Source of the DNA: Promethearchaeia archaeon
Lineage (GTDB): Archaea > Asgardarchaeota > Lokiarchaeia > Sigyniarchaeales > SOKP01
Reading direction: 5' to 3'
Assembly: GCA_029856155.1 (NCBI GenBank)
Contig: JAHQWL010000055.1
Location: 1-64,000 of the forward strand
Length of the DNA stretch: 64,000 bases
The notes below the pieces were generated by a model. The model was not told where the DNA came from. It did no database searches and worked only from the letters and a program-made list of their open reading frames with translations. Of this stretch, positions 1 through 64,000 are shown piece after piece. The position numbers and the translations under genes were made by a program. How positions within the stretch are numbered: position 1 is the stretch's first letter; every line of letters starts with the position of its first letter.

Positions 1-1001
1 TAAGACTTTCACCTCCTAATTTTAAACGCTTTATCCAGACTCGCTCTTTTGACTTAATATATGGCGGTGGGGAAGCTAATGTTGCGGTTTCATTAGCTAA
101 TTATGGAATTCCTGTTGACTTTATAACAAAATTACCAAATAATGAAATTGGTAACGCTTGTATTCAATTTCTAAGACAGTTCGGCGTAAATACAAATAAT
201 GTCGTGAGAGGAGGGAACAGAATAGGAATTTATTTTCTCGAGATGGGATCCTCTGTTCGTCCAAGTAAAGTTATTTATGATAGAGCACATTCAGCTATAT
301 CTGAAGCTAGCTCCGACGATTTTAATTGGAATAAAATTTTTGAAGGTGCTTCCTGGTTTCATTGGACTGGTATTACACCTGCAATTTCACAGAATCTGGC
401 AAAAATTTGTCTTGAAGCTGTAAAAGTTGCAAAAGAGAAAAATATTATAATATCATGCGATTTAAATTATCGTAATCAACTGTGGAATTATGGAAAAACC
501 CCAAATGAAGTAATACCCAACTTACTAAAATATTCCGATATAGCAATTGGCAATGAAGAAGATGCTGACAAAGTCCTAGGTATTAAGGCTCCGGATACAG
601 ATGTGACTTCGGGAAAACTTAATGCTGAGAATTATAAATATGTAGTCGAAGAAATATTTAAACAATATCCAAACCTAAAAAATATTGCAATTACTTTAAG
701 AGGATCAATATCTGCTAGCTATAATACGTGGTCAGCGGTTCTTTATGACGGAACTAATATGTATATTGGTCCTCAATATGAAATCAACCCAATCGTGGAT
801 AGAGTGGGCGGAGGAGACTCTTTTATGGGAGGATTAATCTATGGTCTAATCAAATATAAAGATAATCTGCAAAATGCCCTAAATTTTGCTATAGCTGCTT
901 CTTGTCTAAAACACACGATATTAGGTGATTTTAATTTAGTTTCTATTGATGAAGTTCTTAAATTAATGGGTGGAGATACTTCTGGAAGAGTATCAAGATA
1001 A
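1..1001 (+). CDS. kdgK: PfkB-family sugar kinase, 2-keto-3-deoxygluconate kinase type (5'-truncated by window)
   Basis: Frame is open from position 3 (RLSPPNFKRF...YGGGEANVAVSLA); YDRAHS, SCDLNYR, GNEED and DRVGGGDSF PfkB motifs. Confidence 0.85.
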   Translation, partial: RLSPPNFKRFIQTRSFDLIYGGGEANVAVSLANYGIPVDFITKLPNNEIGNACIQFLRQFGVNTNNVVRGGNRIGIYFLEMGSSVRPSKVIYDRAHSAISEASSDDFNWNKIFEGASWFHWTGITPAISQNLAKICLEAVKVAKEKNIIISCDLNYRNQLWNYGKTPNEVIPNLLKYSDIAIGNEEDADKVLGIKAPDTDVTSGKLNAENYKYVVEEIFKQYPNLKNIAITLRGSISASYNTWSAVLYDGTNMYIGPQYEINPIVDRVGGGDSFMGGLIYGLIKYKDNLQNALNFAIAASCLKHTILGDFNLVSIDEVLKLMGGDTSGRVSR

Positions 1002-1025
1002 TTTACATAAGAGGCTAATAATATA

Positions 1026-1832
1026 ATGAAAGATTATAAAAAAATAATTATAACTGCTACTACAGCAAATTCATGGATTTATCCCGAAGTTAAGAATTGG
1101 GCTCAAACCACTGATCAATTAATAGATGATGTAGTAGAGTGTTATGAAGCTGGTGCTGCAGTTGCGCATGTTCATCTTCCCCGCGGAGAAGAAGTCGAGA
1201 CTGTTAAAAGAATTAGAGAAAAATGTGATATCATTATACAAGCTGGTATGTCAAGCGAATCAATCCCAAAAAGAGAGGGAGATTTTAAATCAAAATCAGA
1301 AATGATGTCAGTTATGTTAACTCATCATGCAGAGCATTTTACTCAATTGAAAGTTGATATTTTGCATCCGCTAAAGGAATTAGAAGACTATTGTAAAATG
1401 TGTAAAGATCATAATATAAAACCAGAGTGGGAAGTTTGGCATCAGGGGTCATATTGGAATCTGAATTATTTAATTAATAAAAATTTGTTAGAATGGTCAA
1501 AACCTCATATCTTAACGTTATTCTTTAATTGGCCGGGGGGAACATGGTCAGCTCCAAGTTATGATGAATATGTTCATAGAAGAAAGCATATTCCACCTAA
1601 TTGTGTTCATACAGTTAGTGTAATGGGTGAAGAACAGATGAAGTTATTAGTTTTTGTTCTTACTCATGGTGGAAATATAAGGGTTGGCACAGAAGATTAC
1701 CCTTTTATCGCAAAAGGAGTGCCTGCAAAAAATAACGCTGAAATTATAAAAAATTATATTGATATTTGTAGACATGTCGGTCGTGATGTTGCTGATCCTT
1801 CCGAAGCAAGAGGAATACTGGGATTAAAATAA
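1026..1832 (+). CDS. beta-keto acid cleavage enzyme (BKACE/DUF849, Kce-like)
   Basis: EAGAAVAHVH Zn-binding HxH, KPEWEVW, GGNIRVGTED, GRDVADPSEARGILGL. Confidence 0.85.
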   Translation: MKDYKKIIITATTANSWIYPEVKNWAQTTDQLIDDVVECYEAGAAVAHVHLPRGEEVETVKRIREKCDIIIQAGMSSESIPKREGDFKSKSEMMSVMLTHHAEHFTQLKVDILHPLKELEDYCKMCKDHNIKPEWEVWHQGSYWNLNYLINKNLLEWSKPHILTLFFNWPGGTWSAPSYDEYVHRRKHIPPNCVHTVSVMGEEQMKLLVFVLTHGGNIRVGTEDYPFIAKGVPAKNNAEIIKNYIDICRHVGRDVADPSEARGILGLK

Positions 1833-1920
1833 AAAAATTGTATTTTTCCTTCTAATTCAGTTAATTATAACTAAATCTTTTTTTTTGATTTTTAAGCCAT
1901 TTCCAGAAAAGTCAGTAAGC

Positions 1921-1930
1921 TTTATATAAA
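1921..1930 (+). promoter_or_regulatory. candidate archaeal TATA box upstream of the DMT/PIG-L pair
   Basis: TTTATATAAA about 75 nt upstream of ATG 2003; AT-rich background limits certainty. Confidence 0.3.
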
Positions 1931-2002
1931 CTTAAGATGAATTTTTTATCATTATATATTTTTCTTAATTATAAAAGAAGCAAAAATAAGTGTTGAGAAA
2001 AA

Positions 2003-2893
2003 ATGAATGGTACTTTTTATTTATTAGGTGTTTTTTTAGCAATATTATCTGGAAGTATAAATAATATTGGGTTAGTGTTCCAAAAAAAAGTAGTTAATGA
2101 AGTAGCCTCTGACGCAAAATTCTTTAGAAGTTTAGTGAAAAAACCTCTTTGGGTAACAGGGTTATTAATGGAATTGTTAATAGGCTCAGTTTTTTTTATG
2201 ATTGCTCAAGTTTATATTGGTCCAGCATTAATTCCAGGTTTGATGGCATTCGGTTTAATTTTTCTCGCTATTGGGTCGGTTAAAATTGTTGGTGAGACTT
2301 TAAAAAAGGAAGAAATCATAGGAATTATTTTAATGATTTTAGCGATCTTTCTCTTGGGTCTTTCTGAATTAAGTATAGATATTACTGGCATAAACATATT
2401 AGCTCTTGATCTTGTAGTTAACATGACTATTTTTACGATTGTTTTATTTGTAGGTTCAATCATATGTGAGATTTTACAAAGAAAAACTGAAAAATTTAAA
2501 GGCATGTTATTAGCCATATCCTCAGGATTCCAATTTTCTCTTACTAATTTTTGGATCGCACCTTTAATGGCTGTAATCGCTCATGTATTTGGAGGAAATG
2601 CCACTTTAGGAGAACTTTTCTTATTTATAGCTTGTGCTGTTATTTTGATTACAGCTAGTATTATAGGAATAATGAAAATTCAACAATCATTTCAAGTAGG
2701 TAACGCTAGTCGAATGATTCCTATTCAGCAAGTACCTATGCAAATTACACCAGTAATAGCATACTTTTTTGTTTTTATGCTCATGGCCCCTACAATCTTT
2801 TCTATCATATATGTGATTGGTGGTGTTGTTTTAATAGTGTTTAGTTCATTTTTATTAGCGAAAAGACAAGCACAATTAGAAGCTATAAAATAA
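2003..2893 (+). CDS. DMT-superfamily (NIPA-like) membrane transporter, copy 1
   Basis: About 9 hydrophobic segments; QKK..PLWVTGL..GPALIPGL..VGETL pattern; paralog of 18196..19086. Confidence 0.7.
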   Translation: MNGTFYLLGVFLAILSGSINNIGLVFQKKVVNEVASDAKFFRSLVKKPLWVTGLLMELLIGSVFFMIAQVYIGPALIPGLMAFGLIFLAIGSVKIVGETLKKEEIIGIILMILAIFLLGLSELSIDITGINILALDLVVNMTIFTIVLFVGSIICEILQRKTEKFKGMLLAISSGFQFSLTNFWIAPLMAVIAHVFGGNATLGELFLFIACAVILITASIIGIMKIQQSFQVGNASRMIPIQQVPMQITPVIAYFFVFMLMAPTIFSIIYVIGGVVLIVFSSFLLAKRQAQLEAIK

Positions 2894-2903
2894 GGTTAGA
2901 CAA

Positions 2904-3698
2904 ATGGCAAAAATAATTTTCTTTCAACCACATCCAGATGACTTAGAACTTAACTGTGGTCATATTATTCATTACCTTGCAACAAAAAGTAAAAATAAGC
3001 ACATCATTAAGATAGCTTCAACCACAAAAGGAGAATATGGGCTTCCTGGTGCTCAGTATGATAAATTTAAAGGTGACTTTCTAGCAAAAGTCAGAACACG
3101 AGAATTATGCAATGCCCAAAGTATTCATGGAATACCTCCTGAAAATATTCACTTTTTTGGATATGTTGATGGTTTAGTAGAATTTACTAAAGATTTTACA
3201 AATGAAATTGCTGAATATTTAAAGAAGGAAAAACCAGATGTAATTTTCGCACCGGAAGCAATTTATACGTCTTATTACCACAGGGATCACGTAAATACAG
3301 GTAAGGCAATATATTACTGTATTCATAACAAATTAATCGATTTTACTCCGATTCTTTATTTTTATTCGACATTAAGTCCAAATTTTTTCTTCGGTTTTAA
3401 GAAAGAGGATTTCTCTTTAATCGATCAATTACTAGCTTGCCATAAAACCCAATTTTGGTTGATAAATTATGTAACATGGACTTATAGACCAAAAACAAGA
3501 TTAGCTGGAAGGAAGTTAAGCGGTTGGAGATATGCCGAGAAATACCGAAGAGTTTATTTTCACAAAAATAATACAAAATTGAATAAACCATCATTGATAG
3601 TTCAAATGTTAAGTCATTGGTATTCAAGCATGCCTTTTTTTAAAGCTAAATACCCACAAGATGTGTTAGCAGAGCTTAAAAAAAAAGGAAAAATCTAA
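2904..3698 (+). CDS. PIG-L/LmbE-family Zn-dependent N-deacetylase, copy 1
   Basis: HPDDLE, TKGE, RTRE, GYVDG, HRDH, CHKTQ, AE-Y motifs. Confidence 0.85.
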   Translation: MAKIIFFQPHPDDLELNCGHIIHYLATKSKNKHIIKIASTTKGEYGLPGAQYDKFKGDFLAKVRTRELCNAQSIHGIPPENIHFFGYVDGLVEFTKDFTNEIAEYLKKEKPDVIFAPEAIYTSYYHRDHVNTGKAIYYCIHNKLIDFTPILYFYSTLSPNFFFGFKKEDFSLIDQLLACHKTQFWLINYVTWTYRPKTRLAGRKLSGWRYAEKYRRVYFHKNNTKLNKPSLIVQMLSHWYSSMPFFKAKYPQDVLAELKKKGKI

Positions 3699-3849
3699 AA
3701 TATTCAAGGAGAATATGAATAAGGTTTTTAGTGTAAAATAAGTATAATAAAACTATATAAAGAACAAAAACAAAATAATCTCAATATATAATTAAGAATT
3801 TATTAAAAAGTTTGAAATTATATTTACTAAAAGAATTGAGGTGTTTTTT

Positions 3850-4191
3850 TTGGCAACTAATGAAGAAGTTAAAGAAGCATTAAATAAATGGGTGAAGGTA
3901 TTAGACGATCCAGAGATTGCGGATGAATTTGAAGGATTTAATAAAACCATGCAATTTGAATTTTCAGACATAAATTATAAAGTAAAAATGATTTTTGAAA
4001 ATAAAACAGCAAGATTAGAGGAAGGTTTTGATGAAAATGCTGAAATGGGTTTAGAAATTAATTCCGATCTTTTTGTAGGTATTGCTACCGGCGAAGTTGA
4101 TCCAATGGAAGCGTTTATGGAAGGAGAACTTAAAACAAAGGGCGATATGAACTCATTACAGAGACTAGAAGTCTTCATGGATATTGAATAG
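3850..4191 (+). CDS. stand-alone SCP2 (sterol carrier protein 2) lipid-binding domain protein
   Basis: DLFVGIATGEVDPMEAFMEGELKTKGD SCP2 signature; TTG 3850 follows a GAGGTG RBS (ORF track starts at 3841). Confidence 0.85.
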   Translation: MATNEEVKEALNKWVKVLDDPEIADEFEGFNKTMQFEFSDINYKVKMIFENKTARLEEGFDENAEMGLEINSDLFVGIATGEVDPMEAFMEGELKTKGDMNSLQRLEVFMDIE

Positions 4192-4273
4192 CGAATTTTT
4201 GTTAGAATTAATTTTTTTTAAAATTTTTTAATAAAATAATTACATTTTAAAAATTATTTTGGCTTGATAATAA

Positions 4274-5398
4274 ATGGAACCAATTGGTTTTAATAAAGAA
4301 AGAACTCGTAATGTTTTAGAAGAGCACGATATTGATGTGTTAATTGCCTCTACTCCTGTAAATGTTTTTTATTTAACGGGTTTACCAACATTACATGTTG
4401 CTCCAAATCCTATTTTATACGTTTTATATAATCAATACCCGAGTTTATCTTTAGTTCGGAGAGATGGTGAGGAAAGTTTGATAATGTGGATAACTTATCG
4501 TAGCGCAGATAAATTTTCATGGGTAAGTGATATTCATGGAATAGGATCTCCTAAAGGTGCTATGGTATCAGTATCCGATAAGATTGAAGAATGGGGTTTA
4601 TCAATTAGTAAGATAGGGTATGAATCCCTTATGCCTTCTTATCAATCTGAATATCTGAGGAATAAATTTCCAAATGCGACATTTGTTAATGGTGATCAAG
4701 CTTTTTTAGATATGCGTTTAATCAAATCTGAAGAAGAAGTAAAAAGAATAAAAAAATCAACACAAATTTCTGAAAAAGCTATATTGAATATGATTGAAGC
4801 ATCTTATGAAGGAATTACTGATGTTGAATTATTACAAATCGCTCGGAAAACAATCGTTGATGAGGGTGCAGAAGGTTGGGATCATTTAACAATGAATTTG
4901 GGACCCTCTGATCCTGAAGCTCCAGGAGTAGGAACTACTCTGAAAGCAGGAGATCTTAATAGATTTGACATTGGAACTATTTGGAAAGGATATGTTTCAG
5001 ATGTCAGTCGAGAGTTAGTGATAGGACGAATACCTGATGGTGCAGAGGAGATTATGAATAATCTGATAGAAATACAAGAGTTCTGTGAACAAAGTATTTA
5101 CCCTGGATTAAATATAAAAGAATTATACAGTAATGCAAGTAAATTTAGTAAATCTCTAATAAAGAGAGGGAGAGCCTTCGTAACAGGTCACAGTATTGGT
5201 TTAGAATGTGAAGAAACTCATTTATTTAGTCCAATAAAAAAATTAGATCGACCATTTGAAGAGAATATGGTTTTTGATATTGAAATCTGGCAGAATTTCA
5301 AAAATCAAGGATTAATGGGAATTGAAGATTGTTATAGAATAAAAAGTAATGGTTGCGAGAGGCTGTCAAGTTTAGACAAGAAAATTTATGTTAAATAA
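4274..5398 (+). CDS. M24 (Xaa-Pro peptidase/creatinase-fold) metallohydrolase, copy 1
   Basis: NVFYLTG, RLIKSEEE, RFDIG..GYVSD, GHSIG, FDIE, GIEDCY. Confidence 0.85.
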   Translation: MEPIGFNKERTRNVLEEHDIDVLIASTPVNVFYLTGLPTLHVAPNPILYVLYNQYPSLSLVRRDGEESLIMWITYRSADKFSWVSDIHGIGSPKGAMVSVSDKIEEWGLSISKIGYESLMPSYQSEYLRNKFPNATFVNGDQAFLDMRLIKSEEEVKRIKKSTQISEKAILNMIEASYEGITDVELLQIARKTIVDEGAEGWDHLTMNLGPSDPEAPGVGTTLKAGDLNRFDIGTIWKGYVSDVSRELVIGRIPDGAEEIMNNLIEIQEFCEQSIYPGLNIKELYSNASKFSKSLIKRGRAFVTGHSIGLECEETHLFSPIKKLDRPFEENMVFDIEIWQNFKNQGLMGIEDCYRIKSNGCERLSSLDKKIYVK

Positions 5399-5455
5399 AT
5401 ATCAAATCATTAAAATTTAATACAAATTTATAAAATATCATTGGAGGTTAATTAA

Positions 5456-6592
5456 ATGAGTGATTATGTAAAGTTTGGAATAATCGGAGCGGGTTCTGCT
5501 GTCTGGCGCTACCACAAACTTGGTACGAAAAATAATCCAAAAATTAAATTTATTTCTGGTTATGATGTCGATGATAAGAAGTTAGCTAAAGCAGCTAAAT
5601 ATTCAAAATTAGAACCTTATTCGAACTTAGATGGTTTTTTCAAAAGTGATATCGATGCGGTTATGGTTTTAGTACCACATTATCTACACAAAGATTTAGT
5701 CATTGCAGCAGCCGAAGCCGGAAAACATGTCATCTGTGAAAAACCTATGGCAACCACACTTGAGGAATGTGATGAGATGATAGCAGCCACGAAGAAGGCT
5801 GGTATAAAATTTATGATCGCAGAGAATCATCGATTCCTACCAGCTCATCAATTTATAAAAGATGCTATAGAACGTGGATTTATTGGAGATGTATTTCTTG
5901 GTCGAACTTATGAAGGTGCGTATGCTGCTTCACAATTTTTTGGTACTGATGATTGGAGTTTTACATACTCTAAAGGTGGTGGCGGTGTAGTTTCAGATCA
6001 AGGAGTACATAAGTTTACCATGCTAAATTGGATTCTTGGAGACGTCGATTCAGCTCAATGCTGGTTAAGTAAGACTTTGAAATCGCCCCCTAATAAAGGA
6101 GAAGATACAGCCATAATTCTATTACGCTATAAATGCGGTGCTATTGTGACAGTGGATATTTCCTCAAGTACAGTACATCCGCTTACAAATAAAACAGAAT
6201 TACACGGAACAAAAGGTACGATTTTTGAAGATCATGACTGGGAGAGACCTGTTAAAATACTTTCCTCTCATCCTGAGGCTGAAGTAAAGGGAGAGTATTA
6301 TAGTCCTGAAATCGAACATGGACCTTTTCCAGATTATTATAAAATATCCATGGGCCATGAAGATGCATATTTTGCTGAATGTATTTTAGAAGATAAGAAA
6401 CCAGAATTTACACCAGAAGAAGCAAGACAAGGTGTTGCAGTGGTTCTCTTAGCATATCTATCTGCTAAAAATGGAAGAATGACTTCGATGGATGAATTAA
6501 TTGAAGTTTATAAAAAAGAAGGAACAAGGAGTATATTAGAAGGACTTGGAGAAGTAACACAAAAAAATTATGTTAATTTGAATTGGGATTAA
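5456..6592 (+). CDS. Gfo/Idh/MocA-family oxidoreductase, copy 1
   Basis: GIIGAG, PHYLH, GKHVICEKPMA, GGGVVSDQGVH. Confidence 0.9.
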   Translation: MSDYVKFGIIGAGSAVWRYHKLGTKNNPKIKFISGYDVDDKKLAKAAKYSKLEPYSNLDGFFKSDIDAVMVLVPHYLHKDLVIAAAEAGKHVICEKPMATTLEECDEMIAATKKAGIKFMIAENHRFLPAHQFIKDAIERGFIGDVFLGRTYEGAYAASQFFGTDDWSFTYSKGGGGVVSDQGVHKFTMLNWILGDVDSAQCWLSKTLKSPPNKGEDTAIILLRYKCGAIVTVDISSSTVHPLTNKTELHGTKGTIFEDHDWERPVKILSSHPEAEVKGEYYSPEIEHGPFPDYYKISMGHEDAYFAECILEDKKPEFTPEEARQGVAVVLLAYLSAKNGRMTSMDELIEVYKKEGTRSILEGLGEVTQKNYVNLNWD

Positions 6593-6619
6593 AGGATATA
6601 TTAATTATTTAAGATAAGT

Positions 6620-8551
6620 TCAAATTTTTGTAATTTTTACTGTATGGATTCCATTTTCTTTGATGATTATAGATACTAATTGATTTTTTTCATCTTTTTG
6701 TATTTCACCCTCTGATACATCTATATTATAACCGTTTGGATAATGGATTTTTGGAATAAAAATAGTTGTTGAACCATTTATGGAAACATCACCGTCAAAC
6801 TCAAAATGAAAGAATCCTTCCTTCATTTGAAAATCCATTTTTTTTGGAATGCCGGTACAACGAATGAAATGTGGGCGACAGAAACCCTTAATTGCTCTTC
6901 CACCGCTATTAATATCATCTGGATTAACTTTTTGATCTATACTATAAATTGATAAATCCTCTAAATTCCACAAATCCCCCCATTCGTTAGAATTATCTGG
7001 AGTATAATTCCATTGTAATGCATGTAATAAATTAGCATCCATAGCATTATAGTAATTATTTAGAGCTTTTACATGTGTTTTCCAAGCTTCATCCGGTGCA
7101 GATTTAAATTTTTCATAAGCTTCTTTATTATTTAGATCAAATGGTAATCCAAATTCCTCAATTATTGTAGGAATGCGCCCAAAAAAAGAATTAGAGTAAT
7201 CCTTAATATTTTCTAATTGTGAAATGAACATTTGTTTAACATTTTTTTTACCTATAACCGGAGATCCTGTAATTAGATTATAATTAGCTTTAAGCATTGC
7301 TTTTTTTGTACCCGTTGTTGCTACATCGTACCAGTGGGCAGCATGTACACTATTAGATGGTATATCTAATTCAAATACTTCTCCTTTCATCACGCTTTCC
7401 ATAGGTCCTGTAAGAAATATTATTGCATTTGAAAATACTGTTCTGATTGCTTCAGTATAAGCTTTTAAGAAAGAAGAAAAATAATCTCGATAGAAATCAA
7501 TTTTATCTCCATTTTTATAGAGAAAATATTCATTTTTCAAAATCTGTGGATTTCCAACCTCATCTAATCCCCATAGACCCTCTTTTTTCCATATATCTTC
7601 AAATCCTTTTAACCAACATGATATTTTTCTTTGATTTAACTCATCTTTTCTTGTTTCTTTAATACCAAATCTTTTAACTTCTTGATATCCAATAGTTCTA
7701 GAATATCCTGCTCCTGTAAGCATAGCATCTATAGGAGTAAAAACATGTCCCATCACATCAGATTTTCCTTCCCACTCACTTCCATCGACATATTTACCAA
7801 TCCAGCCTTCAGGAGGTTCATTTAATATATCGAATCCTAGTACATGTGAATTATCTTTTACCCTCGATGCTACTTGTTTCATAGCATCAAAGAAATGATT
7901 CTGGAAGTAATCTTGAGCGTTTTTTCCATCAATTAAACATGAAGGTGCAAAATCCTTTCCACCAAAAAATAAAGTCCACATTGTTCCATTCGCAAATCTA
8001 TAAGTATTCCCCGTCCAATGCATTGGAAGATATTTTGCAAGGTCATTAGGGTCATATCTAAGTTGCATTGCAAGTGCTGCCTCAGAGCTTTCAAATTTAG
8101 TGTAATCTAACCCTATTTTTTCAAATGTCCAACCGGGTGCCCCATCTCCACCAGTAATTCTACTCCAAACATCCTGATGAGAATCGATAAACGTATAAAA
8201 TTTATAACTTTCGGCAATCTTTAATACCTCTTCGAGATAATCTAAAAATTCTTTATCAAATTCTCCTGGTCCGCTGTGCTCAATTGCTTCCCAAGTTACC
8301 AAAAACCTGAGACAATTAAAACCCCAATGCTTTAAGCGTGAAAAATGTTCATCTGCCTTTTTTAGAGGAAATGGGCGACCAACAAAAGAAACGTCCCTAT
8401 GATCACTAAAATCAGTTTTTATATGGGTTGCCCCATTAGGAGTAAAAGGGACTTTTGAGCTTCCACCCAGATTCACACCCCTTAGTAATACTGTTCGGCC
8501 TTTATCGTCAATAAAATATTCATTTTTTACTCTTAATGTCATTTTAATCAA
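6620..8551 (-). CDS. GH5 glycoside hydrolase, endoglycoceramidase-related / steryl-beta-glucosidase type (GH5_12-like)
   Basis: GRTVLLRGVNLGGSSKVP, FVGRPFP, TWEAIEH, DSHQDVWSR..GGDGAP, NEP acid/base, HWYD, EEFG nucleophile, WNY..GDLWNLEDLS, C-terminal beta domain. Confidence 0.85.
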   Translation of the reverse strand: MIKMTLRVKNEYFIDDKGRTVLLRGVNLGGSSKVPFTPNGATHIKTDFSDHRDVSFVGRPFPLKKADEHFSRLKHWGFNCLRFLVTWEAIEHSGPGEFDKEFLDYLEEVLKIAESYKFYTFIDSHQDVWSRITGGDGAPGWTFEKIGLDYTKFESSEAALAMQLRYDPNDLAKYLPMHWTGNTYRFANGTMWTLFFGGKDFAPSCLIDGKNAQDYFQNHFFDAMKQVASRVKDNSHVLGFDILNEPPEGWIGKYVDGSEWEGKSDVMGHVFTPIDAMLTGAGYSRTIGYQEVKRFGIKETRKDELNQRKISCWLKGFEDIWKKEGLWGLDEVGNPQILKNEYFLYKNGDKIDFYRDYFSSFLKAYTEAIRTVFSNAIIFLTGPMESVMKGEVFELDIPSNSVHAAHWYDVATTGTKKAMLKANYNLITGSPVIGKKNVKQMFISQLENIKDYSNSFFGRIPTIIEEFGLPFDLNNKEAYEKFKSAPDEAWKTHVKALNNYYNAMDANLLHALQWNYTPDNSNEWGDLWNLEDLSIYSIDQKVNPDDINSGGRAIKGFCRPHFIRCTGIPKKMDFQMKEGFFHFEFDGDVSINGSTTIFIPKIHYPNGYNIDVSEGEIQKDEKNQLVSIIIKENGIHTVKITKI

Positions 8552-8694
8552 ATCATATTAGTTCTTCTTATGAGTTCTTATCAATAAATTGCTCTCTTTT
8601 CATTAAAGTTTTATGAAATAAAAATCAAATTTTATTTAATTTCAATGATATTAAACTATACTTATTCAAAATTTAAAGTAACAAAAATAAAAAA

Positions 8695-9444
8695 ATGAAA
8701 TTAAAAGGGAAGATAGCCGTTATAACGGGAGCTGGAGCTGGTATTGGTGAGGCAACCGCTCTCCTTTTTGCGAAAGAAGGTGCAAAAGTTTGTTGCAATT
8801 CAATATCCGAGTCAGCTAAGAATGTTGTAAGAAAAATTAAATCAACTGGAGGAGATGCAATATTCGTTCAAGCAGATGTTTCTGTAGAGGATGAAGCGAA
8901 ATTAATAATTGAAAAGACTATAGAAACTTATGGCAAAATAGATATTTTATTTAATAATGCTGGAATTGTACTTGGTGGAACAATAGATACAATATCTACA
9001 GAAGACTGGGATAGAACTATGGCTGTTAATGTTAGAGCTATATATTTAGTATCTAAATACGCAATCCCATACTTGAAAAAAACAAAAGGGACAATTATAA
9101 ATAATTCTTCCATCTTAGCTCTTAAAGGAATCAAAGATAGAGCAGCCTATACAGCCTCTAAGGGCGCTGTTCTATCAATGACAAGAGCAATGGCGGCAGA
9201 TTATATTGAAGATAAAGTTCGAATAAATGCAATCTGTCCTGGTACAACTGATACTCCCTCCCTGACAGAACGTATAAAAAGTCGTGGTGGAAATTATGAA
9301 CAAGTAAGACAACAGTATATTGCTCGCCAAAAAATGGGAAGACTTGGAACACCTCAAGAAATTGCGGAAGGTGTTTTATTTCTCGCTTTAAATGAATTTT
9401 GTACTGGTATTTCCCTTTCAATTGATGGTGGAATGAGTTTTTGA
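8695..9444 (+). CDS. short-chain dehydrogenase/reductase
   Basis: TGAGAGIG, NNAG, YTASK, NAICPG. Confidence 0.9.
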   Translation: MKLKGKIAVITGAGAGIGEATALLFAKEGAKVCCNSISESAKNVVRKIKSTGGDAIFVQADVSVEDEAKLIIEKTIETYGKIDILFNNAGIVLGGTIDTISTEDWDRTMAVNVRAIYLVSKYAIPYLKKTKGTIINNSSILALKGIKDRAAYTASKGAVLSMTRAMAADYIEDKVRINAICPGTTDTPSLTERIKSRGGNYEQVRQQYIARQKMGRLGTPQEIAEGVLFLALNEFCTGISLSIDGGMSF

Positions 9445-9505
9445 ATTGTGTGGTTATAAAAACCCTCCTATATAAAAAAGAGAAGATTTAACATTGTAAA
9501 TGTTA

Positions 9506-10462
9506 TTAGGAAATATCTCGTCTTTTCAAAACTAGTATACCAATAAAAAGTAAAATTCCTCCTATAATGATTAGGTAGAATAATGAAGCAATAGGATGGT
9601 AATACCCGGTTTTAACGTAATTAATAGTATAATCTATCTCATTAAATTCAATCTTAATAATTCCAAACATCCAAAAGATTTCTCCATAATAGTTTAACAT
9701 TTCAGGAATAAAAAATTCTCCAATCCAGATAAATATATTCGCAAAATGATATCCAATGTCGAAATTGTATAGCCAATATTTTTCATACCAATTATCTGTT
9801 GCGAAAAGTAACATGGGTTTGAACATCATCATGACAAGAAATGAAAAAATTACTATTGTAAGTGGAAGAAGCAAAACATTTCTTGCTCTTTTGAAAAATG
9901 ATGAAAATCCCATCGTAATACCTCCAAAGAAGAATAAAATAATTAATGAATAGAGAAAATTTATTCCTAAATAGATCCCTATATCAGCAAAAGGATATTT
10001 AATTAACGCGATTAGAGAGATGATAGATAGACTTACAAAACTCACCAATACTCCAAATAGATAAAGGGCGATAAATTTACTTACTATTATTTTAGGACGA
10101 CTAATTGGTTTGCTTATTAAAAATAACATTGTCCCTGATTTTAATTCTTCAGAAATTAAAGGTCCAGTCGAACCTATAATGATGATTGGAAAAAGTATCG
10201 CAAAATTATAATACCAAGTAACAAATCCTAATAATTGTACTAAAGATTCTTCCCCAGAAAATACATAAGAGGGTACAAAACCTAAAATTAATGCTGGAAC
10301 TAATATCATAAAAAAAATTGAGATCGTCAATCTTTTTATTGTACATAAATCAAAAATAAATGTTTTTTTGATCATTACTAGTGAAGGCTTTAAATTCGAT
10401 CTATGAATTGGCGTTATTCCTCTTAATTTTTTTTTATATGGCTTAGTATTCAGAGTATTCAC
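9506..10462 (-). CDS. ABC-2 type permease
   Basis: ISEELKSGTMLFLISKPISR..SKF motif, 6 TM segments, C-terminal RRDIS; overlaps ATPase stop by 4 nt. Confidence 0.85.
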   Translation of the reverse strand: MNTLNTKPYKKKLRGITPIHRSNLKPSLVMIKKTFIFDLCTIKRLTISIFFMILVPALILGFVPSYVFSGEESLVQLLGFVTWYYNFAILFPIIIIGSTGPLISEELKSGTMLFLISKPISRPKIIVSKFIALYLFGVLVSFVSLSIISLIALIKYPFADIGIYLGINFLYSLIILFFFGGITMGFSSFFKRARNVLLLPLTIVIFSFLVMMMFKPMLLFATDNWYEKYWLYNFDIGYHFANIFIWIGEFFIPEMLNYYGEIFWMFGIIKIEFNEIDYTINYVKTGYYHPIASLFYLIIIGGILLFIGILVLKRRDIS

Positions 10463-11430
10463 TTTTTATTCACCTCGTCTTCCATTATTTCAATAAAAAT
10501 GTCCTGTAAGGAAGTTTCCGGCTGATGGAAATCTCTTAGTATTACATTATTATCAATTAACATTTTTGGAATAGACTTCTGGAGTAATTCAATATCTTTT
10601 GGAATAATATGTATTTTATCATCATTGCCATCTATCCAAATATTAGATATAAAATCCTTCACTTTTAATAGTTGTATCATTTTATCATTTGAATTTGTAT
10701 TTAAAATAACTATATTTTGACCGGTTTTGATTGAATGCATTTTTTTAATATTTTTAATAGTATCAGTCAAGACTATTTTACCCTTATTAATCATAGTTAC
10801 ATTTTCACACATTTGTTCTATTTCAGATAATATATGGCTTGATACAAACACACTGACTTTTTTTGATAAATCTTTTATGTCTTTTATAATGTTAGCTCGC
10901 CCTATAGGATCTAAATTTGAAGTTGGCTCGTCCAGTATTAAAAGTTCTGGTTCATGTATAAGAGCTGCAGCAATTCCAATCCGTTGTTTCATTCCTTCAG
11001 AATATTTTCCAATTTGGCGGTCCCGAGCTTCTATTAACTTTAAATTTTTCAGTAGCTCAAGAGTTTTATTTTTTGCATCATGTCTTCTCAAACCACTTAA
11101 TTCCCCTATATAAGTTAAATATTGTTCTCCCGTCATTTTCTCATAATAAGAAGGATCTTGTGGTAAAAACCCTATTATTCGACGTGCTCTTATTGAACCT
11201 GCATTCTCCCCTTTAATTTTAGCTTTTCCATCTGTAATTGAAATTGCACCTATTAGCATGTTTATTGTTGTGGTTTTTCCCGCACCATTTGGGCCTAAAA
11301 ACCCATGAATACCAGATTTCGTTGAAATGTTAATCTGATTTACGGCCTTAACACTCTCTCCACCTCTGCCATATATTTTTGTTAACTTATTCGTCCAAAT
11401 TTCTGGAATTTCTGATTCTTCTTCAATCAT
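10459..11430 (-). CDS. ABC exporter ATP-binding protein
   Basis: GPNGAGKTT, YSEGMKQR signature variant, LILDEPT, SSH. Confidence 0.92.
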   Translation of the reverse strand: MIEEESEIPEIWTNKLTKIYGRGGESVKAVNQINISTKSGIHGFLGPNGAGKTTTINMLIGAISITDGKAKIKGENAGSIRARRIIGFLPQDPSYYEKMTGEQYLTYIGELSGLRRHDAKNKTLELLKNLKLIEARDRQIGKYSEGMKQRIGIAAALIHEPELLILDEPTSNLDPIGRANIIKDIKDLSKKVSVFVSSHILSEIEQMCENVTMINKGKIVLTDTIKNIKKMHSIKTGQNIVILNTNSNDKMIQLLKVKDFISNIWIDGNDDKIHIIPKDIELLQKSIPKMLIDNNVILRDFHQPETSLQDIFIEIMEDEVNKK

Positions 11431-11607
11431 TTAATATCTCATATCTTTTTTTTTATAATATTTTAAGATGATAATCACTATAAAAGTATAAACTATTACA
11501 CTTTTGTCAAAAATGAATTACATGACAATTATTGGATATTCCTTAAAATAAATTTTTTTAACTTATAAAATTGTATATTCTACATTAAACCATTTTAAAA
11601 TTTAAAA

Positions 11608-11799
11608 ATGGGCGCTATAGAACAAGTAAAATTTGGAATAATTAGGTATGGAAATGCAAGTAGTTATCATATATTAGGGATTAAAAAAGATCCAAATCTT
11701 AATATTAAGTTTATTGTTGCCTATGATATAAATGAAAAAAATTTAAATCATGTTTCTAAGAGAAATTATATTCTAAAGGATTTTTTGCCTGTAATTTAA
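11608..11799 (+). pseudogene. N-terminal remnant of a Gfo/Idh/MocA paralog
   Basis: VKFGIIRYGNASSYH..IKFIVAYDINEK aligns with the N-terminus of 5456 (VKFGIIGAGSAVWRYH..IKFISGYDVDDK); GxG broken and ORF ends after 63 aa. Confidence 0.7.
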
Positions 11800-11853
11800 A
11801 AAAATTATAAAAATTTAAATTGGTAAAAATGTAATACTTAAAATAAAAGGGGA

Positions 11854-12549
11854 TTGAAATTGGTAAAGCATATTGGAATTATTGCTTGTAGTGCAGAAGG
11901 AGCTGCGCTTTGTTATAAAACTATTTGTATAGAAGCTCAAGAAAAGTTGTTTAAATATAGACATCCTGAAATAACAATACATACACCACCTCTTTCTGAT
12001 TATATGCAACACATATGGAATGGTAATTGGGAAGAAGTTGCAGAATTAATGCTCAACTCTGCAAGAATTGTAGCAAAAGCAGGAGCGGAATTTGCAATTT
12101 GCCCTGATAATACACTACATCAAGCGTATAATTTAATGATATCTAAATCTCCTATCCCTTGGATACATATCGCTGAAGTTGTAGGAAAAGAAGCAAAACA
12201 ACAAAAATTTAAACACCTAGGAATACTAGGTACAAAATATCTTATGAATTCTTCAGTTTATCCCGACGCTCTTAAGAAATTCAATATAGCATGTGAGATT
12301 CCAGAAGTCTCTGATCAAGATAAAGTTGATAAAATAATTTTTGAGGAATTAGTAAACGGTGTATTTACAGAGGAATCTAGAAAAGTTTTTAATAAAATTA
12401 TTCAAAAATTAGCTAAAAAGAACTGTGATGCAGTTGTTCTAGGATGTACAGAGATACCTTTGCTTATAGATCCTAATGATTGTCCCCTACCTACTTTGGA
12501 TTCTACTAGATTATTAGCAAGAGCAGCAATTAAAAAAGCTTTAGAATAA
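11854..12549 (+). CDS. aspartate/glutamate racemase family protein
   Basis: AGAEFAICPDNTLH, IPWIHI, GILGT, VLGCTEIPL, DST. Confidence 0.85.
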   Translation: MKLVKHIGIIACSAEGAALCYKTICIEAQEKLFKYRHPEITIHTPPLSDYMQHIWNGNWEEVAELMLNSARIVAKAGAEFAICPDNTLHQAYNLMISKSPIPWIHIAEVVGKEAKQQKFKHLGILGTKYLMNSSVYPDALKKFNIACEIPEVSDQDKVDKIIFEELVNGVFTEESRKVFNKIIQKLAKKNCDAVVLGCTEIPLLIDPNDCPLPTLDSTRLLARAAIKKALE

Positions 12550-12582
12550 AAAATTATAGAAATAAAAAGAAAATATATAAAC

Positions 12583-13368
12583 TTATTGAGTAGTCCATCC
12601 ACCATCAATTCTTAGATCAGCACCCGTTATATAAGAGGATTCTTCAGTTGCTAAAAAGAGAATTCCTGTAGCAATCTCTTCTGGTGTTGCCCAACGTCCC
12701 AATACACCCTCTTTTTCAAACTCCTTTTTAACTTCTTCATAAGAAACTCCTCTATCTCTTGCCTGCTTAGCAACATCGCTCTGTAGCATTGGCGTATCAG
12801 TAGCCCCAGGGCTTACACTATTTACACGTACATTATAAGGAGCAAGATCTAAGGCTAACGCCCTTGTATAACCTAACACTCCTGCTTTTGTAGAGCAATA
12901 ATTTGCATGAGCAACTTGACCTATATGAGCAGCGACAGAAGCTAAAGTTATAATTGAACCCGATTTTTGTTTTTTAAAATATGGAACAGCGTATTTACAC
13001 GTGTAATGAGTACCCTTTAGATTCACATCTATTAGAAGATCATAATCCTCATCTGGAAAAGTCTCGACGGGTCCAACTCGTACTACTCCTGCATTAATAA
13101 TCAAAATATCAATTCTCCCATATTTTTTAATAGTTGAATCTATCATTTTCTTAACGTCTTCTGGATTTCTTACATCTACTTTCATTATTGATGTTCTATC
13201 TTTACCATCTTCCATCAATTCAAATGTTTCTTTAAGACCATCTTCATTTATATCCGAAAGTACTTGTATAGCTCCTTCTTTTGCAAATAAAACCGCAGTA
13301 GATCTACCAATTCCAGATGCTGCTCCTGTTAATATAACAACTTTATTTTTAACGCGAATTTTTTTCAC
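12583..13368 (-). CDS. short-chain dehydrogenase/reductase
   Basis: TGAASGIG, INAG, YCSTK, NSVSPG, DGG. Confidence 0.9.
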   Translation of the reverse strand: MKKIRVKNKVVILTGAASGIGRSTAVLFAKEGAIQVLSDINEDGLKETFELMEDGKDRTSIMKVDVRNPEDVKKMIDSTIKKYGRIDILIINAGVVRVGPVETFPDEDYDLLIDVNLKGTHYTCKYAVPYFKKQKSGSIITLASVAAHIGQVAHANYCSTKAGVLGYTRALALDLAPYNVRVNSVSPGATDTPMLQSDVAKQARDRGVSYEEVKKEFEKEGVLGRWATPEEIATGILFLATEESSYITGADLRIDGGWTTQ

Positions 13369-13416
13369 CTAAAATCTAGAACAAATCTATAAATTATCTT
13401 ATTATTTCTCTTATTT

Positions 13417-14541
13417 ATGGATTATGTTAAATATGGAGTAATAGGATCAGGCGCAGCGTGGACTTTTCACTCAATAGGTGCTAAGAAGATTCCCACAATC
13501 AAATTTAAATCTATGTATGATATTAAAGATGCGAAAAGAACAGCCAGAGTAAATAAGATGGATTTTTATGATAACTTCGATGAATTTCTTAAGAGTGATA
13601 TTGATGCTGTTATGATATTTACCCCTCATTATCTTCACGAAAAATATGTCTTAGCGGTTGCTGAAGCAGGAAAGCATATACTTTTAGAAAAACCTATGGC
13701 AACCACACTTGAGGGATGTGATGAAATGATTGAAGCAACTAGGAAAGCAGGAGTAAAATTTATGATAGCTGAAAATCATCGATTCTTACCTGCTCATAAA
13801 TATATTATGGAAGTTATCCAATCTGGATTAATCGGTAAACCCTTTTTGATAAGATCTTATGAAGGTGTTGATGAGATTGAAGGCCTAATGAAATCTGGAT
13901 ATTGGAAGGGGCACCCTATTATGGCTGGAGGGGGGTCTCTAATGGATATGGGAGTTCACAAATTTGCAACATTGAATTGGATTTTAAATGATACTGTAGA
14001 ATCTGCTTATAGTTGGCTAACAAAACAGTGTACAAACTTGGAAGAGAAGGCTGAAGATAATGCCATGGTCTTCTTAAAATATAAAAAAGGAACTATTGCT
14101 GAGACTATTGTTAGCTTCAGTGTGGTATCTCCATGTAATAATAGTCTTGAGATATATGGATCAATGGGATCTATTATAGAAAATCATGAATGGAAAAATC
14201 CAATTAGAGTTTTCTCAAAACATGATAATATGGGTGAACATAAAAAAAAATGGTATGAACCCGAGATTGAACATGGACCATTTCCAAAATATTATCAAAT
14301 ATCAATGAGAAATGAGGATTTGCATTTTACAAACTGTATTCTCAATGATATTGATCCTGAATTTACTCCAGAACAAGCTAAAGAAGCAATAGCTGTAGTT
14401 TTAATGTCATACTTATCAGCAAAACTAGAGAGAACTGCATCCAGAAATGAACTAATGGAAATTTATAGAACTAAAGGAACAAAGAGTATCCTTGAAGGAT
14501 TAGAAAAAGCAGTTAAAAATAATTGTCAATTATTAAACTAA
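13417..14541 (+). CDS. Gfo/Idh/MocA-family oxidoreductase, copy 2
   Basis: GVIGSG, PHYLH, EKPMA, AENHRF, GGGSLMDMGVH; paralog of 5456..6592. Confidence 0.9.
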   Translation: MDYVKYGVIGSGAAWTFHSIGAKKIPTIKFKSMYDIKDAKRTARVNKMDFYDNFDEFLKSDIDAVMIFTPHYLHEKYVLAVAEAGKHILLEKPMATTLEGCDEMIEATRKAGVKFMIAENHRFLPAHKYIMEVIQSGLIGKPFLIRSYEGVDEIEGLMKSGYWKGHPIMAGGGSLMDMGVHKFATLNWILNDTVESAYSWLTKQCTNLEEKAEDNAMVFLKYKKGTIAETIVSFSVVSPCNNSLEIYGSMGSIIENHEWKNPIRVFSKHDNMGEHKKKWYEPEIEHGPFPKYYQISMRNEDLHFTNCILNDIDPEFTPEQAKEAIAVVLMSYLSAKLERTASRNELMEIYRTKGTKSILEGLEKAVKNNCQLLN

Positions 14542-14710
14542 TGATCAATAGTGATAATCATATGAGAAAAAACCAACTAATAAAACCATTTTTTAGAAAG
14601 ATAGATTGTATTCAAATTCCTGTTTCAAGTTTCATTCCTCTTTAATAAGAATCTCTTTATCCAAACTAGATGCATTATTAAATAAAAGTAATAAAATAAA
14701 AAAGGAGAAT

Positions 14711-16159
14711 TTAATTAAATATTGGGCGTTTATCTTGCCAAGGAGCAATTTCCTCAAAAGCTTTTGAAACTTGAAGTACAGTTAATTCATCAAATCTCTT
14801 TCCTACAATTTGCATTCCAATTGGCAATCCCTCACTAGACCAACCACAGGGAACTGAAGCTGCTGGATGACCACTTATATTGAATGGATATGCAAATGGT
14901 AGCCAGCCTAACAGTGAAACTCTTTTTCCATCTATAATTATATCTGATTTCATTGTTTCTCTATCATAAATTCCAGATTTACCTATTTCAAATGCAGGAC
15001 ACGCAACAGTTGGAGTTATAATTATATCAAAATCTTTAAAAAGTCTGGAAATATTAATATATATCGTTTCTCTTTGGACTTCTGCCATTTTCAGGTCTGC
15101 TGATGAAAAATTTAATCCAATATTAACCATTTCTACAAAATCAGGATCCATTTTGTCTTTCCATTTATCCAAAAAAGGTTTAAATGTATAACCAAATCCC
15201 GATGCCCAAAAAGTCCAGAATAGTGATTCCGGATTTTTTATTTTAATCTTACTTTTATCAACTGTCCAATTTAATCGTTCAAATTTTAGAATAGCTTCTA
15301 GAACTGATTTTTCAACTTCAGGATCGAGAGCTTCCACAAATCCTAAATCAAAGGAATATCCAATTCTTAATTTACTAGGTTCTTCATCAAGTTTTTCTAA
15401 ATAACTATAATTTGGTTTGGGTAAAGAATATCTATCCGAAAAATGCTCTCCTACTAACACATCTAATAATAATGCAGCATCCTTGACAAACCTAACAATT
15501 GGACCTTTATGAACAAATGTGCCTAAATAACCTAATAATAACATATTACTTTGAGGAACTCGACCAAAAGTAGGTTTAAGTCCATAAGTCCCGCAAAAAG
15601 AGCTAGGAATTCTAATAGATCCTCCACCATCTGACCCTATTGCTAATGGACTTAATCCAGATGCTACAGCTGCAGCCGCTCCGCCGCTAGATCCTCCAGG
15701 AGTTCTTTCTAAATTCCAAGGATTTTTGGTAACTCCAAAAATTAAGTTATCTGTTTCCCCCTTAAATCCATAAGCTGGAGTATTGGTTTTGCCTAAAATC
15801 ACAGTACCAGCATCCCTAGCTCTCTTAACTATTATATCATCTCTCCGTGGCTTATTATTTTCAAAAATTTTACTACCAAACGTGGTTCGTATTCCTTTTA
15901 TTTCAGTTTCATCCTTTATAGAAATTGGGATTCCATTCAATGCTCCTATTTTTTTATCTTCCTTTACTCTTTCATCCGCTTCTTTTGCCATCTGTCTTGC
16001 TAATTCCAGAGTTGGAGTACAATAAGCATTAATTATAGGATTTACTTTTTCAATTCTTTCGATGATTGTCTCTGTAATTTCTTGAGATGTCATTTCCTGT
16101 CTTTTAATAATATCATACATATCGAATGCTGACATAAAGCAAATATCTTCTTTATTCAT
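14711..16159 (-). CDS. amidase signature family enzyme
   Basis: GIPISIKD (Lys), PGGSSGG, GSDGGGSIRIP (Ser-cisSer-Lys triad), GLPIGMQ. Confidence 0.92.
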   Translation of the reverse strand: MNKEDICFMSAFDMYDIIKRQEMTSQEITETIIERIEKVNPIINAYCTPTLELARQMAKEADERVKEDKKIGALNGIPISIKDETEIKGIRTTFGSKIFENNKPRRDDIIVKRARDAGTVILGKTNTPAYGFKGETDNLIFGVTKNPWNLERTPGGSSGGAAAAVASGLSPLAIGSDGGGSIRIPSSFCGTYGLKPTFGRVPQSNMLLLGYLGTFVHKGPIVRFVKDAALLLDVLVGEHFSDRYSLPKPNYSYLEKLDEEPSKLRIGYSFDLGFVEALDPEVEKSVLEAILKFERLNWTVDKSKIKIKNPESLFWTFWASGFGYTFKPFLDKWKDKMDPDFVEMVNIGLNFSSADLKMAEVQRETIYINISRLFKDFDIIITPTVACPAFEIGKSGIYDRETMKSDIIIDGKRVSLLGWLPFAYPFNISGHPAASVPCGWSSEGLPIGMQIVGKRFDELTVLQVSKAFEEIAPWQDKRPIFN

Positions 16160-16187
16160 ATCTCATCTACCTTTTTCTTTTCAGAAC

Positions 16188-17309
16188 TCATCTAATAAAA
16201 ATGTTTTTATCTAAACTTGAGAGTCGTTCACAACCGGAACTAGTTATTCTATAACAATCTTCGATACCTACTAATCCCTGACCTCTAACATTTTGCCATG
16301 CCTCTACATCTAATACCATATTTTCCTTTATAGGACCATCATAGGTATGTCCAGGTCCAAATATGTGTGCTTCTTCGGTTTCTAACCCTATACTGTGGCC
16401 AATTATACTACAAAAACCTTTTCCTAATTGTTTGTAATATTTATAAGCACCATTATATAATTCTTTTGGATCTGCTCCGGGTTTAAGGTTTTCTAAACAA
16501 AATTCTTGAACCTTTATCATATTTTCCATTGCTTTTACACCCTTTTCAGGAGCTTGTCCAACAACAGCATCTCGACTCACATCTGAAACATATCCCTTCC
16601 AAACAGCTCCAAAATCAAATCTAATCATATCACCTGGCTTCACAATGGTACCAACACCGGGTGCTTCTGGATCTGAATCCCCAATATTCATAGTTAAATG
16701 ATCCCAGCCTTCTGCTCCTTCTTTAACGATAGTACTTCGTGCAATTTGAAGTAATTCATTATCTGTTATTCCTTCTTTTAAAGATTCAATGCAATTTAGA
16801 ATGGCTTTTTCGGCAATTTGAGTTGATTTCCTAATTCTATTTATTTCTTCCTCGGATTTAATTAAACGCATTTCTAAAAATACGTTATCCCCATCAACCA
16901 AAGAAGCGTCTGGAAATTCCTTTCGGAGAAATTCTGATTGATATCGAGGCATAAGAGCTTCAATGCCAATTTTTTTATTTTTTAGACCAAAATCTTCAAG
17001 TTTTTCTCCTAATAATTTTAAACCACCTTTAGGGGAGCCAACACGTTCATAATTTTTTACCCAAGAAAACTTTTCAACACTATCATACAATGCCCATATG
17101 AGTAAGAATACTTCTCCGTCGTTAGTTATTATTGAAAAACTGGGATATTGATTATACAAAACAAATAGTATTGGATTAGGGGCAACATGAAGTGTAGGAA
17201 TCCCGGTTGTATAAAAAACATTAACTGGCGTAGTAGCAATTAAAGCATCAAGATTAAACTTTTCGAGAAGTTCAATCGCTCTTTTCTTATTATATCCTAT
17301 TGGTTCCAT
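16188..17309 (-). CDS. M24 metallohydrolase, copy 2
   Basis: Paralog of 4274..5398 (shared PTLHVAPNPIL, EGAEGWDHLTMN, SDPEAPGVGT, GIEDCYRI). Confidence 0.85.
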   Translation of the reverse strand: MEPIGYNKKRAIELLEKFNLDALIATTPVNVFYTTGIPTLHVAPNPILFVLYNQYPSFSIITNDGEVFLLIWALYDSVEKFSWVKNYERVGSPKGGLKLLGEKLEDFGLKNKKIGIEALMPRYQSEFLRKEFPDASLVDGDNVFLEMRLIKSEEEINRIRKSTQIAEKAILNCIESLKEGITDNELLQIARSTIVKEGAEGWDHLTMNIGDSDPEAPGVGTIVKPGDMIRFDFGAVWKGYVSDVSRDAVVGQAPEKGVKAMENMIKVQEFCLENLKPGADPKELYNGAYKYYKQLGKGFCSIIGHSIGLETEEAHIFGPGHTYDGPIKENMVLDVEAWQNVRGQGLVGIEDCYRITSSGCERLSSLDKNIFIR

Positions 17310-17383
17310 TTTATATCTATTGGTTTCGTTTTATATCTTTAAAAAATTTAATATATCTTCGTTTTATAATATTATTTTTTTCC

Positions 17384-18172
17384 TTAATTCTCTTTAAGCT
17401 TTAAAAGCATTTCTTGAGGATATTTTGCTTTCGTCCAAGGAAGATTAGAAAAAAAATGGGTAAAAATTCTTACTATTAGTGGTGGTTTATTCTTATATAC
17501 ATATTTTTTATTGAAATATACACGTCGATATGGTTCAGCATATTTCCATCCATGGAGCGTTCTTCCCGCGAACCTGCTAAATGGTCGATATGGGAGCATA
17601 GTATATCTTAAAAGCCATTGTTGTGTTCTATGACAAGTAATCAATTTATAGGTTAAACTTTTGATATCCTTTTTTTTAAAGCCAAAAAAGAAATTTGGAT
17701 GCAGACACGTGTAGAAATATAGGATTGGTGTGAAATTAATTAATTTCTTGTGGATAATGTAAAATAAAACTCTTCCAGTGTTTATATGGTCCATATGATA
17801 ATACCATGTATAGATAGCTTCTGGAGCAATAATAATATCTGGTCTTTCTTTTTTAAGATATTCAGCAACCCTATTAACAAAATCTTTATTGAATGGTACA
17901 AATCCATCAATATATCCAAAGAAGTCTATATTCTCAGGCAGAATTCCATGAATTTTCTCTGCATTAAATAATTCTCGTGTTCTAATTTTTGCTAGCAAAT
18001 CTCCTTTAAATTTATCATATTTGGGTCCCGGAAGTCCAAATTCTCCTCTAGTGAGTGAAGCAATTTTAATAATATGATTTTTTTTACTTTTAGTAGCTAA
18101 ATAATGCATCAAGTGCCCACACTTATGTTCTAAATCATCAGGATGAGCTTGAAAGAATATAATTTTAGTCAT
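17384..18172 (-). CDS. PIG-L/LmbE-family N-deacetylase, copy 2
   Basis: HPDDLE, TRGE, HMDH; paralog of 2904..3698. Confidence 0.85.
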   Translation of the reverse strand: MTKIIFFQAHPDDLEHKCGHLMHYLATKSKKNHIIKIASLTRGEFGLPGPKYDKFKGDLLAKIRTRELFNAEKIHGILPENIDFFGYIDGFVPFNKDFVNRVAEYLKKERPDIIIAPEAIYTWYYHMDHINTGRVLFYIIHKKLINFTPILYFYTCLHPNFFFGFKKKDIKSLTYKLITCHRTQQWLLRYTMLPYRPFSRFAGRTLHGWKYAEPYRRVYFNKKYVYKNKPPLIVRIFTHFFSNLPWTKAKYPQEMLLKLKEN

Positions 18173-18195
18173 AATAAAATAATAGTTAAATTAGA

Positions 18196-19086
18196 TTACT
18201 TTATCTCTTCCAATTGAGCTGATCTTTTTCCCAATAGGAAAGAACTAATTATAATTAGAGTTAATCCAATAATTAAATAGTAAATAGAGAAGACACTGGG
18301 GGGTGTTAAAAGAAATATTAGAAAATATATTACGATAGGCGCAATTAAAGTAGGAACTTGTTGTATTGGAACTAAGTTACTTGCTTGGCCAACTGTAAAC
18401 GATTTTTGAATCGTCATGACCCCTAAAACATTAGATAAAATTAGGATAATGCAAGAGATAATAAATATAAACAATTCTCCTAAGTCAAAACTACCATTAA
18501 ATATTTTAGCTATAACTCCGATTAGGGGGCTTACCCAGAAATTTGAAAGTACAAACAATAACCCAGATAATGTTGCTAATAAAATCCCCTTGAATCTTAT
18601 ACTTTTCCGCTGTAACATATAACAAATAAAAGAGAATAAAATAACCACTAATGTAAAGATAATAATCCTAATAAGAAATGAAATCTCCACTAAATTTGTA
18701 TTTGCAATATCAATTGATAATTCACTAATTCCTAATAGAAAAAACGCTAATATCATTAGAAAAATTCCTAAAATTTCTGCTTTATTTAAAGTTTCTCCCA
18801 CAATCTTTATAGAACCTATTGCTAAGACAATTAATCCTGAAGCCATAAATCCAGGAATTAATGCAGGACCAATGAATAATTGAGCCATCATATAAAGAAT
18901 AGCTCCTAATCCGTATTGTAAAATAAGACCACTTAGCCATAATCTTTTTTTAACTAGGCTTCTAAAAAATTTTGCTTCATCAGGGAGTTCATTTATTACC
19001 TTCTTTTGGAATACAGTACCAAGATGATTTGATAATCCGGATGATATAGCTAATGAAACCCCCAACCAATAGAAACTAACAGCCAT
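18196..19086 (-). CDS. DMT-superfamily (NIPA-like) transporter, copy 2
   Basis: Same length (296 aa) and shared blocks (VFQKKV.NE, AKFFRSLVKK, IGPALIPG, PIQQVP, AQLE.IK) with 2003..2893. Confidence 0.7.
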   Translation of the reverse strand: MAVSFYWLGVSLAISSGLSNHLGTVFQKKVINELPDEAKFFRSLVKKRLWLSGLILQYGLGAILYMMAQLFIGPALIPGFMASGLIVLAIGSIKIVGETLNKAEILGIFLMILAFFLLGISELSIDIANTNLVEISFLIRIIIFTLVVILFSFICYMLQRKSIRFKGILLATLSGLLFVLSNFWVSPLIGVIAKIFNGSFDLGELFIFIISCIILILSNVLGVMTIQKSFTVGQASNLVPIQQVPTLIAPIVIYFLIFLLTPPSVFSIYYLIIGLTLIIISSFLLGKRSAQLEEIK

Positions 19087-19200
19087 TATTATTTATGTTG
19101 CTCTTCTCATCAAAAATCAATCTGAATATTTTATTTTATGTTTTTAACGTTTAAATAATTATAAGTTTTGAATTCTTCTTTAAAAAAGGTATAATTTAAT

Positions 19201-19217
19201 ATAGAATGAGATAAGGA
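19201..19217 (+). promoter_or_regulatory. 17-nt leader motif ATAGAATGAGATAAGGA, shared with the next gene
   Basis: 16/17 identical to 20810..20826. Confidence 0.45.
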
Positions 19218-19225
19218 ATAAGATT

Positions 19226-20722
19226 ATGACTTTGAATAAAATAAAAATTCAGGTTGTTTTTATTGGCAAGCCACAATGGGAAGCTGGATGGCCCTATTTA
19301 GGTTATGACAACTTTAAGTTAATAGATGAGATTAAGGAACGTTTAATTAAGAAGTTTCCAAATGTTGCATTTGATTGGGGAAGTATGATTATTTCATATG
19401 ATAAAGTTTTAGTTGATAATATTAAAGAAAATATATTAAAAGCAAACGGAATAATTATCTTTACAATAGGTCATTATGGAGATCCTGGAATAGTTCAAGC
19501 GGGGATTGAATTTATCGAAAGTGATAAACCAGTTATTCTCGCTAATTATATTTATGGCGGAGATCACACTTTTACCAAAATCTATTCCAATATCAAAGAC
19601 AAAAATTATCAAGTATTTCCAATATCTTCACGAAAGATTGAAGATTTTGAAAAACCAATTGAAACAATGATTAACTTACTACGTTTAAGGGGAAAGAGTG
19701 TCTTGGTTTATGCAAGCGATGTAATAAAAATGAATTGGGATGTTATATTAGGGTTATTCAATCCAGAACGTAAAGTTATATTAAAAAATCATCCAGAATT
19801 TCTTGAACAAGTTGGAAAAATGAGTGGTAATAAAGAGTTTGAATTTTATACAGACACTGTTGGTAAAGACCAAGCGCATCAGTGGAGGATGGATGAAACA
19901 AAGTATAGAGAAAATTTGAAACAAATATTTGGTATAGAAATGATAAGAGGAGATCCAGATGAGATTCTGGAATATTATTCGAAAGTAAATGAGGATGAAG
20001 CTAAAATTGTTGCTGATAAATGGATTAAAAATGCACTAAAAGTAGAGCCATCTGAAAAAACAGTCCTGAATTCTGCAAAATTATATATCGCTTTTAAAAA
20101 AATTTTACAAGATAGAGATATTGATTTTTTTACCCCTGATTGTGGAACATTCTTATTGACAGGAATATTACCTGCTTATCCTTGTATGGCTTATTTCGAA
20201 TTAAGTAATGAAGGAAAATATGGTATATGTGAATCTGATATAGATTCAACAGTAAGTTTTCTCTTTGGTTTATATTTGGTTGATCGACCTGGATTTGTAT
20301 CTAATCATACCCTTGATGTTACTAATGATCAGATTACATATATGCACTGTGTAGCCCCAGATAAGCTTTACGGAATTAATGGTCCCCCAACTCCATATGA
20401 AATTGTTTATCATGGTGAAACTCATTACTTAGGTGCTTCTCCTTGTGTTAAATTCCCTATTGGTGAAATTGTCACAACAATTAAAATAAGTGTTTTTGAG
20501 AAGAAAATATCAATCAGACAAGGAACTATTATTGATAATGTGGTTGATGATAAAGGATGCGTCTCAAAAATGTTGGTAAAAAGTAATGTAGAAAAAATTA
20601 TGAAAAATTATGACTGGGAAACATTTGGTTGGCACCGGGTAACTTTTATTGGTGATTGGAAGGAAGTTTTCATAATTGGAGCCAAAATCTTAGGTTTAGA
20701 GATTCTTGAAGAAGATCAATAA
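19226..20722 (+). CDS. L-fucose/L-arabinose isomerase-like protein
   Basis: PC..ELS..GICESD, HCVAP, YHGE, FGWHR C-terminal pattern typical of FucI-related proteins. Confidence 0.65.
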   Translation: MTLNKIKIQVVFIGKPQWEAGWPYLGYDNFKLIDEIKERLIKKFPNVAFDWGSMIISYDKVLVDNIKENILKANGIIIFTIGHYGDPGIVQAGIEFIESDKPVILANYIYGGDHTFTKIYSNIKDKNYQVFPISSRKIEDFEKPIETMINLLRLRGKSVLVYASDVIKMNWDVILGLFNPERKVILKNHPEFLEQVGKMSGNKEFEFYTDTVGKDQAHQWRMDETKYRENLKQIFGIEMIRGDPDEILEYYSKVNEDEAKIVADKWIKNALKVEPSEKTVLNSAKLYIAFKKILQDRDIDFFTPDCGTFLLTGILPAYPCMAYFELSNEGKYGICESDIDSTVSFLFGLYLVDRPGFVSNHTLDVTNDQITYMHCVAPDKLYGINGPPTPYEIVYHGETHYLGASPCVKFPIGEIVTTIKISVFEKKISIRQGTIIDNVVDDKGCVSKMLVKSNVEKIMKNYDWETFGWHRVTFIGDWKEVFIIGAKILGLEILEEDQ

Positions 20723-20809
20723 TTTTATCCGAACAAAAAGTAACTAAAGTAATTAATAAATTTTATATTATCCTCGAATAAATCTTATAATAAGAATAAA
20801 TTCTATCTA

Positions 20810-20826
20810 ATAGAATGAAATAAGGA
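20810..20826 (+). promoter_or_regulatory. 17-nt leader motif ATAGAATGAAATAAGGA
   Basis: 16/17 identical to 19201..19217. Confidence 0.45.
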
Positions 20827-20828
20827 TT

Positions 20829-22205
20829 ATGATGAATGATACGAAAAATGAGAATAAGGATAAAGTACACTCGCGTTTAGGTCATCTGTTATATTCTTTA
20901 GGAGCTGTACCATCTGCACTTCCATTTAATATGATCGGAACATGGCTATTAACTTTTTATACTGTTCATGCAGGTCTCTCCCTCACTAATTATGGTCTCC
21001 TCCTTATGCTTTATGGGATATGGAATGCGATAAACGACCCTTTGATTGGATATTACATGGATAAAATCAAATTTAAAAAAGGACGTCGGATACCATGGAT
21101 TATTTATGGAACCATTCCAATGACGATAGGGTTTATTGCACTGTGGTGGGTCCCATATACAGAAAGTGGTCTAATTTTCTTTCATGGTTTTTTAATGCTA
21201 TTTCTATTTGATACTGGATTTACAATGACGATTACAGCTTGGAGTGCTTTATATACAGAGATGTATGAAGATGAGAAGGAGCGAGCTTCAGTAGTAGCTA
21301 TCAAAGACACAATAGCATTTACTTCTTCTATGATCGGTGTTATGATTCCTTCTATGATTGCAGCAGCACTTGGTAGTTGGGCAATAACAGGAATTTTAAT
21401 GGGTATTTCTATTCCTATTACAATGTATCTTTCTCTTTTAGGGACAAAGGAAAGATTAGAGTATCAAACAGATGAACCTTTACCAATATATAAAGCATTT
21501 AAAGAAACATTTTCAAATAAACCATTCTTAATAGGATCAATAACATATGCAATGCTTGATTTTTGTTTTGGCTTTACTATGATGATTCTTCCTCTTTATG
21601 CAAAATTTATTTTAAATGTTGAGGAGGGTATGGAAGGATTGGCTATGGCGGGGGTAGCTATAGGGATAATTACGGGTATACCCTTATGGTGGAGGATATA
21701 TGGGAAGAAAGGACCAAAATTTGGTTTAGCACTTTCGATGATTATATTTGGCATAGGAATGATATTTCTCTTTTTTGCATATGATTTTATTACATTGACA
21801 ATTATAGGGCTTTTCCCTGGAATTGGTGTAGGTGGTACGTTAATGACTGAGCCAGTAATTTCTGCGGGAATAGATTATGATGAATTAAAGATAGGAAAAA
21901 GGAGGGAAGCGACATATGGAGGAATTGGATCTTTTATTGCACGATTATCAATGATTCTTTCAGCTTTAGCTTTAATGCTTGTCCAATTTTTTAGCGGATT
22001 TGACCCTAAATTAGGTACTCAATCATCTACAGCTTTAGTTGGGTTAAAACTATCTATTTCGATTGTTCCTGCTATTGGTATTTTAATTGGTTTATTAATA
22101 TTTAAATATTTCCCACTAAATTACAAGAAATTCAGTGAACAACAAGAAAAATTGAAAATTCTTCATGAAGAACGTTTAAGAAAACTAGAATTAGAAAATA
22201 ATTAA
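20829..22205 (+). CDS. GPH-family (MFS_2, MelB-like) symporter
   Basis: WNAINDPLIGYYMD, GRRIPW, ER, DYDELKIGKRREATYGG; 12 TM segments. Confidence 0.9.
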   Translation: MMNDTKNENKDKVHSRLGHLLYSLGAVPSALPFNMIGTWLLTFYTVHAGLSLTNYGLLLMLYGIWNAINDPLIGYYMDKIKFKKGRRIPWIIYGTIPMTIGFIALWWVPYTESGLIFFHGFLMLFLFDTGFTMTITAWSALYTEMYEDEKERASVVAIKDTIAFTSSMIGVMIPSMIAAALGSWAITGILMGISIPITMYLSLLGTKERLEYQTDEPLPIYKAFKETFSNKPFLIGSITYAMLDFCFGFTMMILPLYAKFILNVEEGMEGLAMAGVAIGIITGIPLWWRIYGKKGPKFGLALSMIIFGIGMIFLFFAYDFITLTIIGLFPGIGVGGTLMTEPVISAGIDYDELKIGKRREATYGGIGSFIARLSMILSALALMLVQFFSGFDPKLGTQSSTALVGLKLSISIVPAIGILIGLLIFKYFPLNYKKFSEQQEKLKILHEERLRKLELENN

Positions 22206-22279
22206 TTTTTTTTAACATATTTTTTCTTTTTAATTATAAGATGTTTTCGTGATATAAATCCAATAGAGTTGATTATAAT

Positions 22280-23095
22280 TTGAAGTGTGATCTTAAAAAT
22301 ATAGAAATCTATTATGAAATCTACGGTGATGGATATCCAGTTCTTATGCTTCATGGATTTGTTCCTGATCACCGTCTAATGAAAGGATGTATGGAACCCA
22401 TTTTTGAAAATAAAGATCATTACAAACGTATTTATTTTGATTTACCAGGTATGGGGAAAACTGTCGGACCAGAATGGTTAAAAAATTCAGATCAGATACT
22501 CAATGTCGTTTTAGAATTTATTGATAAGATTATTCCTAATCAAAAATTCATAATTGCGAGTGAATCTTATGGATGCTATTTAGCAAGAGGTATTCTTTTA
22601 AAAAGATCTAAATTTATTGATGGCATCTTATTTATTTGTCCTCTTATAATACCTGAACCTGAAAAAAGAGAGTTACCTAAAGATTTTATGATTTTAATAA
22701 AGGATCCTGAGTTAATTTCTAGTTTAAGTCCTTCAGATGCTGATGAATTAAAAGAATCTTTAGTAATTCAGAGTAAAGATACTTGGGAGAGATATCGAGA
22801 TGAAGTCTTTTCTGGGGTGAAAATTGCGGATCAAAGTTTTTTAGATAAAATATTTCCAGATCATTATAAATTTTCTTTCGAGGTTGATCAACTTTTAGAA
22901 ATTTATGATAAACCAACCTTATTTCTTTTAGGGAGACAAGATAAAACAGTTGGATATCGTGATGCTTGGGAAATAATTGAGAATTATCCTAGCGCTACTT
23001 TTGCTATTCTTGACCAAGCAGGTCATAATCTACAAATAGAAAAAGCGAAATTATTTAATTCTTTAGTAATTGAATGGTTAGATAGGATTGAATAG
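22280..23095 (+). CDS. alpha/beta hydrolase
   Basis: LHG, DLPGMG, SESYG nucleophile elbow, GRQD, AGHN. Confidence 0.88.
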   Translation: MKCDLKNIEIYYEIYGDGYPVLMLHGFVPDHRLMKGCMEPIFENKDHYKRIYFDLPGMGKTVGPEWLKNSDQILNVVLEFIDKIIPNQKFIIASESYGCYLARGILLKRSKFIDGILFICPLIIPEPEKRELPKDFMILIKDPELISSLSPSDADELKESLVIQSKDTWERYRDEVFSGVKIADQSFLDKIFPDHYKFSFEVDQLLEIYDKPTLFLLGRQDKTVGYRDAWEIIENYPSATFAILDQAGHNLQIEKAKLFNSLVIEWLDRIE

Positions 23096-23133
23096 AGTAT
23101 TTCCTTGAAAAATAAAGATTAGAAGGAATTATT

Positions 23134-24201
23134 TTAATTAATTGGTTCAATTTCTTTAGGTTCTTCTCGTGGTATTCTTTCTTCTACTGGTAAAAGTGGT
23201 TTAAATTCTTTATGAGGTTCTGTTTGATACCAATATGCTGTAGAAGACCAATCATCTGAACGTTGATTTGCATGACCATGTTCCATTTTAACTTTAATAT
23301 TTTTATGAAAATATATAGGATCTTCTATATGATATCTATAATATGAAATCTTCCCACTCCAGTTGTTTCCTCCTGGTATTGTTATTCCAAAATAAGGAGA
23401 ACAATAATACTCTGAAGGACCCCATGCTGTACAAAAATAATCCTCAGTTCCTGTTCCATATAGGATAATCTCACCATCATCAATTTCTATGTAGTCATCT
23501 CCTTCACCTGGCCAATTTTGTTCATTAGTAACATAAAGATTATGAATATCTAAATGACAACCAACATAATGACCTTCACCTTCAGCTTCTAAAAGAATAT
23601 AGTCGTCTTCATGAGTTTTATTTCGTTTAAACCATCGTTGTGGTTTTTTCAAACTATAATCATTTCCTTTACATAGATTCTCGCGATTCCAATGTACATG
23701 AAATCTCCCTAAATCAGAATCCAATTCTAAATATTCTTCGTAATCAACATAGTAATAAAAAATCAAAGAAGTGTCACATTCGTTCTCTATTTCAATTCTA
23801 GCACTTCTAGAAAAAGGCATTGGCCAGAAACTATTAAATCCTTTTCCTTCCCGAGGGCTCATAGAAAGAGGTAAACTCCAAAAATTTACAGATTGAGCAT
23901 GACCAATTCCAAAAAAATCCCCTATGGGACATTCAACTGAAGGATTAATCTCATCATCCCACCACATCCGGATTAATATTTTTCTCAAATAGTATGGATC
24001 AGGATCTATAGTACCAATAGTTATCCAGATATGCTTTATAATTCCAGAACTTTGGATATTGCATAATTCAAATTTTCTTTTTGAATTAATTATTATATTA
24101 TCATTATTGGTGCCACGTATATTATAACTGGAAATCCTTTTTCGTTTTACATTTTTTTTAATTTTTGCTAAATTCATTAACGAACTAAATCCAAATTCCA
24201 T
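23134..24201 (-). CDS. DUF2961 / GH172 glycoside hydrolase
   Basis: SSY, HIWIT, PSVECPIGDFFG, PMPF, WPGEGD, GTGTEDYF, YRYHIEDPIYF, AYWYQ. Confidence 0.9.
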   Translation of the reverse strand: MEFGFSSLMNLAKIKKNVKRKRISSYNIRGTNNDNIIINSKRKFELCNIQSSGIIKHIWITIGTIDPDPYYLRKILIRMWWDDEINPSVECPIGDFFGIGHAQSVNFWSLPLSMSPREGKGFNSFWPMPFSRSARIEIENECDTSLIFYYYVDYEEYLELDSDLGRFHVHWNRENLCKGNDYSLKKPQRWFKRNKTHEDDYILLEAEGEGHYVGCHLDIHNLYVTNEQNWPGEGDDYIEIDDGEIILYGTGTEDYFCTAWGPSEYYCSPYFGITIPGGNNWSGKISYYRYHIEDPIYFHKNIKVKMEHGHANQRSDDWSSTAYWYQTEPHKEFKPLLPVEERIPREEPKEIEPIN

Positions 24202-24278
24202 CTTTATCTCCTTAAATAATTTGTTATAAAATTGAATATTGGAAATGAAATAAGTATTATTAATAGAGCAAAACTGTG

Positions 24279-24695
24279 TTATTCACCTTGGATTTGCACC
24301 ATAACTCTCCTATTTCTTGGTCCATCATACTCTGCAAACATTATTCCTTGCCAAGTTCCTAGCATCATTCTTTTTTCATGAATTAATACCTCTACTGAAT
24401 GACCCGTTAATGTACATTTGATGTGAGCATCAGAATTTCCTTCCCCATGTCTAAATGAATAACCTAATCCCCCACCTTTAGGAACTAATTTACTTAGATA
24501 ACTACTGATATCTTTAATAACAGAAGGATCCGCGTTTTCATTGATAGTTATTCCCGCAGTTGTATGTGGTATAAATATTCGACACACACCCTCTTTTAAA
24601 TTACTTTTTCTAACTATATTATTAATCTCATTTGTAATATCCAAAAGAACCTCTCTTTCTGGAGTTTTAACTCTTAACTCATTAAATTCAATCAT
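24279..24695 (-). CDS. yjbQ: UPF0047/YjbQ family protein
   Basis: PHTTAGITINENADP, HGEGNSDAHIK, LGTWQGI..EYDGPR. Confidence 0.9.
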   Translation of the reverse strand: MIEFNELRVKTPEREVLLDITNEINNIVRKSNLKEGVCRIFIPHTTAGITINENADPSVIKDISSYLSKLVPKGGGLGYSFRHGEGNSDAHIKCTLTGHSVEVLIHEKRMMLGTWQGIMFAEYDGPRNRRVMVQIQGE

Positions 24696-24740
24696 ATCAT
24701 CACCTCAGAATACTTAATTTGTAAATATAAAAAAAATTAT

Positions 24741-25508
24741 TTAATTATTAAAAGACCCATGTTTCCCTTTTCCTTGAGAGAAAGCTTTACTTCCTTCCAA
24801 ATGTTCTCCACTTGCAATAGTTTTTAATCCTAAGTTAAACTCATTAGCCATAGCATCTGCTAAATCCATACCAAACTGCTGATAGGAAGATAATCTATCA
24901 TTTCTCATACAAGTTTGGGGAAATTTAGCAATGTCTCTTGCCAGTTTTTCAGCTTCTTCTCTAGATTGCCCATGTGGAACTACTCGATTTGCCAAGCCCC
25001 AAGAAAGGGCTTCATCGGCAGTCACAGGTCTTCCAGTAAGAATCATATCCATAGCTCTACTTAATCCAATCAATCTTGGAAGTCTAACTGTACCTCCATC
25101 AATAAGTGGAACCCCAAAACGTCTGCAAAATACACCAAATACCGCACTTTTTTCTACTACTCTCATATCACACCAAAGTGCAAGCTCAAGCCCACCAGCT
25201 ACTGCATAACCAGCTACCGCCGCAATTACTGGCTTTGATAACATCATCCTCGAAGGACCCATTGGACCATCTCCTTTAGCATCTATCCGGTTTTCTATCC
25301 CAGCAGTAATTGCTTTTAAATTTGCCCCAGAGCAAAAGGTTCCATTAGCACCCCACAATACGGCAATGAGTGCACTAGTATCATTTTCAAAAGCTCTAAA
25401 TGCGTTTGCTAATTCTTTAGCAGTTAACCTGTCTACTGCATTTTTAACTTTAGGATTATCGATGATGATTGTATAAATAGGATATTTTATTTCAACCTTA
25501 ATTGGCAT
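24741..25508 (-). CDS. enoyl-CoA hydratase/isomerase (crotonase) family
   Basis: FCSGANL, KPVIAAVAGYAVAGGLELALWCD, GVPLIDGG. Confidence 0.9.
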   Translation of the reverse strand: MPIKVEIKYPIYTIIIDNPKVKNAVDRLTAKELANAFRAFENDTSALIAVLWGANGTFCSGANLKAITAGIENRIDAKGDGPMGPSRMMLSKPVIAAVAGYAVAGGLELALWCDMRVVEKSAVFGVFCRRFGVPLIDGGTVRLPRLIGLSRAMDMILTGRPVTADEALSWGLANRVVPHGQSREEAEKLARDIAKFPQTCMRNDRLSSYQQFGMDLADAMANEFNLGLKTIASGEHLEGSKAFSQGKGKHGSFNN

Positions 25509-25640
25509 AAAATAAAATAATGCTATAAATCTTAAAATTCTAGTTAATTAATACCTAAAATTTTTAAGCCAAATCTATAAATACTTAACGGGAAAATAAA
25601 TAATTTATAACTTAATTAATAAATTTAAACTGTTTAAAAT

Positions 25641-26030
25641 ATGCCTGAAAAAATTACTGGAAAGAGTTTTAAACCAAAAGCATTAAAGGCTGCTGAAGAT
25701 TATTTCAAAAATGTCCATATGACTCAAGAACAACATATAATATTTAATGATTTTGTAAAAATTGTTCTTAGATATATATCAATAGATGAATTAGCCGCTA
25801 AAGGTATTGGCTGGCGATCAGTAAGTAAATGGCAACTGGATCATAAAAGAGATCTTTTAGGATTGCAAGATGAGACCCCAGATGAAAGAATCAAAGCTAT
25901 TAATCAATTATTAAGTATTGTTAATGATGAATTAATCAAAATTTTAGAAGATCCCAATGAGAAATCTTTAGTTGATACAGCTATAAACGATATTATGGGA
26001 TTTTACAAAAAAAAACATGCTTACCGATAA
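25641..26030 (+). CDS. hypothetical protein
   Basis: 129-aa ORF with protein-like composition filling the intergenic space; no motif recognised. Confidence 0.65.
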   Translation: MPEKITGKSFKPKALKAAEDYFKNVHMTQEQHIIFNDFVKIVLRYISIDELAAKGIGWRSVSKWQLDHKRDLLGLQDETPDERIKAINQLLSIVNDELIKILEDPNEKSLVDTAINDIMGFYKKKHAYR

Positions 26031-26214
26031 ATATAATTGGAAATGAACATAAAAGAATTTTAGGAGTTCTCATAATACTTTCCATTTTAATTTCTTGAAA
26101 TTGATGTTTTTCTATTATTAGATTATATTTTCTAAGTTATGTTTTTAGATTTATTAAATTAGAATACTTTTTTTAATAACTCAGATTAAATCAAATGTTA
26201 CACCTATTTTAATT

Positions 26215-26234
26215 TTGAATGACTGTTCATTCAA
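26215..26234. promoter_or_regulatory. perfect 8-4-8 palindrome TTGAATGA-CTGT-TCATTCAA, candidate TetR/FadR-type operator
   Basis: Dyad seen directly; degenerate second copy TTGAATAG-ATGT-TCATTTAT at 26392..26411. Confidence 0.6.
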
Positions 26235-26452
26235 TAACTTTAATCTATTTAATATATTTCTTTATCCCTTAACAATTCCCCATAAAAATCAAATCAAATA
26301 TACGATTTATACTAATATTGGCGAATTGGTTAAACTTATATATGATGCTGATTATTCAACTTAATCTCTATTAAATCAAATAAATAGTAGATTGAATAGA
26401 TGTTCATTTATTAAAAAATAATGAAAAATTTAATAATAAAAGGTCGGAAAAT

Positions 26453-27478
26453 ATGGTTATAAAAACAAATATAACTGAAATGCTTGGGATTAAACACCCT
26501 ATAGTAGCTGCGCCAATGGGACCTTTCTACACGACAAAACTAACAATTGCTGTCTCAGAAGCAGGTGGATTAGGTGTTTTAAGCCATGTAACATTAAGTG
26601 AAGGAATCACCTTAAATCAAATGAAAGAAAGTATGAAAACTGTCGTTGAATTTACTGATAAACCTTTTGGACTAAATATTAGAACAGCAGCATTGCAACC
26701 TGATGCGATAAAACTATGTAGGCAGATTCCTAGATTTATAATGGACAATCCAAAAATTAAAGAACAATGTACCTACTTAATTACAAGCGCAGGATCTCCA
26801 AAAATGTTATATAACAAATATTTTAAGGCACTAAAAGAAACATCCAATATCAAAAATTTTCATGTTATCCCTTCTTTAAATTTAGCGAAAAAAGTAATAA
26901 AATTTGGAGTTGATGGGATTGTCGCAACTGGACATGAGGGGGGAGGGCATCAATCTTATGAAAATACAAGTACTTTAATTCTCTTACAACAAATTAGACA
27001 AGAATTCCCAGAAATCCCTATGATAGCTTGTGGAGGTTATGCTACTGGAGAAGGATTAGCTTCAGCTTTAGCTATGGGTGCAGGGGCAATTGCTATGGGA
27101 ACAAGACTCATTGCGTCAAGTGAATGTGAGTTTCATGAAAATTACAAAAATGAGGTTAAAAATTCAACAATCTCTGATACAAAATTAGTTACAGGAGTTT
27201 TTGGACCTGCAAGAGTATTGAAGAATAATTATGCGGAAAGCGCTACTACTGTTTTAAACAAAACAGAAAAAAGAGCTGAAGAAACCTCTATATCAGTAAT
27301 AAGAGATGATGTAATAAAATTAGAGAAGGCATATAAAGGAGATGTTAATAATGGTATTGTTCTCTTAGGACAGAGTTGTGGGCTGATAGAGGAAATTGAG
27401 AGCGTATCAGACATAATTAATTCAATTGTACATAGTGCTGAGAAATGTCTAAAGACTGCATATTACATGGTAAATTGA
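26453..27478 (+). CDS. nitronate monooxygenase / FabK-like flavoprotein
   Basis: ITEMLGIKHPIVAAPM, VSEAGGLG, GHEGGGH, ACGG, AMGTRLIAS. Confidence 0.88.
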   Translation: MVIKTNITEMLGIKHPIVAAPMGPFYTTKLTIAVSEAGGLGVLSHVTLSEGITLNQMKESMKTVVEFTDKPFGLNIRTAALQPDAIKLCRQIPRFIMDNPKIKEQCTYLITSAGSPKMLYNKYFKALKETSNIKNFHVIPSLNLAKKVIKFGVDGIVATGHEGGGHQSYENTSTLILLQQIRQEFPEIPMIACGGYATGEGLASALAMGAGAIAMGTRLIASSECEFHENYKNEVKNSTISDTKLVTGVFGPARVLKNNYAESATTVLNKTEKRAEETSISVIRDDVIKLEKAYKGDVNNGIVLLGQSCGLIEEIESVSDIINSIVHSAEKCLKTAYYMVN

Positions 27479-27510
27479 GGTATTGTTAAAAGTAAAGGAG
27501 AATTTTAAAA

Positions 27511-27750
27511 ATGACTGAATCTATAATAGCAGCTATATTTCAAATAACTAATATCGCAGAAATAAATAGTTTGAGTTTATCCGATTATGAAAATTCTATC
27601 TATAATTATTTTAGTGATAATAATAGTTCAAACTTTTACCAGCGATATTTTAAATGGTTTAATAATTTGAAATTTGAAAAAACCAATACTTCTTTCTTAA
27701 AGGATTTTGATAAATGGTTTCATGAATTTTTTTTTAAATTTGAATTTTAA
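27511..27750 (+). CDS. small hypothetical protein (doubtful)
   Basis: ATG preceded by AAGGAG; low-complexity N/F-rich translation. Confidence 0.3.
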   Translation: MTESIIAAIFQITNIAEINSLSLSDYENSIYNYFSDNNSSNFYQRYFKWFNNLKFEKTNTSFLKDFDKWFHEFFFKFEF

Positions 27751-27823
27751 ATTAAAATCAAATTAGTATGAGACATAAGTTATAAAAACAGAATTGTAAG
27801 AAAAAAATTTTAATTAAAAGAAT

Positions 27824-28912
27824 TTATTTTTGATTTTTCAAATATTCATGCATTTCGACTAAAGTACTTGTTCTTATTAGAGCAGCTTTAAGAAATTGGA
27901 ATCCTATATCGTAAGTTGACCCGTCGCCTCCAATATGTATAACATAAGGCACTTCTCCATCAAATAAACCCTTTGCCTTAAGTATTTTATATGCCGTGCT
28001 TATTCCATCTGCTACAGTAGCACCAGATTCAAAAAGATGATGAACCCATGGCACACGCCAAGAACTTACGTTATCCTTTGAAGTTGATACTTCAGAGCAT
28101 GATGTATTATTTACATAAATGATGTTATCACCTGCAACTTGAGTTGCTGCTGTAGTCATTTGATTTAAAACCATCCCGGCTCCACATCCTGGGCAGAGGC
28201 CATGTCCTGGGGATAAGTGCGTTTGGGGTTCTAATGCTTTTCGGTTAATTCGATATATATCAATTGGTTTATCTGCGCCAAATTGTTCTATTAATCCTTT
28301 TAGTTTAATATTTCTTTGCTCTGTATAAAATATTATTTCGTCAATTTCCTTTTCCATGAATTTTGGCTTAAATAAGTGTCTGAATCGTCCCATAGATTTC
28401 AAATATTCAATAAATTTATCCTTATCTATATCTAATCCTCTATAATATGAGAATTTTGGCATTCCATCCGTTACACGAATAGTATATAGTGGCCAATACC
28501 CACAATCTGTAGCTAATTTCGATATTTTAACAGCATCTTCAGCAGCGTGTCTCCAACCTCTCATACAATCAGAGTATGCTTGAAGAAAAGAAGAGCCATT
28601 AGTTTTTAAAGCCTCAATAATTTTTCCCATAAAATCATTTGGATAAGCAGGGTTCAAGGTAGCTAAGAATAATGCATTAGAACCATAGAAAGCAAAAGGA
28701 GTAACTAAATCTTGTTTTACTCCAACTTTTCCAGGTATCTTCTCTCCTGCGGGACCAGTTGTAGTAGACGCGTAAGGAGGTGTAGCTCCACTTTCTTGTA
28801 TACCAGTATTCATAAACGCTTCATTATCATAATTAAAGAATAAAACGTTGTTTTTTCCATCTCTTGCTAGTAAATCTTCCATTTTTATAATATTTCTTTC
28901 TGGTTGCGACAT
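27824..28912 (-). CDS. porB: pyruvate/ketoisovalerate:ferredoxin oxidoreductase beta subunit, circularly permuted
   Basis: All PorB motifs present but in swapped order: YDNEAFMNTG (28-37) and CMRGW (116) come before GHGLCPGC (240/243), SCSEV (272) and GGDGSTYDIG (328-337). Confidence 0.88.
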   Translation of the reverse strand: MSQPERNIIKMEDLLARDGKNNVLFFNYDNEAFMNTGIQESGATPPYASTTTGPAGEKIPGKVGVKQDLVTPFAFYGSNALFLATLNPAYPNDFMGKIIEALKTNGSSFLQAYSDCMRGWRHAAEDAVKISKLATDCGYWPLYTIRVTDGMPKFSYYRGLDIDKDKFIEYLKSMGRFRHLFKPKFMEKEIDEIIFYTEQRNIKLKGLIEQFGADKPIDIYRINRKALEPQTHLSPGHGLCPGCGAGMVLNQMTTAATQVAGDNIIYVNNTSCSEVSTSKDNVSSWRVPWVHHLFESGATVADGISTAYKILKAKGLFDGEVPYVIHIGGDGSTYDIGFQFLKAALIRTSTLVEMHEYLKNQK

Positions 28913-30142
28913 TTATCTATCTACCCCCAAAATTTTATCTTTTGATTCTCTTACACCGAGATAAGAATAAAGAGATCCTTTCATATCTGTTACAGAAGCC
29001 ATTTTCTTTTTTGCGACAGTAAACTCATCCCTAGTAACATCTCGACCTCCCAAACCTACAATATAGCTTCTAAATATTGTTCCAAGGGGATATAGAGCTG
29101 AGGCAATTGTCATCGAAAATGGAGGTAAAAGTCCATTTAATGAATCTGATTTTTCTAAGATTATTAGTTTCTCGATATTGTGTTCTTGGACTATTTTTTG
29201 CAATTCTTCATAAGGAAATGGTCTGTAAGCACGTATTTTTATTAAACCTATGTCTTTATTTTTTGTCATCCAGCTTATTATGTTCCCACACATTGATCCC
29301 ATTGTAAGAAATGCTGTTTTTGACGAATTATCAAGATTAAATGTTTCAATTAAATCATATTCACGTCCAGTGGCATTCGCAAAATCTTTAAAACATTTTT
29401 TCATTATTCCTAAAACCGGTTTTTTATCTTCCTCCAATCTCATTCTACCCTCCATAAAATAATCAGGTGTCACAATTCCACCCCAAGTACCAGGCTTTTC
29501 AGGTGTTATATGATGCCTTGGCTTCTTTGGAGTTAGTTTTCTGACAACCTCATCGGAGATGAGAGTAAGGTTCTGTACTGAATGTGAAATAATAAAACCA
29601 TCATGCACAAACATCGTTGGAAAAAGAGAATCTTCTGAAATCATAACTGATATGATTGCAGCATCATAGGTCTCTTGCACGTTTTCAGATACAATGCAAT
29701 TCCATCCTAATTCAGAATTAGTTTGTGTGTATTCCCAGCTATTCCAAATTGACAAGTTGGGAGAATTAAATGCTCTCGCTGAAATCATCATGGTTAAAGG
29801 TACTCGCCATCCTACAGCCATAGGTAATGCTTCGGTCATTAATAAATAACCTTGAGAAGCTGTCGCTGTAAAAGTTCTAGCTCCCGCTGCACAAGCAGCT
29901 GTTGAATAACTTATTGCTGCTAATTCTGATTCAACATTTATAAATGCGGCTTTCAATCTTCCTTGATGAACTACATCAGATAGACCTTCAACTGATTGAG
30001 TTTGAGGTGTGATTGGAAATGCACAAATAACATCTGGATCTGTTTGTGTCACTCCGCCTGCTACAGCATAATTGCCTATCATCGTAGTTTCGATAGGCTC
30101 TTTAATTTCCTTGAAAAAAATACGCATTGGTTCTACACTCAT
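28913..30142 (-). CDS. porA: pyruvate/ketoisovalerate:ferredoxin oxidoreductase alpha subunit
   Basis: GNYAVA, FPITPQT, VESE, TATASQG, DGFIISH, GLGGRD; start ATG 30142 follows GGAGGTGA RBS (ORF track 30178). Confidence 0.9.
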   Translation of the reverse strand: MSVEPMRIFFKEIKEPIETTMIGNYAVAGGVTQTDPDVICAFPITPQTQSVEGLSDVVHQGRLKAAFINVESELAAISYSTAACAAGARTFTATASQGYLLMTEALPMAVGWRVPLTMMISARAFNSPNLSIWNSWEYTQTNSELGWNCIVSENVQETYDAAIISVMISEDSLFPTMFVHDGFIISHSVQNLTLISDEVVRKLTPKKPRHHITPEKPGTWGGIVTPDYFMEGRMRLEEDKKPVLGIMKKCFKDFANATGREYDLIETFNLDNSSKTAFLTMGSMCGNIISWMTKNKDIGLIKIRAYRPFPYEELQKIVQEHNIEKLIILEKSDSLNGLLPPFSMTIASALYPLGTIFRSYIVGLGGRDVTRDEFTVAKKKMASVTDMKGSLYSYLGVRESKDKILGVDR

Positions 30143-30146
30143 TGAA

Positions 30147-31154
30147 CTATTCACCTCCACTTTCTTCTGGTATTGCACAAGATGCGGGACCTTGTTTTAA
30201 TTTCTTACTTATAGCTTCTACAGGACATATATTTATACAATTCTGGCATGATTTACAATGAAAACTGTCTATTCCCGCCATGTGCCATAATCCATCATCT
30301 CCCTTTTCTCGAATTATCGCGAAATCTGGGCAAATATACCAACATTGAGCGCAATCAGTACATTTTTCTTTATCCCATATGATGTCCCATTCACCCCATG
30401 TTCCCGTCATTACCTGAGAACTTCCATAGGGAATGATATTTTCGTCACAATACCATACTCCTGCCTTATCCATCTCTTTATATCCCGGTAATCCAGGTTT
30501 TACTTGTTGCCAGGGTACTTTTGTATCTAAAGAAAAATTTATATCTATTCCAAGATCATACAAACAAGTTTCTTCAATAGCTTGTTTTATAGCTTGAATA
30601 TTTTTGCCTGCGATTGCACCTTTGAACCTTCTCATTATGGCATCAGATATTTCATCTAAGGAAAAGAGATAGGATACTCGAATTAAAGCACCTAAAATAA
30701 TAGTATTAGTTATATTTCTACCCAAAACCTCTAAAGCAATTCTCGTTGCATCTATTGTTGCCACATTTATATCTTTTCTTCCTACTATATCTTGGATGGA
30801 AGCTTGATCCATAACAGTATTTACAATTAACCAACCTCCTTTAGGCATACCGGCAGTTACATTAATTTCTCCTAAAAGAGAGGGATCTAAGACAGATACA
30901 AAATGAGGTCCATAAACTTGTTCATTGGATCGCACTAAATCTTCATTTAATGAAAGTCTAACATAACTTTCAGTTGGAGAACCCATTCTTTCAGCGCCGA
31001 AAAGAGGTTGACAAACACCATAGCCGCAAAAAGCTTCTACACACAAATTGGAAGCTGTAACCCCGCCTTGTCCACCTCTCGCATGGAACCTAAGGTTAAC
31101 TACCTCATTTCTTAAAACTTCTTTAATTCGTTCTGGAGTTAACATATTGAGCAA
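30147..31154 (-). CDS. fused Por gamma + delta subunit
   Basis: HARGGQGGVT, FGAERMG, NTIILGA (gamma), then TGTW, CTDCAQCWYICP and CKSCQNCINICP (delta 2x[4Fe-4S]). Confidence 0.88.
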   Translation of the reverse strand: MLNMLTPERIKEVLRNEVVNLRFHARGGQGGVTASNLCVEAFCGYGVCQPLFGAERMGSPTESYVRLSLNEDLVRSNEQVYGPHFVSVLDPSLLGEINVTAGMPKGGWLIVNTVMDQASIQDIVGRKDINVATIDATRIALEVLGRNITNTIILGALIRVSYLFSLDEISDAIMRRFKGAIAGKNIQAIKQAIEETCLYDLGIDINFSLDTKVPWQQVKPGLPGYKEMDKAGVWYCDENIIPYGSSQVMTGTWGEWDIIWDKEKCTDCAQCWYICPDFAIIREKGDDGLWHMAGIDSFHCKSCQNCINICPVEAISKKLKQGPASCAIPEESGGE

Positions 31155-31291
31155 ATTTTTAATTGTTTTCTAAATAATCAATTTCGATAAAATAAATCTT
31201 AGGATAAAATTTAAGTTATGTATAATCTTTCTTAAAACTTTCCTAGATCTTGTTTATAAAAAATAGCACATATAATTAGGGAATAGGTTAC

Positions 31292-32539
31292 TTAATTATA
31301 TTCGTTTTCTAGCTTTTTTACAACATCTATACATAAAAGAAGAATGTTTTTAAGTCCTTCTTTTGAAATTAAATCCATATTATCATTTTTAGTATGAACA
31401 AATTTTAAACCTGGTTGAGAACCAAGCCAACAAGCTTCAAAACCTTCGTTAACAATAGGCATATAATCAGACCAAGCTCCAGTAGGAGCATAAATGTCTT
31501 TTAATTTAATATCTAACTCTTTACCACTTTCTAAAAATAACTTATTTAATTTCTTAGAAGAAACTTTTCTTGGAATTCCATATGATGATATTAATCTAAT
31601 TAGTTCATGTCCACCTATTAAATCTAGGTTAATAAAATAAGTCGAATTTTTAGCAAATTGCTCTTTATATTTTTGAATGAAATGAACTGCTCCTCCCAAA
31701 TTTAACTCTTCTGAACTAGTAGACAAAAACAGTAAATCTATATTATTAATTGGATTCATTTTATAATATCTTGCAAGTTCTATTAATACACCCACCGCAG
31801 CTGCATTATCATATGCTCCAGGGGATTCATTGCCGGTTTTATTGAAATAATTAATTGCTCCAATTATAGCAATAATAATACTTAGATCCAATAATATACT
31901 ATTCAAAATAGGTATATTAAAATTAATAATAATTGAAAGTATGCTTAATATAAAATAGATTATCATTAATATCAGAGAACCAAAAACGGAGACAAGAAAT
32001 ATAATAATTCGAGTCGATGTTGGAAATGATTGAGATTTTGAATCCCAATGCCCTATAAAAATTACTTTTGCATAAGATTTGGTACTTTTCAAGATTGTAT
32101 AAATATTTTCTGTCTCATAATTATTTGCCTCATTTCTAAATAATTTAATTTTCGTTGAAACAGATATACCAAGCGCTTTAAATGAGATATAAATAGCAAA
32201 AACAAATACAACAAGTGTTAAAAAAGGACTAATATAGGTTGAGAGAGCCAATAAAATCAATACGGAACCTGTAATTAAAAATATAAATCTTATTAAAATC
32301 CAATTATAAAAAGAGGTTTTAAAAGTGTCTCTGTATATTGGAATATTGCCTACATTTTGAAATTCATCAACTACAATCTCTTTAGCTTTTTTCTCTCCCT
32401 CTGAACCTATCAATCTAGGGAAAGCAAGTCTTTCTGTTATTCGATATACATTATCGACATTAAATTCCTTATCAGAGTTATTTTTATCTACTTTTTTGGT
32501 TTCCAATTCTTCTGATTTCATTTTTGACTCTAAAATCAT
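31292..32539 (-). CDS. membrane-embedded M28 family metallopeptidase
   Basis: PRLIGSEG, GHWDS, GAYDNAAA, SEE, NLD, SDY, HT; two pairs of TM helices inserted. Confidence 0.85.
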   Translation of the reverse strand: MILESKMKSEELETKKVDKNNSDKEFNVDNVYRITERLAFPRLIGSEGEKKAKEIVVDEFQNVGNIPIYRDTFKTSFYNWILIRFIFLITGSVLILLALSTYISPFLTLVVFVFAIYISFKALGISVSTKIKLFRNEANNYETENIYTILKSTKSYAKVIFIGHWDSKSQSFPTSTRIIIFLVSVFGSLILMIIYFILSILSIIINFNIPILNSILLDLSIIIAIIGAINYFNKTGNESPGAYDNAAAVGVLIELARYYKMNPINNIDLLFLSTSSEELNLGGAVHFIQKYKEQFAKNSTYFINLDLIGGHELIRLISSYGIPRKVSSKKLNKLFLESGKELDIKLKDIYAPTGAWSDYMPIVNEGFEACWLGSQPGLKFVHTKNDNMDLISKEGLKNILLLCIDVVKKLENEYN

Positions 32540-33471
32540 ATCTTTTTGTTATTTATAAAATATTTAAACCACTCGATTGGAAGGGTTTTTTTCACTTTTT
32601 CTAAAAATTCTTTAATACCCAGCACACCTAAATCTGAAATAATTCCAGAAATATATTTTGCTGGTGTAATATCAAAATAGTAATTATGGACCTCTAAAAA
32701 TTTATTTGTTATCTCCCTATTATAAACTTCTTTTATTGGTTTTTCTGATATCAAAATACTGTATCCATAATGGCTTTTTAAATTGTATTTATATAAATCA
32801 CACACAGCATACACTTTTATATTTCTTGTATTAGCTAATACTGCCAGGGGAAATGTCCCAATTTTATTGACAATGGAACCATCTATTAAGATACTGTCAA
32901 CACCTACTAAAACCGTGTCAATTTCATCAATAAAAGTACCAATAGCAGCATCTATAATTAAATGAGTTTTAAAATATGGAGATAAGGTTTCAGCAACTCT
33001 CTGCCCTTCGAGGAGAGGTCTTGATTCCAGTACATAAATTTCAATGTTAAATTGTTTGTTTTTCAATAATAGATTGATAATTGTTGAGCTATATGATATC
33101 AACATAACTTTCAGTGGAATTCTCTTGTTTTCTTTCAAAAATCTGTAAAAAAGCAACTCTAAAGATTCTTTCTTTTTCTGTTTATCAACAAGAAACTGCT
33201 TCAATCTTTCTTCTATTATTTCTTTATTTATTATCTCAAAATCATGTATAATATATCCAATTGTATTGATTAAAGGAGCCATACTTGGGCGCGCATCAAT
33301 TATTTGTTTCGATAAAACCATCATTTCTTCTTTAATGTCTTTTTTTGGGTCATGTGTTAGACTAAGTTGAAATTTAATTATTTCAAGAGCTTTATCAATT
33401 AATTCATTCGCTCCAGAGATATTGTCCTCTCTTAATTCTCTTAGTAAATTTTGAATATTTTGTATTTGCAA
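32536..33471 (-). CDS. IF-2B family protein (aIF-2B / R15P-isomerase-like)
   Basis: SGA, ARPSM, ESRP, GVDS, NKIGT, FDITP. Confidence 0.85.
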   Translation of the reverse strand: MQIQNIQNLLRELREDNISGANELIDKALEIIKFQLSLTHDPKKDIKEEMMVLSKQIIDARPSMAPLINTIGYIIHDFEIINKEIIEERLKQFLVDKQKKKESLELLFYRFLKENKRIPLKVMLISYSSTIINLLLKNKQFNIEIYVLESRPLLEGQRVAETLSPYFKTHLIIDAAIGTFIDEIDTVLVGVDSILIDGSIVNKIGTFPLAVLANTRNIKVYAVCDLYKYNLKSHYGYSILISEKPIKEVYNREITNKFLEVHNYYFDITPAKYISGIISDLGVLGIKEFLEKVKKTLPIEWFKYFINNKKI

Positions 33472-33733
33472 TCTGATTTAATTGAATTATTTTTTGAATT
33501 ATTGCCAATTAATTAGGATTAATCAAGCATAATTTAAAAATACAGACAATTAGTAGAACCTTTTAAATATTCGACAGATTGCTAAAGTAATCCAAAAGGG
33601 AAAATATTTCGTCTTTATATAATTTAATCAAATTCTAGCTAAATTAGATTAACTATATACTTCTCATTTAAAAAATAATAATAAAAAAAAATAATTTAAG
33701 TTTTGATTAAGTATCTGTTTTTACTATTTAGCC

Positions 33734-36058
33734 TTAATGATGGTGCCAACAATGATGCCAATGATGAATCCAATGATGATGACAATGACAATCCCAATGA
33801 TGAGACCAATGTCTCGGATGTGCATTGAAAGAATACCAAGTTCCAAATGTATGCTCATATCCTGGTTGGTTAGCAGCCACCATTACAATAGTAGTTTCCG
33901 TCCGTCTACCCTTAGAAGTCGTAAAATATTTTTTACCTTCTTCAGTTTCATCATTGAGGTACATATGAGTTATATAATGGCATGACCAATATGGAGTACC
34001 ATCCTTCTTAAAATAGATTGTCGTTTGGATAAAACTTACTTCAAAATCATTATAGACTATCTCATCGTTTAAGTACCATCCATAACCTACTGGACTAACA
34101 GTCCAGTCACCCACAGATTCACAATCATCAGAGAATCCAATTTCAGGTATTGAGATATCATCAATATACCATCCTGAAGCAAGAGTATAACCATCAGTCC
34201 AATAAGTAAAAGACAAATCTATTGTGTGTCCTGCGAAAGGTGTGAGATCCATTACTTCTGTGTATATACCACCACTGTCTCCTGTAAAGCAGTTCCATGT
34301 TCCTGTATAATTATACATATATGGCTCTCTTTCAGTAGGAGTGTATGGATTGTCCTGTGCATAACCAAGATAATCTGTGGTATAAAGCCCTGGTAGTGTT
34401 GTCCACAATCCAGTACTATGGTCATATACCTCTACATAGCCATAATCCCAATCTAATTCGATTGAGAAGTAATTTTCGAAAGTAAGAGTCGCTCCTGTAG
34501 CAGGTACATCAAAAGTTTGAGTAAGTGTCCACCATGACCAAGCCAATCCATCAGAATGCCAATTATGTGTACCACTAGTTGGCGAGGCACCACATGTATC
34601 CTGACCATCGAATTCTATCTCAAGGAAGGTTGGCATCCTAGTAAATTCTACATAACTTGCAGTGTACGGTAACCCACGGCCAACTAAAATATATTCACCT
34701 TCATGGGGATATTTATCTACAAACCATTCAAAATAGCCGGTATCTTGATACCAACTGTCCCACATCTCCATTACAAGAGGTATACTTAGCTCAAGATCAT
34801 AGGTACCACTGTATGTATTTTCAGAAGGAATATCTAATTCAAAGTAACCATATCTTCCCCAATCTAATGTTGGATCATCCAGATAGTTTGCAATACACCA
34901 GTCTTGGAAGATTTGATCAAATGATCTTTTGATACCCATTGCTGCAAGTGCATTTTCCCATCCTGCAATTCCGTTTGCCTGATCTTCAACTAGATAGGTT
35001 AATAATTCTGCTTCACCATAATGTTCATACATATAGTACGTCCACAGAAAGGATGCGCCATAGTCAGCTAAGTACCCTTCCCATATCGTTAATGGAGTAT
35101 CCCAGAACCAGAGTAAATACTCCGATATATGTCCTGGTGAGAATCCATATCCACAAAGCCATTCAGCTAAAGTTGCACAGCCTTCATCAACCCAGGAAAG
35201 TTCATCAGGGTCTCTGTCATAGTGGATAAGATGCTGGAATTCATGGGCAAAAGTTCCTTCATATTGCCAAGCTAATACACTGAGATATGAGTAATCAAAT
35301 CCATTATAGGGATCCTCCATTGGTGGATTTTCACCTTGCCTTCTCCACCATTGGTAAGTATCCATGTGGAATGCGTTAGAATAGAAATAATCAGCGATGT
35401 CAGACCAGAAATATCCCATGATAAACCCCTGAGCGTCTTCAGGGTGATAGAAAAATTCATCTTTAACGTTGAATACCATTATTTGAACTGTCCCATCCCC
35501 ATATGGACCAGGACGTACTGCAGGATCATTATTATACATACCGAAGTATTCTATATCAGTTGGATGAATGTTATTATCGAACTCATCTAGGATTTCTAAG
35601 AGATCCGCTCCTGTAATATAATCAACATAACCCGGTGGTAAATAATAGCCACCCGGATAACTTGAATCAGGGTAACCAGTAGAAGACCATGGATAACTAA
35701 AAAACCATACATCATCAGGACTATAACCAGGCTCACCATTATCAACATACGAATCATATACTGGATCCAATGCAACCCAAATATTCCCATAGGTACCATT
35801 AAAGATATTTTCAAAATAGAGCCATTGTTGTGTGCCATAATAATCGTTAATGGTGGGATAAAGCCATGGACTATTTGGTGGTTTAAAGGTTGCATCCTCA
35901 AGTGATAAAGTATCAGCAGATTTGCAATCATAAAGTGGTTCAATATCAAAGGATGATGTTTCACTCTGAATATTACCTGTTACATTTAACATTGATGAAA
36001 AGCTAGCAATACTTAAAAAGGTGAAGACTATTAAAATTGTAACTAATTTTTTTCTCAT
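33734..36058 (-). CDS. secreted zinc metallopeptidase (immune inhibitor A/M6- or M30-like) with His/Trp-rich tail
   Basis: Signal peptide MRKK + hydrophobic stretch; AHEFQHLIH..WVDEG; IELDWDYGYVEV..DLTPFAG..GWYIDD InhA-like domain. Confidence 0.8.
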   Translation of the reverse strand: MRKKLVTILIVFTFLSIASFSSMLNVTGNIQSETSSFDIEPLYDCKSADTLSLEDATFKPPNSPWLYPTINDYYGTQQWLYFENIFNGTYGNIWVALDPVYDSYVDNGEPGYSPDDVWFFSYPWSSTGYPDSSYPGGYYLPPGYVDYITGADLLEILDEFDNNIHPTDIEYFGMYNNDPAVRPGPYGDGTVQIMVFNVKDEFFYHPEDAQGFIMGYFWSDIADYFYSNAFHMDTYQWWRRQGENPPMEDPYNGFDYSYLSVLAWQYEGTFAHEFQHLIHYDRDPDELSWVDEGCATLAEWLCGYGFSPGHISEYLLWFWDTPLTIWEGYLADYGASFLWTYYMYEHYGEAELLTYLVEDQANGIAGWENALAAMGIKRSFDQIFQDWCIANYLDDPTLDWGRYGYFELDIPSENTYSGTYDLELSIPLVMEMWDSWYQDTGYFEWFVDKYPHEGEYILVGRGLPYTASYVEFTRMPTFLEIEFDGQDTCGASPTSGTHNWHSDGLAWSWWTLTQTFDVPATGATLTFENYFSIELDWDYGYVEVYDHSTGLWTTLPGLYTTDYLGYAQDNPYTPTEREPYMYNYTGTWNCFTGDSGGIYTEVMDLTPFAGHTIDLSFTYWTDGYTLASGWYIDDISIPEIGFSDDCESVGDWTVSPVGYGWYLNDEIVYNDFEVSFIQTTIYFKKDGTPYWSCHYITHMYLNDETEEGKKYFTTSKGRRTETTIVMVAANQPGYEHTFGTWYSFNAHPRHWSHHWDCHCHHHWIHHWHHCWHHH
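33737..33820 (-). repeat. degenerate CAT/TGG micro-repeat encoding an H/W/C tail
   Basis: Encodes HPRHWSHHWDCHCHHHWIHHWHHCWHHH. Confidence 0.75.
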
Positions 36059-36659
36059 TTTTATATCATCTTTTTTTTTTTAAATTTGTGAAAAATTTCT
36101 TTTCCATTTATGCTGTTCAATATTCAAATTGTTGTCTCATTTGAACATAGGTTGAACAAAGCCAAAAAGTCACAAAATTTCTGTAAGTGGTTTGCACCCT
36201 ACGAAATTCTAGACATTTTTAGTGATCTTTATTATGCCGTGTTACATATAAATTTTTTTTTTTCATTTGACAAAATTGAAAAATGTATAAGAGATAATAG
36301 ATACTAGTGAATTTTACATTAATGTAAAATAAAAAAAAGATAAATTCACAAATATATATCTAAAATTGAAGAATCTATATTATTATATAGACAAATCTGT
36401 AGATAAATTTAATAAGTTTACATTATTGTAAATATATCTTTAAATAAATAGAAGAACTATAGTGGATCAGATCCTCATGAAGAACTAAAAGTATCATTAC
36501 TTATTTCAAAATTATTAATTTCTTACTAAAATTTATAGGCTTATTAAAATAACTAAAGACGCTTAATTTTTCTTGCAAATATATCATCTAATAGAAAAAA
36601 TGCATTTGTAAAAATATTAAATCTTAAAAATTTAATGCTATAAATAATTATAGGAAGTA

Positions 36660-38093
36660 ATGACAGAGGAAGATTCTACCTACTTAAATGTCAAGGATGT
36701 ATCGTTCATTAATGATATTAATTCTATTGCTGTTATTGGGCCTTCTAAAAAGCGAGAATACTTTTTTTTAAGAAATCATGCGGAATATTTTAAAGGACCG
36801 ACTTATGCTGTTCATCCTACTGCCGAAGAAATTCCTAATTTTGATAAGAAAAATATTTTTCCATCATTAGAAGATATTCCAGGAGAAGTTGATTTTGCTT
36901 TCATTGCAGTTCCTCCATCCCAGATTTTAAAGACAATAGACGCATGTGTTAAAAAAAAAGTAAAATTAGTTACTGTTTTTACTTCTGAATTTTCTGATTC
37001 TGGTACAGAAGAGGGGATTGCTTTAGAAAAGGAATTGTTAAAACGAGCACAAAATAAACTAAGAATATTAGGACCAAATGGATTGGGAATATATTATCCT
37101 AAGTTAGGTATAGCATGGCGTCCAGGATTTCCAACAAAACCAGGAAATATAGGCTTTATAGCACAATCAGGCGGGATCTGTAATATTGCAATATATGGAG
37201 CAGAAGCATTAGGTATTAACTTTTCGAAAGTATTTTCATTTGGAAATGGAGCAGATATAGATTTTGTTGATTTACTTTACTTTTTAAGTAATGATCCAGA
37301 AACAGACATTATTTTATGTTATCTCGAGGGTATTAAAGAAGGAAGAATTGATGATTTGAAGAAAGTTCTTGAACAAAATAAAAAACCAATTGTATTATTA
37401 AAAGGTGGGCAATCTGAAACGGGCTCTATTGCAGCCAAAACTCATACAGCTTCAATTTCCGGAGATAACCGACTTTGGAAGGCTCTTTTTAGGCAATTTA
37501 ATATTATTGATGTTGAATCTTTGGAACAATTACTCTATGCTGCTCGTTTAATTGACTTTTATGGAATTTTTGAGCTGAAAAATTTAGCAGTTTTTAGTAT
37601 AAGTGGAGGCTATGGTGTGATTTTAGTAGATCTACTTGAGAAAGCAGGTTTTAAAATACCACCATTTAGCCCTGAAATCCAAGATAAACTCAAAACGAAA
37701 TTCTTTTTGCCAGGTACAAGTTCAAATAATCCTTTAGATTTAGCAGCTCAATTTTTCTTTGTAATTTCGGTATATGAAATTATTGATCTAGCAATCTCAG
37801 ATAAAAAGATAGATGGTTTAATTCTAGATATGCCTAGCTTTTATTTAACTCCTGTTCTTAAATCAAGAGATAATCAAGATTTTGAATCTAATATGATAGA
37901 AAGCCTAACCTTGGGCCACAAACATAAAAAACCATTAATTCCTATAATCCAACGTTTAAACAACCCGGAAGAAAGAGAAAAAATTTCAAAAAAGTTAATT
38001 GACAGAAAAGTTCCAGTTTTTGGAGATCCTTTAGAATTTATACCTTTACTGTCTAAGATTTCAAATTATAAAAGAAGAATGGAAAGTTCGTGA
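36660..38093 (+). CDS. acyl-CoA synthetase (NDP-forming) alpha-subunit-like CoA-binding protein
   Basis: SIAVIG, RILGPNGLG, AQSGG, SFGNGAD, YLEG, KGG..AAKTHTAS (phospho-His), NPLDL. Confidence 0.88.
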   Translation: MTEEDSTYLNVKDVSFINDINSIAVIGPSKKREYFFLRNHAEYFKGPTYAVHPTAEEIPNFDKKNIFPSLEDIPGEVDFAFIAVPPSQILKTIDACVKKKVKLVTVFTSEFSDSGTEEGIALEKELLKRAQNKLRILGPNGLGIYYPKLGIAWRPGFPTKPGNIGFIAQSGGICNIAIYGAEALGINFSKVFSFGNGADIDFVDLLYFLSNDPETDIILCYLEGIKEGRIDDLKKVLEQNKKPIVLLKGGQSETGSIAAKTHTASISGDNRLWKALFRQFNIIDVESLEQLLYAARLIDFYGIFELKNLAVFSISGGYGVILVDLLEKAGFKIPPFSPEIQDKLKTKFFLPGTSSNNPLDLAAQFFFVISVYEIIDLAISDKKIDGLILDMPSFYLTPVLKSRDNQDFESNMIESLTLGHKHKKPLIPIIQRLNNPEEREKISKKLIDRKVPVFGDPLEFIPLLSKISNYKRRMESS

Positions 38094-38594
38094 TTATGTT
38101 TCTAAATTATCCGCTGTTTTTACATAATCTGGTATAAACTTAGTTTTTAGTAGATTGGAATTACCGATTGAGATTAAATTATTATTCATATCACGAATTT
38201 CTGCATTCGCATGGATAATATTTCTACCTTCCCTTATAATTTTTCCAATTACTCTTACTTTTTCCCCAACTTCAACTTTTCCTAAATAGTCTACATGGAA
38301 ATCTATGCTAATTGGAAAACCTTTATAACCCAATGTGGCTGTTGTAATCCCTATCACATCATCCATAAAGGCGCATTGTATTCCACCATGTAGTAAGTTT
38401 GTGGGATTAGCCATTTCAGGTCTAACTTCAAATTCTAATTCCATTAAGCCAAACTCGGCTTTTATTATTTTCCCATTAGCCCATTTTGAAAAAGGAGGAA
38501 CAGGTAAGCCTTTTAATTCTTGATTTTTGAAAGAATTAAATAAGTGTATCATCTTTTCTGAGCGTTTTTTTCTTTCTTTTTGAACATCAGCCAT
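38094..38594 (-). CDS. PaaI-family thioesterase
   Basis: NPTNLLHGG..MDD hot-dog motif. Confidence 0.9.
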   Translation of the reverse strand: MADVQKERKKRSEKMIHLFNSFKNQELKGLPVPPFSKWANGKIIKAEFGLMELEFEVRPEMANPTNLLHGGIQCAFMDDVIGITTATLGYKGFPISIDFHVDYLGKVEVGEKVRVIGKIIREGRNIIHANAEIRDMNNNLISIGNSNLLKTKFIPDYVKTADNLET

Positions 38595-38658
38595 ATTTTC
38601 TAAAATATCCCTTTTATATTATTTCAGTTTTCTTGACCTACAACCAACAAATAAATAT

Positions 38659-41022
38659 CTACTTTAAAGCTATTTTACTTACTTGAGAGATTATATCAGC
38701 AAACTTTTTTCCTTCTGCTGCAGAGATCCATTCAATGACAAATCTTTCATCAGAAATATTATTTTTCTTCATCCAGCTTCTAATTCTTTTTTCTCGCTTT
38801 ATGGCAAAATCATTTCCAGAAATATAATGACAATCTTGTGGATGACATCCAGTCAACATAACAGCTCCAGCTCCATGGTTAAAACAGTGCTTAATGAAGG
38901 AAACTTTTACGCGTCCTGAACACATAGTTCTAACAATCCTCGTATTAGTTGGATATTGAATACGACTTGTCCCAGCTAAATCAGCTCCCGCATATGAGCA
39001 CCAATTACAAGCGAAGACCAATACTTTTTTTGAAGCATTTTCACGAAGAGCTATATCAATTTGTCTAAGGATCATAGCATCTGTAAAATTTGTCATAGTT
39101 ATAGCATCTGTAGGGCAATCTGCAGCACATGTACCACAACCTTTACATAATACTGGAATGATTCGGGCTGGTGTTTTTTTTTCTCGATCAACACTAATAG
39201 CTCCGTAAGGACAACGAGATACACAAGTTCCACAACTAGTACATTTTTCTGTATCTACAAATGCATATAAAGGTTCTACATGGAATTGATCTTCTGAAAG
39301 CAGATTTCCACAGCGTCCTGCTGCAGCACTAGCTTGTGTAACTGTTTCCCTAATATCTTTTGGCGATTCTGCTCCCCCAGCAATGAAAATACCATCAGTC
39401 GGAGTATCCACTGGACGAAGTTTAGGATGTGCTTCAATATAAAATCCTTTTGAATCTTTGGCAACAGGAAAAGGAATAGATTCGGATGAGCCTTCCACTC
39501 CAATAGAAAGGACTACTAAGTCAAATTCTTCAGAGAGGATTGTTCCAGTGCTTATATCTTCAACATTCACTTTAAGATTTTTAGTTATAGGATTTTCCTT
39601 AATTTGACCAGGGCGTCCACGTATAAAAAGAACACCTTCTTCTCTTGAACGTGAATATAATTCTTCAAATCCTTTACCAAAAGCCCTAATATCAATAAAA
39701 AATATAGTAACCTCAACGTCAGGCCAATGCTCTTTTATCAAAAGGCTATCCTTTATACTTTCCATACAACAGAAGTTAGAACAGTATGGATTGAATCGCT
39801 TATCACGCGATCCTACACAATTGATAAAAGCAACTTTTTTTGGTTTCTTTAGATCACTGGGACGTACAAGTTCTCCGTTTGTAGGTCCTGCAGCATTAAT
39901 TAACCTTTCAAATTCAAAGGTTGTTATAACGTTAGAATAATTATTCCATCCATATTCTGGGAGTTTAGAGGCATCAAAAAGTTCAAAGCCTACTGCGATA
40001 ATAATAGCTCCAACTTTAAAATTAAAGGTTTTTTCGGAGTCCTCATAAATTATAGCTTCTTTTTCGCATTCAGGAACACATTTTCCACAAGCTAAAGGAG
40101 AAAGTCCTAAACAGCTCTTTTCATCGATTATGTAACAAGCTGGTACTGCTTGAGGATAAGGGATATATATTGCTTTCCTCCAACCTAAGTTGCCAGAGTA
40201 CTCATCAATAACGTTTTCAGGGCAGATTGAAACGCAATCCCCACATGCAGTACAAAGGTTTTCATCTACATAGCGGGGGTGTTTTTTAATTGTTATCTCA
40301 AAATTACCAATATATCCAGATATATTTGTAACTTTAGCACAGGAAATTAAATTAATATTTTCATGATTACCTACATCAGCCATTTTGGGACCTAAAATAC
40401 AGATTGAACAATCCATAGTTGGAAAAGTCTTATCGATGAGAGCCATCTTTCCTCCAATAGTAGGTGATTTTTCAACAAGAATAACTTCAAATTCATCAGC
40501 TAAATCTAATGCAGCCTGAATTCCTGCTACTCCTCCTCCAATAATTAAAACTCTTCGTGTAATGGGGACAATGATATCATCAATTGCTTCTAATAACTCA
40601 GCTTTAGCGATTGCCATTTCAAGGATTTCTTTAGCTTTTTTAGTCGCTTCTTCTTTCTCTGAAAGATGTACCCAACTACATTGTTCCCGGATATTAGCAA
40701 CTTCTACTAAGGAAGGATTTATTCCAACTCTTCTTAAAAGCTTTTTCCATGTTGGACCATGCAATCTCGGGGAACATGCGGCAATAACTACTTTTTCTAT
40801 TCCTTGCTCTTTAATTGCTGTTTCGATTTCTACTTGCCCGGGATCACTGCAAGTATAGGTATTAACTTGAACTAGTTTAACTCTTGCATCTTCTTCAATA
40901 TCTTTAGCTAATTGATCAATATCAACGGTTCCACCTATATTTTTTCCGCATTTACATAGAAATACCCCGATATTAGATTCGATATCAGGATTATTATCAC
41001 TTTCAGTCATATATTCAGTCAC
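38659..41022 (-). CDS. hdrA: HdrA-like flavoprotein fused to MvhD (QmoB-like architecture)
   Basis: CKCGKNI, AACSP, NIREQCSW, GGGVAG, CSIC, CVGSRD..CSNFCC, four ferredoxin motifs, then CNWCSY..MCSG..GCHPQDCHY (MvhD); start may be ATG 41010. Confidence 0.9.
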   Translation of the reverse strand: MTEYMTESDNNPDIESNIGVFLCKCGKNIGGTVDIDQLAKDIEEDARVKLVQVNTYTCSDPGQVEIETAIKEQGIEKVVIAACSPRLHGPTWKKLLRRVGINPSLVEVANIREQCSWVHLSEKEEATKKAKEILEMAIAKAELLEAIDDIIVPITRRVLIIGGGVAGIQAALDLADEFEVILVEKSPTIGGKMALIDKTFPTMDCSICILGPKMADVGNHENINLISCAKVTNISGYIGNFEITIKKHPRYVDENLCTACGDCVSICPENVIDEYSGNLGWRKAIYIPYPQAVPACYIIDEKSCLGLSPLACGKCVPECEKEAIIYEDSEKTFNFKVGAIIIAVGFELFDASKLPEYGWNNYSNVITTFEFERLINAAGPTNGELVRPSDLKKPKKVAFINCVGSRDKRFNPYCSNFCCMESIKDSLLIKEHWPDVEVTIFFIDIRAFGKGFEELYSRSREEGVLFIRGRPGQIKENPITKNLKVNVEDISTGTILSEEFDLVVLSIGVEGSSESIPFPVAKDSKGFYIEAHPKLRPVDTPTDGIFIAGGAESPKDIRETVTQASAAAGRCGNLLSEDQFHVEPLYAFVDTEKCTSCGTCVSRCPYGAISVDREKKTPARIIPVLCKGCGTCAADCPTDAITMTNFTDAMILRQIDIALRENASKKVLVFACNWCSYAGADLAGTSRIQYPTNTRIVRTMCSGRVKVSFIKHCFNHGAGAVMLTGCHPQDCHYISGNDFAIKREKRIRSWMKKNNISDERFVIEWISAAEGKKFADIISQVSKIALK

Positions 41023-41899
41023 TATCTTTAATTTTTCTTACAATTTTCTTATTTTGTGCAGTAGTCCGAACTTGCTCTATTTTTTTGCTAAATCCTTCTC
41101 GCTCCTCTTCTACAAATTCTCCGCATATAATTATCCCTTTCTTGAAATCAAAAGTTGCTTGATGAGGGGGCCAATCAAGCTTAATTCTAATTTGCTTTTT
41201 TAACCATTCTAACATCTCTACAGCATCACCTAATTTATTTTTGGACCCATATTGGATAAAACAAGGAGCAAGTACTTCTATAAAACTGAATCCTTGATTG
41301 TCTATGCATTTAAAAATACTTTTTTGTAATCTAAGTGTGTCATATGCAGGCCATCTAGCGACATATGTTGCTCCTGACGCAGCAGCTAGACTTACCAAAT
41401 TGAAGGGAGGTTCTACATTTCCATATGGGGTTGTTGAAGTAATGTCGCCAATCTGACTTGTAGGGGCTACTTGACCTCCAGTCATGCCATATATGTTGTT
41501 ATTAATACAGAGAACCGTTAGTTCTATATTTCTTCTTGCAGCGTGGATAAAATGATTTCCACCAATAGCAAAAAGATCTCCATCTCCCGATAGAACTATA
41601 ACTTTTAATTTAGGATTTGCTAATTTTATACCAGTTGCAAAGGGTATAGCTCTCCCATGTGTAGTATGGAAGGCAGGTGCTTTAAAGCAGCCACTAGATC
41701 GACCAGTACATCCTATGCCAGATACAATGGCATAATCTTTAGATGTGAGTCCTCTTTCTATTAAGCAGCGTGTAATTGATGTAATTACAGTTCCAATTAA
41801 ACAACCTGGGCAAAAAATAAATCGGTGTAAATTTAACATTTCTATTAAGGGATGACCAAGCGCTTCAGGAGGGATTGAGATTTGATCTGATGGACTCAT
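41015..41899 (-). CDS. korB: 2-oxoacid (2-oxoglutarate-type):ferredoxin oxidoreductase beta subunit
   Basis: FCPGC, SGIGC, THGRA, GDGD..NNNIYGMTGGQ, APC in canonical order. Confidence 0.9.
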   Translation of the reverse strand: MSPSDQISIPPEALGHPLIEMLNLHRFIFCPGCLIGTVITSITRCLIERGLTSKDYAIVSGIGCTGRSSGCFKAPAFHTTHGRAIPFATGIKLANPKLKVIVLSGDGDLFAIGGNHFIHAARRNIELTVLCINNNIYGMTGGQVAPTSQIGDITSTTPYGNVEPPFNLVSLAAASGATYVARWPAYDTLRLQKSIFKCIDNQGFSFIEVLAPCFIQYGSKNKLGDAVEMLEWLKKQIRIKLDWPPHQATFDFKKGIIICGEFVEEEREGFSKKIEQVRTTAQNKKIVRKIKDSD

Positions 41900-41902
41900 A
41901 TA

Positions 41903-43048
41903 TTAAACCTCCTTCATAAACTTCTCATAAATAAATTTAGGACTAAATGGTAAGGTGGTAGGAATTGTAATACCAGAAACTTTAAACAAATGTCGAAATC
42001 TCTGAACTTCTCTAATTATCATTCCGTTGTTCATTTCACAGACGATAACCTTTGAAACCCCCATTTGCCCTATTCTTTCCATTAATTCATCAGGAAAGGG
42101 CCATAGAGTTTTTAATCGTACAAGTCCCACCTTATACCCTTTTTGGCGTGCTTGCTCAACGACTTCTGGCACCCCTCTTGCATTAATTCCATAAGCTAAG
42201 ATAATGATATCAGCATCATCTAAATATTTTTCCTCCCAATCATTAATTTGAGGTCTTGCTTTCCTAATTTTATCACAAAGCCGTTTAATGAGAACTTCTG
42301 CCGCTTCTGGTGTCATTTCTGGATTTCCCTCTATATCATGAGTTAAACCTGTAACATAAAAAGAATAATCGGTTCCTGCTATTGCCATTCCAGGCACAAG
42401 ATCATCATCAAGAGCTTCAAAAGGTTTATATTTCTCAGGTGGAACTTGAGGTTTTTTGCGCTCTACTAATTCGATATTTGAATGGATATTAACAACTTCC
42501 ATCATCTGTCCTAAAATTCCGTCTGAAGCGACAATTACAGGTATACGGTATTTCTCAGATAAATTAAATGCACGTATGGTTAAATCGTACATTTCTTGAA
42601 CTGTAGAGGGGGCTAATACAATTATTTCATAATCCCCATGAGAAGCATATCTCGTTTGATATACATCAGATTGAGATGCATTTGTAGGTTGTCCTGTACT
42701 AGGACCTCCTCTCATTATGGTAACAATAACAGTTGGTGCTTCCAGCATCACACCTAAACCTATACTTTCAGCCATAAGTGAAAGACCTGGTCCTGATGTT
42801 GCAGTCATAGCTTTCATTCCAGCATAAGAAGCTCCAAAACAGCTGGTGATTGAAGCAAGCTCATCTTCCATTTGAATAAATGTTCCATTAATTTGAGGAA
42901 GACGCCTTGACATGTAAGCAGCAATTTCTGAGGAAGGTGTTATAGGATAACCTGCAAAATATAAACATCCTGCTGTAATCGCACCTTCTGCACAAGCATA
43001 ATTTCCAGTAGTTAGTATTCTTTTTTGTTGGAACTTTGCCTTACTCAA
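41903..43048 (-). CDS. korA: 2-oxoacid:ferredoxin oxidoreductase alpha subunit
   Basis: AGYPITPSSE, QMEDE, TATSGPG, RGGPSTG; true start probably TTG 43048 after AGGAGGT RBS, overlapping the delta stop (ORF track 43192). Confidence 0.9.
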   Translation of the reverse strand: MSKAKFQQKRILTTGNYACAEGAITAGCLYFAGYPITPSSEIAAYMSRRLPQINGTFIQMEDELASITSCFGASYAGMKAMTATSGPGLSLMAESIGLGVMLEAPTVIVTIMRGGPSTGQPTNASQSDVYQTRYASHGDYEIIVLAPSTVQEMYDLTIRAFNLSEKYRIPVIVASDGILGQMMEVVNIHSNIELVERKKPQVPPEKYKPFEALDDDLVPGMAIAGTDYSFYVTGLTHDIEGNPEMTPEAAEVLIKRLCDKIRKARPQINDWEEKYLDDADIIILAYGINARGVPEVVEQARQKGYKVGLVRLKTLWPFPDELMERIGQMGVSKVIVCEMNNGMIIREVQRFRHLFKVSGITIPTTLPFSPKFIYEKFMKEV

Positions 43049-43328
43049 TATTATTAACCTCCTTAATATCTGTTTCCAAAATATATAATGAAACGGTAGG
43101 ACATAACCGTTCACATTGTCTACACCCTGCACACTCTTCAGGTTTAACCACGATCGCATAGTGAAGCATACGACTATTGAACTTATCTTCACTTATTTCT
43201 ATTATATCTTTTGGACAGAATGACAAACATAATTCACAACCATCACATTGTTCAGAATCTATAAAGATTTCATATTTTTTATCGGGTGTAGGAGGAGGTA
43301 AAATGGGTGTTCGTTTAGACTTTAACAT
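43041..43328 (-). CDS. korD: 2x[4Fe-4S] ferredoxin, OFOR delta subunit
   Basis: CDGCELCLSFCP and CAGCRQCERLCP. Confidence 0.88.
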   Translation of the reverse strand: MLKSKRTPILPPPTPDKKYEIFIDSEQCDGCELCLSFCPKDIIEISEDKFNSRMLHYAIVVKPEECAGCRQCERLCPTVSLYILETDIKEVNNIE

Positions 43329-43518
43329 TTTTTAATCATCTTTTAATATATATACACTGACTATTTTTTTTCTCTTATGCTTTAAAATAATAGAGTCTCT
43401 TTTAAATTTGCTTTTTCACGGGATAACAAACTCATTAAATAACGATTTCTTCATATGAAACCACATTGGTAAGAATTTAAAAGGCAAATCTTACAAGGCA
43501 CTATTAAACAAATACAAT

Positions 43519-44091
43519 TTATTGGTCTTTATTTATAAATTCCCGATAGAGCGCTTGACCAAGCTGATAACTCTGAATATTAATGGCTCTAAACTGTTTT
43601 GGCATATTGTTTAAAACTTGGTCATAATATTCTTTTTTTAAATCAAATTTTCCACTCTCTTTAAGATATTCAGAAAGAAATCCTAAGCAAAGAATATTAG
43701 CGCTTTTGGGCATTTTTTTTTCATCCGCACGCCTTGTAATTGGGATACGATGGATTATACCTTTTTTAATTACTTCTTCGGCGTTACCAATTGTGTGTTC
43801 ATCGATAAAGGAGTGAGTATTTTCATATATACATTCAGAAGCGCGCTCAAATCCATTTTGATCTATGGCCATAAAAATATCAGCATCTTTATCGCAGAAT
43901 GGATATGAAATAGGAGCAGTGTTTAGAATCACATCACAAAAAATAGGGCCCCCTCTAACGGAAGGTGTATAGTCTACTGTTAGAGTTGCATAAAAATTAG
44001 CAGCCATAGCAACTCGAACTAATACACTTCCTAAAAATTTGATACCTTGACCTCCTCTACCAGAAAATCTTATTTTTAATTTTTCATTCAT
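43519..44091 (-). CDS. 2-oxoacid:ferredoxin oxidoreductase gamma subunit
   Basis: RFSGRGGQG, YTPSVRGG, ANILCLG. Confidence 0.85.
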   Translation of the reverse strand: MNEKLKIRFSGRGGQGIKFLGSVLVRVAMAANFYATLTVDYTPSVRGGPIFCDVILNTAPISYPFCDKDADIFMAIDQNGFERASECIYENTHSFIDEHTIGNAEEVIKKGIIHRIPITRRADEKKMPKSANILCLGFLSEYLKESGKFDLKKEYYDQVLNNMPKQFRAINIQSYQLGQALYREFINKDQ

Positions 44092-44186
44092 CGAAAATAT
44101 AAAAATATTTGATACCTATTATTTTAATTTAGTCTATGATATTTTTAAAATATTATAATAAAGAGAAGATTTCTATATTTTATAAG

Positions 44187-44552
44187 TTATTCTAATGGTT
44201 TAAATATATAAGAATATACTTCAGTTCCATTTAGATCGTTACATATTTTTTTATATATTGGTTGGAGTATCATACCAGTTTTTAAATTGTCTTTATTTGA
44301 GAGCTGTCCTAAAACTTTTACTCCGTTTTCAAATTCCACAACTCCCAGAGCATAAGATTCCTGATCTCTAAATTCCATTGGTGGTGCTTTTAATATTGTA
44401 TAAGTCAATAATTTACATGTTCCCGAAGCTAAAATGGATTCAAATTTATCAGCTTTACATATTAAACATCTTAAATGAGTTGTATGTTGTAAGAATCCAC
44501 AATTTTTACATTTATTCCAAATAATTTTCTCCTCAACATTCACAATAATCAC
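44187..44552 (-). CDS. DUF35 Zn-ribbon/OB-fold protein
   Basis: CKNCG..CLIC, then TYT..P..YALGVVEF..G. Confidence 0.85.
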   Translation of the reverse strand: MIIVNVEEKIIWNKCKNCGFLQHTTHLRCLICKADKFESILASGTCKLLTYTILKAPPMEFRDQESYALGVVEFENGVKVLGQLSNKDNLKTGMILQPIYKKICNDLNGTEVYSYIFKPLE

Positions 44553-44691
44553 TTCTACAAATCTTAATATTTAGAAATCATTTTCAAAATATTAGTTGAT
44601 TGTTGATAAATATTCAGCTTTTAAGAAATATTAATCTTAATAAGATTTGATAAATATTCAGTTTCTAGGACTATTAATCTTACTTAAATAA

Positions 44692-45666
44692 ATGAAAGAA
44701 TCTTTAATACCAGAAAAAATTCAAAAAGAATATTTGATTGGAAATTTAGGAAAGGAAAATGCTGCTGAACTGTTAATTTCATTAATAGAAAGTAGTGAAA
44801 ATACAGAAATTAGGATAAAGAGTATTGAAGCATTGGAAAAAATAAATTTTCATAGCGAAAACATCTTTAAAACTTTGGAAAATCACCTAATATCAGATGA
44901 TAGCGCTAATGTGAGAGCTTCAGCTGCAAATTATTTAATTTATAATTTTCTAGACGATAGTCTACCCGCATTAAGATGGGTAATTCAACATGAAAAATCT
45001 CCTTTAGTTATTAAATTATTGTATAATTTCCTAGAGAAATCTGATTCTCCTCAATTGAAGATAATAGAGAAGGATCTGACTTATTGGAGGGAAGAATTTT
45101 CTTCAAAACTTGGAATAGTCCCTCAAGAATCAATTTTTTTTTTAGATTTGGAAGTGATATTTGCCAAAGGTAAAAGAAATTATGAGATTGATCCTTTTAA
45201 CTATAAATATTTTGAAGAGTTAAGTGATATCAAAAATGGTGAACCTTGGTTAGTAATTAAAAATAAACATGTAGAAATTTTAAATTTTAATTATTTTAAT
45301 TGGAGCTTTATTAAGGATAACACGGATATTGTTAAATCTCTTTCTAAACTACAAGATCTTGACGTGTATCTATGTTCATTAAGAAAATATAGTATTAATC
45401 AAATTATAATATCTGCAATTCCAGAATCTATAGGATCTCTAATTTATTTAAAAAGGTTAATTTTAAGGAGAAATAGCTTAATGAAATTACCGAATTCCAT
45501 GAAAAAACTTACATTGCTTAAAGAATTAGATATTAGCTACAACAAATTTGAGAAAATTCCTGAAGTAATTAATTCATTTAACAAACTTGAAATGCTTAAT
45601 ATTAAGCGTAATATCATCCAAAACATTCCTGAATCTTTATCTCAAAATGTAAAAGTAATTAGATAA
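44692..45666 (+). CDS. HEAT-repeat + leucine-rich-repeat protein
   Basis: IRIKSIEAL / LISDDSANVRASAA HEAT units; IPESIGSLIYLKRLILRRNSL..LP..LKELDISYN LRRs. Confidence 0.85.
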   Translation: MKESLIPEKIQKEYLIGNLGKENAAELLISLIESSENTEIRIKSIEALEKINFHSENIFKTLENHLISDDSANVRASAANYLIYNFLDDSLPALRWVIQHEKSPLVIKLLYNFLEKSDSPQLKIIEKDLTYWREEFSSKLGIVPQESIFFLDLEVIFAKGKRNYEIDPFNYKYFEELSDIKNGEPWLVIKNKHVEILNFNYFNWSFIKDNTDIVKSLSKLQDLDVYLCSLRKYSINQIIISAIPESIGSLIYLKRLILRRNSLMKLPNSMKKLTLLKELDISYNKFEKIPEVINSFNKLEMLNIKRNIIQNIPESLSQNVKVIR

Positions 45667-45724
45667 TTATTTAAACTTAAAAGTATAAATTTTAAATCAA
45701 ACTTAATGGAATAATTTAAATTAC

Positions 45725-47446
45725 GTGAATATTATGGCAGAAGAAAAGAAAATGATAAATGGTGGGGATGTTTTAATAAAATGCCTTCTAAAAGAAAATG
45801 TTAAATATTTATTTGGAATTCCTGGTGGACAATTTTTAAACATGTATGATGCAATATACCAATGGGGTAGGGAGCAAGGTATAGACACTGTTTTATTTAG
45901 ACATGAAGCAGCCGCCGCTCATGCAGCTGATGCTTGGGCAAGAGTAACAAACACTCCAGGTATCTGTTTTGGAACTGTCGGTCCTGGAGCAACAAATCTA
46001 ATATCAGGTGTTGGCGCTGCTTGGGCTGATAATATACCGGTTATTACAATTGTACCTCAAGTGAATTCAGAGTTTCAGGACTCGTTTACTTTGCAAGGCA
46101 GTCTTGATCAAATTACCATGTATAAACCAATTACAAAATATCAAAAAAGCATTCGAAAAATTAAAGAGATTCCAGATGCGGTTCATAAGGCATTTAGAGA
46201 AGCTCTAGGAGGTCGTCCTCAACCTGTTTTATTGGAGATCTTTGAAGATGCTTTTCTCGAAGAAATCGAAGAGGATGCATTACCTATTTTAAATACTGAA
46301 AATTACCGTTCAATTGAAAAACCCGCTATCAAAGATGAATTAATAGAAAAAGCACTTGATCTTTTATTAAAAGCAAAAAAGCCTATAATAGTATCAGGGG
46401 GTGGAGTCTCACGAACAGAAGGCTGGAATGAATTAGAAGAATTTGTTGACTATTTACAGTTACCTGTAATAACAACTGGTAGTGGAATGGGAACTATACC
46501 TGAAAAATCAAAATACCTATTGGGAGCTGGGGTTGCGGGTATGGGATTAAAAGTGATCCCAGAAGCAGACGTAATTGTCGCTTTAGGATGTAAATTTTCT
46601 TGGACAATGGCGCATGGTAAAGAACCCTTTTGGAAAGATTCTCAAACATTAATTCAAGTAGATATTGATCCTTCAATAATTGGACGTGCTAAACCAATAA
46701 CATTAGGTATTCAGGGTGATTGTAAACAATTTTTAAGGCAAATCCTTGAAAAAGCAAAAAAAAGAGAAAAAATAGAAAAAAGAGAATGGTTAGAACAACT
46801 CGTTCAGACTCGACAGAATAATATCGAAAAATTAAATAAAAAATTGTCTAAAGATAAAATACCTATTATGCCAAAAAGACTAATCAAAGATATTTTTGAA
46901 TCAATGGATAAAGACGCAATTTTGATACTTGATGGTGGAGATATTTCTGTTTCCGCAGCAGAACAAATATATGACTATAATACACGAAAACCACTCTCAA
47001 CTTTAGCGGCTACAGGTATGGGTCAATTGGGTACTGCTGTACCTTATGGAATTGGCGCAAAATTAGCAAAGCCAGATAAACAGGTAGTAGCAATAGCAGG
47101 TGATGGTGCATTTATGATTAATGTGCAAGATTTAGAAACCGCTGTAAGATTAAAGTTAAAAAATCTAGTATACGTAGTAGCAAATAATAGCTCTTGGGGT
47201 ATGATTAAATCTGGACAGAAACTTTTTAAAGGAAAACGTTATATTGACGTAGACCTTCCAGAATTTGACTATGCTAAATGCGCTGAAGGTTTTGGCTGTT
47301 ATGGGGAAGTTGTAACTGATCCTAATGAGATAAAACCAGCATTCGAAAGAGCAAAAAATTCTGGAAAACCCGCAGTTTTAGATGTAAAAATTGATTTCGA
47401 AACGCCTGACACAACAAAAATCATGGGTAGTATGGGAATTTTATAG
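45725..47446 (+). CDS. TPP-dependent enzyme, acetolactate synthase / 2-hydroxyacyl-CoA lyase family
   Basis: FGIPGG, RHE, GPGATN, DGGD, GDGAF..NN. Confidence 0.88.
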   Translation: MNIMAEEKKMINGGDVLIKCLLKENVKYLFGIPGGQFLNMYDAIYQWGREQGIDTVLFRHEAAAAHAADAWARVTNTPGICFGTVGPGATNLISGVGAAWADNIPVITIVPQVNSEFQDSFTLQGSLDQITMYKPITKYQKSIRKIKEIPDAVHKAFREALGGRPQPVLLEIFEDAFLEEIEEDALPILNTENYRSIEKPAIKDELIEKALDLLLKAKKPIIVSGGGVSRTEGWNELEEFVDYLQLPVITTGSGMGTIPEKSKYLLGAGVAGMGLKVIPEADVIVALGCKFSWTMAHGKEPFWKDSQTLIQVDIDPSIIGRAKPITLGIQGDCKQFLRQILEKAKKREKIEKREWLEQLVQTRQNNIEKLNKKLSKDKIPIMPKRLIKDIFESMDKDAILILDGGDISVSAAEQIYDYNTRKPLSTLAATGMGQLGTAVPYGIGAKLAKPDKQVVAIAGDGAFMINVQDLETAVRLKLKNLVYVVANNSSWGMIKSGQKLFKGKRYIDVDLPEFDYAKCAEGFGCYGEVVTDPNEIKPAFERAKNSGKPAVLDVKIDFETPDTTKIMGSMGIL

Positions 47447-47535
47447 TAGTCGGTATCCATTGAAATATTAATTTTTTTTCCTTTGTTTATTCAAAATTAA
47501 AAAAACTTAAGTGAAATAAGTTCGAAGTTCCTATC

Positions 47536-48744
47536 ATGAAAGCTATAACAATACAAATTGAAAAATTTCTTGAACTATTAAATAAAAAATTATCAGATCC
47601 TAATTTTAAACCTAAAATTTATGAATTGGTGGAATTAGAGGAAATTCCTGAACCAGAATTAATAAATGAAAATTGGGTAAAAATTAAGGTAAAATTGGGT
47701 GGTATATGTGGCACTGATATCCATATCTTAGAAGTTGATCAATCTACTTACCAACTTAATTTTGTTTCAGGTCCTACAGTTCCTGGCCATGAAATTGTGG
47801 GTACAATTACAGAAGTAGGTGCGAATGTAAAAAGGCTTTCTATTGGAGATCGAGTATTAATTGACGAGGTTCTTAGTTGTGAAACGAGGAGTCTTGAATT
47901 ATGTGATGCTTGTAAAGATGGAAACTTTAACTTATGTTATAATTTCGATAAAGGTGATATTGCTCCTGGATTTATGATCGGTTTATGCAAAGATACTGGT
48001 GGAGGATGGGGAGAATACCTAGTCACCCATCAAAGTCAAATTATAAAAGTTCCAGATTCGGTTTCTTTTGAAGATGCATTAATTGCTGAGCCTTTAGCTG
48101 GTTCAATCCATGGCGTTCTAAAAAATATACCTAAAAATGATGAGAATGTTGTTGTAGTAGGTTGTGGAGTTATGGGATTGTCCACTATTTTAGCACTGAA
48201 AGTATTCTCTAAGTGTAAAATTATTGCTCTAGATACAAGGCAATCCCAACTTGATATTGCAACAAAATTGGGTGTTGATGAAGTTTTTTTAGCAAGTAAA
48301 AGCACATTTATAAGAAAAATTGCCAGGAAATTGGGAGCAAGGACAGTATCACCGCCATTACAAGATCCTCTACTTGTTGGAGGTGGAGCTGATATTGTTT
48401 TTGATTGTGTAGGTAATAGATCATCATTAACAACTAGTCTCAGATTATTAAAACCAAAAGGAACTCTTATGTTAATAGGACAACCGGCAAATCTAGAATT
48501 AGATTGGACACCCTTATTTGTCAAAGAAATAACTCTCATTGCATCAAATACTTTTGGTTCCGAAATTGTTGATGGTAATAAAAAGCGAACTTTGCAAATT
48601 GCTTTAGATTTAATATCATCTGGTCAAGTCGATGTGAGCGATTTCATTACTCATAGATTTTCCTTGGAAAAATATAAAGACGCATTAGAAGTAGCCTCTA
48701 ATAAAAGTGAACATGGCTCACTTAAAGTAGTTTTTGAATTCTAA
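47536..48744 (+). CDS. Zn-dependent alcohol dehydrogenase (MDR)
   Basis: GICGTD, GHE, structural-Zn cysteines, EP, GCGVMG. Confidence 0.9.
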   Translation: MKAITIQIEKFLELLNKKLSDPNFKPKIYELVELEEIPEPELINENWVKIKVKLGGICGTDIHILEVDQSTYQLNFVSGPTVPGHEIVGTITEVGANVKRLSIGDRVLIDEVLSCETRSLELCDACKDGNFNLCYNFDKGDIAPGFMIGLCKDTGGGWGEYLVTHQSQIIKVPDSVSFEDALIAEPLAGSIHGVLKNIPKNDENVVVVGCGVMGLSTILALKVFSKCKIIALDTRQSQLDIATKLGVDEVFLASKSTFIRKIARKLGARTVSPPLQDPLLVGGGADIVFDCVGNRSSLTTSLRLLKPKGTLMLIGQPANLELDWTPLFVKEITLIASNTFGSEIVDGNKKRTLQIALDLISSGQVDVSDFITHRFSLEKYKDALEVASNKSEHGSLKVVFEF

Positions 48745-48860
48745 TAATTTTTTAAATTCACTTTTAATATTTTATTTTTTTGAATAAAACTATATTAAGA
48801 ATTTGGATTATTACTAATTATAGTTAAAATTTCTTAACTAAAGAAGGGAGTGGTCTTAAT

Positions 48861-50141
48861 ATGGAAAATAAAAAAGGAGAAGTTCAATGTATTAATGATG
48901 ATATTTTAGAGAAAATGAGTCTACAAAATCGCTACAATTTTCTGAATAATAATTTGATGAGCATTCTAAAACCCAAGCACTTTAACTTTCTCAGGAAAGC
49001 GCAAAAATTCTTCGTTAGATTTGAAAAAAAACATAATATTACCCATAATGAAGATTTATATGAGTGGATTCCTGAGATTGGTGAAGCAGGCTTAGTAACA
49101 AGAATTAATAAGTTTGATGAGTTGGATTTAAATTATGACCCATATGGTATGACTGCTGAATTTATGCGTTGCCTAGCAGTTGATTTTTTTGATCCACAAT
49201 TAATTATGGGGATGGGTGCAAGTGTATTAACTGTGAATCCTCTAATGCTTCATCATGAAGATGTTGATGTTCGGTTGAAAGCTCTAAAAGAATTAGTACT
49301 TGGAGAAAAAATAGGATGTATATGTATAACTGAACCAGAACGTGGATCTGATGCGGTTCATATGCTTACAACTTGCGCTGAAAACGAGGATGGTAGTTTC
49401 ACTTTAAATGGTGAAAAAATATATCAAACTAATGGTGCTAGAGCAGATTGGGCGATAGTTTATGCTGTTTCAGAAAAGAACAATGGGAATACAATGGCTC
49501 AATTTTTAGTGGATACATCATGGGAGGGGTGGAATGTAGAAAGAATTAACATCCCTTGGACACCACGAGTGTATATAGGCAAAGAAACTTTCACTAATTT
49601 AAGAGTTCCCCCAGAGTATGTTTTAGCAAAACCGGGTTTAGGGAGGGAGTATCTTTTTGAAGGATTAAATATTGAAAGATTAGGAATAGTACTTGCAAAT
49701 GTAGCAGAATGTTGGAATGCGATCTCCCATGCCACTATTTATGCAAACATGAGAAAACAGTTTGATCAGGAAATTTTGAAATATCAAGGAGTTGGCTTTC
49801 CTTTAGGAGAAATGTGGGCAAAAACAATGAGTTTAACATTAGCGACTTTGCATATTTGTCAGATTCTTGATGAAAAAATTGAGCAATTTGGTACTCTTCC
49901 AAAAAACTTTAATTTAGCCCTTGTTGCTACTGCTTCACAGTTGAAATTACAAAGTGCAAAACTGTCAGAACAAATATGTTTCGGATGTGCAGACTTAATG
50001 GGTGGAGCTGGCTTATGTGACAATACTTTAATGAGTGATTTAATCGGGATTTCAAGAATAGCTCAAGTTGGGGGAGGAACATCGCAAATTCAAAAATATA
50101 TAATGAGTTACGCCTTAAGGCAGCTATTTAAAATGTTATAA
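48861..50141 (+). CDS. acyl-CoA dehydrogenase family protein
   Basis: ITEPERGSD, LNGEKIYQTNG, RKQF, MGGAG, GGGTSQIQ. Confidence 0.9.
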   Translation: MENKKGEVQCINDDILEKMSLQNRYNFLNNNLMSILKPKHFNFLRKAQKFFVRFEKKHNITHNEDLYEWIPEIGEAGLVTRINKFDELDLNYDPYGMTAEFMRCLAVDFFDPQLIMGMGASVLTVNPLMLHHEDVDVRLKALKELVLGEKIGCICITEPERGSDAVHMLTTCAENEDGSFTLNGEKIYQTNGARADWAIVYAVSEKNNGNTMAQFLVDTSWEGWNVERINIPWTPRVYIGKETFTNLRVPPEYVLAKPGLGREYLFEGLNIERLGIVLANVAECWNAISHATIYANMRKQFDQEILKYQGVGFPLGEMWAKTMSLTLATLHICQILDEKIEQFGTLPKNFNLALVATASQLKLQSAKLSEQICFGCADLMGGAGLCDNTLMSDLIGISRIAQVGGGTSQIQKYIMSYALRQLFKML

Positions 50142-50152
50142 TATATACAGAA

Positions 50153-50173
50153 TTTTTTTTTTTAATTTTTTTT
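50153..50173 (+). terminator. archaeal-type oligo-T tract
   Basis: T11-AA-T8 just after the acyl-CoA dehydrogenase stop. Confidence 0.35.
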
Positions 50174-50190
50174 ATAAATTTATAGAATAG

Positions 50191-51024
50191 ATGGATTTCA
50201 AAATGAAAATTGAAGATTTGACTGAAGTTATTTACGAAAAAGAAGAAAATGGGATCTGTACTCTAACTTTTCATACTCCTGAAAGAAGAAATGCTCTATC
50301 TTATATCACCTCCTTAGAAATTTGGACTGTTCTTGATGATATGGAAAAAGATGAGAATGCTAAAGTGCTAATAATGACTGGTTGTGAAGAAGCTAATGCT
50401 TTTTCCTCAGGAGGATATTTCAATATGAAATATGTAACATCTATTCCTCCAGAAATAATGAAAGAAATCGATCTAATGGATATTGCCCAAAAAAGGTTAT
50501 GTATGAAATTTTGGAATTTTAATAAACCAATTATTGCTGCTATTAATGGGTTAGCTGTAGGTATTGGAATTACATTGCCTTTAGTTGGTGCTGATTTAAT
50601 TTATATTTCAGAAGATGCTTGGTTAGGATTTTATTTTGTAAAACGAGCAATAATTCCAGAATTTAGCTCAACTTTTATTCTTCCATTTTTAATTGGTTTC
50701 CAAAAAGCAAAAGAAATTATATATTTTGGTGATAAAATAACTGCTCGTGAAGCAGAAAAACTTGGATTAGTTAATAAAGTATTAGCTCATGAAGATCTGA
50801 TGCCTTATGTAAGAAAACAAGCCTTTTGCTTAGTTCCCCCTCAAGCCCCTTCAATGGCTCTCAATCGAATGAAAAAAGTAATGCATGATTATTTTAAGGA
50901 TATTTTATCAAGAACATTGGATTTAGAAAATGAAGCTCTTAGAGAGTCTATGAAAACTAGCGATTTTAGAGCAGCAACAAAATCATTAATAACTAAAAAA
51001 GACCCAGTTTTTAAAGGAAAGTAA
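50191..51024 (+). CDS. enoyl-CoA hydratase/isomerase family
   Basis: PERRNAL, AFSSGG, KPIIAAINGLAVGIG, IIPE. Confidence 0.88.
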   Translation: MDFKMKIEDLTEVIYEKEENGICTLTFHTPERRNALSYITSLEIWTVLDDMEKDENAKVLIMTGCEEANAFSSGGYFNMKYVTSIPPEIMKEIDLMDIAQKRLCMKFWNFNKPIIAAINGLAVGIGITLPLVGADLIYISEDAWLGFYFVKRAIIPEFSSTFILPFLIGFQKAKEIIYFGDKITAREAEKLGLVNKVLAHEDLMPYVRKQAFCLVPPQAPSMALNRMKKVMHDYFKDILSRTLDLENEALRESMKTSDFRAATKSLITKKDPVFKGK

Positions 51025-51127
51025 AAGATCTCAAATTTGAAAATCATCGAAATTCTTATTAAAAGTGTTTTATATTAATAATTTTATTTTAAAAATATTA
51101 TAATTACTGTTAAAAAAAGTTGATATT

Positions 51128-52810
51128 ATGAGTTCTAACAGTAAATTCGTATTTGTGACGGGAGGTGTCATGAGTGGAATTGGTAAAGGCGTTGCAACAG
51201 CAAGTATTGGTAAAGTACTTCAGTTCCGTGGCTTTAAAGTGTCAGTCGTCAAAATTGATCCATATTTAAATGTTGATCCTGGAACTTTAAATCCTGTTGA
51301 GCATGGTGAGTGTTTTATTACTGAAGATGTTTGGGATTTTAGACCGGTGCATGGATCTGATGAAAGATCGTATAGGATTTCTGAAATTGATCAAGATTTT
51401 GGAACTTATTCGAGAATATTAGGAATTGAGATGCACCCATCACATAATATAACATCCGGTCAAATATATCTTTCTACCATCCTTAGCGAAAGAAAAGGGA
51501 AATTCTTAGGGAAAACTGTTCAGATAATCCCCCATGTGACAAATATAATTAAAGAAAGATTAATGGAAATTGCAGAAAAAGAAGATTTAGATGTTCTATT
51601 AATTGAGTGTGGAGGGACAGTAGGAGATTTGGAGTCAAGCATATTTTTAGAAGCATTTCGACAATTAAAATTAGAGAATCCTAAACGTACTGCATTTGTT
51701 CATGTAACGCTTATCCCTTATTCTAAAGCAGTGGGACAACAAAAATCTAAACCCACTCAACATTCTGTTAAAATGCTTCAAAGTTTAGGATTACAACCAG
51801 ATATAATTATTGGGAGAAGTGAAAAACCTTTAGATAAAGACATTAAGAGAAAAATATCATTGTTCTCTAATGTACCAGAAAACGCTGTAATTTCAAATCC
51901 TGATTTAGAAATTGTGTATGAATTGCCTTTATTATTCGAGGAACAGGGATTAGGAGATCTGATTTGCGAACTCATAGATTTGAAAGCTAAATTAGTAGTT
52001 TATAGTGAAGTGAGTAATTACTCTGAGTGGGTGAAAATGGTTGAATTATTCAAAAAAGCTAAAAAGACAGTGAAGATTGCTATGCCTGGCAAATATTTTA
52101 ACATTTCAGATTCATACATATCTATTAATGTGGCTTTAGAAGACGCTGCTGCTCATTTAGGATATAAGACAGAACTTAAAATGATTAACATTGAAGAAAA
52201 CACAGATTTTAGTGATCAATTGATAGATTGTGATGGAATTTTGCTTACACCCGGATTTGGTGAAAGAGCAGTAGAGGGAATGATAAAATCAGCAGAATAT
52301 GCTATGGAAAATAAAGTACCATTTCTAGGGATTTGCTTTGGAGCTCAATTATTTTTTGTAGCCTTTTGTAGAAAGTTTCTCGGTTTAAAAAATGCTAATT
52401 CAACTGAAATTGCTCCCAATACACCATATCCAGTCGTAGATATTTTAGAAACTCAGAAAGAAGTCACTGAAAAAGGTGGTACAATGAGGTTAGGTGCTCA
52501 AAAAATAATAGTTGAAAAGAACACTCGGCTTTATGAAGCATATAAACAAAAAGAAATATATGAACGATATCGACACAGATTTCACATTCAAGAAAGATTT
52601 ATAACAACTGAAGCAAAAGAAAAAGGTTTGCGAGTATCTAGCCGAGATGAAACAGGAACTATTATTAATAGTATAGAATTAGATAGAAAAGATCATTGGA
52701 TGGTTGGTACACAATTTCACCCTGAATTTAAATCTAGACCGTATAATCCTTCTCCATTATATTTAGATTTTATTAAAGAATGCGTTAAAAATAAAGGGTC
52801 CAAAGGATAA
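51128..52810 (+). CDS. pyrG: CTP synthase
   Basis: TGGVMSGIGKG, KIDPYLNVDPGT, TVQIIPH, ECGGTVGD, KPTQHS, GICFG, GGTMRLG, QFHPEF. Confidence 0.96.
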   Translation: MSSNSKFVFVTGGVMSGIGKGVATASIGKVLQFRGFKVSVVKIDPYLNVDPGTLNPVEHGECFITEDVWDFRPVHGSDERSYRISEIDQDFGTYSRILGIEMHPSHNITSGQIYLSTILSERKGKFLGKTVQIIPHVTNIIKERLMEIAEKEDLDVLLIECGGTVGDLESSIFLEAFRQLKLENPKRTAFVHVTLIPYSKAVGQQKSKPTQHSVKMLQSLGLQPDIIIGRSEKPLDKDIKRKISLFSNVPENAVISNPDLEIVYELPLLFEEQGLGDLICELIDLKAKLVVYSEVSNYSEWVKMVELFKKAKKTVKIAMPGKYFNISDSYISINVALEDAAAHLGYKTELKMINIEENTDFSDQLIDCDGILLTPGFGERAVEGMIKSAEYAMENKVPFLGICFGAQLFFVAFCRKFLGLKNANSTEIAPNTPYPVVDILETQKEVTEKGGTMRLGAQKIIVEKNTRLYEAYKQKEIYERYRHRFHIQERFITTEAKEKGLRVSSRDETGTIINSIELDRKDHWMVGTQFHPEFKSRPYNPSPLYLDFIKECVKNKGSKG

Positions 52811-52839
52811 TTACATTGGCTCCCAACTTTTTATATATT

Positions 52840-53496
52840 CTAATCTTTTCCTATGGGACAACATTCGATACAGATATTACACCATAACACTGTATTATCT
52901 GATAGTTTCTTCAAATTTGCTAGACAATATGCTAAACAAACATCCTTATTATATTTCCCTTCTGAAAAAGCATTAGCAGGGCAAGCTTCAACACAAATGT
53001 CACAATCAATGCAATAATTGCTTTCATAAATTGGATTCCCTTTTAATAACGGTGCATCGGTTGCTAAAGCCCTTAATCTCACTTGTGAACCATATTTTGC
53101 TGTTATTAGCAAATTATTTTTTCCAATTGGACCTATACCTGCTAATGCTGCTGCTTCCTTTAGAAAAAGACCAGGTTTATATGGAATAATTTTTGATTTA
53201 AAACCATTTTTTGCTAAAAAGTTTTTAATTTTATGACATTGATTAACGAGGATCGAATCAGCATAGTGATAATTCACATTTTTATTCTCATCTTTACTCC
53301 ATGCATCGAGAAGTAAATCGTATAAATGAAGTCCAATAATTACAACTGATTTCGTTTTTTCTAAAAATGAAGAAGGTCTATTATCTAACTGATATTTATC
53401 AAAGAATTCTGGATTTGCAAAACCCACTAAATCAATACCAATATTATCACAATAATTTATTAACTCTATTGTAAGATTTTCATTTTTAATCAACAT
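52840..53496 (-). CDS. QueG-like (epoxyqueuosine reductase / reductive dehalogenase-fold) Fe-S protein
   Basis: GIDLVGFA, KEAAALAGIG.IGKNNL..YGS..RL, CIDCDICVEACP, CNICIECCP. Confidence 0.8.
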   Translation of the reverse strand: MLIKNENLTIELINYCDNIGIDLVGFANPEFFDKYQLDNRPSSFLEKTKSVVIIGLHLYDLLLDAWSKDENKNVNYHYADSILVNQCHKIKNFLAKNGFKSKIIPYKPGLFLKEAAALAGIGPIGKNNLLITAKYGSQVRLRALATDAPLLKGNPIYESNYCIDCDICVEACPANAFSEGKYNKDVCLAYCLANLKKLSDNTVLWCNICIECCPIGKD

Positions 53497-53587
53497 TTAT
53501 TCAACTCTAATAATGAATTCAGATATTAAATTTAATATTTCAAATCCTTTTTGATTAAGTAAAGATAAAAGATAGAACTAGAATAAT

Positions 53588-55237
53588 TTATTTTATTCCA
53601 AGTCTCTTTTTTTCTTGTGCAATTAATTCCCTGCGTAATATTTTACCTGAACCCGATTTTGGAATGTCATCAACAAATTCAACCTCACGGATCTTCTTAT
53701 AAGCAGATATCCTTTCAGTAATCCAATCCATAATTTCTTGCTCTGTCACCTTTCCTTTAGACTCTGGTTTTAAAATGATAAATGCTTTTGGGATTTGACC
53801 AACATCTAGTTCTGTAGATGGCTTACCAATAACAGCAGCATCAAATACATGTGGATTCTTAAAAATTAAGTCTTCAAGTTCAGCCGGTGCGATGCTCCAA
53901 CCTTTATATTTTATCATTTCTTTGATGCGGTCGAGAAGATGCTCATACTCTTCATCGTCTATATAGGCCATGTCACCAGTTCTAAGCCATTTTTCTCCTG
54001 TTTTGGGATCAATCCAAAATGCTTCCTCAGTAGCTTCGCGTCTTTTCCAATAACCTTTCATAACCTGAGGTCCCTTAATAACCAATTCACCAGTTTGACC
54101 ACGTTCAGGTAACTCTTTACCTGTCTCTAAATCAATTATTTTATGAAATGTATCTGAAAGTAGAGTGCCTTGAGATTCCATTTTACGGCGATACATTGGA
54201 TTTACAGCTACAACCGGAGAAGCTTCAGTTAAACCCCAACCGTGTTGGATAGTTGCTTCTTTAGCATTGCATTTCTCCTTTGCGAGTTTATCAAATCTTT
54301 CAAGAAGTTCAAGAGGGATTGGTGCGGCCCCATTATTAAAGATTTTTAAATTTGCCCAATCGTATCCTTTTATATTAGGGTCTTCGAGATGTCTAACTAC
54401 ATCAAGAAATATTGGGGGTACGCAAAGACTATATGAAACTTGATATTTTTCAATAAGTTCGCAGAATTCTTTTACTTTAAATCGAGGGGTCACCACCTGT
54501 GCGGCACCTAACAATATTGCTTGATTCATTCCCACATTTAAACCATAAATGTGGTAAAGAGGGAGTACAATAATAGCAATGTCCAGTTCACTTAACTCAA
54601 AAGTTTGAGATACTTGAATTATATTTGATACAAGATTATAATGGGTGAGCATGGTTCCTTTTGGCAACCCTGTTGTTCCACTCGTATATACTAATGTTGC
54701 AAGATCATTTTTTACGTTGAATTCGCATTCTGGGGGATCTGGTTTTGTTTTTGCCATTATATCTGACCATCCAATAGTTCCATTTGGTATGTCTGGTTTT
54801 TCTTCTGATTCTATGACTATAATGTTTTTAAGATTTGTTCTATCTTTAACTACTGCTACATATGGATATTCAGATTGGGAAACAATGATATTCTCAGCTT
54901 CAGAGTCATTTAGTTCATATTCTACCTCCGTTTCTTTAAATTGTGGATTCATAGGGACTAAAATAGCTCCTGCTTTTTCTAATCCATAAAAAGAAATTTC
55001 CCATTGGATTGAATTTGGACCATATAAAGCCACTCTATCTCCCTTTTTTACTCCTAAATTTTTCATTACTGTAGCAAATATATCAACTTGTTCTTGAAAG
55101 TGTTTGAAGGTAATTTTCTTAGGGTATAGGAAGGCAGGTCTATCTGGAAATCTTTTGGCTGTGTCTTCTAAAACTTTATGAATAGGAATTTCAGGATAAT
55201 AAAGATGGCCTCTTTTGAATTTAACCACTATTTTCAC
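53588..55237 (-). CDS. long-chain fatty acid/acyl-CoA ligase (AMP-forming)
   Basis: YTSGTTGLPKG, GWGLTE, GPQVMKGYW, RTGD, PKSGSGKILRR. Confidence 0.92.
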   Translation of the reverse strand: MKIVVKFKRGHLYYPEIPIHKVLEDTAKRFPDRPAFLYPKKITFKHFQEQVDIFATVMKNLGVKKGDRVALYGPNSIQWEISFYGLEKAGAILVPMNPQFKETEVEYELNDSEAENIIVSQSEYPYVAVVKDRTNLKNIIVIESEEKPDIPNGTIGWSDIMAKTKPDPPECEFNVKNDLATLVYTSGTTGLPKGTMLTHYNLVSNIIQVSQTFELSELDIAIIVLPLYHIYGLNVGMNQAILLGAAQVVTPRFKVKEFCELIEKYQVSYSLCVPPIFLDVVRHLEDPNIKGYDWANLKIFNNGAAPIPLELLERFDKLAKEKCNAKEATIQHGWGLTEASPVVAVNPMYRRKMESQGTLLSDTFHKIIDLETGKELPERGQTGELVIKGPQVMKGYWKRREATEEAFWIDPKTGEKWLRTGDMAYIDDEEYEHLLDRIKEMIKYKGWSIAPAELEDLIFKNPHVFDAAVIGKPSTELDVGQIPKAFIILKPESKGKVTEQEIMDWITERISAYKKIREVEFVDDIPKSGSGKILRRELIAQEKKRLGIK

Positions 55238-55401
55238 TTATTTAAATATTTTTTTAATAATTATATATAGTCTTCATTCAAATTTTAAATATATTAAGAT
55301 GAAATTTCATTATATATAGTAGTTTCTCAACAAGCAAAAATTTTTATGATATTATTCAAGCAAATTTAGATGATCAGAAAAAAAATCACTATTTATTATC
55401 T

Positions 55402-58254
55402 TCATAATTTATTTGTTTTTGAGATTTCTAACATAGATTTTATATGATTCATAAAATTTTCATTTGAACAGAGAGATAATAGCTCTTTTTTTACAATTTC
55501 CGCAGCATCATTCCTTTCTCTAAAATCAAAAGGAGAAATAATTCCAGAAGAACTTTTCTTTTTTAAACCCTCTATAATTTTATCTATTTCTATAGAAAAC
55601 TGATCTAAATTATCTAAGCTTTCAGATAACGCAGCGGGAAGATTTGAATGGACTTTTTTTAACGAATTAGAAAATTTGAGTACTTTTTGAGAGAAATTTA
55701 GCCTTTCCTTTAATATTTCACTAACCTTTTCTGACTCGTTAAGGAGTTTGAACATGATTTCATAAAATTTAAGTTCATTCTTATCTCTATTGAGAAATTT
55801 GGTTAAATTTCTAATCTTTTCAGTTGTATCGAATTCTTCCAACTGTTCATATTCGCTTATTTTAGTTTCAGACTCCTTTATTTCCAAATTGAGGAGATCA
55901 AGCTTTTGATTACTCAAATATGTATCTAATTTCATTATTTTTTTTTGATATTCTTGTTCATCAAGTATAATTCGAGTTGTATCAAGGAATCCTGGTAAAC
56001 AGTCATAAATATATTTTAATATTGAGATGTAGATTGAATGCTCTGTATTAGCAATTGGTCTTGTATAGAACTCTATAGCGTCTATATTATCGCTTAGATC
56101 CACTAAAGATTTGAAAACTTTTCTTAATTCCAACATATTTCTTTGAGCATCTAATGCTATAGAATACATCTCTTCAAAATATTTTTTATAGAACCTTCTT
56201 GCCAATTCAAGTTCATTTAAAAAATCATTAACAAGTGGTATTAGCTCTCCTGAAGAGCTTGGTTTTTTATATTCTTCACCAATGTCTTTTAACCGATCCT
56301 CTTCTCTCACTGTTATCATTTTGACTATAAATTCTGGAAAATCTTTTGTAACAATATCATAAGTCTTAATGAAATACCTTTTTTTGCTTAAGATTGGGAT
56401 AATTGTATTTATTGTCATAGTTCTCTTTTGAATAGCTTTTAAATCTTCTTCTAGTATTCTGTTGATATTCTCATCTATTTTCTTTTTATTTTCCAGATTT
56501 GAAATTTTTCTATCTTTTAATAGTTGATTAAGCCGAATTCCTCGTATCTGTGCATTTCGACCTCCAAAAATCTCTACAAAAATTCCTCCAAGAATTCTAA
56601 TCGCTAAAGCTCCTGCTAATACTTTATCTTTCTCCTCATCGACTAAAATCTGATTTGTTTGCATATTCATTAATCTGAACATGAATGATTTCTCTTTTTC
56701 TCTTGGTATCTCATGAATTTTTGTTCTGTATTTCTCAATAATTTGAACTTCTGGTAATTTTTTTTCCCATAATAATTCTAAGATTCGATCTCCTTCAACT
56801 TTTGGAAGAATGTCTAAATAACGAGGGATAATCTCAATTAAAGCTTTTGCCCAATTTGAATGTTCAATTGCTAATGGAATTTCCTCGTGATAATCAGCTA
56901 ATAAGTCATGAATTAATCCTCCTTGCTCTAAAACTTTTGGCCCACTATATCTCCCTAGTGTATGCACAAGAATCTCATCAAAAGTAGGTTCTGATGAAAA
57001 AGGCATACGAACTTCCATTTTTTTTATAAATTCTTGATATAAATCAAATAATCCACGTACTTTATGATTTGATCTATTAATAATGAATTGATTAACTTCT
57101 GCCTTATTCAAATCTCCAATTTCTACTAAAGATCTTGCAAACATGATTGCTCCATTAAATATTAATTCTACTTTTTCAGGTTCGTGATATGACGCGGTTT
57201 CTGAATATTTAAACAAATATTTTGCAAGATCCGACCCTAGATATTCTCTATGTTGCTCAGGAATTTGATCAATTGCACCTAACAACTCTTCCATAAGCAT
57301 TTGAATCATATCTTGTCCAAGAATTCGCGAATATTTTTTTTCTGATCTTTTTAAAAAAGCTTCGACATCTGTAAACTGAACACGCTCTTCTTTCTCTCCA
57401 AATAAATGAGATAATATATCTTCAAGTTTATTGCTATTGTTTAATAAATTGCCTTTTTTAGCTTCTTCTAAAAATGCATCGAATAAATCCATTAAAGAAT
57501 GTAGCTTATTATTACTTCTTATTCTTATTTCTTGATTAATTTGATCCCATGTTTTTCCATCTAAATCTTTTATTGACTCAGAAAATAATAAAGTATGAGC
57601 TAATATATTGTCTAATGTTTCTGTAGAATATCTATTGACATTTTGAGATAATTTGAATAAATATTTTGAAATTTCAGAACTCATTTGATCTCGATGTAAT
57701 TCCTCAATTTGTTCGAATGATTTCATGAGTCTTTCTGTATAGGATTGGAATTTATCTTTTCCCATTTTTCTATAAAAACTCTTCTCAGCACGTTTAATAA
57801 ATAGTTCAACATCATTCATTTGAGAGAATTCTTCCTTTCCACCAACTAAATATGTCAATAAATCTTCAAATCTTTCGAGATTTTCTAAAACTTCACCTTT
57901 TTTCGCTTTCTCAATAAATGCATTTAATAAATCAGAAAGATTTCTCATTTCATTATTACTTCTATTAATTAACATCTGATTTACCTGATTCCTATCTCGA
58001 TTTACTAGATCTTTTAGAGATTCTGCAAATATGAGAAAAGACTTCAAAACAGCCTCAGTAATCGCAAGAGAGACATCTTCAATCTCCTGTGAATAATTGA
58101 AAAGAGATTTTGGTATTTCAGAGCCGATAACGCTTCTAAATTTAGCTGGAATTTCATTAGTAGCTTTCTTTATACTATTTAAAATGGTTAATGCCTTATT
58201 TTCACCTAATTTACTCTTAAAAGAACGTTCAGCCCTTTTTAAAAAGACTTCCAT
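55402..58254 (-). CDS. large alpha-helical hypothetical protein with three N-terminal 148-aa repeats
   Basis: 950-aa ORF; repeats start at aa 1, 149 and 297 (E.F.KR.E..SE..K.LF..S..RSN..L.DL...F). Confidence 0.85.
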   Translation of the reverse strand: MEVFLKRAERSFKSKLGENKALTILNSIKKATNEIPAKFRSVIGSEIPKSLFNYSQEIEDVSLAITEAVLKSFLIFAESLKDLVNRDRNQVNQMLINRSNNEMRNLSDLLNAFIEKAKKGEVLENLERFEDLLTYLVGGKEEFSQMNDVELFIKRAEKSFYRKMGKDKFQSYTERLMKSFEQIEELHRDQMSSEISKYLFKLSQNVNRYSTETLDNILAHTLLFSESIKDLDGKTWDQINQEIRIRSNNKLHSLMDLFDAFLEEAKKGNLLNNSNKLEDILSHLFGEKEERVQFTDVEAFLKRSEKKYSRILGQDMIQMLMEELLGAIDQIPEQHREYLGSDLAKYLFKYSETASYHEPEKVELIFNGAIMFARSLVEIGDLNKAEVNQFIINRSNHKVRGLFDLYQEFIKKMEVRMPFSSEPTFDEILVHTLGRYSGPKVLEQGGLIHDLLADYHEEIPLAIEHSNWAKALIEIIPRYLDILPKVEGDRILELLWEKKLPEVQIIEKYRTKIHEIPREKEKSFMFRLMNMQTNQILVDEEKDKVLAGALAIRILGGIFVEIFGGRNAQIRGIRLNQLLKDRKISNLENKKKIDENINRILEEDLKAIQKRTMTINTIIPILSKKRYFIKTYDIVTKDFPEFIVKMITVREEDRLKDIGEEYKKPSSSGELIPLVNDFLNELELARRFYKKYFEEMYSIALDAQRNMLELRKVFKSLVDLSDNIDAIEFYTRPIANTEHSIYISILKYIYDCLPGFLDTTRIILDEQEYQKKIMKLDTYLSNQKLDLLNLEIKESETKISEYEQLEEFDTTEKIRNLTKFLNRDKNELKFYEIMFKLLNESEKVSEILKERLNFSQKVLKFSNSLKKVHSNLPAALSESLDNLDQFSIEIDKIIEGLKKKSSSGIISPFDFRERNDAAEIVKKELLSLCSNENFMNHIKSMLEISKTNKL
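56935..58254 (-). repeat. three diverged intragenic tandem repeats, 444-nt period
   Basis: Protein-level alignment by eye; first two units are gap-free. Confidence 0.8.
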
Positions 58255-58561
58255 TATTAAACCACTTTCAGATTACAAAAAATGTTAGAAATATGATATT
58301 CAGTTAAATATAGTTCATTAGTTCAATTAGATAATTAAATAACCTAAATGATCAATTTAAATTTATGTTTAAGGAATAATTGGAATTTAATTTTAAAGCA
58401 TTTAATTTAATATCTTTCATTAACTTCTGCAAGATAGATTATCATTCAAATTCTTTTTATAAATGTTGGAAAAGAATACTTATTAACAACTAGTACAAAT
58501 TAAAATTATTAAATTCAAGAATTTATAATTAAATAAAAAAAAAAAATTACAGGTTTTAAAT

Positions 58562-59698
58562 ATGGCAAATGAAATTGAAGCAGAATATCAGAAAGCTGCT
58601 AATATACTCAACAAAGCAGGGGTGTTTCCTTATCCAATTACCAAAACTACTCTTAACATTTTAAAATTCAATATTAAAGAAGAAAATTTGGATCTTGTAA
58701 TGGCATTTAAGAAGGATATCTCACAAACGATGGAGCAATTGAAAGAAAGCAGTGGATTATCTGAAGAAGAAATTTTAAAAAAAGTTGACGCTCTTGCGAA
58801 GAGGGGGGTCCTTTTCAATCAACCAAATAGCCAAGGAATTATGGTTTATCGGTTACTCCCAATTGCTAGACAATTGGAATATAACTTCATGAAAAAACTT
58901 GATAAAACAGGAGAAAATGATCAGCTTGCAAAATTATTTCATGAATTTAATGAAGAAATAAAAGATCTTTTTTATTCAAATCAAGAGAGATTTGAATCAA
59001 CATTAAAAAATTTACCACCTATCGATAGAACTGTTCCAATTTTGGAGAACCAAGAGACGGGTGAAGGAATTAATATCATTGTAAATGAAGAAATAGAAGT
59101 ACCTACAGAAAAAATATTACCGACCCAAAAAATTGAAGAGTTAATTGAAAAATATGACGATATTGCAGTAGGGTATTGTTATTGCAGGCAACATAATGAG
59201 TTTTTAGGTAATCCGTGTAAAAAAATTGAACTTACGCCAACTTGTTTTACTTTAGGCAAGTCTGCTAGGCATACTTCTAATCATGGCTTCTCAACCTTAG
59301 TATCCAAAGAGGAGGCATTAAAAATCTTAAAGAAGTGTGAAGAAGCTGGACTAGTTCATAAAGCATATCATTTACATAGCGATATCTATAAAGATGAAGT
59401 AGCAGTTTGTAACTGTTGTAGCTGTTGTTGTTTAACTGCAAGGGAGTCCTTGATTTTTCCTGTAGCTAATGCAACTAATTACCTATCTAGTATAGATCAA
59501 GATCTTTGTATAGGATGTGGTACTTGTGTTGAGAAATGTTATAATAAAGCAATTGAATTAAATGATGATAATAAAGCAGAAAGAATAGAAGAATTATGTG
59601 TTGGTTGTGGTGTATGTGCATATTTCTGCCCAGAAAATGCAATATCTCTAATTGAAGGTCCTAGAACTGTAATACTTTTCCCTCAAAAAAAAAAATAA
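58562..59698 (+). CDS. 4Fe-4S binding protein with N-terminal wHTH-like segment
   Basis: CYCRQ, AGLVH, CNCCSCCC, CIGCGTCVEKC, CVGCGVCAYFCP. Confidence 0.85.
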   Translation: MANEIEAEYQKAANILNKAGVFPYPITKTTLNILKFNIKEENLDLVMAFKKDISQTMEQLKESSGLSEEEILKKVDALAKRGVLFNQPNSQGIMVYRLLPIARQLEYNFMKKLDKTGENDQLAKLFHEFNEEIKDLFYSNQERFESTLKNLPPIDRTVPILENQETGEGINIIVNEEIEVPTEKILPTQKIEELIEKYDDIAVGYCYCRQHNEFLGNPCKKIELTPTCFTLGKSARHTSNHGFSTLVSKEEALKILKKCEEAGLVHKAYHLHSDIYKDEVAVCNCCSCCCLTARESLIFPVANATNYLSSIDQDLCIGCGTCVEKCYNKAIELNDDNKAERIEELCVGCGVCAYFCPENAISLIEGPRTVILFPQKKK

Positions 59699-59759
59699 AA
59701 TAATAAAAACTACTTTTTTCTTTTCATTAAAAAATTAATTAAAAACTATCGGTAAAATA

Positions 59760-60599
59760 CTAATCTATTATAGCATAAGCATTTCCAAGAACTATAGCTC
59801 TTTCTGTTCGTACTTGAATTATATAGCCTCCATTATCTTTCCAACCTTCTGTAGTTAAAGTTTCTCCTGGATATACTTCAGAAGTAAATCGTGCTTTGAA
59901 TTCTTTAAATCGTTCCACGTCTCCATTACAAGCACCATAAATTATAGACCGTGTTGCAAAACCATATGTACATAACCCATGAAGAATTGGTCCTTTAAAT
60001 CTTCCGCTTTGACTCGCAAATTCAGGATCTATATGTAGAGGGTTAAAATCACCACTAAGTCTATACAAGGCTGCTTGATTTTCAGAAGTTTTATAACTAA
60101 TGCTAAAATCTGGTTTAATACCTTCGGAAGGATTTAGAGGTTCAGATTTTGGACCGGGATCACCACCAAAACCTCCTGCACCAAGATAGAAAAAAATCCA
60201 ATTTGTATCAAAAACCGTTTCATCCTCTCTCGTGCTTCCCGAAACTTTCATATGAATAACAGCAGCCTTGCCTTTATCAAAAATATTAATGACTTCTCCT
60301 TGACAAACTATTTCTCCTGATGCAGGAAAGGGCTTATAAAGTTTGATTGCTTGCTCACCATGAACAAAATGTGAGAAATTGATATTTCCTAGCTTGTTCA
60401 ACTGAAGACCGCTCTGAGCAACAATACAAGCATAACTAGGGAATACTTTTAACCCACCTTTAACTCCTTCATAAACAAATTGTAACTCATCCGGTTGGGC
60501 ACCAATCCCTATGTTATATAATACCACATCTTTCCAAGTATACTTAAAAGTAACTTCAGGATATTTTTGACCAATAACATCAAGATTTAACCCTGACAA
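59760..60599 (-). CDS. (R)-specific enoyl-CoA hydratase 2 (MaoC, MFE-2 type double hot-dog)
   Basis: LYNIGIGA, VHGEQ, DKGK, YRLSGDFNPLHID, PILHGLCTYG. Confidence 0.9.
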   Translation of the reverse strand: MSGLNLDVIGQKYPEVTFKYTWKDVVLYNIGIGAQPDELQFVYEGVKGGLKVFPSYACIVAQSGLQLNKLGNINFSHFVHGEQAIKLYKPFPASGEIVCQGEVINIFDKGKAAVIHMKVSGSTREDETVFDTNWIFFYLGAGGFGGDPGPKSEPLNPSEGIKPDFSISYKTSENQAALYRLSGDFNPLHIDPEFASQSGRFKGPILHGLCTYGFATRSIIYGACNGDVERFKEFKARFTSEVYPGETLTTEGWKDNGGYIIQVRTERAIVLGNAYAIID

Positions 60600-60690
60600 T
60601 ATTTTATCACCTTCGATTAATTATTTTATCTCCTATTATAATAATTATTTAATGTAAAATAATGTTTGTCTGTAATTTTTATTTGATATT

Positions 60691-61584
60691 TTAAATAAAT
60701 CCACTTCTCTTTAAGCCTTCAACAAGCCACTCCATAGTCTTTTCTAAAACTTCAATATATCCTAACTTGATAATTTTCGACTTAGGTATGAATTTCTCAT
60801 GATACTTGAGAGCTAAGTAATTATATGAAGGATTTTCTTTAAACCACTTAATAATTGAATTTTTTGTAGAAAAATGTAATTTTTCCATACTATTTATTAT
60901 TTGATCGAAATCCTCATCTTTCCATACCCCATAATGGGCTAATGATATTGAATTCAATTCATCTTTCATATTCCTAAGTCTTTGAAACGTCTTTAATAAT
61001 TCTGCTTCATGAAAATCTGGTGGCATGAAAGTTGGTTGGAAGTAATAAATACTAGATTTATCAATAATTGCATCACCAGTAAATATATTCTTATTTTTTT
61101 TGTCAAATAGCGCAATAGAATCCATAGTATGACCGAAAAAGTCAAGTACTTTCAATTCTAAACCATTTAAATCTATAGTTTGATTATCTTTTAAAGGCAC
61201 AACACCTTCTATTGGATCTGTTTTAGCTGCAAATACTTCATTAATATTATTTGGATTTTTTAAATTCTCTATGGCATTTTTCGAGGCTAAAACCTCAATT
61301 TCTACGTCTTTAATTAATTTTCGTAATTCATGGACACCGTCTGTGTGGTCAAAATGAGAATGTGTAAGGAAAATCTTATGTATAGGATAAATATTTAATT
61401 CCTTCAATCTTTCAATAATCTTGGGTATTGTAGTTTTTTCAGAGGCATCGATCATCATTCGAGTACCCTCATTTTCAAGGACATAAATTGAAAGATTTCC
61501 CTTTCCCCCAAATAAATATCCATCAATCAACCACGTATTTTCATTAAACTTTCCTTCTTTATTTATAAAAACCAATATAACCAC
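60691..61584 (-). CDS. MBL-fold metallo-hydrolase
   Basis: THSHFDH, GHT, FTGD, AHYG. Confidence 0.9.
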   Translation of the reverse strand: MVILVFINKEGKFNENTWLIDGYLFGGKGNLSIYVLENEGTRMMIDASEKTTIPKIIERLKELNIYPIHKIFLTHSHFDHTDGVHELRKLIKDVEIEVLASKNAIENLKNPNNINEVFAAKTDPIEGVVPLKDNQTIDLNGLELKVLDFFGHTMDSIALFDKKNKNIFTGDAIIDKSSIYYFQPTFMPPDFHEAELLKTFQRLRNMKDELNSISLAHYGVWKDEDFDQIINSMEKLHFSTKNSIIKWFKENPSYNYLALKYHEKFIPKSKIIKLGYIEVLEKTMEWLVEGLKRSGFI

Positions 61585-61668
61585 TTTTTATCTGATTTTC
61601 TTTAATTAAGAAAATTAAATTGAGATAAATTTTATTATGAAAAAAAAAAAATAAATTTATTGATGAGT

Positions 61669-62946
61669 TTAAGCATCAAGATTCTCTATGACCGTTGCTA
61701 CGCCTTGCCCACCACCGCAACAAGCATTTGCAACACCATACTTTGCTTTCTTATCCTTCAAAATCCTTGCTAATGTTCCAGTAAGACGAATTACTGTTGA
61801 TCCTAACGGGTGGCCAATCGCAGTTGATCCTCCCATAACATTAACTTTTTCTTCTGGTATATTAAATTTGTCCATGCAGTTTAAGGTTACAATCGTAAAT
61901 GCTTCATTTATTTCCCAGTAATCTATATCATCAGCAGTTAAACCCGCACTCCTTAACGCTTTTTTAGTTGCTGGAACTGGTCCTCTCCCCATTACAGTAG
62001 GATCTACCCCTGCCCATCCAATTGATACAATTCTGGCCATAGGATTAATCCCTCTTTTTTCTGCTTCTTTCGATTCCATTAAAACTGCCGCAGTGGCTCC
62101 TGCATTTAATGGGGATGAATTCCCTGCGGTGATAACGCCTTGATCGGTACCTTCTCTTTTTATATAACCTTCACGACCTCCATTTTTTTCCAAGAAAAAC
62201 GGTTGTGTTAGTCTTCGTAATTGAGATACTGTCTCTAAAGTTGATTTTCTAGCATTCATATCTCTATCAATTATCATCTTTTCTTCTACATTCCCGGGAG
62301 CATGCCCTTCAATTGGAATGATTTCACCTTTAAACCACCCTTCATCATGATATTTAACGGCCAAATTGTGACTTCTAACTCCAAATTTGTCTAAATCTTC
62401 TTTAGTGAAGGTAGGGATTTCTTCTTCGTAGAGTTTCTGAGCTGTTAGCAGCATATTGTATACTACGGAAAAATCTAAATCAGGGCGATAGTATTCACTG
62501 TTCTTATTTGCTACTTTTAAATTAGGTTCTGTTCCCTTACCTCGAACTCTGGTCATATGCTCGAATCCAGTACTTAAGACGCAATTGCTATTACCCGTCA
62601 TGATTTCCATAATCCCTACATGCATTCCACTACCTGCTGAACCACATTGACGATCAATAAAGAATGAAGGGACTTCATAGGGAAAATCAGCTAAAAATAA
62701 GGGCATTCTACCCCCATACGTCCAATTCTCTAGCACACCAGCAGCAACTCCAACAGATACTTCTTCAATATCTTTCTTTTCTATGCCTTTATCAGCTAAC
62801 TTATCTTCAAATAGACTTTTCAATAACTGTGCCAACAACTCATCTCCTCTAATCTCACCAAAAACATCCCTTTCGGGTTGAGTAGGTCTAGATCGAGAAA
62901 AAGCGGTACGAGCATAATCAATCAACCAAGTTTCCTTTAATTCCAT
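61669..62946 (-). CDS. acetyl-CoA C-acyltransferase (thiolase)
   Basis: DRQCGS, TAGNSS, EINEAF, GHPLG, CCGGGQG. Confidence 0.95.
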   Translation of the reverse strand: MELKETWLIDYARTAFSRSRPTQPERDVFGEIRGDELLAQLLKSLFEDKLADKGIEKKDIEEVSVGVAAGVLENWTYGGRMPLFLADFPYEVPSFFIDRQCGSAGSGMHVGIMEIMTGNSNCVLSTGFEHMTRVRGKGTEPNLKVANKNSEYYRPDLDFSVVYNMLLTAQKLYEEEIPTFTKEDLDKFGVRSHNLAVKYHDEGWFKGEIIPIEGHAPGNVEEKMIIDRDMNARKSTLETVSQLRRLTQPFFLEKNGGREGYIKREGTDQGVITAGNSSPLNAGATAAVLMESKEAEKRGINPMARIVSIGWAGVDPTVMGRGPVPATKKALRSAGLTADDIDYWEINEAFTIVTLNCMDKFNIPEEKVNVMGGSTAIGHPLGSTVIRLTGTLARILKDKKAKYGVANACCGGGQGVATVIENLDA

Positions 62947-63233
62947 CTTATTTTCACTTTTTAAATTCTTGTTTTTAAATAAGTTTACATTGTCTATTAA
63001 TTATTAATATGAGTTAATGATATTATTTTAAGGATTTTAATTTAATATATCAACTTTACGAAGGTTAATGGATGATTATTCATATTTACTAATAAATATT
63101 TTAAATAATTTCTTTCGATTCAAATTTCTTTAAATTTTTTGATAAAAAAGTAGCATTTAAAAAGATTAACACATACTTTTGTATGATTTCGCTTGAGAAA
63201 TCCAATTTAAAAATTAAAAAGAGGCGTATAAAA

Positions 63234-63542
63234 ATACCTTATATAGTAACATTTACATAGTATCCTCCTTCTTTAGCAAATAAAGTTGCTCAGAGATATT
63301 TAGAAACACTTCAAAAATACCCACTAATCTCTAGTATTAAACGCATTGTTCCCGCAGCTGTTTCATCAACAAAAGAAGGACTTGAAGTTTTTCTTGTTGA
63401 TGAAGTAAAACGAGAAGATGTAGGAGAAGCTTTAGATTATGCGTCAAAATTTTTAGTAGAATTTTTTGATATTGAGGGTTTTAGATATGCAATTAGGACT
63501 TTTAATACATTAAATGAAGCTATGGGATATATAGGAAAATAG
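63234..63542 (+). pseudogene. about 102-codon gene with ATA start and in-frame TAG (missed by ORF track)
   Basis: GAGGCG RBS-like site at 63221, then ATA-CCT-TAT..ACA-TAG(63258)-TAT-CCT-CCT; reads IPYIVTFT*YPPSLANKVAQRYLETLQKYP...EGFRYAIRTFNTLNEAMGYIGK*. Confidence 0.6.
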
Positions 63543-63691
63543 TGTATTTAGAGAGACCTTAATAATTAGTAATGAAATCTCAAAAATTTTTTTTCTTTAT
63601 TTCTAGTATTATAATTTACTTAGAATTAACCAATTATGATAATTATAAGATCTCATAAATAATTAAAGAAAAAATAGATAAGTTTAATATA

Positions 63692-64000
63692 TTATTTTCC
63701 TTGAAATTTTGGAGATCTCTTTTCTAGGAATGCTGTAATTCCTTCTCTGACATCTTGTGATGTAGTATTCAAAGCATATCCCCAATGCTCAAATTGTAGT
63801 CCCACATTCAATGGTACTTGAGTCCCATATTGAATACACTTTTTAATAACGAAAAGTGCATTTGTAGCAGAATTTCCGATCTGAAAGGCTTTCTCATGAA
63901 CAAATTCTTCAAACTTATCATCATCAACTAAAAAGGAAATAAATCCCCAATCATTCATCTGTTCAGCAGTAAAATGTTCACCAAAATACATCATTCGATT
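63692..64000 (-). CDS. enoyl-CoA hydratase/isomerase family, C-terminal part (truncated by window)
   Basis: GEHFTAEQ..WG, DVREGITAFLEKRSPKFQGK crotonase C-terminus. Confidence 0.85.
   Translation of the reverse strand, partial: NRMMYFGEHFTAEQMNDWGFISFLVDDDKFEEFVHEKAFQIGNSATNALFVIKKCIQYGTQVPLNVGLQFEHWGYALNTTSQDVREGITAFLEKRSPKFQGK

Follow-up and report, generated by a model that had tools for sequence, protein, structure and literature searches.

A recurrent gene cluster of Asgard archaea, fused from three modules, with a probable role in cytoplasmic catabolism of small glycosides

The window analyzed here, a 64-kb stretch of DNA from a sediment Asgard archaeon, carries a conserved gene cluster that is common to many Asgard lineages. 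Gene families were assigned by searches of Pfam, NCBIfam, and the PDB, together with one fold prediction, and every family named in the original prediction was recovered at its predicted position. The clustering recurs at more than 40 loci in at least eight Asgard families; this is far beyond chance, which rules out chance juxtaposition and bears out the conservation across Asgard MAGs that the original prediction had proposed as its test. We found no published description of the cluster. Three modules have been joined in the island, and other Asgard genomes carry each of them on its own. Module A consists of a DMT-like permease, PIG-L, SCP2, Gfo-a, and a sterylglucosidase-like GH5. Module B, the core, has Gfo-b, a variant M24 adjoining SDR-b, then SDR-a, BKACE, and a KDG-type kinase. 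Module C has an AraA/FucI-fold isomerase, a GPH permease, an alpha/beta hydrolase, GH172, UPF0047, and an enoyl-CoA hydratase. We think it reasonably probable that the fused modules work together in the uptake of small glycosides and their breakdown in the cytoplasm, along an undescribed route. The genes are:

3–1001, +, PfkB sugar kinase, KDG/KDGal-kinase-like (B; Pfam PfkB, 107 bits)
1026–1832, +, BKACE (B; Pfam BKACE, 146 bits)
2003–2893, +, 8-TM permease, DMT superfamily-like (NIPA/EamA), copy a (A; EamA, E = 0.012)
2904–3698, +, PIG-L/LmbE-family deacetylase, copy a (A; Pfam PIG-L, 72.8 bits)
3841–4191, +, stand-alone SCP2 lipid-binding domain protein (A; Pfam SCP2, 49.6 bits, cut-off 21.3)
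4274–5398, +, variant M24 dimetal hydrolase (creatinase_N + M24), copy a (B; Pfam)
5456–6592, +, Gfo/Idh/MocA oxidoreductase a, Gfo-a (A; Pfam)
6620–8551, −, cytoplasmic GH5 β-glucosidase, sterylglucosidase/EGCrP type, with GH5_C β-sandwich (A; Pfam Cellulase + GH5_C)
8695–9444, +, SDR-a (B; Pfam adh_short_C2, 204 bits)
9506–11430, −, ABC-2 permease and ATPase (Pfam)
11608–11823, +, relic of a third Gfo/Idh/MocA gene (tblastn to Gfo-a)
11854–12549, +, Asp/Glu-type amino-acid racemase (TIGR00035, 140 bits, cut-off 93)
12583–13368, −, SDR-b (B; Pfam, 221 bits)
13417–14541, +, Gfo/Idh/MocA oxidoreductase b, Gfo-b (B; Pfam)
14711–16159, −, amidase-signature amidase (Pfam Amidase, 377 bits)
16188–17309, −, variant M24 hydrolase, copy b (B; Pfam)
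17384–18172, −, PIG-L deacetylase, copy b (A; Pfam, 68.7 bits; 66% identity to copy a)
18196–19086, −, DMT-like permease, copy b (A; 58% identity to copy a)
19226–20722, +, unnamed-family protein, L-arabinose/L-fucose isomerase fold (C; AF2 and Foldseek)
20829–22205, +, GPH (glycoside-pentoside-hexuronide) cation symporter (C; MFS_2, 195 bits; TIGR00792, 160 bits)
22280–23095, +, alpha/beta-fold hydrolase (C; Pfam Abhydrolase_1; synteny)
23134–24201, −, GH172 (DUF2961) glycosidase (C; Pfam DUF2961, 262 bits; synteny)
24279–25508, −, UPF0047 protein and crotonase-family enoyl-CoA hydratase (C, tail; Pfam)

The borders first drawn, 1–24201, were slightly off. On the left, the cluster runs past the contig end; its continuation on contig C65 includes another GH5 and the complete kinase gene (345 aa), which has lost about 13 codons here. 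On the right it reaches 25508, as module C includes UPF0047 and the enoyl-CoA hydratase (PRK08259, 407 bits; cut-off 273). This tail accompanies GH172 at L073–L079, L105, and L126, where module C stands alone, and module A at L057 and L061. Module B stands alone at seven loci (L030, L031, L035, L040, L041, L046, and L047). The module A series DMT–PIG-L–SCP2–Gfo-a–GH5 occurs alone at L057, L060, and L061, loci that also appear as fusions of A with C. A is fused to B in two families (f11 and f26), B to C at four loci (L080, L085, L090, and L121), and all three modules are joined in the genus of the source genome. Gene orders and orientations of the fused modules vary between Asgard families. The single linear route drawn in the original prediction is not supported, as the island consists of three separable modules. 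The diverged cassette copies a and b (52–66% identity) are both retained in several genera and probably serve two related substrates.

A search of 301 Asgard genomes found M24 orthologs in 58 genomes and orthologs of BKACE in 59. Of the 62 genomes with at least one of the two, 55 have both, and in 44 of the 55 the pair lies no more than 10 kb apart. No gene of the cluster is as conserved as SDR-b (74–91% identity across families), a constant neighbor of M24; the Asp at the end of its strand β2 (LSD) suggests that it uses NAD. SDR-a, whose nearest solved proteins are β-hydroxyacid/3-hydroxybutyrate dehydrogenase-like, usually adjoins BKACE in other genomes, and the kinase does so at most loci. 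Gfo-b is normally divergent from M24 (six loci: L030, L031, L034, L035, L041, and L047). The HxH, E, and ED residues of BKACE align with those of Kce structures (3c6c and 2y7d), and its scores against all NCBIfam equivalogs are below every cut-off. The kinase scores 510 bits against the kinase half of NF041633 and 193 bits against the Haloferax KDG kinase model. The description of the M24 proteins (62% identity between copies) as atypical is borne out by alignment: the five metal ligands are retained, and Glu is found opposite both histidines that contact the substrate in P. furiosus prolidase. The core (M24–SDR–BKACE–Gfo) is widespread without GH5, PIG-L, or SCP2, and its neighbors in other lineages are IlvD/EDD dehydratase, FAH (a C–C hydrolase family), OYE, GH3, a DHDPS-type aldolase, and aldose 1-epimerase.

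The GH5 is steryl-glucosidase-like, as predicted, with the fungal sterylglucosidases SglA (8exd, E = 1e-103) and Sgl1 (7lpo, E = 3e-95) as its closest solved relatives. When aligned to these, using published reference residues (PMC8497620), it retains the acid/base of NEP and the nucleophile Glu, as well as K, HxD, W, and ED, which bind glucose. Its catalytic domain is of comparable length to that of Sgl1, including the region that forms the Sgl1 cap, and its coding sequence probably begins at the ATG at 8542. The family is a large one, with 563 clusters at 50% identity, and uncharacterized bacterial relatives (Leptospira, 486 bits) outscore the fungal enzymes (351 bits); a specificity for sterols or ceramides is therefore not transferable. 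GH5 is also solitary in families f16, f18, and f31, and is therefore not tied to the core; within family f1 its presence follows that of M24 in 32 genomes. Gfo-a is its constant neighbor (adjoining at L032, L038, L044, L045, L057, L060, and L061), with an IolG-like best NCBIfam match (147 bits, under the cut-off). The SCP2 gene is present in all observed copies of module A, together with GH5, PIG-L, and the permease, which makes a hydrophobic ligand plausible. PIG-L copy a has visible HPDD and HRDH motifs, and its best solved relative is Pyrococcus diacetylchitobiose deacetylase (E = 5e-13). The two transporters earlier called DMT are present as 296-aa permeases with eight TM-like windows and atlas neighbors in NIPA/EamA clusters (score 0.98), but their class is a lead rather than firm, EamA at E = 0.012 being the sole Pfam match. 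The predicted FucI-like isomerase of module C is a 498-aa protein with no Pfam match and just 129 homologs, all named hypothetical. Its AF2 model (pLDDT 92.7) has the L-arabinose/L-fucose isomerase fold, with Foldseek matches to AraA (4r1p, E = 7e-21, TM 0.64) and to FucI and D-arabinose isomerase (E = 1e-12 to 1e-14). Loci as distant as those of Anaerolineae, Sigynarchaeum, and Thermoproteota still have the isomerase followed by GPH.

No signal peptide was found on any cluster enzyme, so the substrates must be imported, and cytoplasmic enzymes combined with small-solute carriers fit small glycosides better than membrane lipids. Catalytic residues are intact in GH5, PIG-L, BKACE, and M24 (in the last, the metal ligands). 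In the proposed route, glycosides would enter through the DMT-like and GPH carriers. The capped GH5 would take one β-glucose off a compound with a greasy aglycone, GH172 would cleave off a furanoside-type sugar, and PIG-L would de-N-acetylate (or de-N-acylate) an amino sugar, while SCP2 would hold the hydrophobic substrate or freed aglycone. The Gfo-type dehydrogenases could then oxidize the freed sugar or cyclitol and the AraA/FucI-fold enzyme isomerize an aldose. The variant M24 metal hydrolase may cleave a non-peptide C–N or ring bond, a reaction for which we know of no fitting precedent. The SDRs would convert a 3-hydroxy acid to a 3-keto acid, from which BKACE, with acetyl-CoA, would form acetoacetate and a shorter acyl-CoA. 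In parallel, the KDG-type kinase may supply a 2-keto-3-deoxy sugar acid to KDPG aldolase, encoded, like IlvD/EDD, elsewhere in the source genome; no lactonase or dehydratase was found in the window. BKACE and the kinase, already proposed as end steps, remain reasonable in that role. None of the enzymes given a step reaches an equivalog cut-off, so each step is assigned from its family. There are precedents for such enzyme combinations: the oxidative deoxyribose pathway uses SDR and BKACE on a sugar acid (PMC6365646), and the anaerobic phloroglucinol pathway uses SDR, metal hydrolase, dehydrogenase, and BKACE on a carbocycle (PMC10470551).

The original prediction was of glycolipid scavenging. 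On this view, glucosides of sterols, ceramides, or archaeal lipids would be taken up together with N-acyl amino-sugar lipids, GH5 and PIG-L would strip the head group, SCP2 would carry the lipid, and the acyl parts would go to β-keto-acid cleavage and β-oxidation. The conserved catabolic cluster stands, but only module A (GH5 and SCP2) points to a lipid substrate, and we regard this reading as unlikely. It gains from the resemblance of GH5 to solved sterylglucosidases in glucose-binding residues and cap region, the constancy of SCP2 in module A, the nearby alpha/beta hydrolase and enoyl-CoA hydratase, and the sampled habitat, marine and salt-marsh sediment; BKACE family members reportedly can accept long-chain 3-keto acids. 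Against this, the core occurs without GH5, SCP2, or PIG-L, beside sugar-acid enzymes or GH3, the carriers are of types for small-solute uptake and the enzymes all cytoplasmic, GH5 belongs to a very large family in which the Leptospira relatives are nearer than the fungal enzymes, and the amidase is not conserved. The β-oxidation genes noted downstream do exist (48.9–63 kb) but lie 25–40 kb from the island, beyond POR operons, peptidases, and CTP synthase, and belong to no module.

Quite unlikely, in our estimate, is catabolism of glycosides with a carbocyclic aglycone, either a cyclitol (as in GlcNAc-inositol or glucosyl-inositol, for example) or a phloroglucinol-type polyphenol, in which deglycosylation would be followed by oxidation or reduction of the ring by Gfo and SDR, opening by M24, and cleavage of the resulting 3-hydroxy/3-keto acid by BKACE. 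IolG (inositol 2-dehydrogenase) is the best match of both Gfo proteins, and characterized PIG-L relatives act on GlcNAc-inositol; IolE, IolD, and IolB homologs are absent from the cluster. The pairs M24 + SDR-b and SDR-a + BKACE resemble, respectively, the reductase and Mn cyclohydrolase and the dehydrogenase and BKACE of the anaerobic phloroglucinol pathway, families f17 and f23 have FAH and an OYE ene-reductase on the flanks of the core, and aryl aglycones would go well with SCP2 and a GH5 whose pocket is hydrophobic. However, the phloroglucinol enzymes DPGC (cyclase family) and TfD (HAD family) differ in family from the cluster's hydrolase and second dehydrogenase, BKACE reaches just 91 bits with the triacetate-type model (cut-off 430), and SDR-b looks NAD-specific from its sequence, whereas phloroglucinol reductase is NADPH dependent. 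That the island holds unrelated sugar, amide, and acid genes with no common pathway, kept together solely by the shared ancestry of close genomes, is very improbable. The modules are separable, the amidase, ABC-2, and racemase genes are clearly passengers, and a search of the cluster's intergenic regions found no common operator motif; yet the same modules are joined repeatedly, in varied orders and orientations, in different Asgard families, M24 and BKACE co-occur near-perfectly over the phylum, and GH5 follows M24 in family f1. As to the small-glycoside reading, the modules may adjoin since glycoside genes gather, with no common intermediate.

Several genes of the island lie outside the modules. 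Orthologs of the ABC-2 permease and ATPase stand beside the cluster at L065 and L095 only, and the pair is an occasional passenger outside the core. The racemase is present, as predicted, but its cluster membership is limited to same-genus loci. The amidase, likewise present, is absent from the clusters of all relatives and is an insertion particular to this cluster; paralogs at 56–57% identity are encoded elsewhere in the source genome. The Gfo relic matches residues 5–48 of Gfo-a (E = 9e-9) and residues 360–377 (E = 0.012), leaving about 48 N-terminal and 18 C-terminal codons with the middle deleted; an intact gene occupies this position at L020–L024.

The genes that had been read from the sequence of the island, the first ~25 kb of the window, were recovered at their predicted positions by open reading frame (ORF) listing and profile searches. 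None of the island enzymes has a signal-peptide-like N terminus, and the only membrane proteins are two DMT-like proteins, a GPH carrier, and an ABC-2 permease. The DMT-like proteins (296 amino acids each) resemble their namesakes weakly (Pfam EamA, E = 0.012), and their atlas neighbors are NIPA/EamA clusters. By profile scores, the PfkB protein at the contig edge is KDG/KDGal-kinase-like. Its best match, with 510 bits, is the kinase half of an aldolase-kinase fusion model whose cut-off of 700 applies to the whole fusion, and it scores 193 bits against the Haloferax KDG kinase model (cut-off 440). The SCP2 protein is a predicted lipid-binding domain (49.6 bits, cut-off 21.3, covering profile positions 2–100 of 101), and the GH172 protein matches the DUF2961 profile with 262 bits (cut-off 27). 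A biosynthetic cluster was rejected, as glycosyltransferases and aminotransferases are absent. A crude search of this AT-rich DNA for a common operator motif found no 10–12-mer in three or more of 15 intergenic regions.

Conservation within the genus was probed by running tblastn with the window proteins against loci of ten genomes of that genus. The cluster is found throughout these, most commonly as a single cassette in the order GH5-PfkB-BKACE-SDR-a-Gfo-racemase-SDR-b-Gfo-b-M24-SCP2-PIG-L-DMT-(isomerase-GPH)-hydrolase-(GH172). Among 301 Asgard genomes, orthologs of M24 occur in 58, of BKACE in 59, and of both in 55; in 44 of these 55 genomes the two genes lie less than 10 kb apart on the same contig (our own count). 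The core (module B) was found in about a fifth of the genomes and in 16 of 70 genera. GH5 orthologs occur in 72 of the 301 genomes, including families that lack the core, where the gene is solitary in its locus. The predicted conservation of the neighborhood across Asgard genomes is therefore confirmed, and it takes the form of island modules that recur in other genera and families. The island resolves into three modules, each of which also occurs on its own elsewhere.

Occurrence of the modules (L numbers are loci read in other genomes; f numbers are Asgard families)
Module A alone (DMT-PIG-L-SCP2-Gfo-a-GH5): L057, L060, L061
Module B alone (Gfo-b divergent from M24-SDR-b, with SDR-a-BKACE-PfkB): L035, L040, L047, L030, L031, L041, L046
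Module C alone (isomerase-GPH-(hydrolase)-GH172-UPF0047-enoyl-CoA hydratase): L073–L079, L105, L126
Modules A and B joined: families f11 and f26
Modules B and C joined: L080, L085, L090, L121
Modules A and C joined: L057, L060, L061
Modules A, B, and C joined: the window's genus

Even Anaerolineae, Sigynarchaeum, and Thermoproteota retain the isomerase-GPH pair. Since the modules have been joined repeatedly in different arrangements, their association argues for a functional link beyond inherited neighborhood. Gene conservation identifies three components as passengers: no relative has the amidase in its cluster, only two relatives (L065 and L095) have the ABC-2 pair beside theirs, and the racemase is restricted to the window's genus. 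The original prediction had counted the amidase and racemase as parts of the catabolic cluster and had placed β-oxidation genes downstream of it. Those elements are not supported as parts of the cluster, and the gene list, the FucI-like fold, and the conserved neighborhood stand.

The island contains mirror-image duplicates of the DMT (58% identity), PIG-L (66%), M24 (62%), and Gfo (52%) genes; its two SDRs are 40% identical. Both M24 paralog types are seen in several genera belonging to the same family, where each genome gives two matches (e.g., genomes G150, G110, G301, G166, and G141). Retention of both paralogs in several genera indicates that the cassette duplication is old and that both copies have been kept, as judged from these matches. 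Two further features were noted.

11608–11823, + strand: relic of a third Gfo/Idh/MocA gene, with ∼48 N-terminal and ∼18 C-terminal codons and the middle deleted, between the ABC-2 pair and the racemase
C65:1–6200 (locus L133, another contig of the window's own genome, G000): a GH5 paralog 65% identical, a PfkB 97% identical, and a 775-aa LVIVD-repeat gene inserted ahead of the BKACE start

Relatives have an intact Gfo/Idh/MocA gene at the place of the relic. C65 is another assembled version of the left edge of the window. Its content suggests strain variation in the population and shows that the cluster runs on to the left of the window.

Both M24 paralogs of the core retain all five ligands of the dinuclear metal site (D, D, H, E, E), based on alignment of copy a with 1pv9, 1wy2, and 2zsg. 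The Creatinase_N domain, the pita-bread fold, and these ligands are shared with prolidase/aminopeptidase P, creatinase, the ectoine hydrolase DoeA, and the DMSP lyase DddP. However, the two histidines that contact substrate in prolidase (one in the “PH” loop, the other in “HE”) are both replaced by glutamate, giving SDPE and ECEE in copy a and SDPE and ETEE in copy b. Because of these replacements, we do not file the proteins as prolidase or aminopeptidase P (M24B). Scores are far under the prolidase and DoeA cut-offs, and the pairing with SDR and BKACE sets the proteins apart from prolidase and from the non-peptidase enzymes creatinase, DoeA, and DddP. An ectoine-type route (M24 hydrolase, deacetylase, and racemase) was dropped in view of the DoeA scores and the genus-specific racemase. 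The BKACE protein (Pfam, 146 bits) aligns with Kce at the Zn/catalytic residues (HxH, Glu, and Glu-Asp, in VHL/HVH, PEWE, and TED). Its scores against the NCBIfam models for Kce, triacetate lyase, and 3-oxoadipate transferase (119, 91, and 82 bits) fall short of the cut-offs (382, 430, and 350, respectively), and it is not an equivalog of any of the three.

Neighbors of the core in other Asgard lineages
Family f17: operon M24-SDR-b-BKACE-FAH-x-IlvD/EDD-Gfo
Family f23: old-yellow-enzyme reductase, FAH
Family f2: GH3 glycosidase, sulfotransferase
Family f26: DHDPS-type aldolase
Family f11: aldose 1-epimerase, prolyl oligopeptidase
Genus g16: sulfatase

By annotation, the core keeps company with genes for the oxidative breakdown of sugars and sugar acids, supplied by glycosidases. 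Elsewhere in the window's genome there are genes of the IlvD/EDD and FAH types and one for a KDPG aldolase. The prolyl oligopeptidase of f11 (L032:11436–13484, + strand) lies between SDR-b and SDR-a and is divided into two ORFs, the propeller and the catalytic domain, which could reflect a frameshift or a real split.

Two published pathways that use the SDR and BKACE pair offer precedents. In the oxidative deoxyribose route of Pseudomonas simiae and Paraburkholderia, a sugar 1-dehydrogenase and an SDR lead to a 3-keto sugar acid, which BKACE converts to acetoacetate and an acyl-CoA; in this deoxyribose/deoxyribonate pathway, the genes for the SDR and for BKACE are adjacent (Price et al., 2019, PMC6365646). 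The same adjacency is found in the Asgard core, but here the dehydrogenase is Gfo-type rather than molybdenum-dependent, there is an additional M24 hydrolase as well as a KDG-type kinase, and the BKACE does not score as an ortholog. The lactonase and glycerate kinase of the deoxyribose pathway were not found in the cluster by profile searches. The anaerobic phloroglucinol pathway of Clostridium scatologenes uses an SDR, a Mn hydrolase that opens the ring, a dehydrogenase, and a BKACE (PGR, DPGC, TfD, and TAL; PMC10470551). The core has the same four-step logic, in which SDR, divalent-metal hydrolase, 3-hydroxyacid dehydrogenase, and BKACE lead to acetoacetate and an acyl-CoA. The hydrolase is, however, M24 here and of the cyclase family there, the second dehydrogenase is an SDR here and of the HAD family there, and the Asgard BKACE is far below the cut-off of the triacetate-type model (91 bits vs 430). 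The core resembles both pathways in logic; the enzyme families differ, the scores are below every equivalog cut-off, and it is a member of neither.

In module C, the 498-aa protein (19226–20722, + strand) has no Pfam or NCBIfam membership, reaches only 27.7 bits against the SftI model, and finds nothing in the PDB by sequence; only a fold search gave a match. Its AF2 model (pLDDT 92.7, pTM 0.92) has strong matches only to AraA (E = 7e-21, TM 0.64) and to L-fucose/D-arabinose isomerase (FucI, TM 0.62), with a Foldseek probability of 1.0. The label “FucI-like” is thus supported by the model at the level of the fold. The match to this three-domain fold spans the whole chain, yet identity to these isomerases is only 10–13%. 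All 129 homologs, from Asgard, Anaerolineae, Thermoproteota, Nitrososphaerota, Korarchaeota, and Brockarchaeota, are annotated “hypothetical”; E336, H374, and H470 are invariant in the family. The homologs are usually followed by a GPH permease (L112, L118, L113, L117, and L122), and in the window the gene adjoins the glycoside permease and GH172. Characterized GH172 members release D-arabinofuranose or fructofuranose.

The GH5 protein of module A, for which the CAZy subfamily name GH5_12 had been given in the original prediction, matches the fungal sterylglucosidases SglA (E = 1e-103) and Sgl1 (E = 3e-95), compared with only 1e-10 to 1e-16 for bacterial endoglycoceramidase II. The catalytic residues of Sgl1 are Glu270 and Glu520, and its glucose-binding residues are Lys47, His142, Asp144, Trp570, and Glu587 (PMC8497620). 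Alignment with SglA (and not directly with Sgl1) places the retaining catalytic pair, the NEP acid/base and the nucleophile Glu, and shows the glucose-binding K, HQD, W, and ED positions to be conserved. Residues 4–541 align unbroken with SglA 24–587, so the archaeal protein has the extra elements that may form a cap around a buried hydrophobic pocket for the aglycone, and the C-terminal β-sandwich is recognized by Pfam Glyco_hydro_5_C (51 bits, cut-off 22). Intracellular location is a further likeness to Sgl1/EGCrP2 (Cryptococcus, PDB 7LPO) and SglA (Aspergillus, PDB 8EXD). Identity to these enzymes is, however, about 40% or less, and the archaeal gene is part of a permease/PIG-L/SCP2/Gfo module, which has no counterpart around the fungal genes. 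The ORF as listed begins at TTG, three codons 5′ of an ATG (8542–8551 in the window). The ATG at 8542 is the likelier start, because several orthologs have an in-frame TAA within the match although their reading frames are open over almost the whole length; these stops are most simply explained by a query begun three codons upstream of the real ATG.

The two PIG-L copies (Pfam, 72.8 and 68.7 bits) keep the HPDD and HxDH zinc/catalytic motifs as PHPDD/AHPDD and HRDH/HMDH. They share these motifs and the PIG-L/LmbE fold with MshB, BshB, and the Dac of the Thermococcales chitin pathway. By NCBIfam and PDB comparison, they are not orthologs by score of characterized Dac, MshB, or BshB: the BshB1 model gives 35 bits (cut-off 182), and the best solved match, the Dac structure 3wl4, is weak (E = 5e-13). 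Unlike Dac, their partners are GH5, SCP2, and Gfo, and the cluster has no chitinase, GlmA, or glucosamine kinase. A Thermococcales chitobiose route was dropped on these grounds, the weak likeness to Dac and the missing chitinase/glucosaminidase partners.

We consider it reasonably probable that the island encodes a modular system for the catabolism of glycosides in the cytoplasm, with KDG phosphorylation and β-keto-acid cleavage as its end steps. The original prediction had proposed the scavenging of glycolipids or N-acyl-aminosugars. The sterylglucosidase-like GH5 and the constancy of SCP2 in module A favor a glycolipid substrate, but the core is independent of that module, the carriers for uptake are of the small-solute type, and all the enzymes are cytoplasmic. 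Moreover, the β-oxidation genes are distant from the island, and the GH5 protein belongs to a very large family, which forms 563 clusters at 50% identity (E below 1e-30) and in which uncharacterized relatives from bacteria (Leptospira, 486 bits), and also from protists, are nearer to the archaeal protein than the fungal enzymes. A glycolipid role for the island is consequently rather unlikely. A specific version of it, which we regard as quite improbable, would make module A a dedicated Asgard system that salvages amphipathic glycosides (steryl glucosides, glucosylceramides, or the abundant glycosidic ether lipids of archaea) from sediment, in which SCP2 would hand the lipid on and the core would serve as a new route to open and shorten the released moiety in a CoA-sparing manner. 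If this were true, an Asgard lineage would possess eukaryote-like glycolipid and sterol-handling biochemistry, and the M24 fold would have a new, non-peptidase reaction.

At least two enzyme types in the cluster lack an assigned reaction: the M24 proteins with His replaced by Glu and the new AraA/FucI-fold family. The cluster is undescribed in the literature searched, and the NetSyn paper on BKACE does not mention an M24 context. The map of modules A, B, and C shows which genes to co-express and which to omit as passengers. Asgard archaea of the Lokiarchaeia type are abundant in coastal and marine sediments, and little is known about their substrates. Metagenomes of marine and salt-marsh sediment contain DNA of the window; should the substrate prove to be a glycolipid or a glycoside from plants or algae, these organisms would have a concrete ecological role in sediment carbon turnover.

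Two ORFs in the window have no Pfam family. One encodes 129 amino acids (25641–26030, + strand) and is conserved at 77–84% identity beside the enoyl-CoA hydratase in genomes of the window's genus; the other encodes 950 amino acids (55402–58254, − strand). Between 48861 and 62946 lies a loose β-oxidation-type set, comprising acyl-CoA dehydrogenase, enoyl-CoA hydratase, AMP-forming acyl-CoA ligase, MaoC/MFE-2 hydratase, and thiolase, with a TPP enzyme, a Zn-ADH, and CTP synthase interspersed.

Follow-up and report, generated by a model that had tools for sequence, protein, structure and literature searches.

Support for a natural, lineage-specific circular permutation of an OFOR beta subunit in one class of Asgard archaea

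Our analysis supports a natural, lineage-specific circular permutation of the beta subunit of a 2-oxoacid:ferredoxin oxidoreductase (OFOR) in one class of Asgard archaea. We call the permuted subunit cp-beta. Its gene, an intact ORF of 362 aa, occupies 27824..28912 (minus strand) in a 64,000-nucleotide stretch of DNA (the window) from a Loki-type member of the class, Promethearchaeia archaeon, and the encoded chain is cut inside the GDG...N motif, which binds thiamine diphosphate (ThDP). To our knowledge, few signatures in enzymology are as conserved as this motif, which is taken to be contiguous in all ThDP enzymes. The rearrangement is real, conserved, and selected in most sampled genomes of the class. 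We consider it highly probable that the ORF is a working ThDP/[4Fe-4S] beta subunit of a three-gene POR/VOR-type OFOR, with a permuted chain and a predicted activity.

Gene, motifs and alignment to PorB

The features of the gene and its surroundings are given below, with the basis of each assignment in brackets.

27824..28912, minus strand: cp-beta, circularly permuted OFOR beta subunit (domain VI), 362 aa plus stop (104 full-length family members)
28856..28912, minus strand: new N-terminal extension, aa 1-19, with conserved NIIxxEDLLxR (alignment conservation; model; pN/pS)
28301..28855, minus strand: aa 20-204, corresponding to the PorB C-terminal half, ~118-292 (homology; VIA alignment)
28802..28831, minus strand: YDNEAFMNTG, aa 28-37, second half of the ThDP/Mg motif (invariant residues in sample)
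28565..28567, minus strand: Cys116 codon (SDCMRGW), predicted fourth ligand of the proximal [4Fe-4S] cluster (aligns with the CPTGW cysteine of 9bt4_C)
28232..28300, minus strand: linker, aa 205-227, from old C-terminus to old N-terminus (outside both homologous stretches)
27872..28231, minus strand: aa 228-347, corresponding to the PorB N-terminal half, 5-115 (homology; VIA alignment to KorB 6n2n_B)
28184..28195, minus strand: Cys240 and Cys243 codons (GHGLCPGC), predicted cluster ligands (PDB alignment; invariant in sample)
28097..28099, minus strand: Cys272 codon (NTSCSEV), predicted cluster ligand (PDB alignment; invariant in sample)
27902..27931, minus strand: GGDGSTYDIG, aa 328-337, first half of the ThDP/Mg motif (G329, D330 and G331 invariant in sample)
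27824..27871, minus strand: new C-terminal tail, aa 348-362, and stop codon (variable; modeled helical)
28913..30178, minus strand: alpha subunit (POR_N and PFOR_II) with FPITPQT motif, start GTG 30178 or ATG 30142 (Pfam; 9bt4_B, E 2.3e-55)
30147..31154, minus strand: gamma-delta fusion, POR gamma domain and 2x[4Fe-4S] ferredoxin domain (Pfam PF01558 and Fer4 families; NCBIfam PorC/PorD)
41273..41689, minus strand: PF02775 match inside a 295-aa frame, canonical-order KorB-type beta serving as internal control (profile positions 21-151 in one stretch, 117.6 bits)

Searched with phmmer against all PDB chains, the ORF gave two significant stretches whose order is swapped. Residues 5-115 of PorB from Methanosarcina acetivorans (9bt4_C) correspond to query residues 228-347 and residues 118-292 to query residues 22-204 (E 8.7e-49), and the same swapped pattern is found against the oxalate oxidoreductase (OOR) beta chain 5c4i_C (E 3e-45). 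When the two halves were run apart against the NCBIfam PorB, VorB, and OOR-beta models, aa 1-215 fell on positions ~118-290 and aa 216-362 on ~5-122. Each half therefore matches the opposite half of PorB, as the first-pass annotation, which had proposed a permuted PorB, expected; a full-length colinear alignment to canonical PorB was not found. A natural circular permutant has two halves that match a single contiguous family in exchanged order, in a protein of the same fold. The alignments show the exchanged order for cp-beta, and the placement of its halves relative to each other comes from the models described below.

The first homologous stretch, aa 20-204, holds a strand (21-29), YDNEAFMNTG, the C116 ligand, GRFRHL (aa 175-180), and the old C-terminal helix. 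The second, aa 228-347, holds C240xxC243, C272, VPW, FES, GGDG, and the helix that follows GGDG; residues 328-341 read GGDGSTYDIGFQFL. All of the motifs that had been read from the sequence (YDNEAFMNTG, CMRGW, GRFRHL, GHGLCPGC, SCSEV, PW, and FES) lie where they had been placed. The cut falls between the post-GDG helix (…DIGFQFLKAALIR, now C-terminal) and the pre-DNE strand (…NVLFFNYDNE, now N-terminal). As a result of this cut the contiguous GDG-x(25-30)-N motif is absent: the GDG is at aa 329-331 and the N at aa 30, ~300 residues earlier, so that the motif is split between the termini as had been claimed. GGDG (328-331) and YDNEAFMNTG nevertheless align with the same residues of 9bt4_C. The retention of all four [4Fe-4S] cysteines was likewise borne out, since C240, C243, C272, and C116 align with cysteines of both 9bt4_C and 5c4i_C. 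A linker between the halves had also been described correctly, but at ~20 aa (205-227) it is shorter than the ~25 aa first suggested, the old helix running to ~204 and the old N-terminus starting from ~226-228.

Permutation also bears on how the gene is annotated. Against Pfam TPP_enzyme_C (PF02775), aa 20-111 cover profile positions 72-150 only and score 20.7 bits, under the 21.9 cut-off, and a six-frame PF02775 search of the genome did not detect cp-beta. We attribute its failure to reach curated model thresholds at least partly to the permuted chain. Homologs of cp-beta are mostly labeled 'hypothetical protein' by NCBI because the domain models miss them. The KorB-type beta of the window, proposed as an internal control, is colinear with the profile in one stretch, and the canonical colinear order is also seen in two more beta paralogs of the host genome (contigs C4 and C1).

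The three genes of the operon run in the order gamma-delta, alpha, cp-beta. The alpha stop codon abuts the cp-beta start codon (TAAATG, no spacer), in agreement with the earlier reading of an intact ORF that adjoins porA without a gap, and an SD-like GGGGGT stretch lies 8-13 nt upstream of the ATG. A promoter and terminator scan at the operon, which used bacterial-type consensus sequences on an archaeal host, gave nothing over shuffles. Seven of eight distant loci keep the gamma-delta/alpha/cp-beta order, whereas the alpha and cp-beta genes of G279 are not linked.

Modeled structure, selection and enzyme type

How might a ThDP site work when its motif is divided between the two ends of a chain? 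The AF2 monomer of cp-beta has a pTM of 0.80 and a mean pLDDT of 70. Its N-terminal extension is modeled as a strand (6-10) and a helix (11-15) with pLDDT 78-92, strand 21-29 is confident, and the linker consists of a helix end and a strand (212-221) with pLDDT 81-91. The cofactor and cluster loops (30-67, 117-121, 237-242, and 272-293) have pLDDT <50, which places active-site geometry outside the model; low values in such loops are usual for a beta subunit modeled without cofactors or partner. Structural searches cover one half at a time. Foldseek gives a half-length match to 9bt4_C (TMt 0.46), and VIA aligns model residues 19-209 with PFOR 984-1170 (Z 9.7) and residues 226-362 with KorB 6n2n_B (Z 3.9); half-length matches with Z 8-10 extend over ~150-170 residues. 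Half-length matches are expected for a permutation but do not by themselves establish the presumed three-dimensional equivalence of the whole domain.

A model of the complex of alpha and cp-beta places cp-beta on alpha. Its three runs score ipSAE 0.81, 0.82, and 0.81, whereas the highest-scoring of three control pairs reaches 0.00; such a score shows likeness to solved similar complexes and stops short of binding by this copy. That mark is reached by 58 of 80 solved complexes and by 2 of 110 mismatched pairs. The runs share at least 95% of contacts, and the partner pLDDT is 85-86. In the model, the alpha interface comprises aa 262-316, the helix 339-347, and the tail 353-358, where residues 353-355 and 358 touch alpha. 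The conserved N-terminal strand-helix and the alpha-touching tail could, on these models, tune assembly, substrate range, or regulation.

We propose that cp-beta takes the usual PP-domain fold, with a short structured linker joining the old termini. The beta-alpha-beta of the ThDP motif would be closed noncovalently, strand 21-29 lying beside the pre-GDG strand (323-328), and the Mg-diphosphate would be bound by D330, which lies in the C-terminal segment, together with D29/N30 of the N-terminal one. C240, C243, C272, and C116 would ligate the proximal cluster, and electrons would pass from ThDP to this cluster, on to the two gamma-delta clusters, and then to ferredoxin, following the route of other OFORs. 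Both the GDG loop and the NN loop of such a beta-alpha-beta unit sit at the C-terminal edge of the sheet, and the turn from helix to strand is found across the sheet from them. On this topology the chain would be cut in that turn, with the length of the helix between the break and the diphosphate/Mg site; because the turn is remote from the cofactor, the site could be rebuilt from two chain ends. Details of the fold, cofactor binding, activity, and substrate are all predictions of this kind.

Conservation was assessed in a family sample of 15 sequences that reaches down to 53% identity. Across it, C116, C240, C243, C272, and G329-D330-G331 are invariant, as are Y28, D29, N30, E31, A32, N35, T36, and G37. 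Compared with L012, the closest fetched ortholog, cp-beta has a dN/dS of 0.042 at a dS of ~1.16 (Nei-Gojobori). pN is far under pS in every segment, including those that exist only in the permuted chain: 0.068 vs 0.465 in the new N-terminus, 0.060 vs 0.549 in the linker, and 0.027 vs 0.391 in the C-terminal tail.

Which substrate does the enzyme use? NCBIfam equivalog Por models are the best for all three subunits, yet all three remain under the cut-offs (beta, 215.7 vs 405 with the PorB model NF008819; alpha, 303 vs 550; gamma, 159 vs 225). TIGR02175, a POR/VOR-family gamma subfamily model, is the only gamma model past its cut-off, and for cp-beta the VorB and OOR-beta models score nearly as high as PorB. 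The alpha subunit carries FPITPQT in alignment with YPITPQT of 9bt4_B, so that the PFOR-type YPITP(Q/S)T pocket motif is present. Where 5c4i_A has the Arg motif PIRPYT, alpha has Thr (PITPQT), which argues against an oxalate oxidoreductase. Identification of the protein as a permuted OFOR beta subunit therefore stands, but 'PorB' is its best-scoring label only, and pyruvate specificity does not follow for three subunits that fall under equivalog cut-offs.

A functional permuted OFOR may instead act on another 2-oxoacid (branched-chain, aromatic, or other), in which case the PorB label would be wrong. We take this to be possible, although somewhat doubtful. It would suit the near-equality of the VorB and OOR-beta scores and the distance of the best scores from their equivalog cut-offs, the seven OFOR alpha genes of the host genome, which suggest that the paralogs are probably specialized, and the position of the permuted sequences as a long-branch clade in an unresolved part of the POR/VOR radiation. 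Against it, Por-type models come out best for every subunit, alpha has the PFOR-type PITPQT rather than PIRPYT, and the closest solved chain is the M. acetivorans PFOR. Given the sub-cut-off scores, the seven alpha genes, and the congeners that lack the operon, we file the enzyme as an accessory OFOR of POR/VOR type, a putative substrate class.

Far less probable is an inactive relic or structural pseudo-subunit, in which the cut destroyed ThDP binding and left the protein to another role or to decay. A discontinuous motif, scores under the Pfam and NCBIfam cut-offs, a long stem branch, and the absence of the operon from some congeners are what such a relic might show. However, none of the ThDP/Mg or cluster ligands varies across the 15 sampled sequences, dN/dS is 0.04, the co-evolving alpha retains its catalytic PYR-domain motifs, and the operon persists with its abutting stop and start codons. 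The predicted position of the cut, in a loop topologically remote from the cofactor, also argues for a functional permuted subunit.

Distribution, origin and short inserts

Within one class of the phylum, the permuted gene recurs widely. When 5.8 billion proteins were searched through a word index, >100 clusters of homologs that are ~362 aa long and colinear with cp-beta were found, at 95-54% identity; the clusters come from JGI, ENA, NCBI, and Logan assemblies, with divergence down to 52% identity, and the swapped motif order is present in 120 of the 120 listed matches. Among 400 species-level genomes sampled from the phylum, 130 carry the cp-beta gene. Within the order of the window genome, it was found in 106 of 134 genomes of family f1, 1 of 1 of f2, 12 of 14 of f3, and 4 of 4 of f4; elsewhere in the same class, in 1 of 3 of f5, 2 of 2 of f6, and 2 of 2 of f7. 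Five of the genomes with cp-beta are closed into a single contig (G135, G138, G143, G189, and G279). An assembly or gene-calling artefact, in which a chimeric contig or collapsed tandem duplicate gives the swapped order, has been refuted by this recurrence across independent assemblies: although the host assembly consists of 104 contigs with 5.7% estimated contamination, the 362-aa order in 130 species-level genomes, several of them closed, and in >100 protein clusters, together with a linker under purifying selection, leaves misassembly a negligible probability.

The first-pass annotation had called for a survey of Asgard genomes; the permutation proves to be confined to this class and is not Asgard-wide. 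Outside the class, the sole match is in G075, a genome with 8% contamination. The matching sequence is a fragment lying at the end of a contig; it is 82% identical and resembles f1 sequences, so that it looks like a mis-binning. An ortholog of the alpha subunit (E <= 1e-90) is present in 130 of the 400 genomes, in the same families as cp-beta, and with alpha as the query at the same threshold no canonical pre-permutation ortholog was found in the phylum outside the class. This shared distribution indicates that the whole operon is class-specific. The enzyme also appears dispensable, because several near-complete genomes of the same genus, such as G179, G182, and G199, lack both alpha and cp-beta.

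An exhaustive HMMER search of 1.84 billion 50%-identity representatives returned one colinear full-length representative (P0122, 54% identity) plus fragments. All representatives from ~210 bits down align in two stretches and have the canonical order, and a motif-order check found no second permuted lineage among the 150 best representatives. The nearest canonical relatives by score are PorB proteins labeled Bathyarchaeia and intein-bearing PorB proteins labeled Altiarchaeales; the highest identity of cp-beta to any canonical relative is ~46-48%. We built a tree from the 15 permuted sequences rotated back to canonical order, 46 canonical betas, and the host paralogs, using a quick IQ-TREE search in which the branch to the KorB outgroup was very long. 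All permuted sequences fall into a single clade (SH-aLRT 100) with a stem of 1.35 substitutions per site and short internal branches. This clade branches in an unresolved region of the POR/VOR radiation, and the host C1 and C4 betas are not its sister group. We propose that the permutation originated a single time, in an accessory OFOR paralog specific to this Asgard class and ahead of the radiation of the class, and that purifying selection has kept it since.

Duplication followed by truncation and fission followed by refusion stand side by side as candidate routes. A footprint of the former was sought at the new N-terminus, where aa 6-21 reach the canonical post-GDG helix at a posterior of 0-0.2 only (hhalign, greedy extension). 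In a gapless profile scan of ~290 offsets, the in-register offset ranks 4th-5th (z ~2.6-2.8), no better than unrelated helices. As for the second route, the apparent split-gene intermediates P0217, P0223, and P0250-P0253 turn out to be truncated gene calls or fragments at the edges of contigs, and P0217 clusters with a 301-aa full-length protein. An apparent beta-N/alpha/beta-C architecture in P0126 and others, with GDG at ~100 and NTG at ~675, was also rejected: the intervening segment is unlike alpha in sequence and consists of an intein that carries a LAGLIDADG endonuclease. These intein-bearing canonical PorB proteins (P0126 and relatives, and P0245) are the closest non-permuted relatives, with 46-47% identity over both halves. 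They too are interrupted inside the ThDP motif, but by a self-splicing intein, and because this is removed after translation to leave a protein of canonical order, they are not intermediates to the permutation.

As a separate observation, five cp-beta orthologs from sister genera have hairpin inserts of 30-31 nt adjacent to the NTG motif, and congeners of these genomes are without them. The type A insert (30 nt in G163, G274, and G273; 31 nt in G159) directly follows codon G37 and contains an in-frame stop. It forms a 7-9-bp hairpin with four compensatory pairs among the four sequences, and its unpaired junction nucleotides are bordered by two helices, one exon1:intron (CTG/CAG) and the other exon1:exon2. 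The type B insert, 31 nt in G276, lies 7 nt downstream of the type A site and is unrelated in sequence. Folded by eye, it gives a near-canonical helix-bulge-helix-bulge-helix with an outer helix ACCGGA/TCTGGT, a central helix TCCA/TGGA, bulges AGG and AAAA, and an inner stem GAATTCTAC/GTAGAATTC; frame-restoring junctions lie in both bulges. Removal of the type A insert restores frames of 358-364 codons in the three orthologs tested (G163, G274, and G159), among which pN is ~0.15 and pS 0.75-0.80. Restored frames and low pN together imply that these genes are still selected and that the insert must be removed or bypassed.

To judge from their sequences, the inserts look like bulge-helix-bulge mini-introns. 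Reading the in-frame TGA of three orthologs as selenocysteine was rejected, since the homologous L017 insert is 31 nt long and shifts the frame and the L019 insert is different. A precedent for an archaeal intron in a protein-coding gene is reportedly the cbf5 pre-mRNA of Crenarchaeota. We tentatively suggest, as a possibility that falls well short of our favored conclusions, that the permuted beta belongs to a class-specific OFOR with altered properties and that the sister-genus inserts are putative mRNA introns excised by the tRNA-splicing endonuclease. If they are so excised, they would be, as far as we found, the first reported protein-coding introns in Asgard archaea.

Comparison with known enzymes and significance

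The cp-beta system shares much with known OFORs. Like M. acetivorans PorB (9bt4 chain C; NF008819), it has GDG and DNE..NTG, four cluster cysteines, an adjacent PITPQT alpha, homology over both halves, and a modeled alpha/beta interface in common. It differs in being rotated, with 118-292 first and 5-115 last, and in its ~20-aa linker, conserved N-terminal extension, and new tail. In contrast to the four-subunit archaeal PFOR, gamma and delta are fused in the cp-beta operon. This resembles the Moorella thermoacetica oxalate oxidoreductase (5c4i, 5exd, 5exe), which is likewise made of three polypeptides, with a subunit that fuses domain III and the ferredoxin domain, and which works without CoA. 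The oxalate oxidoreductase beta subunit matches both cp-beta halves, but its own order is canonical.

The ThDP scaffold reportedly tolerates both rearrangement of its domains and splitting, the latter as in a split-gene transketolase. ThDP enzymes occur in the domain orders PP-PYR-X (transketolase, E1) and PYR-X-PP (decarboxylases, AHAS) (bioRxiv 10.1101/2021.03.21.436335), and the GDG-x(25-30)-N motif of the PP domain is described as contiguous and 'strictly maintained' (bioRxiv 10.1101/2021.03.21.436335; also PMC2831816). Whereas these known rearrangements move or separate whole domains, the break in cp-beta lies inside the PP domain, within the motif. Our literature search found no published description of this permutation.

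What does the permutation mean for the family and its hosts? A selected enzyme with its motif split between the termini suggests that no covalent link is needed to close the PP domain, which would make cp-beta a natural test case for the folding and protein engineering of ThDP enzymes. The first-pass annotation had also raised the idea of a rare-genomic-change marker, and this fits the finding of one clade in one class: with a single origin and class-wide spread, the permutation would be usable as such a marker for the class. Finally, to current models the OFOR operons of Loki-type Asgard archaea seem to be beta-less, and this may distort the metabolic reconstructions on which eukaryogenesis scenarios draw.

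Hairpin inserts and inteins near the ThDP motif

In sister genera, 30- or 31-nt hairpin inserts adjoin the codons for NTG, part of the second half of the ThDP/Mg motif, in five orthologs of the permuted beta subunit (cp-beta).

Insert-bearing cp-beta orthologs (locus; genome and contig)
L014; G163:C1, ~39350
L015; G274:C195
L016; G273:C59
L017; G159:C127
L019; G276:C6, ~79400

The homologous position in the window is ~28790-28805, and the window's own cp-beta gene carries no such insert. The inserts are of two mutually unrelated types at sites 7 nt apart, and they break the reading frame of the orthologs through in-frame stops or a frame shift. Their stems contain compensatory changes, and their layout is bulge-helix-bulge-like, with the frame-restoring junctions falling in the bulges. 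All three type-A genes tested (L014, L015, and L017) have intact frames once the insert is taken out, and the sequences without it are under purifying selection (pN ~0.15 versus pS ~0.75-0.80). The inserts are candidate mRNA mini-introns.

Canonical PorB relatives of 750-860 aa (P0126, P0136, P0160, P0167, P0185, and P0202), some labelled Altiarchaeales, hold an intein of ~540 aa with a LAGLIDADG endonuclease within the ThDP motif. A few residues separate the start of this intein (HDFTYV|C) from the Loki-type cut between the GDG helix and the DNE strand. In P0245 (413 aa), an intein appears to lie right at GDG|S.

Gene annotation and arrangement

The Pfam TPP_enzyme_C score of cp-beta (window 27824-28912) is slightly under the cut-off, and the gene went undetected when the window's genome was searched in six frames with PF02775. 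NCBI records label orthologs 'hypothetical protein'; JGI labels some as OFOR beta subunit.

The start of the alpha gene is ambiguous (window 30142-30178). The GTG at 30178 gives a 32-nt overlap with the gamma-delta gene. Conservation of alpha begins near M13/M18, which makes the ATG at 30142 a plausible start codon.

At L018 (G258:C34:1-3400), a single 715-aa open frame contains aa 1-331 of alpha and aa 20-361 of cp-beta and lacks ~74 residues across the alpha C-terminus and beta N-terminus, which could reflect a deletion-fusion or an assembly error. The two genes do not adjoin in the closed genome G279, where cp-beta (L009, G279:C1:1498500-1505500) lies ~540 kb from the alpha ortholog (G279:C1:2045958-2047172).

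Distribution of the permuted enzyme

The only matches outside the window genome's class are on two short contigs of G075, C23 and C29. They share 82-87% identity with sequences of f1, a family in the window genome's order, and G075 has 8% contamination; these matches probably represent mis-binning rather than lateral transfer. Within the genus of the window's genome, both alpha and cp-beta of the operon are absent from G179, G182, G199, G188, and other near-complete or closed congeners. Because several such genomes lack both genes, the permuted enzyme belongs to the accessory OFOR paralogs rather than to the core genes.
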